Position numbers and translations under genes: made by a program
Assembly (NCBI GenBank): GCA_965649265.1
Contig: CBFGKC010000024.1
Coordinates: forward strand, 1-23,340
Direction of reading: 5' to 3'
From: a candidate division WOR-3 bacterium
GTDB lineage: Bacteria; Hydrothermota; Tepidihabitantia; B3-TA06
Length of the DNA: 23,340 nt
The notes under the pieces: model-generated
Database searches by the model: none
What the model was told of the DNA's origin: nothing
The model's input: the letters and a program-made list of their open reading frames with translations, nothing else
Shown: piece after piece, positions 1 to 23,340 of the stretch
Layout: every line of letters begins with the position of its first letter
Numbering within the stretch: the first letter of the stretch is position 1

Positions 1-1
1 C

Positions 2-433
2 ACGCTCAGCTGGTCCCTTACCGCCGACACCGAAGACACGGTCTCGTTCAAGGAGTTCAAACCGTCCGATGCTTTGGATTACACCCTAACCGTTTCCACA
101 CTCATGACCCCTGACGAGTCCGACGAGGACGACGTAATGTCAAAAACACTCTACGGCACGGGTGTCGAGGAGCAACCCATACCCCAGGCTTTTGATCTTG
201 ATGTCGCGAGTTTGCAAGGAGGAGAGGGGGTGTTACGGGTCTTCTACTCCCTCCCCCTGGGCGAGCAGGGAATCATCAGCCTTTATGACCCGTCTGGACG
301 CAAGGTTGAATCCCTGAAGATCACAGGTTCGGGCAGTGTGAGCTTAAAATCGAATCTCCCATCAGGCGTATATTTTATCAAATTAGAAGCTAAAAACATA
401 ACAATAACGAGAAAAGCGGTAATTCTGCATTAA
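2..433 (+). CDS. 5'-truncated secreted protein ending in a T9SS type A-like C-terminal sorting domain
   Basis: The frame is open from base 2 (TLSWSLTADTEDTVSF...). It has a GVEE linker followed by 'ISLYDPSGRKV...LPSGVYFIKLE...TRKAVILH*', the typical YD..GR / GVYF / terminal KxxI pattern. Confidence 0.75.
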   Translation, partial: TLSWSLTADTEDTVSFKEFKPSDALDYTLTVSTLMTPDESDEDDVMSKTLYGTGVEEQPIPQAFDLDVASLQGGEGVLRVFYSLPLGEQGIISLYDPSGRKVESLKITGSGSVSLKSNLPSGVYFIKLEAKNITITRKAVILH

Positions 434-442
434 AGAAATGTC

Positions 443-488
443 TCCGGCGTTCTTTTGGGGGTGGTTTTAGCCCCCAAAAACCCCCGGA
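443..488. repeat. GC-rich palindrome/hairpin (REP-like or atypical terminator)
   Basis: TTTTGGGGG (453-461) pairs with CCCCCAAAA (471-479), extended by TCCGG (443-447)/CCGGA (484-488). It starts 10 nt after the stop codon and has no clean downstream U-tract. Confidence 0.6.
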
Positions 489-493
489 TTTTG

Positions 494-640
494 CCCGAAA
501 TGTCCATCTTTTGACCATCTTTTGTCCCACTTTTGTCCAACTTAGTTATCCACATTTTTGACGCGTCGCGTTAAACCTGACTTCACGGATTCTCCCGAAA
601 ACGCTCCGCCAACCCCGGCTGTCTGGAGGGCGGTTTGAAG
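494..640 (+). repeat. Dispersed intergenic element, copy A (11-bp tandem units + DnaA box + conserved distal block)
   Basis: 494-565 is the reverse complement of 23156-23216 except for one extra 11-bp unit. 611-640 matches the reverse complement of 23044-23073 at 24/30 positions. Confidence 0.9.
546..554 (+). promoter_or_regulatory. Consensus DnaA box TTATCCACA
   Basis: Exact 9/9 match to the R-type DnaA box, intergenic, and conserved in the second copy of the element. Confidence 0.65.
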
Positions 641-739
641 CCTGGCGAGCGCTTGAAAGCTGCAGGGCGAATCAAACTTGGCTTGGGTCGGTCTTGCCCC
701 AAAAGCTGGATAAGTGGCATTTAATCCAACGGATAGCAG

Positions 740-768
740 TTGACAGAGCGCGAATCCGCGCTTAGAAT
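740..768 (+). promoter_or_regulatory. Sigma70-type promoter for tRNA-Leu/rnc operon
   Basis: TTGACA (740-745), 17 bp spacer, TAGAAT (763-768), lying 8 nt before the tRNA 5' end. Confidence 0.85.
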
Positions 769-776
769 CCAATCTC

Positions 777-861
777 GCCGGGATGGTGAAATTGGCAGAC
801 ACAAGGGACTTAAAATCCCTCGGGGCTTTGCTCCGTGCCGGTTCGAGTCCGGCTCCCGGCA
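777..861 (+). tRNA. tRNA-Leu (anticodon TAA), CCA not encoded
   Basis: Acceptor stem GCCGGGA/TCCCGGC with discriminator A. D-arm GGTGAAATTGGCAGACAC, anticodon arm AGGGA-CTTAAAA-TCCCT, long variable arm, T-arm GCCGG-TTCGAGT-CCGGC. Confidence 0.97.
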
Positions 862-862
862 T

Positions 863-1528
863 GTGAAAAACTTCGTGAAAAAACTCAAAATGGGTTTTCG
901 CAAGAAGGAACTCCTTGAACGCGCACTCACGCATCCGTCATGGGCGCACGAGTATATGGGTGACAGGCGGCAATCTTATGAGAGACTCGAGTTTCTTGGG
1001 GATGCCGTTTACGAGATGCTTCTGCGGGAGTACTTCTACGAATCGCTTGATCATGCGGACGAAGGGATGCTTTCAAAGCTTAAGAATCGCTATTCGTCCG
1101 GTGCGTTCATGGCCGAGATGGCCCGTAAGTTCGAGATAGATCAGTACCTCAGGCTTGGTCGCAGCGAGGAAGCCGACGGACGTCAGAAGGACTCCATCCT
1201 GGCGAACTCTTTTGAGGCGCTTTTCGGAGCTCTTTACCTCGACAGGGGAATCAAGCACTGCAGAAGATTTTTTCGCAGCCAGGTTATTCCGTTCATCGAC
1301 CTTTCCATTATCCCTTTTGATGCTAAGTCCAGACTCAACATCCGACTGTCTGGTGAGCGTTGCGAATACAAGATATTAATGAAGCACGGCGAGGATCACC
1401 GTCCACACTTTCACGTCGGGCTTTTCATCAACGGAGTACTCGTCGCCTCAGGCGAGGCAGGCAGCAAGAAAAAAGCTGAACTCATTGCTGCCGAGCAATA
1501 TCTCAATTCCCTCAGCAAGGTACCATGA
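863..1528 (+). CDS. rnc: Ribonuclease III
   Basis: ALTHPS, signature ERLEFLGDAV, FEALFGALYLD and a C-terminal dsRBD (GSKKKAE..AA). Start placed at GTG 863 by similarity to typical RNase III N-termini; GTG 875 and ATG 890 are alternatives. Confidence 0.93.
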   Translation: MKNFVKKLKMGFRKKELLERALTHPSWAHEYMGDRRQSYERLEFLGDAVYEMLLREYFYESLDHADEGMLSKLKNRYSSGAFMAEMARKFEIDQYLRLGRSEEADGRQKDSILANSFEALFGALYLDRGIKHCRRFFRSQVIPFIDLSIIPFDAKSRLNIRLSGERCEYKILMKHGEDHRPHFHVGLFINGVLVASGEAGSKKKAELIAAEQYLNSLSKVP

Positions 1529-2490
1529 GCTTTCTGTTGCTTGCCCTTGGTCCGGTCCTCGCGATTTTCTTTTTTTTCTGGGCAAAAGACAAATACGAGA
1601 GAGAGCCCTTAAAGAGGCTTATACTTACCGCCGGCATTGGTGCCGTGTCAGCGATACCGGTAGTGATCATAGAGATGCTCTGGGGACATACCATGATGAA
1701 TGTATCTGCCCTTAGTTTGCCCGAACTTGGTTTTATGGCATTCGTGGAGATAGGTGTCACTGAAGAGCTGTTCAAAGCCATCGCTTTCTTCTCCACGGCC
1801 TACTGGAGCAAGTACATGAACGAGCCCTATGACGGCATGATCTATTCGGTTGCCGCGGCACTCGGATTCGCTGCCGTCGAAAACATTCTCTACGTCCTCT
1901 CCGGCGGCATCCTAACCGCGGTGATAAGGGCGGTGACGGCGGTTCCGGCACACGCCATGTTCGGAGCATCCATAGGCTATTTCTCAGGCAGGGCCAAGTT
2001 CACGAAGTATCCGATTCTCAAACCATTTCTAATTCTTTCGGGGTTTGCCATATCCGTTCTGCTGCACGGTCTTTACGATTTAATCGCTCTGTGGCCGGAA
2101 CCGCTGGCGTGGCTCTGGCTTATTCCTCTTCTCGGCGTGATGGTTGCAGGAACCCTTCTTCTTACAAGAGACGCACGCAAGCGCTCACCTTTCCTGCCTG
2201 CTGTCGATGCGGAAGGGCACTATACGGGATACACGATCTCAGGCCGGCCTCTGACTCCCAAGGTCATTGCGATGCTCGAAAAGGAATCCATGAAACATAA
2301 ACGTCAGGGAGAAAAGGACCAAAAGAATGAGCCTCATTTTGATGACAGTCCGCACTTCATAGAGGAGTACCTCAAATCGGGCGCCAGGGAGGAAAAAACT
2401 CCACAAGAGGATGTCAAAACCCAGGATTCCGGCGAGGCCGGACCTCCAGGCAAGGATTCTCACTTCCTGGACGATTACTTCAAAAAGTAG
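1525..2490 (+). CDS. prsW: PrsW-family intramembrane glutamic metalloprotease with charged C-terminal tail
   Basis: Multi-TM protein with DKYEREP, EELFK (EExxK), GFAAVEN, HAMF and LHGLYD motifs. ATGA overlap with rnc. Confidence 0.88.
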   Translation: MSFLLLALGPVLAIFFFFWAKDKYEREPLKRLILTAGIGAVSAIPVVIIEMLWGHTMMNVSALSLPELGFMAFVEIGVTEELFKAIAFFSTAYWSKYMNEPYDGMIYSVAAALGFAAVENILYVLSGGILTAVIRAVTAVPAHAMFGASIGYFSGRAKFTKYPILKPFLILSGFAISVLLHGLYDLIALWPEPLAWLWLIPLLGVMVAGTLLLTRDARKRSPFLPAVDAEGHYTGYTISGRPLTPKVIAMLEKESMKHKRQGEKDQKNEPHFDDSPHFIEEYLKSGAREEKTPQEDVKTQDSGEAGPPGKDSHFLDDYFKK

Positions 2491-2499
2491 GGTGGGGAT

Positions 2500-2943
2500 T
2501 TGAGCGATATACCTCTTTCGGCGCTTCTTAAGCTAGGTGTTGCTGTGGTGCTCGGCGCGGTAGTGGGACTCGAACGTCTTCTCTCAGGTAAGCCTGCGGG
2601 TATGAGAACACACATCCTCGTAGGATTCGGCTCCGCGCTCTTCATGATAGCGGCCGAGTTGAGCGGACTTGATCCGACTCGTGTTGCAGCCGGTCTAATT
2701 ACCGGCATAGGCTTTCTGGGCGCGGGCACAATCATACAAGACAGGGGAACCGTTCACGGCTTGACTACCGCAGCCTCAATCTGGGTCGTGGCCGGAATCG
2801 GGATCGCGGTCGCCCGCGGATTGTGGGTGCTCTCGGTTGCAGCCACTCTGGGTGTTCTGGCCGTTCTCTGGGGTCTGCACTATCTGGAATCTGCGATAGA
2901 AAAGGGCGTTGTCCGAAGGAAATCTCCAGGTACAAAAGATTGA
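2500..2943 (+). CDS. MgtC/SapB family membrane protein
   Basis: GLER...KPAGMRTHILV, DPTRVAAGLITGIGFLGAGTI and GLTTAASIW motifs. TTG start. Confidence 0.92.
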   Translation: MSDIPLSALLKLGVAVVLGAVVGLERLLSGKPAGMRTHILVGFGSALFMIAAELSGLDPTRVAAGLITGIGFLGAGTIIQDRGTVHGLTTAASIWVVAGIGIAVARGLWVLSVAATLGVLAVLWGLHYLESAIEKGVVRRKSPGTKD

Positions 2944-2989
2944 TTTCCCAGGTATCCTTTCCTTGAGCTTGCATAGAATCTGGCTTCAG

Positions 2990-3017
2990 TTGACAAAGTC
3001 TTTCCTTTCCTTAATAT
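2990..3017 (+). promoter_or_regulatory. Sigma70-type promoter, predicted leaderless, for diguanylate cyclase operon
   Basis: TTGACA (2990-2995), 16 bp spacer, TAATAT (3012-3017), 6 nt, then GTG 3024. No SD. Confidence 0.65.
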
Positions 3018-3023
3018 TGCACC

Positions 3024-4364
3024 GTGAGTCTGAAAATCAAGCTTCCGCTTGTAGTGACTTTTACAGTTCTTCTGAGTGCACTAGGGCTGAGTTACTTCCT
3101 GATTCGCCACGAGCAAAACGTGCTCAGGGAAGAATTAAGAAGAAGAGGAGAGCTCCTGGCAAGGCAACTCGCAGGAATTGACAGGGTTGCATTCTATTAT
3201 GTCGCCTCGGAGGTGAAAAGGCTTCACAGCGAGGATTCAACAGGCACTCCCATGAATCTTGAGGACTCCTTGGCCACTTCACCCAAGCTTTATGACATGT
3301 CCCGTTTCCTCTTCAATTCGCTTGCCAGCGTAACCGACAGCATTCTTGTCGTCGGTAATGATACCCTCAAGAGTTGGGTACTTTCAGCATCATTCTTTGA
3401 CTGGGAGGATTCCCTCGTTATATCACGACCGCAGGTAGCATCAGTGGTGCTTGGCAAGCCCGATGACGGGTTCACCTTTGTCTCACCTATTTTCGTGAGG
3501 AAAGACACCCTCGGCTTTGCCCAGGTCAGGATGGACCCAAAGGTCCTAGAAAAAGCAATAAGCGATGCATTCAGAAACATCCTTCCCATAATAATAGGAA
3601 TTCTGGCTTTCAGCGTTTTGCTTTCGTGGGTTTTGAGCGCACTTTTCACGTCTCCGGTCTCCAAGTTGCAGAAACAGGCATTATCTCTGGCCAGCGGCGA
3701 TCTTGCGGCAAGGGTCGAGATCCGTTCGCGTGACGAGCTTGGTCTTCTTGGCAGGGTATTCAACGACATGGCGCGCAACTTGCAGCTAAGTTACGACGAA
3801 CTAAAGGAGAAGCTTGTCGAAATCAAACGGCTTTTCAAGATGGCTACGGAGGACGGGCTTACGGGTTTGTACGTTAAGAGGTATTTCCTTGAGCTTCTTT
3901 CCGGCGAGCTCAGGCGCTCCATAAGGTATTCAAGACCGCTTTCGGTTCTCATGTGCGACATAGATCATTTCAAGAGGGTCAACGACACTTACGGGCATCC
4001 GGCGGGTGACGTCGTACTGCGTTCGGTGGCGCGCAGGTTCGCCGCTGCAACGAGGGACGGCATAGACGTGATAGGTCGATACGGGGGGGAGGAGTTCGCG
4101 GTAATGCTGCCCGAGACGGATGAGGAGTCCGCATGGCGCGTCGCCGAGCGTTTGAGGCGTTATATTGAATCCGAACCTGTTTCCCTTGCGAGCGTCGAGG
4201 GTGTCGGGGCCGAGGGTGTCACAGTTACAATCTCCATTGGAGTTACTACGATCACGGACGAGACGACTCTTGAAAGGGTTATTGCCGCGGCCGATAAGGC
4301 TCTGTATGCATCCAAAGAGGCAGGGCGTAATCGCTCTACTTCGCTCTCGGTGGAGCTCTTATGA
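3024..4364 (+). CDS. Membrane sensor diguanylate cyclase (2 TM + periplasmic domain + HAMP + GGDEF)
   Basis: Two TM segments, HAMP motif (SRDELGLLGRVFNDM), DGLTGL, DIDHFKRVNDTYGHPAGD, RYGGEEF and ADKALYASKEAGRN. Confidence 0.93.
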   Translation: MSLKIKLPLVVTFTVLLSALGLSYFLIRHEQNVLREELRRRGELLARQLAGIDRVAFYYVASEVKRLHSEDSTGTPMNLEDSLATSPKLYDMSRFLFNSLASVTDSILVVGNDTLKSWVLSASFFDWEDSLVISRPQVASVVLGKPDDGFTFVSPIFVRKDTLGFAQVRMDPKVLEKAISDAFRNILPIIIGILAFSVLLSWVLSALFTSPVSKLQKQALSLASGDLAARVEIRSRDELGLLGRVFNDMARNLQLSYDELKEKLVEIKRLFKMATEDGLTGLYVKRYFLELLSGELRRSIRYSRPLSVLMCDIDHFKRVNDTYGHPAGDVVLRSVARRFAAATRDGIDVIGRYGGEEFAVMLPETDEESAWRVAERLRRYIESEPVSLASVEGVGAEGVTVTISIGVTTITDETTLERVIAAADKALYASKEAGRNRSTSLSVELL

Positions 4365-5407
4365 GTATACTTGTCGCGCTGTCCTTATTCACTTACCCGT
4401 TCGGACTTTTCGGCCTCGGTCCGGCATCCGGTTCAGACGCGGGCATGATGCTTGAACAGGGCATCTTTGCGCTCGAATACAATCCTGCCGGTCTTGCGTG
4501 GATTGATTCAATAGAGGGGGGGATCTCGGCGGAGAGTCTTTTCGTGTACAATCTTGTCGGCGTTGCATATAAATACAAAAACTGGCCTATTGCCGCTTCA
4601 GTCCATCACACGCCGCAGACCACCGGATTCTCCCTGGGGTCGGGTTATCTTAACCGGCCTCTTGCTTTGGGCGGCGCCTTCGGTGCGTCTTTCGGAAGAA
4701 ACGAACAGCAGAATCTTTCACTTCGTTTTGGGCTTCAGTGGAGGGAGTACATAGGTCTCGCACTGGGGCCGAGACTCTGGCTTGCCCAGGATACGGCTCA
4801 TCTGAGCGGCATGGTTCAGATAGGAGCATCGGTTCCAATAATCGAGGGTCTCAAATTCCTCGCGGGGGCATCCGCACAGATTCTACCTGCCTCCTTTAGG
4901 GCGTCTGGGGGGCTTGCTTACGAACCCTTCAGTTTCCTGAGGGTGCAGAGCGTTGTTGCCACCGACGGCTGGGGCGCTTGTATTATACTTTCAAGCGGCG
5001 ACGACCGCGGCGGAATATGGGTACAAAAGGATTTTGACGAAGGAACTGCTTGGAACCTTGGTTTGTCATACGTTCGCAGCGTGCGTCTGGGCAGAGTCAA
5101 AGAAGTTGTTCATTACAGAAACCTTCCCGCCAGAGTAGATACGGTGTATATCCTTCAGACAAAACCGGTTAATATTGATTCCACAAAAGTCGTCTCTCCG
5201 GATGTCCGCCGCAAACAGGAACAACTGATGGCCAAGGCTAATCGCCTCTATGCCGAAGAGCGCTACGAGGAGGCCCTTGTGGTCTGGAAGGAAGTGGTGC
5301 AGCTTGATCCGTCATCCGATCTTGCGGCGAGGGCAAACGAAGACATAAAAGATGTCAGCTCGCTCATAGAGACTCTTAACAGGATACGTTCAGGTAAACC
5401 TCAGTGA
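4361..5407 (+). CDS. Putative outer-membrane beta-barrel (PorV/FadL-like N-terminus) fused to C-terminal TPR
   Basis: Hydrophobic N-terminus, YNPAGLA motif, alternating Gly/aromatic beta-strands, and a C-terminal helical TPR (ANRLYAEERYEEALVVWKEVVQLDP). ATGA-coupled to the cyclase. Confidence 0.55.
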   Translation: MSILVALSLFTYPFGLFGLGPASGSDAGMMLEQGIFALEYNPAGLAWIDSIEGGISAESLFVYNLVGVAYKYKNWPIAASVHHTPQTTGFSLGSGYLNRPLALGGAFGASFGRNEQQNLSLRFGLQWREYIGLALGPRLWLAQDTAHLSGMVQIGASVPIIEGLKFLAGASAQILPASFRASGGLAYEPFSFLRVQSVVATDGWGACIILSSGDDRGGIWVQKDFDEGTAWNLGLSYVRSVRLGRVKEVVHYRNLPARVDTVYILQTKPVNIDSTKVVSPDVRRKQEQLMAKANRLYAEERYEEALVVWKEVVQLDPSSDLAARANEDIKDVSSLIETLNRIRSGKPQ

Positions 5408-5491
5408 GGGAACCATGGGAAAAGTGTCGGGGGAGAGGGGGATCATCTCCTAAAAACATCCTTCTGAAAGCCTTTTGCGATCCTTTGCGGC

Positions 5492-5519
5492 TTGACATAA
5501 GCCGTAGTTAGTGTAGACT
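5492..5519 (+). promoter_or_regulatory. Sigma70-type promoter for thrS operon (near-leaderless)
   Basis: TTGACA (5492-5497), 16 bp spacer, TAGACT (5514-5519), 8 nt, then ATG 5528. No SD. Confidence 0.7.
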
Positions 5520-5527
5520 TACGACAA

Positions 5528-7423
5528 ATGGTCAAAATAACGCTTGAAGGCGTTGTAAATGACGTTGAAGATAGTGTGCGTCTTCGCGATCTGGCCCCTG
5601 ACGGGGCACTTGCAGCTGTCCTGAACGGAAAGCCCGTAGAGCTTTCCACCCCTGTTCAGGAGGGTGCCGATATATCGTGGCTTACCTTCGAGGATGAGGA
5701 GGGGCGCAAGGTGTTCTGGCACTCGACCTCTCATCTTATGGCTCATGCGGTTAAAAGGCTCTTTCCAAGGGCAAAGCTCGCAATAGGTCCGGCAATTGAC
5801 GAGGGTTTCTATTACGATTTTAAGGTCGAGCGGCCGTTCAGTGAAGGTGACCTGAAGAAAATAGAAAAAGAGATGCACAGGCTCGTCACCAGGGCCTTGC
5901 CGATTCGCAGAAGGGTATTCCCGAAGGCGAAGCTTGAACATTACTACGGTTTCGAAGGTGAGTCGTTCAAGTTGGAACTCTTGAATGAGATAGAAGACGG
6001 GCATGTGAGTGTATACGAGCAGGATGATTTTCTCGATATGTGCCTTGGACCTCATCTTGACGATACGTCCAGGATAATCGGCATCAAGCTTATGTCCGTG
6101 GCCGGTGCATACTGGCGCGGCAGCGAGAAGAACCAGATGCTGCAGCGCATCTACGGCATCTCTTTCCCTTCGAAAGAGGAGCTTGATGCCTATCTTGCAA
6201 AAATCGAAGAAGCCAAGGCGCGTGACCATCGCATCATCGGGCGCGAGCTCGATCTTTACGACATAGTCGAGGAGGTGGGCCCCGGGCTTGTTCTCTGGAA
6301 GCCCAAGGGCACAATTTTACGCCAGGAAATCGAGAGGTTCTGGACCTCCGAGCATCTCAAGCGGGGCTACCAGCTTGTTCAAACCCCTCACATCGCACGT
6401 GCCGAGTTGTGGAAGATTTCCGGTCACTATTCGTACTATAAAGAAAACATGTTCCTTACCTCCATCGAAGATCAGGAGTACGTTATAAAGCCCATGAACT
6501 GTCCTGGACACATGATGCTTTACCGTTCCGTAAAGCACAGTTACCGTGATCTTCCCATGCGCTACGCCGAACTCGGGACCGTTTACCGCAACGAACGCTC
6601 CGGCGTACTCCACGGGATGCTGCGCGTACGCGGTCTCACTATTGATGATGCCCACATCTTCTGTACCCCTGAGCAAGCGCCTTCTGAGATCGAAGGAGTG
6701 CTCGACCTGGCGCTTTTCATGACCCGTGCGTTCGGTTACAAGGATATCAAGGTGGAACTCTCGCTCTGGGACCCTGACAATCGAGATAAGTACGCGGGAA
6801 CACCCGACAAGTGGGAGCACGCGCAAGGCATACTCGAAAAAGTTCTTAAGGACAAAAATATCTCTTATAAAAAAATGGCCGGAGAGGCCGCATTCTACGG
6901 GCCGAAAATAGACATAAAACTCCTGGACGCCCTAGGCAGACCGTGGCAGGCATCGACCATCCAGTTCGACTTCAATCTGCCCGAGCGTTTCGGCCTCATA
7001 TACGTGGGCGAGGACGGCCAGGAACACGAAGTTCGCGTCATACACAGGGCCATACTGGGATCTATGGAGCGCTTCGTGGGAGGTCTCATAGAGTTTTACA
7101 GGGGCGAGTTCCCGTTGTGGATAGCCCCGTACCAGGTTGCAGTTTTGACCGTTACCGATGCCGCTCAGGATTACGCATCCGAGATTGCAGCCGAACTTAT
7201 AGATGAAGGTATCCGTGTGATTACCGACTTTTCCGGCGAGAAGATAGGTGCCAAGATCAGGCGTCACGAACTGGAGAAGATACCATATATGATTATCTTG
7301 GGTAATCGTGAAGCGCAGGATGCAAAGGTGGCGTTAAGGCGTCACCATGACGGCGACCTGGGTAGCTTTACCCTTGCCGAGGTAATAAAGCGATTCAAAA
7401 AAGAAATCAAAGCTCGGAGGTGA
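5528..7423 (+). CDS. thrS: Threonine--tRNA ligase
   Basis: TGS domain, HSTSHLMAHAV editing motif, KPMNCPGH, GEAAFYGPKID, IHRAILGSMERF and an anticodon-binding domain. Confidence 0.99.
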   Translation: MVKITLEGVVNDVEDSVRLRDLAPDGALAAVLNGKPVELSTPVQEGADISWLTFEDEEGRKVFWHSTSHLMAHAVKRLFPRAKLAIGPAIDEGFYYDFKVERPFSEGDLKKIEKEMHRLVTRALPIRRRVFPKAKLEHYYGFEGESFKLELLNEIEDGHVSVYEQDDFLDMCLGPHLDDTSRIIGIKLMSVAGAYWRGSEKNQMLQRIYGISFPSKEELDAYLAKIEEAKARDHRIIGRELDLYDIVEEVGPGLVLWKPKGTILRQEIERFWTSEHLKRGYQLVQTPHIARAELWKISGHYSYYKENMFLTSIEDQEYVIKPMNCPGHMMLYRSVKHSYRDLPMRYAELGTVYRNERSGVLHGMLRVRGLTIDDAHIFCTPEQAPSEIEGVLDLALFMTRAFGYKDIKVELSLWDPDNRDKYAGTPDKWEHAQGILEKVLKDKNISYKKMAGEAAFYGPKIDIKLLDALGRPWQASTIQFDFNLPERFGLIYVGEDGQEHEVRVIHRAILGSMERFVGGLIEFYRGEFPLWIAPYQVAVLTVTDAAQDYASEIAAELIDEGIRVITDFSGEKIGAKIRRHELEKIPYMIILGNREAQDAKVALRRHHDGDLGSFTLAEVIKRFKKEIKARR

Positions 7424-7426
7424 TTG

Positions 7427-8089
7427 ATTCACAGACGCTTTGCCGGGCCTTCGCCCATTCCAAAACGCCGTCACCGCATAAATAACGAAATAAGATCGGA
7501 TTATGTGAGAGTGGTAGGCGTAGACAAAAAAATGATAGGTATCCTTCCGATAAAGGAAGCGATGCGTATGGCTATAGCTCAAGGTTACGATCTGGTTGAG
7601 ATAGCACCTGAGGCCGATCCCCCAGTTTGCAGGATTCTCGATTACGGCAAGTTCCTCTATGAAGAGAAAGCCAAGCAGCAGGCAGCCAAGAAGCACCAGC
7701 ATACGGTCTCTGTCCGTCAGATGCGTCTGACTCTCAAGATCAGCGAACACGATTTCGACACAAAGGTTCGCAAGATGAGGGAATTTCTTGAGGCCAAGGA
7801 CAGGGTAAAACTTACTGTTATTCTTCGCGGGCGTGAAGTCGTTCACAAGGACCGGGGACTTGAGATGATAGAACGCATAAGAGAGAAAATATCAGACGTA
7901 GCCGTAATGGAAGGCGAACCGACCATCGAAGGAACGACCAGACAATCCTGGCAGACGATGTTTTTGCCGAGCAAGGGGGCTGGAAAAACAAATGTCAAGA
8001 AGGACGTTCGCGCCGGGGAAAACGATGAAGTAAATAAAGTGGAGCAACATGATGGAGTATCCGGTGCTGCGTTGAAGGAAGAGGAATAA
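7427..8089 (+). CDS. infC: Translation initiation factor IF-3 (ATT start)
   Basis: RINNEIR...DLVEIAP...PPVCRILDYGKFLYE and HDFDTK. The SD GGAGG (7416-7420) lies 6 nt from ATT at 7427. Confidence 0.96.
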   Translation: MHRRFAGPSPIPKRRHRINNEIRSDYVRVVGVDKKMIGILPIKEAMRMAIAQGYDLVEIAPEADPPVCRILDYGKFLYEEKAKQQAAKKHQHTVSVRQMRLTLKISEHDFDTKVRKMREFLEAKDRVKLTVILRGREVVHKDRGLEMIERIREKISDVAVMEGEPTIEGTTRQSWQTMFLPSKGAGKTNVKKDVRAGENDEVNKVEQHDGVSGAALKEEE

Positions 8090-8123
8090 GATTTAAAGAG
8101 TACTCATTTTAAGGAGATAAAAA

Positions 8124-8354
8124 ATGCCGAAACAAAAAACAAAGCGCTCTCTTGCAAAGAGGGTAAAGGTAACGGGCACCGGAAAGCTCAAAAGATACAA
8201 GTCCGGTCACAGCCACCTTCTTGAATGCAAGAGCACGCCGCAAAGACGCGGATTGAGGCAGCCCGCTCTTATAGAGGGGGGAAACGAACGTCGAATGAAA
8301 AGGATGCTGCCCAATGTTGGTAATACAAAAGTCAAAAAAGCACAAGGAGCGTAG
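8124..8354 (+). CDS. rpmI: 50S ribosomal protein L35
   Basis: MPKQKTKRSLAKRVKVTGTGKLKR...HLL, with SD AGGAG and the canonical infC-rpmI-rplT order. Confidence 0.95.
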   Translation: MPKQKTKRSLAKRVKVTGTGKLKRYKSGHSHLLECKSTPQRRGLRQPALIEGGNERRMKRMLPNVGNTKVKKAQGA

Positions 8355-8357
8355 AGA

Positions 8358-8735
8358 ATGCCGCGAGTAAAAGGTGGACCGGCGGGTCATGCCCGCAAGA
8401 TGAAGTGGCGTCACTATGCCGAAGGTTACTGGGGTGGTCGTCATCGCCTATCCAGAACGATACGCACCGCGGTTCAAAAAGCATGGCAGTCGAGCTACCG
8501 TGACAGGCGCCGCAAAAAACGCGAGATGCGTGCCCTTTGGAACATACGCATCAATGCAGCGCTCAGGCCTTTGGGATTGAATTACAGCGGATTTATCTAC
8601 GGACTCAAGCAGTCCGGAATCGATATTTCAAGAAAAACCCTGGCCCAACTTGCCGTAGAAAACCCACAAGACTTTGCCCTTCTTGCAGGGAAGGTCAAGG
8701 AGGGTATGAATGCCGGCAAGACTAGCAGCACTTAA
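8358..8735 (+). CDS. rplT: 50S ribosomal protein L20
   Basis: MPRVKGG...GYWGGR...YRDRRRKKREMRALWNIRINAA...RKTLAQLA. Confidence 0.97.
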   Translation: MPRVKGGPAGHARKMKWRHYAEGYWGGRHRLSRTIRTAVQKAWQSSYRDRRRKKREMRALWNIRINAALRPLGLNYSGFIYGLKQSGIDISRKTLAQLAVENPQDFALLAGKVKEGMNAGKTSST

Positions 8736-9726
8736 GTCCGAAGCGTTAGCCGCAGTCGGTGCGGCCCAAAACGCCCAAGACCTGGAGGCTGTGAGGGTTC
8801 GTATCCTGGGGCGCAAAGGGGAACTCACTACTGTTTTGCGAACCCTGAAGGACCTTCCTGAAGATGAGCGCCGTTCGGTGGGTCAAGCTGCAAATGCGCT
8901 TAAGGAAGAATTAGAATCCCTCATAGAGACTAAAATCGAGGAGCTTGGTCGGGTAAAAAAGAGTCCGAAGATTGATCTGACACTTCCTGGGCGTAAGAAG
9001 TTCCATGGGTACCTGCATCCTTTAACGATAGTTACGAACAGGATAGTTGAGATCTTTACGAGTATGGGGTTTGAAGAGATCAGGGGGCCCGAGGTTGAGA
9101 CGGACTGGTATAACTTCGAGGCACTGAACATCCCTGAGGGGCACCCCGCCCGCGGCGAGATGTTCGGTAACTTTTATCTGCCCGGCGGGCTCTTGTTGCG
9201 TTCCCACACCTCGCCCGTACAGATACGGGCAATGGAAAAGATGAAACCCCCGGTCAGAGTAATTGCACCGGGTAGGGTCTTCAGACGTGATGCCTTTGAC
9301 GCATCTCATTCACCCGTGTTTCACCAGGTTGAGGGACTTTATGTTGATGAAGGCGTGAGTTTTGCCGACCTCAAGGGAACGTTGGAGGTTTTTTCACAGG
9401 AGATGTTCGGCGAGGATATAAAAGTTAAATTCTCACCCTCTTACTTTCCGTTCACCGAACCATCTGCCGAGCTTTCCATATCCTGCGTCATATGTGGGGG
9501 GGAGGGGTGCAGCATGTGTTCGCACACCGGTTGGTTGGAAATACTCGGTTCGGGAGTCGTTCACCCGCAGGTGCTTCGCAACGTGGGATACGATCCCGAA
9601 AAGGTCCGGGGTTTTGCCTTTGGAATGGGCATAGAAAGAATTGCTATCATCAAGTATGGTATTGACGATATAAGAAATTTCTACAACAATGACATGAGAT
9701 TCCTGCGGCAATTCAGAGAGACATGA
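8710..9726 (+). CDS. pheS: Phenylalanine--tRNA ligase alpha subunit
   Basis: HPLT, NFEALNIP..HPAR, LLRSHTSPVQIR, FHQVEGL, YFPFTEPSAE and GFAFGMGIER. SD GGAGG lies 6 nt upstream of ATG 8710. Confidence 0.98.
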   Translation: MPARLAALKSEALAAVGAAQNAQDLEAVRVRILGRKGELTTVLRTLKDLPEDERRSVGQAANALKEELESLIETKIEELGRVKKSPKIDLTLPGRKKFHGYLHPLTIVTNRIVEIFTSMGFEEIRGPEVETDWYNFEALNIPEGHPARGEMFGNFYLPGGLLLRSHTSPVQIRAMEKMKPPVRVIAPGRVFRRDAFDASHSPVFHQVEGLYVDEGVSFADLKGTLEVFSQEMFGEDIKVKFSPSYFPFTEPSAELSISCVICGGEGCSMCSHTGWLEILGSGVVHPQVLRNVGYDPEKVRGFAFGMGIERIAIIKYGIDDIRNFYNNDMRFLRQFRET

Positions 9727-9737
9727 ACAGTTTAAAC

Positions 9738-9761
9738 AAGGGTGGACCAGCCCTTTATTTT
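9738..9761 (+). terminator. Weak possible intrinsic terminator after pheS
   Basis: AAGGGT-GGACCA-GCCCTT stem followed by TATTTT. Confidence 0.35.
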
Positions 9762-9781
9762 AAAAAAAGGGGGAACAAATC

Positions 9782-11182
9782 ATGCGGTGGGGTAAAATAA
9801 CATCGGATTGGAACTCTCGTAAGGATTGTTCGAATCTTCGGGGTGTTTCAAAAAGTATAATTGTTTCAGCCGGGCTTTTCATCCTGGCTTTTTCCGGTTG
9901 TGCCTACTTCAACACATTTTACAACGCCGATCGCTACTACAGGGAAGGACTTAACAAAGAAGAGTCCGGAAAAGGAACAGGTAAGGAATCATTCCAGAAA
10001 TCTCTTGAGAAAGCCGTTTCTGTGGCTAAGAAGTATCCCGATTCAAGATGGATTGACGATGCTTTTTTTCTCATTGCCATGGATTACTTCTGGATGCAGA
10101 ACTATGAAAAAGCACTCATCCAGTTCGAAAGGTTCATAAACAACTTTCCTGAGAGCCCTTTTATTGAAGAAGCAAAATACCGTCATGCGCAAACCCTTAT
10201 CGAATTGAAGCGCTATTCCGACGGTAGACTTGAGTTGAAAGAGATGTTTTCGTCGCCCCGTTATGGTAAGCAGGCTCTTTTTACATGGTCCGATGCTTTC
10301 AGAAGAGAAGAGGATTGGCAGGCTGCAAGCAAGGCTTTCGAAGATTTTCTTGAACGCTATCCTTACGGCGAGATGTCAAACCAGGCAAGACTTAACCTGG
10401 CAGAAATAGAACTCTCAGGAGGCGATACCCTTTCAGCAATAAGGGTTTATGATAGATTTCTCAAGCGCGCTGAAACCTCAAAAGAGAACTTCCAAAAGGC
10501 TCTGACCCTTGCGAATTTATATTACGTAAAAGGTTCTTACAAAGACGCTCGCAAGGTTTTGAAGGGTATCAAAGGGCGCTACTCATCGATAGATGAGCAA
10601 GTAGAATTGCTTCTTGGCAAGATAGAATTGGCCGAGCAGGATACTGCGGATGCGGAAAAAATACTTGCAAAGGTGCCGTCAGGTTCTAGCGGCAGCAGGG
10701 CTGAGGCTTTTTATATCCTTGCGAATCTTTACGAACTAGAGGGAAAGATCGACCTGGCCCTTGCCTATTATGATACAATTGGTAAGATGAGCAGCCAGGA
10801 GCGGCGCGCAAATTACGTTGCACTTTCGGAACGAAAAAAATCGCTGCTGGAAGCTCGGACTACGCAGCCGGATTCATCGTCCGCTGGAAAAATAGATCCT
10901 GCGAAAGAACAGTTTCTTCTTGCTCAAACCTATTTGCTGAGCATGGGCGATTCAAAGAGGGCACTGGAGGAATACCAAAGAGTGGTATCGGGATACCCGG
11001 AAAGTGAGTATGCTCCAAAAGCACTCTACGGGATAGCGTGGATTAAACGTTACAGATTAAAAGATACCCTCTGGACAGAAGATGTTGATCTCCTGAGACA
11101 GCGCTATCCCGAAAGTCCTGCGGCTAAGGAATCGCTAAACCTTTTGAGCAATGATGCAACTCCACCAGGCGACTCTTCTTGA
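9782..11182 (+). CDS. TPR-repeat lipoprotein (possibly SprE/PorW- or BamD/YfiO-like)
   Basis: Lipobox AFSG-C40 followed by AYFNTFYNA, and repeated 'YP.S' TPR motifs (KYPDSRWIDDA, NFPESPF, YPESEYAPKA). Confidence 0.8.
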   Translation: MRWGKITSDWNSRKDCSNLRGVSKSIIVSAGLFILAFSGCAYFNTFYNADRYYREGLNKEESGKGTGKESFQKSLEKAVSVAKKYPDSRWIDDAFFLIAMDYFWMQNYEKALIQFERFINNFPESPFIEEAKYRHAQTLIELKRYSDGRLELKEMFSSPRYGKQALFTWSDAFRREEDWQAASKAFEDFLERYPYGEMSNQARLNLAEIELSGGDTLSAIRVYDRFLKRAETSKENFQKALTLANLYYVKGSYKDARKVLKGIKGRYSSIDEQVELLLGKIELAEQDTADAEKILAKVPSGSSGSRAEAFYILANLYELEGKIDLALAYYDTIGKMSSQERRANYVALSERKKSLLEARTTQPDSSSAGKIDPAKEQFLLAQTYLLSMGDSKRALEEYQRVVSGYPESEYAPKALYGIAWIKRYRLKDTLWTEDVDLLRQRYPESPAAKESLNLLSNDATPPGDSS

Positions 11183-11900
11183 ACGTCGGGAACTAGGTCC
11201 CGGACTTTTTTCTCTCAAACTAGATCTTCCGGGAATAGGTGAAGTGAACCCGGGTCAGTTTTTCGAATTCTTGACTGAAGTGAGGTTTTTGCCCAGAGCC
11301 TTGTCTGTTGCCGATAAAAACGAAAACACCCTTACTTTTGTCTTGCGTGTAGTCGGTCCCGGAACAAGCTGGCTTTCGGGTCTAAGTGAATCATCCGTGA
11401 TAAATTTAAGGGGGCCTTTGGGACGCGGTGTGCCTATCCCTGATGAAGGCCCCGTCATGCTTCTTGCAGGCGGAGTTGGCGCCGCTCCTCTTCTTTATCT
11501 GGCACGCAAACTTCGCGAAAAACCAATTGCTGCCTCGGTATTACTGGCGGCAAGCACAAGAAATGAACTCATTCTCGTGGACGAATTTCGTGCTTTATGC
11601 GAGAATGTGACTTTGGCGACAGACGACGGGTCGGCCGGTCATAAAGGATTTCTGACTGATATCTTGCCGCATCTGCCTGACGTAAACAAGGTCAAACAGT
11701 TTTACGCCTGCGGACCTAAAGCTATGTTCTGCTCTTTGAAACGCCTTTCTTTAACTCAGACGGTATATGCGTTTCTTGAATCCCGAATGGGCTGCGGAAC
11801 AGGCCTTTGTGTGGGCTGCGCTGTCCTAGGTCGCGACGGTATCTTTCACAGGGTTTGCCTTGAGGGTCCTGTTTTTAATCTTGAGGACATTGAGCTGTGA
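11151..11900 (+). CDS. pyrK: Dihydroorotate dehydrogenase B electron transfer subunit
   Basis: PGQF, GPLGRG, LAGGVGAAPL, ACGP and the 2Fe-2S motif MGCGTGLCVGC...VCLEGPVF. Start 11151 or 11154. Confidence 0.95.
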   Translation: MMQLHQATLLERRELGPGLFSLKLDLPGIGEVNPGQFFEFLTEVRFLPRALSVADKNENTLTFVLRVVGPGTSWLSGLSESSVINLRGPLGRGVPIPDEGPVMLLAGGVGAAPLLYLARKLREKPIAASVLLAASTRNELILVDEFRALCENVTLATDDGSAGHKGFLTDILPHLPDVNKVKQFYACGPKAMFCSLKRLSLTQTVYAFLESRMGCGTGLCVGCAVLGRDGIFHRVCLEGPVFNLEDIEL

Positions 11901-12799
11901 GTCTTGAGGTCTCAATTGGTGCAAATCGGTTCAGGAACCCTCTGGTGCTGGCATCAGGTACCTTTGGATACGGTTTGACTTTTACAGATGTAGTACAGAG
12001 CGTCGGTGTCCTTGTAACCAAGGGTATAACGGTCAAGCCAAGAAAAGGTAATTCCGTGCCTCGAATATGGGACACACGTGAAACGGTCGTCAATTCGGTG
12101 GGGCTCGAGAATGTGGGACTCGAGCGTTTCAAGAATCAAATCTTGCCGTCCATCAAAGTGACTACGCCGGTTTATGTCAATCTTGCCGGTGTGACACCTG
12201 ACGACTTCAGAGAGCTTGTCTTAACTTTGAACGATGATCAAAAAGTAACCGGGTTTGAGCTCAACCTTTCGTGTCCGAACGTTAAAGAAGGCGGTACTTC
12301 TCTTGGCCAATCCCCAATTACAGTTGCGAGGGTTACCGAACTCTGCAGGTCACTCACAAAAAAACCCGTGTGGGTGAAGCTTACGAGTAATTTTTGCGAT
12401 GTTAGAGAAACCTCTGTTGCAGCAGCTGAAGCGGGAGCGGATGCGATTGTTCTCGTAAACACTCTCAATGCGCTCGTGATTGATACCTCAAAGCGGAAAC
12501 CCTTTTTAGGAGCAGGTTCGGGCGGTCTTTCAGGTCCGGCGCTCAAGCCTCACGTTCTTTACATTATCAGGGAAGTTTCCCGCAGAATCTCAATTCCCAT
12601 CATAGGATCTGGTGGTGCCGTTTCAGGGCTTGACGTTATAGATTTTTTGCTTTCAGGTGCCAGTATGGTTCAGATAGGCAGCGCCAACCTTGTTGATCCG
12701 GAAAGCGCTTTGCGTATTCTTAAAGAAATTCAAGTTTATTTTGAGAGGGAGGGTATCAGTTCGCCCTCCGAGCTCATAGGTCGATTGGAGGAAAGATGA
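11897..12799 (+). CDS. pyrD: Dihydroorotate dehydrogenase B catalytic subunit
   Basis: NPLVLASGTFG, NSVGLENVG, ELNLSCPNV, VKLT and GGLSGPALKP. GTGA overlap with pyrK. Confidence 0.97.
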   Translation: MSLEVSIGANRFRNPLVLASGTFGYGLTFTDVVQSVGVLVTKGITVKPRKGNSVPRIWDTRETVVNSVGLENVGLERFKNQILPSIKVTTPVYVNLAGVTPDDFRELVLTLNDDQKVTGFELNLSCPNVKEGGTSLGQSPITVARVTELCRSLTKKPVWVKLTSNFCDVRETSVAAAEAGADAIVLVNTLNALVIDTSKRKPFLGAGSGGLSGPALKPHVLYIIREVSRRISIPIIGSGGAVSGLDVIDFLLSGASMVQIGSANLVDPESALRILKEIQVYFEREGISSPSELIGRLEER

Positions 12800-13487
12800 C
12801 CGACATTATTGTTGCCGCGAATCTTGCATCCATGGATGAGTTGAAAGCTTTCGTCAAGAAGACTTCCCGACATCTTAACTACTACAAGATAGACTCGGGC
12901 CTTTTCACGAAGACTGGTCCCGATGCTATAAAACTTATCAAGGATGCAGGAAGAAAGATTTTTCTTGACCTCAAGTTTCACGACATTCCTTCCACGGTTG
13001 CTCGGGCGGCGGCCGACTGTATAGAACTTGGTGTTGACATGTTCAACGTTCACGCCATGGGCGGCTTCGAAATGATGCCGCAGTCAAGGAAACGTGGAGC
13101 CTGCATGATGGAACTCCTATCATTCTTGGAGTTACCATACTTACTTCCATTGACGAGGCTGCTTTCCGGGATCTTTTCGGTTCGCCGGCAAACAGTCTCA
13201 ACGAACACGTTATCCTGCTCGCCCAGCTTGCAAAAAGCGCCGGTCTTTCGGGCGTGGTTGCTTCGGCAAACGAAGTAAAGACGATCAAGGAAAAATGTGG
13301 TAAAGATTTTGTTGTAGTTACGCCCGGAATCAGACTTCCTAATGAGGCGAAACAGGATCAAATGCGGATAGACACACCTAAGGGCGCGGCCATGTCCGGC
13401 GCAGACTACATCGTTGTAGGAAGGCCTATCGTTGAGGCAGCCGATCCTGTAGCGATAATCGAAAGGTACAAAAAGGAGCTTTCATAA
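12796..13487 (+). pseudogene. pyrF: Orotidine-5'-phosphate decarboxylase, frameshifted near 13077 (pseudogene or sequence error)
   Basis: The first frame carries FLDLKFHDIPSTV...NVHAMGGFEMM. The -1 frame from 13077 continues AAVKE...ILGVTILTS...GVVAS...VTPGIR...DQMR..TP...GADYIVVGRPI to TAA 13485-13487. Confidence 0.88.
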
Positions 13488-14047
13488 TGAGTGCGGCGGA
13501 TCTTCTTATTCTAGCCAAGGGGTGTGGCGCAATAAAGGAGGGGCATTTTCTCCTGCGTTCTGGCATGCATTCCGGAGTTTATGTGGAGAAATTCTATTTA
13601 CTCGAGCGTCCCGATGTGCTTTCTCTTTTTGCGGAAACACTGTGTTCTAAACTTGCCGGGCCGTTTGATCGCGTTGTTGGTCCGTCACTGGGAGGGATGC
13701 TGGTAGCGTACGAAGTGGCCAGGCACTTGGGGCTGCCTGCAAGTTATGCCGAAAAGGGCGATGGTGAGGACATGGTTTTGAGAAGAGGGAGAAGCGTTGT
13801 TCCGGAGGAGAAGATACTGGTTGTCGATGATGTAATGACTACAGGGGGGTCGGTGTTGAAGACCGTCGCCGCTGTTAAAGCAAAAGGTGGCATTGTCTCG
13901 CAGATCGGGGTACTTGTAGATCGGGCTGCCGAACCGCCGTCAGGGTTGACTTACGTATCTGCTTTACGGTATGTGCTGCCGGCTTATGAGGCAGCCACTT
14001 GTCCTTTGTGTTCTAAGGGATTGCCGCTCGTCAGACTGGGAGGTTGA
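13487..14047 (+). CDS. pyrE: Orotate phosphoribosyltransferase
   Basis: GHFLLRSGMHS, PRPP-binding loop ILVVDDVMTTGGS and a C-terminal CPLC. TAATG overlap with pyrF. Confidence 0.96.
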   Translation: MSAADLLILAKGCGAIKEGHFLLRSGMHSGVYVEKFYLLERPDVLSLFAETLCSKLAGPFDRVVGPSLGGMLVAYEVARHLGLPASYAEKGDGEDMVLRRGRSVVPEEKILVVDDVMTTGGSVLKTVAAVKAKGGIVSQIGVLVDRAAEPPSGLTYVSALRYVLPAYEAATCPLCSKGLPLVRLGG

Positions 14048-14075
14048 GCGATTTAGTTCTTAGGTTTTACCCGCT

Positions 14076-14465
14076 TCACGTTCTTTTTGACCGCTTTAGA
14101 TTTCTTTTTCCCATCTGTTTTACTCTTTTTATTCCCTTTTTACCGGTCGGTGTTTGGTTGACTTGATCAGTACGGATACCAGCATCGCCTTTTTTTGCCT
14201 CTTTTAGAGAGATCTCAAGTTCGGCTATCTCCTCAAGCAACTTCCTGACGCGAGGTTCCCTGAAAATTGTCGATGAATTTCTTTTTTCTTTTGCGATAGA
14301 ATAAAGAATGCCTCCGAGGGCGGCGAATTTATCTTGTAAGGCTGTGTTTATTCCGAGAACATCGACCTTTAGTCTTCCTCGTCGGGCTATATCCTCGGTT
14401 TCCTTGATCGCAGAGCGTGTAGCCTCCGCAAGCCACGAAGCTACTTCTTTCCAAAGGTCGGGCAT
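14076..14465 (-). CDS. Hypothetical helical/coiled-coil protein with Lys/Arg-rich tail
   Basis: 129-aa ORF with SD AGGAG upstream, co-oriented directly after nadD. Confidence 0.7.
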   Translation of the reverse strand: MPDLWKEVASWLAEATRSAIKETEDIARRGRLKVDVLGINTALQDKFAALGGILYSIAKEKRNSSTIFREPRVRKLLEEIAELEISLKEAKKGDAGIRTDQVNQTPTGKKGIKRVKQMGKRNLKRSKRT

Positions 14466-14474
14466 GACTTCTCC

Positions 14475-15032
14475 TTAGTAAATATTTTTTTTAAGAATAT
14501 ATTCTTCAACTCTTGACGGAAGCATGTAATGGGTGCTTTTGCCGTTTCTTATTCTTTCGCGGATCATTGACGAAGATATGTTGATGAGGGGGAGGTCCGG
14601 GAATTGAACGTTTTTGCTTGCTTCGTCCTTGACCGCGCCGTTTCTGGGCAGTACTATCATTTCGGCCAGATCCATTATTCTTTCAGGATTCCTCCACGTG
14701 TCGAGAGCATCGTATTCGTCTCTTCCTACGATAAGGTACAGTGCTGTATCAGGATGTTTCCTTTTTATGGATGTGAGTGTATCAACCGTAAATGATAACT
14801 TCTCCTCCTTCTCTATCAGGGAAACATCGAATCCAATCCTTCCTTCTATGGCCAAAAGTAGCATCTGAACTCTGTCATCGAATGATGCATGTACCGTTTT
14901 GTGTGGAGGATCGGCTGAAGGCACGAAGAGCATGTTATCGAGGTCAAACGTTTCCTTCACGAGCATTGCGTGAATCATATGAGCGATATGCGGAGGGTCA
15001 AAACGCCCCCCAAAAACGCCGGTGCGTCCCAT
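14475..15032 (-). CDS. nadD: Nicotinate-nucleotide adenylyltransferase
   Basis: GVFGGRFDPPHIAH, PPHK, SFTVDTL and ISSSMIRERI. ATG 15032 overlaps the bamD stop (TGATG). Confidence 0.93.
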   Translation of the reverse strand: MGRTGVFGGRFDPPHIAHMIHAMLVKETFDLDNMLFVPSADPPHKTVHASFDDRVQMLLLAIEGRIGFDVSLIEKEEKLSFTVDTLTSIKRKHPDTALYLIVGRDEYDALDTWRNPERIMDLAEMIVLPRNGAVKDEASKNVQFPDLPLINISSSMIRERIRNGKSTHYMLPSRVEEYILKKNIY

Positions 15033-15781
15033 CACCCTGCTTTCTTCATTCGTTCCAGAGCTTTGGCGGCTTTCTTTTGCCAGTTCGGATTCGCTAGAAG
15101 TTCTTCCAATATAGCCTGGGCTTCTTCGGTTTGACCAAGCGCCTCCTTGCAAAGTCCAAGATAGTAACTCGTCTCCTGGTTCGTTTCTCGGGCAAGAGGA
15201 TACTGAACGAGAATGTATTCAAGTGACATCACAGAAGCGTTGTACTCCTTGAATCTGAAATAGAGTTTTGCTGCTGCAAGTTCCTTGGTCGCGAGTTTCT
15301 CGTCAATTTTGGCCAGCAATTTTCTTGCTTCGGATACGAACCTGGAGTTGGGGTTTCTCGACAAAAAATCGGTTGCTTCCTTTTGAACTTCCAAGGTCAG
15401 CGTTTGTTCCTTGTAATATGGTTCGGAAGTTTCGAATTTCGCCAGAGCTGCCTTTATTCGGGCTTCCTCGGAGAATTCCGATCCTGGAAACTGTTTGTAA
15501 AGAAACTCGTATTCGAGCGTGGCCTCATCGAACTTCTTCATATTGTAATATGACTCGGCAAGGTAAAACTGGGCTTGTGGTATCCGCTCGTCGGTTGGGT
15601 AGTTGAGGACAAAGTAACTGAGGAATTTGACGGCCTCTTTATAGTTGCCTTTCTGGAAAGTTTGCTCTCCAATCAGAATCACGCTATCCTGCGGCAGCGA
15701 TTCGGGTTTTAATTGCTTAGCACTAATCAAGCTTGTCGAGAAAATCCAGAGCAATAAAAAGCATCTTGGAAGTTTGTTCAA
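15032..15781 (-). CDS. bamD: Outer membrane protein assembly factor BamD-like TPR protein
   Basis: AQFYLAESYY, FPGSEFSEEA, PYYKEQTLT, FLSRNPNSRFVSEA and EKLATKELAAAKLYFR match the BamD/YfiO architecture. TTG start overlaps the upstream stop. Confidence 0.78.
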   Translation of the reverse strand: MNKLPRCFLLLWIFSTSLISAKQLKPESLPQDSVILIGEQTFQKGNYKEAVKFLSYFVLNYPTDERIPQAQFYLAESYYNMKKFDEATLEYEFLYKQFPGSEFSEEARIKAALAKFETSEPYYKEQTLTLEVQKEATDFLSRNPNSRFVSEARKLLAKIDEKLATKELAAAKLYFRFKEYNASVMSLEYILVQYPLARETNQETSYYLGLCKEALGQTEEAQAILEELLANPNWQKKAAKALERMKKAG

Positions 15782-16668
15782 CTAGTCTCCTCTCCCAAAA
15801 GGGCAAGACGCTCACGAGCTTTTGACGCGAGCGCGGCTGAAGCATTGACGCTTAATTTCAAAACCTCCCGGTAAGCTGCTTTGGCTCCTTCCGTATCACC
15901 TTTCTTTAACCTGATTTCTCCGGCCAGAAAGAAAATATCGTCCTTTAACATTGGCGATAGCTCCACTTGAAGTACCCTTGTCATTACGAGATCGGCGCTG
16001 TCGAGTTGCCCTCTCTGCAGAAGATCCTGGGCATAAAGGTAGCCGTTCTGGCAGTAGCGCGGTTCAAGATAGTAATGTTTTTCGTGCATTGCCTGTTCGG
16101 TTGCAATGAAGGCTTCTCCTTTGTCGCCGAGCTTTTCAAGAATTATGATCAGCTTTTCCCACGTGGTTGCGCGCATTGTTGAATCTTTCAGGGAGCCAAG
16201 GGCACGCCGATAGTAGTAAACCGATCTTCCGTACTCCCCGTATTTTTCGTAAAGATCACCCATGAGCGTATAGGCATCGCTCATGTCTATGCGTTTTGAG
16301 GTACGCATGGCGTCTTCAAAGCATTCAAGGGATAATTCCCTTTCGCCCACTTTCCCCAGTTCCAAGCCTCTCCTTTTGTATGCAATCGCTATACTGTCTC
16401 TGTACAAGGTATCTCCGGCCAGGGCTTTTTTAAAGTGAATCTCGGCCTCTGCCAGGTTCTTCAAACCCAGGTATGCTCTTCCTGTAAGATAGCTCACTTC
16501 GGGTGTAATGGCGTTTTTATCCTTGCGGAGAGGGTCAAGCTCGACAAGCGTTTTGGAGAAATCTCTCCTGTCAAGGGCTTCGTGTGCTTTTTTTATTCGT
16601 AGTTCCTCTTTTGAAGAACACGCTATGAAAAGTAAAAACAGCAACAATGTGAAAAGACGTTTCTTCAT
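15778..16668 (-). CDS. TPR-repeat lipoprotein
   Basis: MKKRLFTLLLFLLFIA-C lipobox and TPR motifs (YLTGRAYLGLKNLAEAEIHFKKAL; AYTLMGDLYEKYGEYGRSVYYYRRAL). Confidence 0.82.
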   Translation of the reverse strand: MKKRLFTLLLFLLFIACSSKEELRIKKAHEALDRRDFSKTLVELDPLRKDKNAITPEVSYLTGRAYLGLKNLAEAEIHFKKALAGDTLYRDSIAIAYKRRGLELGKVGERELSLECFEDAMRTSKRIDMSDAYTLMGDLYEKYGEYGRSVYYYRRALGSLKDSTMRATTWEKLIIILEKLGDKGEAFIATEQAMHEKHYYLEPRYCQNGYLYAQDLLQRGQLDSADLVMTRVLQVELSPMLKDDIFFLAGEIRLKKGDTEGAKAAYREVLKLSVNASAALASKARERLALLGEETS

Positions 16669-17489
16669 TTGTTAAGCTCCTTGAAGAATCGCTTGAAGAT
16701 TTTTCGCATTTTTTGAGCCGTTTGCGACGCGGCCTGGCTTATTTCCTCGAGGGTTTCGCCCTCAGGAGGTTGTGGAAGAAATATTGCCATGTTAGACACT
16801 ACAGAAACGGCGAGTATCTTCATTCCGAGCTGCACGGCAACAATAACCTCAGGGACTGTAGACATTCCGACCAGATCTCCTCCCGCGCTGTGGAAGAATC
16901 TGAGTTCTGCGGGCGTCTCAAGGCTTGGTCCGGCCACCGCGATGTACACGCCTGTTTTTGGGAGAACCTTTTCAGCAAGCGCCGCAATTGTGAATCGCTC
17001 CATTAGGGTAGGGTTATAAGCCTGGCTCAATGCCGGGAATCTTGGGCCGGCTTTTTCATCGGTAAAGGCGCGCAGGGGATTTACACCCATGAAATTTATA
17101 TGATCCGAGATTATAACAATATCACCTATCTTGAAATGAATATTTAGAGCTCCCGCTGCGTTTGTAACAACAAGCGTCTCGGCACCGAGTTCGTGTATGA
17201 CCCTTAAAGGATAGGTGACTTCATCCATTGAGAAACCCTCGTAAAAATGCGGTCTGCCTTTCATTACGGCCAGGGGATAGCCCTCCATGCGACCTATCAC
17301 CAGCTCCCCCTCGTGTGTTGAAACCGTAGGTGTCGGAAAATGAGGAATGTGGGAGTAAGGTATTGTTACTGCTTCGTCAAGATCGTCTACAGCATCTTTA
17401 AGTCCTGTTCCAAGAATTACTAATCCTTTAGGAATAAGATTCGTGGTGGAACGTATGAAAGCAAGGCTTTCCTCAATTTGCTGTCGCAT
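16665..17489 (-). CDS. punA: Purine-nucleoside phosphorylase (trimeric, PunA/XapA type)
   Basis: ILGTGL, IPYSHIPHFP, GRPHFYEG, TNAAGAL, DHIN, GPSLETPAE and VGMSTVPE. Confidence 0.94.
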   Translation of the reverse strand: MRQQIEESLAFIRSTTNLIPKGLVILGTGLKDAVDDLDEAVTIPYSHIPHFPTPTVSTHEGELVIGRMEGYPLAVMKGRPHFYEGFSMDEVTYPLRVIHELGAETLVVTNAAGALNIHFKIGDIVIISDHINFMGVNPLRAFTDEKAGPRFPALSQAYNPTLMERFTIAALAEKVLPKTGVYIAVAGPSLETPAELRFFHSAGGDLVGMSTVPEVIVAVQLGMKILAVSVVSNMAIFLPQPPEGETLEEISQAASQTAQKMRKIFKRFFKELNK

Positions 17490-17946
17490 CCTCTTTAGTC
17501 TCCTTCTTTAGTCTTTCAACGATCTTTCCGTAGCTGTTGAACAAATTTTCCATCTCCTCGAGAAAAGCCATTTTTTGACCCCTAAGGCTCTGAATAGTTG
17601 AACGCAGACGCTCAAGCTCATGCTGTGCCGACGCAAGGGTTTTCTCCGCTTCAAGTTTGGCTTCTTCTCGTACACGCTCTGAATCCTCCACCGCTCGCTG
17701 TCTGAGCTGTTCTGCCGTTCCATGACCCTGGGTTAGGGTTTGTTTCAGAACCTGTTCCATCTGCTTGAATTCCCCTATTTCTTCCTCCATATGGAGGATT
17801 TTGCGTCGCAGAGATTCTCTTTCGTTGTGAAGTGTTTCGATCTCTTCCGCTAATTCGAGCAGAAACGTCCTGACTTCTCTGGGATCAAATCCCCGTAAGA
17901 CGAGTCTAAACTCTTTCTTGCGAAGTTTATCCGGTTCTGTAACCAT
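17473..17946 (-). CDS. DivIVA domain-containing coiled-coil protein
   Basis: PDKLRKKEFRLVLRGFDPREVRTFL matches the DivIVA N-terminal motif, followed by coiled coil. Confidence 0.9.
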   Translation of the reverse strand: MVTEPDKLRKKEFRLVLRGFDPREVRTFLLELAEEIETLHNERESLRRKILHMEEEIGEFKQMEQVLKQTLTQGHGTAEQLRQRAVEDSERVREEAKLEAEKTLASAQHELERLRSTIQSLRGQKMAFLEEMENLFNSYGKIVERLKKETKEDATAN

Positions 17947-17951
17947 CTCGT

Positions 17952-17979
17952 AGTTTACCTAGCAAGGCAAGACTGTCAA
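17952..17979 (-). promoter_or_regulatory. Sigma70-type promoter, predicted leaderless, for divIVA-punA-...-nadD
   Basis: Minus strand TTGACA (17979-17974), 16 bp spacer, TAAACT (17957-17952), 5 nt, then ATG 17946. Confidence 0.72.
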
Positions 17980-17987
17980 CGTTTTCC

Positions 17988-19499
17988 TCAAATCTCATGT
18001 CTGGCCAGATTGGCATAAAGCGATGCCGGATCCTTTACTATCAGTTCTTTGAAAATCTCTTTTGCTTCTTCATTTTTTTTCATCTTGTCTCTCAGCAAAA
18101 GAGCCATTTCAAATAGAGCGCGGGATGCCAGAGGACTTTGATAGAAGTCAGAAGCAAGTGTGAGATAACATTTTTCGGCATTCTTGAATTGTCGAAGCTT
18201 GACCTGGCATTCGGCTTCAAGGAGAAGGGCTTCATCGGCGATTTCGGGTGATGCCTTTTGAAGCTTTTGAGCACGGTCAGCGGCATCCTGCGGGTCACCC
18301 CATTGGTATGCAGCTACGGCCTCGGCATATTGCCCGGCGTATTCAGGCAGTGTAATACTGACTTTGTACATGAGGATTATGTCATTTTCGAAAGAACTGC
18401 CAGGATAGCGCACTAACACTGCGTCCATGCAGTGCTTGAGGGAGTCGTTGTTCCCCGCAGCTGCCGCAAGTAATGCTTTTGCAAAAAGTACCTGATCGTC
18501 CTCCCCTATGCCGGTCAAATACCGGATCGCCTTATCTTTCTCTCCCATCAGAAGTTCAAGGGCTGCGATTTTTACACTCCATTTGGTCCTGACCCCTTTT
18601 TGACTCGTCAAGTCGTCAAAAATCTCAACAGCTTCGGCATATGTTGATTTTGACAGCGAGAGAATGTGTGCCAGAAGTTCCTGTGCTTCCTGAGAATCTT
18701 TCCCGCGTAGCTGCTTTTTCGCTTCGTCTGTGTGTCCAAGTATAGCAAGCATCCTTGCTTCGTCGATATCCATCCCGGCCTTTTGGTAAGCAGTAAGGGC
18801 GGCATTGAAGTATTCAGCCTGTTCGGCCGTCCTGCCCATAGTCTTTAGCTCGTCTTTATCTTTTGTTTCGCTTATGACTTTCAAAAGAGAAGAGGTGTCG
18901 CCTGTCTCTACAAAAGTTGTGAAACCGGCGTACCCTTTAACGGATTTCAATCTGGACGAGACTTTTTCCTTGCCCAGACGATCGGATAGTATGTCTATAT
19001 AACGTTTGAATACTGATGCATCGCCGCCTGTCTCAAGGGCCGCGCGTATCTCTTCGATTGCTTTGTTATCCTCGTTACGCCGGATATAAAAGTCTGTCAG
19101 GAGCTCGGCGTGAAGCGTAGGATTCGATGTTCGTTTGCGCTCCTCCTTAACGAACCAGGTCAATTCCTCCACTTCAAGTTCCTTTAACGTGAATATTATT
19201 TCACTGGCCCAGTCAGGAGACTTCTTGTAGAGTTCCTTGAACTGTTTAAGGGCCTCCTGCTCTGAACCTGCCATCAGAAGGCCCTCGGCGCATCCGTAGA
19301 GCAATAAGTTGTTGCCTGGATTCTCCGCAAGCCATCTAGTGCTGTTTTGGTTCAGCCTTTCACCAAGATTCTGCTGGCGGCAGTAATAGAGGTACCTTTC
19401 GTAGGTCTCTTCGTCAAAGGCGGTTGTCAGACGTCCCTCAAAGCTGGTAACGACATCCTGACTTGCAGCGATAAGCAGTAACGAAAGGAACACGCTCAA
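17988..19499 (-). CDS. Secreted TPR-repeat protein
   Basis: Signal-like N-terminus and a helical TPR pattern ending in IFKELIVKDPASLYANLAR. TTGA overlap with the upstream gene. Confidence 0.8.
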   Translation of the reverse strand: MSVFLSLLLIAASQDVVTSFEGRLTTAFDEETYERYLYYCRQQNLGERLNQNSTRWLAENPGNNLLLYGCAEGLLMAGSEQEALKQFKELYKKSPDWASEIIFTLKELEVEELTWFVKEERKRTSNPTLHAELLTDFYIRRNEDNKAIEEIRAALETGGDASVFKRYIDILSDRLGKEKVSSRLKSVKGYAGFTTFVETGDTSSLLKVISETKDKDELKTMGRTAEQAEYFNAALTAYQKAGMDIDEARMLAILGHTDEAKKQLRGKDSQEAQELLAHILSLSKSTYAEAVEIFDDLTSQKGVRTKWSVKIAALELLMGEKDKAIRYLTGIGEDDQVLFAKALLAAAAGNNDSLKHCMDAVLVRYPGSSFENDIILMYKVSITLPEYAGQYAEAVAAYQWGDPQDAADRAQKLQKASPEIADEALLLEAECQVKLRQFKNAEKCYLTLASDFYQSPLASRALFEMALLLRDKMKKNEEAKEIFKELIVKDPASLYANLARHEI

Positions 19500-22400
19500 T
19501 CCTGCTCCAGAAGAGATTCGATATAGTTTCTTGCAAAGCGCTTGTAATCTTCGGAGTATTGCGACCTCTCGATGCGCAAGAGTTCCTTTTTAAGCCATAA
19601 ATCACGTTCCCCTGCGTCTCTCGGTAACGTGGGTGAAGAAAGACCCTTCCAGGTGCTTCCTATCTCACGCTCCCTTTCCCTTGTTTCGTCTTTCTTTCTA
19701 AGAACATTCCGGGCGTCAAGAAGCCTCCTGAAAACCTGCTCGCCCCTGTCCACTAGCTCCCTTTGTCCCACATATCGTGACATATCTTCTTCCATTCTTT
19801 TCATCTCCTCGATTATTCCCTCGAGCATACCCGATAGTCCGGGTTCCTGTCCGCCGCTCTTGGAAAGCTCCTCCAGTTCTCGGCGCAGCCCAGCTTGCTC
19901 CGCGAGCATTTCTCCCAGAGCCGCTTGTTGTTCCGCCGTCATCTGTCCCGATATCGGCAACGGGAAGATGCCCGACATTTGCTGGTTCAATGAAAGCTGG
20001 GCGAGACTCATTTGTGAAAGGGCGTTGAGCATTTCCTCCAAACCTGTTGATGAGCTGCCGGACTGACTGGAGTTGCGGGCGTAGGCTTCAAGCAGGGAAG
20101 CAGCCGCTTTGTCTATTGAAACCTGCGCTGCTTTACCATAATCGGTAGCACTTGCCTTTCGATCGTCAATCAGGTTCTCCTTAAAGGCTGCCTCGCTTCG
20201 TGAGGCCTCGGCAAGATTCTGCATGGCATCGCGAGGTACATTGAAACTCCGACTCGCGAGTTGGTAGATGTTCTCCTTTGAACGCTCAAGGGAGCGTTCA
20301 AGCTCGGCAGCTTTGGCCGCGGCTTCGAGTGATGGAGTAGAACCAAGATTTCGGGTTAGCTTCTCCTGCTCCTCGCTTAACAGCAGTAGTTCGCGTGCGG
20401 CAAGCGCCATCTCCTTGTTTAGCTGATTTTGTCTCGAGCGTTTGAGATTCGAAGCCATCTGGCCGAACTGCATCGAGGCTTGTTTCAGGTTTTTGCTTAA
20501 TTTGCGGGCACTTTCTTTATCCACAATTGACTTTGCCAGACTTTTCTCGATCTTCTGGCTAAGGCTCGTGTTTTCTCCCGACATCTCCCTGGAAAGCTCG
20601 GAAAGCTCTTCGGACATCTGGCTCTCAGCAAGGTTCTCAGAAAGCTCCTGTGCCGATTTTGCCAGTTCCTCAAGACCTTTTTCTATCTCCTTTTGCCTGG
20701 CCTGAGCGTCCTCTGTCGAAAGATTTGAGGATTCCTTGATCAGGTTATCCTCCATTTCCGCAAGAGCTTCGGCTTTCTCGGCAAGTTCAGAAAGCGACTG
20801 CTCCTCGAGAAACCGCTCGAGAACGGCCATAGCCTGCTCGAGCTGGTTTCCCAGGTCCCGGCTGAGTGAAGAGGTCTTGTTAAGTTCCTCAGCCAGGCGA
20901 TTTGGGTCGTTCTTCAAGGCCTCGGCCAGGTCCTCTAGCTTGGAGCGCAGTTCGGGAGGCATGAGGTTTGAAAGCATCTGGCTAAGGGATGCAAGTTTTG
21001 CCGCGGTCTCGGGGTCAGTAATCGCGCTCTCCTGCAGTTTTTCAAGAAACTTCCGCGTTTCTCGGGCAAGGCTGTCAACCGAACCCATGAGATTCTTCTG
21101 CTCTTCAATTATCTCCTGCAGCCTGGCCTTCTCTTCCGGTGATAAGTCCCTTTGGGACCTGAGCTTGGATTCGATGCGCGAAAGTTCGGCACCCAGCTCC
21201 TGCTGTCGCTCACCCAGGGTTGAGAGTTCCCCCTGGGCCTGGGAACCATATTTCGTCACTTCTGAAAAAGCCTCGTCAATACCGGGAAGTCTTATTCTGT
21301 AAGTCTTGCTGCGTCCCCACTTGGGGCCAAGAACGGGATCATTATCCGAAACCTCCACGTAGTACGTTATCTCATCGCCCGGAAGGAGATTGAGTGATCC
21401 TAAGTCCCAGATATAGAATAAAGTATCCTCCCTTCTCCCTCCCGATTTCCCGATCGGTATCCTTTGCCCGTTCGGCCCGGATGCAACCAACGCCGCCTGC
21501 CCGAGACCGTAGTCGTCCGCGAGTTCCACCCCTATCGTAAGTTCCATTGATCTGTCTACTTCCGCGTCTTTGCCCGGCATGAACACGTACACAAGGGGCA
21601 CATAGTCCGTTCTTGCATCCACGTTTACTTTTCGTTCTACTTTCATGCCCGTCCTGCTTGTAAGTGACAACAATACGTCTGTTTGACTGGTGAAATCGAA
21701 TCCTCCCTTGAAATCCCTTCCGTCCACCTCAATTTTGACCACCGAGTCGCCAATCTTCAAGGCGGCGTCTGTAAGTTCAGCGGATGCCGACCCTGTGAAC
21801 GAAACGGCGCTCCCCGGAAGAGCGGCAAAGCCGAACCCGCTTGAAAGCTTTGGTTTTTCCCCGGTATAGGGGGGAGGGGTAGTCGTGAATGCGATGTTAG
21901 TGACGTCGAATGGCTGATTTACACCGATGTAAACCTCGCCCGAACTTCGCCCGAGTCGCGAGAACTTGAACTTCGTCTCATCAGTCAAATTCAACCTAAC
22001 CTTGGCAATGCCATCTCTTACTTTTACCCTCGAGTGCGAGATTCTTTTGCCCTCTATCTTCTCCAAATACACAAAACCCAACTTTACAGGGGCCGTGATC
22101 CTGGCCGCAACTTCCGCAGATGCGCCTTTTTCGAGCAATGTGTCCGGTGTCAGGGATTCAATCCGTAAGTCGAGTCGTGCGGGCGCGAATACGGCGTCAA
22201 AACCGAAACGCATTCGCGCGGGCAGCGCCACACTTATCGCAGTTATCGCGATTACTGCAGTTGCAGCGATTCCCAGGGAATAAAAAAAGTTCCTGCGTTC
22301 CTTTTGAGTCGAAAGCTTCTTCCCGTCCAGCCGATTCTCGATAAGTCCAATATAATCGCCGCTTAGTTCGTCAGAGTAAACTTCTCTCGGATTCCTTTTT

Positions 22401-22684
22401 GCAGAAAGATCCGCCGCGGTTGAAAGCCGGTCCTGCCACGACAAGTCGCGTAACTCAGCGGATCTGGCAATGTCATAGGCCGAAGGTCTGCGCGTGAGCC
22501 AGAACGCCGTGAGCGTAAGCGGCACAAAGAGGACAACATACGGCCAGGCTGATAAGAGCAAAAACGCGGCCGCGCTCGCGAGTGTGGCTGCAGCCGCGAA
22601 AAGCATCGCAAGGGAAAGCACAGTGAGCGTATCCCTTGTCTGCCTGTAACTTGTAAGTCTCGACTTGAGCTTTGCACCGGTCAT
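19496..22684 (-). CDS. DUF4175-like large membrane-anchored protein (TM + Ig-like + long coiled coil)
   Basis: N-terminal TM helices, 'DRLSTAAD', 'TPPPYTG', 'DDYGL', 'PGDEITYYVEVSDND...GPKWGRS', then Q/E/L-rich coiled coils. Confidence 0.75.
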   Translation of the reverse strand: MTGAKLKSRLTSYRQTRDTLTVLSLAMLFAAAATLASAAAFLLLSAWPYVVLFVPLTLTAFWLTRRPSAYDIARSAELRDLSWQDRLSTAADLSAKRNPREVYSDELSGDYIGLIENRLDGKKLSTQKERRNFFYSLGIAATAVIAITAISVALPARMRFGFDAVFAPARLDLRIESLTPDTLLEKGASAEVAARITAPVKLGFVYLEKIEGKRISHSRVKVRDGIAKVRLNLTDETKFKFSRLGRSSGEVYIGVNQPFDVTNIAFTTTPPPYTGEKPKLSSGFGFAALPGSAVSFTGSASAELTDAALKIGDSVVKIEVDGRDFKGGFDFTSQTDVLLSLTSRTGMKVERKVNVDARTDYVPLVYVFMPGKDAEVDRSMELTIGVELADDYGLGQAALVASGPNGQRIPIGKSGGRREDTLFYIWDLGSLNLLPGDEITYYVEVSDNDPVLGPKWGRSKTYRIRLPGIDEAFSEVTKYGSQAQGELSTLGERQQELGAELSRIESKLRSQRDLSPEEKARLQEIIEEQKNLMGSVDSLARETRKFLEKLQESAITDPETAAKLASLSQMLSNLMPPELRSKLEDLAEALKNDPNRLAEELNKTSSLSRDLGNQLEQAMAVLERFLEEQSLSELAEKAEALAEMEDNLIKESSNLSTEDAQARQKEIEKGLEELAKSAQELSENLAESQMSEELSELSREMSGENTSLSQKIEKSLAKSIVDKESARKLSKNLKQASMQFGQMASNLKRSRQNQLNKEMALAARELLLLSEEQEKLTRNLGSTPSLEAAAKAAELERSLERSKENIYQLASRSFNVPRDAMQNLAEASRSEAAFKENLIDDRKASATDYGKAAQVSIDKAAASLLEAYARNSSQSGSSSTGLEEMLNALSQMSLAQLSLNQQMSGIFPLPISGQMTAEQQAALGEMLAEQAGLRRELEELSKSGGQEPGLSGMLEGIIEEMKRMEEDMSRYVGQRELVDRGEQVFRRLLDARNVLRKKDETREREREIGSTWKGLSSPTLPRDAGERDLWLKKELLRIERSQYSEDYKRFARNYIESLLEQD

Positions 22685-22687
22685 TTA

Positions 22688-22906
22688 TCACTCCTCATCG
22701 CATTTCCAGCCTTCTAAGTCCTCTTTTATACGAAAGTAACGGTTTCCGCACCTCACTCTAATTAGACGATAATTCTCACCCGTGGTTGCATCAAAAACCA
22801 GTGAATCTTCGACTACCTCATCAACAGTAAGTCGTTCGCTGTCAACGACTAACGCATGCGCACGTTCGTCCGCCTTCGTTCCGGCGAACCACTCGACGGC
22901 TATCAT
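22688..22906 (-). CDS. Small hypothetical beta-rich protein (DUF6504-like family, tentative)
   Basis: 72 aa. 'VEWFAGTKADER...V.EVV...' resembles the small 'YSGYKADERP' family. It is the first gene after a strong promoter. Confidence 0.7.
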   Translation of the reverse strand: MIAVEWFAGTKADERAHALVVDSERLTVDEVVEDSLVFDATTGENYRLIRVRCGNRYFRIKEDLEGWKCDEE

Positions 22907-22911
22907 ACACG

Positions 22912-22940
22912 ATTATAGGTCTCATTTGCCAACACGTCAA
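22912..22940 (-). promoter_or_regulatory. Sigma70-type promoter, predicted leaderless
   Basis: Minus strand TTGACG (22940-22935), 17 bp spacer, TATAAT (22917-22912), 5 nt, then ATG 22906. Confidence 0.85.
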
Positions 22941-22947
22941 GAGCCTT

Positions 22948-23000
22948 CCTCAGCCCCCCTCAGCCCTCCTCAGAGTCCCTCCTCAGAAGTCCCCCCTCAG
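22948..23000. repeat. Five-copy CCTCAG (CTGAGG) direct repeat array
   Basis: CCTCAG occurs at 22948, 22958, 22968, 22981 and 22995 (spacing 10, 10, 13, 14). Confidence 0.85.
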
Positions 23001-23008
23001 AGAGAATA

Positions 23009-23030
23009 ATTGCAATGACTCTTTTGCAAT
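23009..23030. promoter_or_regulatory. Operator-like inverted repeat ATTGCAA-N8-TTGCAAT
   Basis: Perfect 7-bp arms about 70 bp upstream of the -35 of the minus-strand promoter. Confidence 0.4.
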
Positions 23031-23043
23031 CAGGCGAGGCAAA

Positions 23044-23216
23044 CTTCAAACCGCCTTTTAGACAATCGGGGTCCCCGCGACATGAAATGACGACGCTTGC
23101 GGAGTAACTGCGGAGCAGACGTTTGGGGTGAAAACCGAGAGCTGGTTTAATCCAGCGCGTCAAAAATGTGGATAACTAAGTGGGACAAAAGATGGTCAAA
23201 AGATGGACATTTCGGG
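23044..23216 (-). repeat. Dispersed intergenic element, copy B (inverted relative to copy A)
   Basis: The minus strand reads CCCGAAA TGTCCATCTTT TGACCATCTTT TGTCCCACTTA G TTATCCACA TTTTTGACGCG ... TTAAACC ... GCTCCGC ... ACCCCGATTGTCTAAAAGGCGGTTTGAAG, collinear with 494-640. Confidence 0.9.
23167..23175 (-). promoter_or_regulatory. Consensus DnaA box TTATCCACA
   Basis: TGTGGATAA on the plus strand is an exact match, within element copy B. Confidence 0.65.
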
Positions 23217-23226
23217 TTTTTTTCTG

Positions 23227-23259
23227 CCCCAAAGGACTGCTAGAAGCAGTCCTTTGGGG
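23227..23259. repeat. Perfect GC-rich hairpin (REP-like)
   Basis: CCCCAAAGGACTGCT-AGA-AGCAGTCCTTTGGGG forms a 15-bp perfect stem with no 3' U-tract on either strand. Confidence 0.75.
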
Positions 23260-23340
23260 GCCCCGACTCGAGTCCAGATTAACGGTTTGTGGGCAGGTTT
23301 GAAGAAGCGCGTCAGGGTCACCCTCACCCGGCTCTGCCGA

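Follow-up and report, generated by a model that had tools for sequence, protein, structure and literature searches.

The two inverted copies of a non-coding element near the ends of the window, a stretch of 23,340 nucleotides that makes up one entire contig of an uncultured bacterium's 2.74-Mb genome (27 contigs), are ordinary members of a genome-wide family of mosaic intergenic repeats from one family of Candidatus Stahlbacteria (WOR-3). The reading that we favor, and regard on balance as probable, is that the element is a mosaic intergenic repeat of the BIME/BOX/STRR kind, predicted to be intrinsically bent and putatively a docking site for protein.

The inverted pair reported in the preliminary description is real. 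Positions 494-532 (copy A) and 23178-23216 (copy B) are 100% complementary over 39 nt, which is far beyond chance for an inverted match within 23 kb. Similarity resumes past one skipped 11-bp unit; between the arms 512-577 and 23144-23209 complementarity is 86%, and between 612-640 and 23044-23072 it is 83%. The difference in length that had been noted, 72 versus 61 nt, arises because copy A has four 11-bp units (501-544, + strand: TGTCCATCTTT TGACCATCTTT TGTCCCACTTT TGTCCAACTTA) and copy B has three (23177-23209, - strand). Upstream of copy A lies a T9SS-cargo gene (ORF 2-433, stop at 433) with a Por_Secre_tail match. The GC-rich hairpins directly before both copies were also found, at 447-484 (+; inverted repeat 453-461/471-479; -13.1 kcal/mol) and 23227-23259 (-; 15-nt arms, 100% complementary; -18.4 kcal/mol), both with DNA parameters. 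The head of copy A (…GGATTTTGCCCGAAA, 485-500, +) is one of several interchangeable head modules. Both copies have the perfect DnaA box TTATCCACA, at 546-554 (+) and 23167-23175 (-), followed by a tail that was delimited in an alignment of 21 copies. In copy A, the tail consists of TTTTTGACGCG, five variable nucleotides and TTAAACCTGAC (555-581, +); in copy B, it reads TTTTTGACGCG CTGGA TTAAACCAGC (23140-23166, -). Copy B continues into an extended module (CACCCCAAACGTCTGC…GCGGGGACCCC, 23074-23139, -) that is absent from copy A and is also present in copies on contigs C15, C2 and C16. As described earlier, copy B has 37 additional nucleotides between the tail and the next block (34 versus 71 nt in arm coordinates). 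That block, the 30-nt GGCGGTTTGAAG block (611-640, +; 23044-23073, -), shows six differences between the copies, all of them transitions, and is a separate repeat module that is not obligate for the element.

The only promoter-like sites are the two inward-facing ones, and their -35 sites lie 99 nt (copy A) and 103 nt (copy B) past the 30-nt block, in agreement with the earlier figure of about 100 nt. The site at 740-768 (+) is a sigma-70-type promoter, TTGACA-17-TAGAAT, for tRNA-Leu and RNase III; tRNA-Leu(taa) (777-861, +) is the first gene downstream of copy A. The site at 22940-22912 (-), TTGACG-17-TATAAT, is the promoter for a small ORF and a 1062-aa gene, and purine-rich CTGAGG-type short repeats, read by eye, abut its -35 on the upstream side (22943-23000, -). 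A single inverted unit-like stretch, CCCCAAAAGCTGGATAA (697-713, +), is unique to copy A. The shared layout thus stands as a description of the pair, but not as a trait peculiar to it, since the element has dozens of copies. Nor does the layout generalize: of the 21 copies with a DnaA box, only 9 have a block of the GGTTTGAAG/GAAGTTTGCC type no more than 260 nt away, and only 8 show strong folding in the 70 nt that lead up to the array.

To describe the family, the 11-bp unit was written as TG[TA]CC-NN-CTTT and an array was defined as at least two units. The pattern search found 68 arrays in the genome, or 66 once two arrays counted twice in exact contig-end overlaps are dropped, and a blastn-type search gave 64 matches to the element. 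All 68 are fully intergenic by our own ORF-based gene calls; these calls and the promoter pattern used below come from self-made, crude tools. With about 66 copies across one genome, the earlier proposal of a dispersed, lineage-specific non-coding element held up. Each copy is built from an interchangeable head, 2-5 head-to-tail units and one of a few tails. The TGTCC/TGACC cores of the units are constant and their flanks variable, and the heads often carry phased CCC-N-AAAA tracts. Tail type I, ACTTAG-TTATCCACA-TTTYTGACG...TTAAWCC, terminates 21 arrays, including both window copies, and its 24-nt core is near-identical in all of them; 43 arrays have tail type II and four have other tails. The family is mosaic, as identical heads, that of copy A included, are paired with either tail type at different loci.

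The arrays are placed with a clear polarity. Type I arrays point the same way as the downstream gene in 16 of 19 cases, and in co-directional spacers eight run along transcription and none against it. Within 300 nt past the tail, the motif TTGAC-N17-20-TAnnnT occurs at 15 of the 21 type I arrays, at 13 of the 43 with tail type II and at one of the four others; past the head, it occurs at three type I, three type II and no other arrays. This total of 29 on the tail side versus 6 on the head side, with 16.5% of random intergenic points having the motif, gives the consistent placement relative to promoters on which the regulatory reading in the preliminary description depended. The polarity could nevertheless stem from insertion bias or purifying selection instead of function.

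The A/T tracts of the arrays are phased every 11 bp, and the AAAA tracts of the heads cluster at -13, -24, -35 and -46. In arrays, the median predicted bend is 58 degrees per 31 bp, compared to 29 for random genome segments, and 56 of 67 arrays exceed the 95th percentile of the genome; these curvature figures depend on the wedge parameters assumed in the model. The array of copy A has a predicted bend of 63.6 degrees per 31 bp. As controls, the model gave 82 degrees for a phased A-tract and 8.5 for an unphased one.

Matches to the element were found in 9 of 10 other genomes of the same family, compared to 2 of 30 from other families of the class. In a scan of GTDB species, 44 of the 72 stretches among the matches listed came from three Stahlbacteria MAGs. 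Judged by these sequence matches, the repeat is confined to a single family of Stahlbacteria. With 21 copies in the source genome, the DnaA-box tail was found in none of the 10 family genomes and at none of the 56 arrays of three other MAGs, and a separate scan of GTDB for an exact 24-mer gave no match. A homologous tail core without the DnaA box is present in other genera, and the arrangement of array, tail and promoter recurs in another genus. Occupancy was compared at four orthologous sites. At the copy A site, the sister species (G001) has an array with a different tail, and G003, G006 and G002 have none; the tRNA-Leu promoter is kept in all four, with or without an array. The copy B site has no array in any of these four genomes, and the promoter and gene order are kept. 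A tRNA-Met site is empty in G001 and G003, and the site at C2:217432 has an array in G001 and none in G003. Two of the four sites are thus empty in the sister species, an outcome as compatible with selfish turnover as with function.

The closest known systems are other intergenic repeats. BOX elements of Streptococcus pneumoniae (boxA-boxB(n)-boxC) are likewise dispersed, non-coding, modular and present in many copies, with a variable count of tandem internal units between head and tail and a frequent location near promoters. However, boxB is about 45 nt and the unit described here 11 bp, and BOX elements fold into stable structures and are transcribed, whereas this element has no conserved fold and its heads and tails are not complementary. 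The BIME/REP/RIP elements of enterobacteria are also mosaics of a few short motifs reshuffled in extragenic DNA; elements of this type are bound by architectural proteins, and some versions carry a site for a host protein (IHF in RIP, a DnaA box here). REPs differ in being palindromes tied to RAYT transposases, while the core of our element is a direct-repeat array; the RAYT-like gene on C2 of the source genome is flanked by a GTAG-type palindrome distinct from the element. STRR sequences of heterocystous cyanobacteria share the short tandem repeats in dispersed, lineage-restricted intergenic arrays, with a period of 7 nt rather than 11 bp, and we know of no description of helical phasing, head and tail modules or promoter polarity for them.

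Less probable, although a possibility to be taken seriously, is that the element is selfish or neutral DNA, a non-autonomous mobile or recombination-spread repeat without host function. Its polarity would then reflect an insertion mechanism, or the tolerance upstream of promoters of insertions in one orientation only. Presence and absence differ between species, even inside the genus; the near-identical 24-nt tail core of 21 copies is missing in the sister species; and the mosaic build, the functionally miscellaneous genes downstream and the tendency of arrays to break the assembly all suit such a repeat. MITEs resemble the element in being short, non-coding, multi-copy and intergenic, with a presence that varies between related genomes. 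The element, however, lacks terminal inverted repeats, for which reason a classical MITE, one form of the non-autonomous mobile element considered in the preliminary description, is not supported, and an inverted unit lies within 300 nt at only 1 of 68 arrays. It also differs from MITEs in having no fixed length, no definable target duplication and no recognizable parent transposon, and no linked transposase was found near it. The genome's two Y1 transposases, on C2 and C5, are not flanked by arrays, the flanks read being those of the C2 gene only, which has its own GTAG-type palindromes. Selfish DNA also accounts poorly for the array-tail-promoter order recurring in another genus and for A/T tracts that keep phase across heads of differing sequence; because the phase is kept across unlike heads, it looks like a selected physical property.

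It is unlikely that the element serves as the operator array for one specific transcription factor, such as a winged-helix response regulator of the OmpR/PhoB type, and defines a regulon. Direct repeats in sets of 2-6 at 11-bp spacing are the binding sites of OmpR/PhoB-type regulators, and the element has 2-5 direct repeats at exactly 11 bp, constant TGTCC/TGACC cores with variable flanks and a promoter-ward polarity. In these features it resembles PHO-box and ArcA-type operators. Their 2-6 repeats also follow one another head to tail every 11 bp and are oriented with respect to the promoter, and each helical turn binds one protein on the same side of the DNA, an arrangement to which the element may be likened. 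Those operators, however, sit at fixed positions adjoining or overlapping the -35 and define coherent regulons. The distance from the array end to the promoter motif is not fixed here (16-277 nt) and is often long, which is not what a classical operator or a UP element would show. In addition, 14 arrays lie in convergent spacers, which should contain no promoter, the downstream genes are functionally unrelated, the occupancy of sites is not kept between species, and the build is mosaic and repeat-like.

We similarly doubt that the element is a DnaA-binding cassette, in which the 21 box tails titrate DnaA or put about 16 promoters, including those of three tRNA genes, under DnaA control, and in which the in-phase units might extend a DnaA oligomer. 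The preliminary description correctly placed the box in both window copies, and the perfect 9-mer is present in 21 of 21 type I copies. These account for 21 of the 49 TTATCCACA 9-mers in the genome (about 21 expected by chance from simple arithmetic) and for 21 of the 27 called intergenic. Two perfect copies also occur in the dnaA leader of the source genome, which makes the canonical box the probable recognition site of this organism's DnaA. Box and units share one orientation. According to one source (PMC10380432), in E. coli boxes in the same orientation support head-to-tail DnaA oligomers, datA adjoins a tRNA operon, and IHF, an activator of datA, prefers curved DNA. Like datA, DARS and DnaA-regulated promoters, the element combines a perfect TTATCCACA with a non-coding location ahead of promoters and next to tRNA genes. 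It differs from datA and DARS in having a single box per copy without a cluster, in 21 dispersed copies, and the units beside the box are poor boxes, with at least six of nine positions matched at only 19 places in 21 copies, at offsets of 13+11n and not 11n. The downstream genes are no replication-linked set. The box is missing in every relative examined, although the rest of the element is retained, so it cannot be the function of the family, and its invariance says little because the entire 24-nt tail is invariant.

A small RNA or cis-acting RNA encoded by the element is very unlikely. Array-like words do occur in contigs of one metatranscriptome library, as word presence and not proof of transcription. 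However, Rfam gave no match to the element at the gathering score in the window, and at five element loci none at E<=1 except tRNAs and one chance-level match (E 0.93) inside a tRNA-Arg gene; in these searches, the element matches no known Rfam family. The predicted folds of the 21 tails differ by copy (z-scores +1.4 to -2.6), so there is no conserved fold, and the ncRNA option raised before finds no support. Unit number, heads and tails all vary, and the type I copies lie upstream of the sole promoter-like sites.

Most improbable of all is a composite mobile or invertible segment of 22.7 kb delimited by the inverted pair. Perfect inverted identity over 39 nt suffices in principle for homologous recombination, and inversion between the copies is physically possible. 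Against this, 19 more copies of that tail type and about 45 other arrays exist, a single contig in G001 and likewise in G002 carries the genes from tRNA-Leu to the large gene without copy B, and the enclosed genes are, as previously stated, housekeeping genes with no transposase or recombinase. The claim that the pair brackets a unit fails, as the window holds just 2 of the 21 type I copies and 2 of about 66 in all. The copies are not mutual closest relatives, each being closer to copies on other contigs: copy A to one on C13 (91% over 108 nt), and copy B to copies on C15 (95% over 143 nt, its best), C2 (90% over 145 nt) and C16 (85% over 160 nt). The window is a contig terminating in repeats. 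It stops 124 nt beyond copy B in repeated DNA (23217-23340) that matches the end of C19 (89% over 123 nt) and partially C1, C4, C7 and C3. Of the 54 contig ends, 11 have an array no farther than 2.5 kb away, versus 2.4 expected, and a contig "bracketed" by arrays is therefore largely an assembly effect.

Under the bent, protein-docking reading that we favor, copies would be gained, lost and homogenized within the genome through gene conversion or some form of mobilization; they are not conserved site by site, and the 22.7-kb block has no special status. In this species, one tail probably acquired an additional 11-bp unit whose sequence is that of a perfect DnaA box, and this version is now at 21 sites. 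The element would work as DNA, not RNA. Since the A/T tracts return with every helical turn along 60-110 bp, we propose that the stretch is intrinsically curved, in vivo as in the bend model, with identical half-sites exposed on the same side of the helix. It would thus be an architectural or protein-docking platform in the spacer from the end of one transcription unit to the next promoter, with its tail end on the promoter side, and from there may affect promoter use or local supercoiling.

The two repeats of the window form an inverted pair, as the preliminary description had it. Copy A (+) at 494-532 and copy B (-) at 23178-23216 are 100% complementary over 39 nt, and further complementary arms join 512-577 with 23144-23209 (86%) and 612-640 with 23044-23072 (83%). 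The one-unit difference reported between them also held, with four 11-bp units in copy A (501-544) and three in copy B (23177-23209). After the array, both copies continue alike with ACTTAG-TTATCCACA-TTTTTGACGCG, five variable nt and TTAAACC. Each copy had been said to face an inward promoter, and the only promoter-like sites found were indeed TTGACA-17-TAGAAT at 740-768 (+) and TTGACG-17-TATAAT at 22940-22912 (-). Downstream of copy A are tRNA-Leu(taa), at 777-861, and the gene for RNase III. Downstream of copy B, a 72-aa ORF (22688-22906, -) lies between the promoter and the gene for a 1062-aa protein, and a Pfam search gave no match for either product.

Several features of these surroundings were recorded in passing. 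Both the sequence and the position of the 72-aa ORF are conserved in G001, a genome of the same genus, and in three other relatives, G003, G006 and G002 (loci L158-L161). Directly 5' of the -35 of the copy B promoter, 22943-23000 is made of purine-rich short repeats, CTGAGGGGGG ACTT CTGAGGAGGG ACT CTGAGGAGGG CTGAGGGGGG CTGAGGAAGG. The gene 5' of copy A (2-433) encodes a C-terminal T9SS sorting domain (Por_Secre_tail). In G003 and G006, the tRNA-Leu promoter likewise follows a gene whose C-terminal end is similar, and the site has no array. A pyrF-like gene at 12796-13487 appears split into an ORF at 12796-13278, whose start resembles OMP decarboxylase before the sense is lost, and another at 13254-13487; the split may be a frameshift or an assembly error.

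To count the element, the source genome (G000; 2.74 Mb in 27 contigs, the window being the whole of contig C24) was searched with a 176-nt query from copy A. This gave 64 matches, or 44 loci with a stricter blastn. A pattern of at least two consecutive units TG[TA]CC-NN-[CT]T-NN with an exact 11-bp period found 68 arrays, of which 26, 28, 13 and 1 have 2, 3, 4 and 5 units. About 66 remain after allowing for two loci counted twice, in exact overlaps between the ends of contigs C21/C25 (102 nt) and C5/C1 (73 nt). By what follows the array, 21 are type I, with the DnaA-box tail of both window copies, 43 are type II, in which the array runs into a T-run, and 4 have other tails. All 68 arrays are wholly outside gene calls, which were made with a crude codon-usage ORF caller and ARAGORN (2405 features, 86% of the genome).

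The two copies had been described as bracketing a 22.7-kb block, a reading that the genome search did not bear out. They are two of the roughly 66 arrays, and each has closer relatives elsewhere: copy A is most similar to a copy on C13 (91% over 108 nt), and copy B to copies on C15 (95% over 143 nt), C2 and C16, which share with it an extended module absent from copy A. The 124 nt beyond copy B are also repeated DNA, 89% identical to the end of C19. Of the 54 contig ends, 11 have an array within 2.5 kb (2.4 expected), so a contig framed by repeats is a usual product of short-read assembly here. The bracketing is largely an assembly effect, and we are highly confident that the block has no special status. 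The stretch from tRNA-Leu to the large gene is on a single contig in both G001 and G002. The best public run contained 0.22 of the sampled words, and contigs from four runs gave short pieces over the array and tRNA only, none spanning the element. Arrays break Stahlbacteria assemblies. Since two exact end overlaps, C21/C25 and C5/C1, lie within repeat modules, the repeats can also be used to guide scaffolding. Together with C15/C22 (47 nt), these three pairs of contigs are probably neighbors that could be joined.

The element is built as a mosaic. Several distinct heads recur at the end opposite the tail, each seen with either tail type; examples are …GCCCGAAA, …GGCAAATTTGCCGTTT, a head of ~100 nt ending …GGCCGATTTTT, and …AAAATGCCCGTTT. 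Heads frequently contain CCC-N-AAAA tracts that keep the phase of the array: across 56 upstream regions free of a neighboring array, AAAA starts cluster at -13, -24, -35 and -45/-46, and every unit has a TTTT tract. A/T tracts therefore recur every 11 bp over 60-110 bp, even across differing sequence. Such tracts, at least 4 nt long and helix-phased across several turns, are the mark of curved DNA. In a wedge model, which gave 82 degrees for a phased A-tract control and 8.5 for an unphased one, the predicted median maximum bend was 58 degrees per 31 bp for arrays and 29 for random genome segments, and 56 of 67 arrays exceeded the genome's 95th percentile.

Other modules are optional. Of the 21 type I copies, 9 have a GGTTTGAAG/GAAGTTTGCC-type block within 260 nt. 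Hairpin ends …GGGGACCCC number 186 in the genome, 135 of them intergenic. In the examples read, none of these hairpins was followed by a T-run, and terminators in this lineage may lack U-tracts. Overall, repeated 14-mers (at least 3 on a strand or at least 5 on both) cover 8.1% of intergenic and 1.3% of coding bases.

The proposal of a dispersed, lineage-specific element was supported by this copy number together with a range nearly confined to one family. The window's ThrRS shares 77% identity with its counterpart in a Candidatus Stahlbacteria MAG, and the next best match is at most 54%. With a 116-nt query, matches were found in 9 of the 10 other family genomes, many in most of them, and in 2 of 30 genomes belonging to other families of the class, each with a single weak match. 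When GTDB species genomes were scanned for three consecutive units, 44 of the 72 stretches among the matches listed came from three Stahlbacteria MAGs, and the remaining listed stretches were one or two per unrelated genome.

Orthologous sites were compared for filled and empty states. At the tRNA-Leu site, the array of G001 is oriented as in G000 but ends in a T-run tail with different modules after it; none is present in G003, G006 or G002, and the promoter is conserved in all four. The site of copy B, upstream of the small ORF and the 1062-aa operon, is empty in G001, G003, G006 and G002, and TTGACG-17-TATAAT is conserved in each. A tRNA-Met site is empty in G001 and G003, and the site at C2:217432 has an array with yet another tail in G001 and none in G003. 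Because promoters are kept at sites without arrays, they are older than the elements. Some array sites are as old as the genus, their tails having since been replaced. A 24-nt tail core is identical across the 21 type I copies of G000, and this identity combined with differing site occupancy is the signature of turnover with homogenization within the genome. Filled and empty sites were also compared for target duplication, and the spacers are too diverged to place insertion borders.

The arrays have a polarity relative to genes. Among type I copies, 16 of 19 share the orientation of the gene that follows (two-sided p ~0.004 by our binomial arithmetic). In co-directional spacers, 8 point with transcription and 0 against it; 6 lie in divergent and 3 in convergent spacers. 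When the 300 nt beyond each end were searched for a simple promoter pattern, 15 type I arrays (of 21), 13 type II arrays (of 43) and 1 of the 4 others had one on the tail side, compared with 3, 3 and 0 on the head side and with 16.5% of random intergenic points. Overall, the tail side has 29 such patterns and the head side 6 (p ~1e-4 by our arithmetic). In the other genus, too, TTGAC motifs resembling promoters often follow arrays. Of the 16 co-oriented features downstream, three are tRNA genes (Leu, Met and Arg), a class that together with tmRNA accounts for 44 of the 2405 features genome-wide.

We are highly confident that the element is a mosaic, lineage-restricted intergenic repeat family. 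No published description of it was found in the literature, and a WOR-3 genomics paper (PMC12542636) does not mention repeats, intergenic DNA, transposition or DnaA. As to mechanism, we infer that phased tracts and identical half-sites once per helical turn would give curved DNA with a face for protein docking, and that a location after one unit and before the next promoter, together with the polarity, would suit an architectural role in promoter-upstream spacers. A strong rival is that the family is purely selfish. Sequence modules are shuffled and homogenized within each genome, while phasing and polarity persist.

Among known repeat classes, the BOX element shares the plan of a head, a variable number of tandem units and a tail, with 2-5 units here between recurring heads and tails. 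In BOX elements, the head and tail form a stable secondary structure, whereas no conserved tail fold and no head-tail complementarity were found in this family. REP/BIME sequences are likewise mosaics of a few motifs in extragenic DNA, as is this family, with its heads joined to either tail, its optional modules and its 68 of 68 intergenic arrays. The REP core, in contrast, is an imperfect palindrome, and here there is a direct tandem array with tails that lack a consistent hairpin. REP sequences also flank a RAYT gene, which these arrays do not at the C2 gene described next.

A Y1_Tnp search of the genome found two genes (IS200/RAYT-like). The one at C2:116490-117150 (locus L138) has GTAG-type palindromes, GTAGGGGCCGACC…GGTCGGCCC, on either side rather than arrays; the nearest array is ~1 kb away beyond other modules. 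This gene and its palindromes resemble a classical RAYT-REP pair with no relation to the 11-bp arrays; a RAYT link was rejected and the proximity was taken as coincidental. The second gene is at C5:115243-115566. Operators of the OmpR/PhoB type share the direct repeats with an 11-bp period. Such operators, however, stand at a set distance from the -35 and serve a coherent regulon; here the promoter pattern lies 16-277 nt from the array end, with no fixed distance, and the genes are miscellaneous. Those 3' of type I copies matched Pfam families for fumarase, a PyrK-like oxidoreductase, a HAD hydrolase, two ECF sigma factors, an E1 dehydrogenase, PdxJ, a zinc-ribbon protein, MurJ, DUF2007/PPDK, a TPR protein, a beta-propeller protein, RpiB and RNase III. 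A regulon defined by function was rejected, as these genes have no common theme.

A non-autonomous mobile element had been among the suggested identities. An inverted unit within 300 nt was present at only 1 of the 68 arrays (copy A), neither window copy has end-to-end inverted repeats, and the Y1_Tnp matches include no matching autonomous transposon, the C2 flanks being without arrays. The suggestion of a non-coding RNA fared no better. At the gathering score, Rfam found only tRNAs in the window, and at E<=1 it found tRNAs and one chance-level match (Plastid-psbl-rps4, E 0.93, inside a tRNA-Arg gene) at five element loci, so no curated covariance model matched the element in either set. RNA and DNA folds of 21 tails were inconsistent (z-scores +1.4 to -2.6), and changes that look compensatory (GCTGG…CCAGC and GTCGGG…CCGGAC) occur only within subfamilies. 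The contigs of one metatranscriptome contain array-like words, which is no evidence that the element is transcribed. A terminator role was dismissed since few arrays directly follow a hairpin to which they could supply a U-tract, and the head-side gene points away in 24 of 58 arrays. An oriented KOPS- or Chi-like sequence is ruled out by the absence of replichore polarity, the array strand being the G-rich strand in 28 of 68 (p = 0.18).

The type I tail differs from the rest of the family in its DnaA box. All 21 type I copies (10 forward, 11 reverse) have a perfect TTATCCACA, which fits the consensus 9-mer TTWTNCACA. The tail pattern is absent from the 10 other family genomes, G001 included, the exact 24-mer is absent from the GTDB species genomes scanned, and the 56 arrays of three other MAGs include no DnaA-box tail. 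Homologous tails without the box occur in the other genus (…CACTTA-ATTG-TGACGAGT-N5-TCAAACCTGAC) and in G002 (…CACTTA-TTTT-TGACGTG…), so the box amounts to one extra 11-bp unit. The box is a recent, species-specific addition. The array units themselves, considered as weak DnaA boxes, found poor support, with matches of at least 6 of 9 at 19 places in the 21 copies, at offsets of 13+11n.

Genome-wide there are 49 perfect TTATCCACA sites, against ~21 expected by chance in our arithmetic: 21 in the element, 6 in other intergenic DNA, 2 in the dnaA leader and 20 in other coding sequence. Two perfect tandem boxes, TGTGGATAA CTT TGTGGATAA, are located between the dnaA promoter and start codon (C1:92450-92520, locus L137), which suggests that dnaA may be autoregulated through the canonical box. 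Because of these two boxes, the canonical box is probably bound by the DnaA of this species. A separate stretch, C15:10100-10180, has DnaA-box-like 9-mers in both orientations (TTATCCACA, TTATCAACA, a TCCACA stretch and TGTGGACAA) beside AT-rich DNA and is a candidate origin or DnaA-regulated promoter. Clusters such as oriC, datA and DARS have several spaced boxes, in contrast to the one perfect box of each element copy; DnaA-box orientation and datA are treated in PMC10380432.

DnaA recruitment is plausible as an extra property in this species only. A far bolder reading, which we consider very unlikely, is that the one-unit insertion created 21 dispersed high-affinity DnaA sites on curved DNA 5' of promoters, three of them of tRNA genes, that would act as a datA-like sink or as a DnaA-dependent promoter switch tied to replication status. 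If this were true, concerted evolution of a repeat would have made a regulon or titration system in a single step. If bound, the element boxes would roughly double the perfect DnaA boxes of the genome. In gaining the box at 21 sites, the repeat of this species offers a clean natural example of how such DNA can seed a transcription-factor or initiator site genome-wide. More broadly, the family shows that a dispersed repeat can keep a physical property, its 11-bp-phased A/T tracts, and its polarity toward promoters despite the shuffling of its modules.
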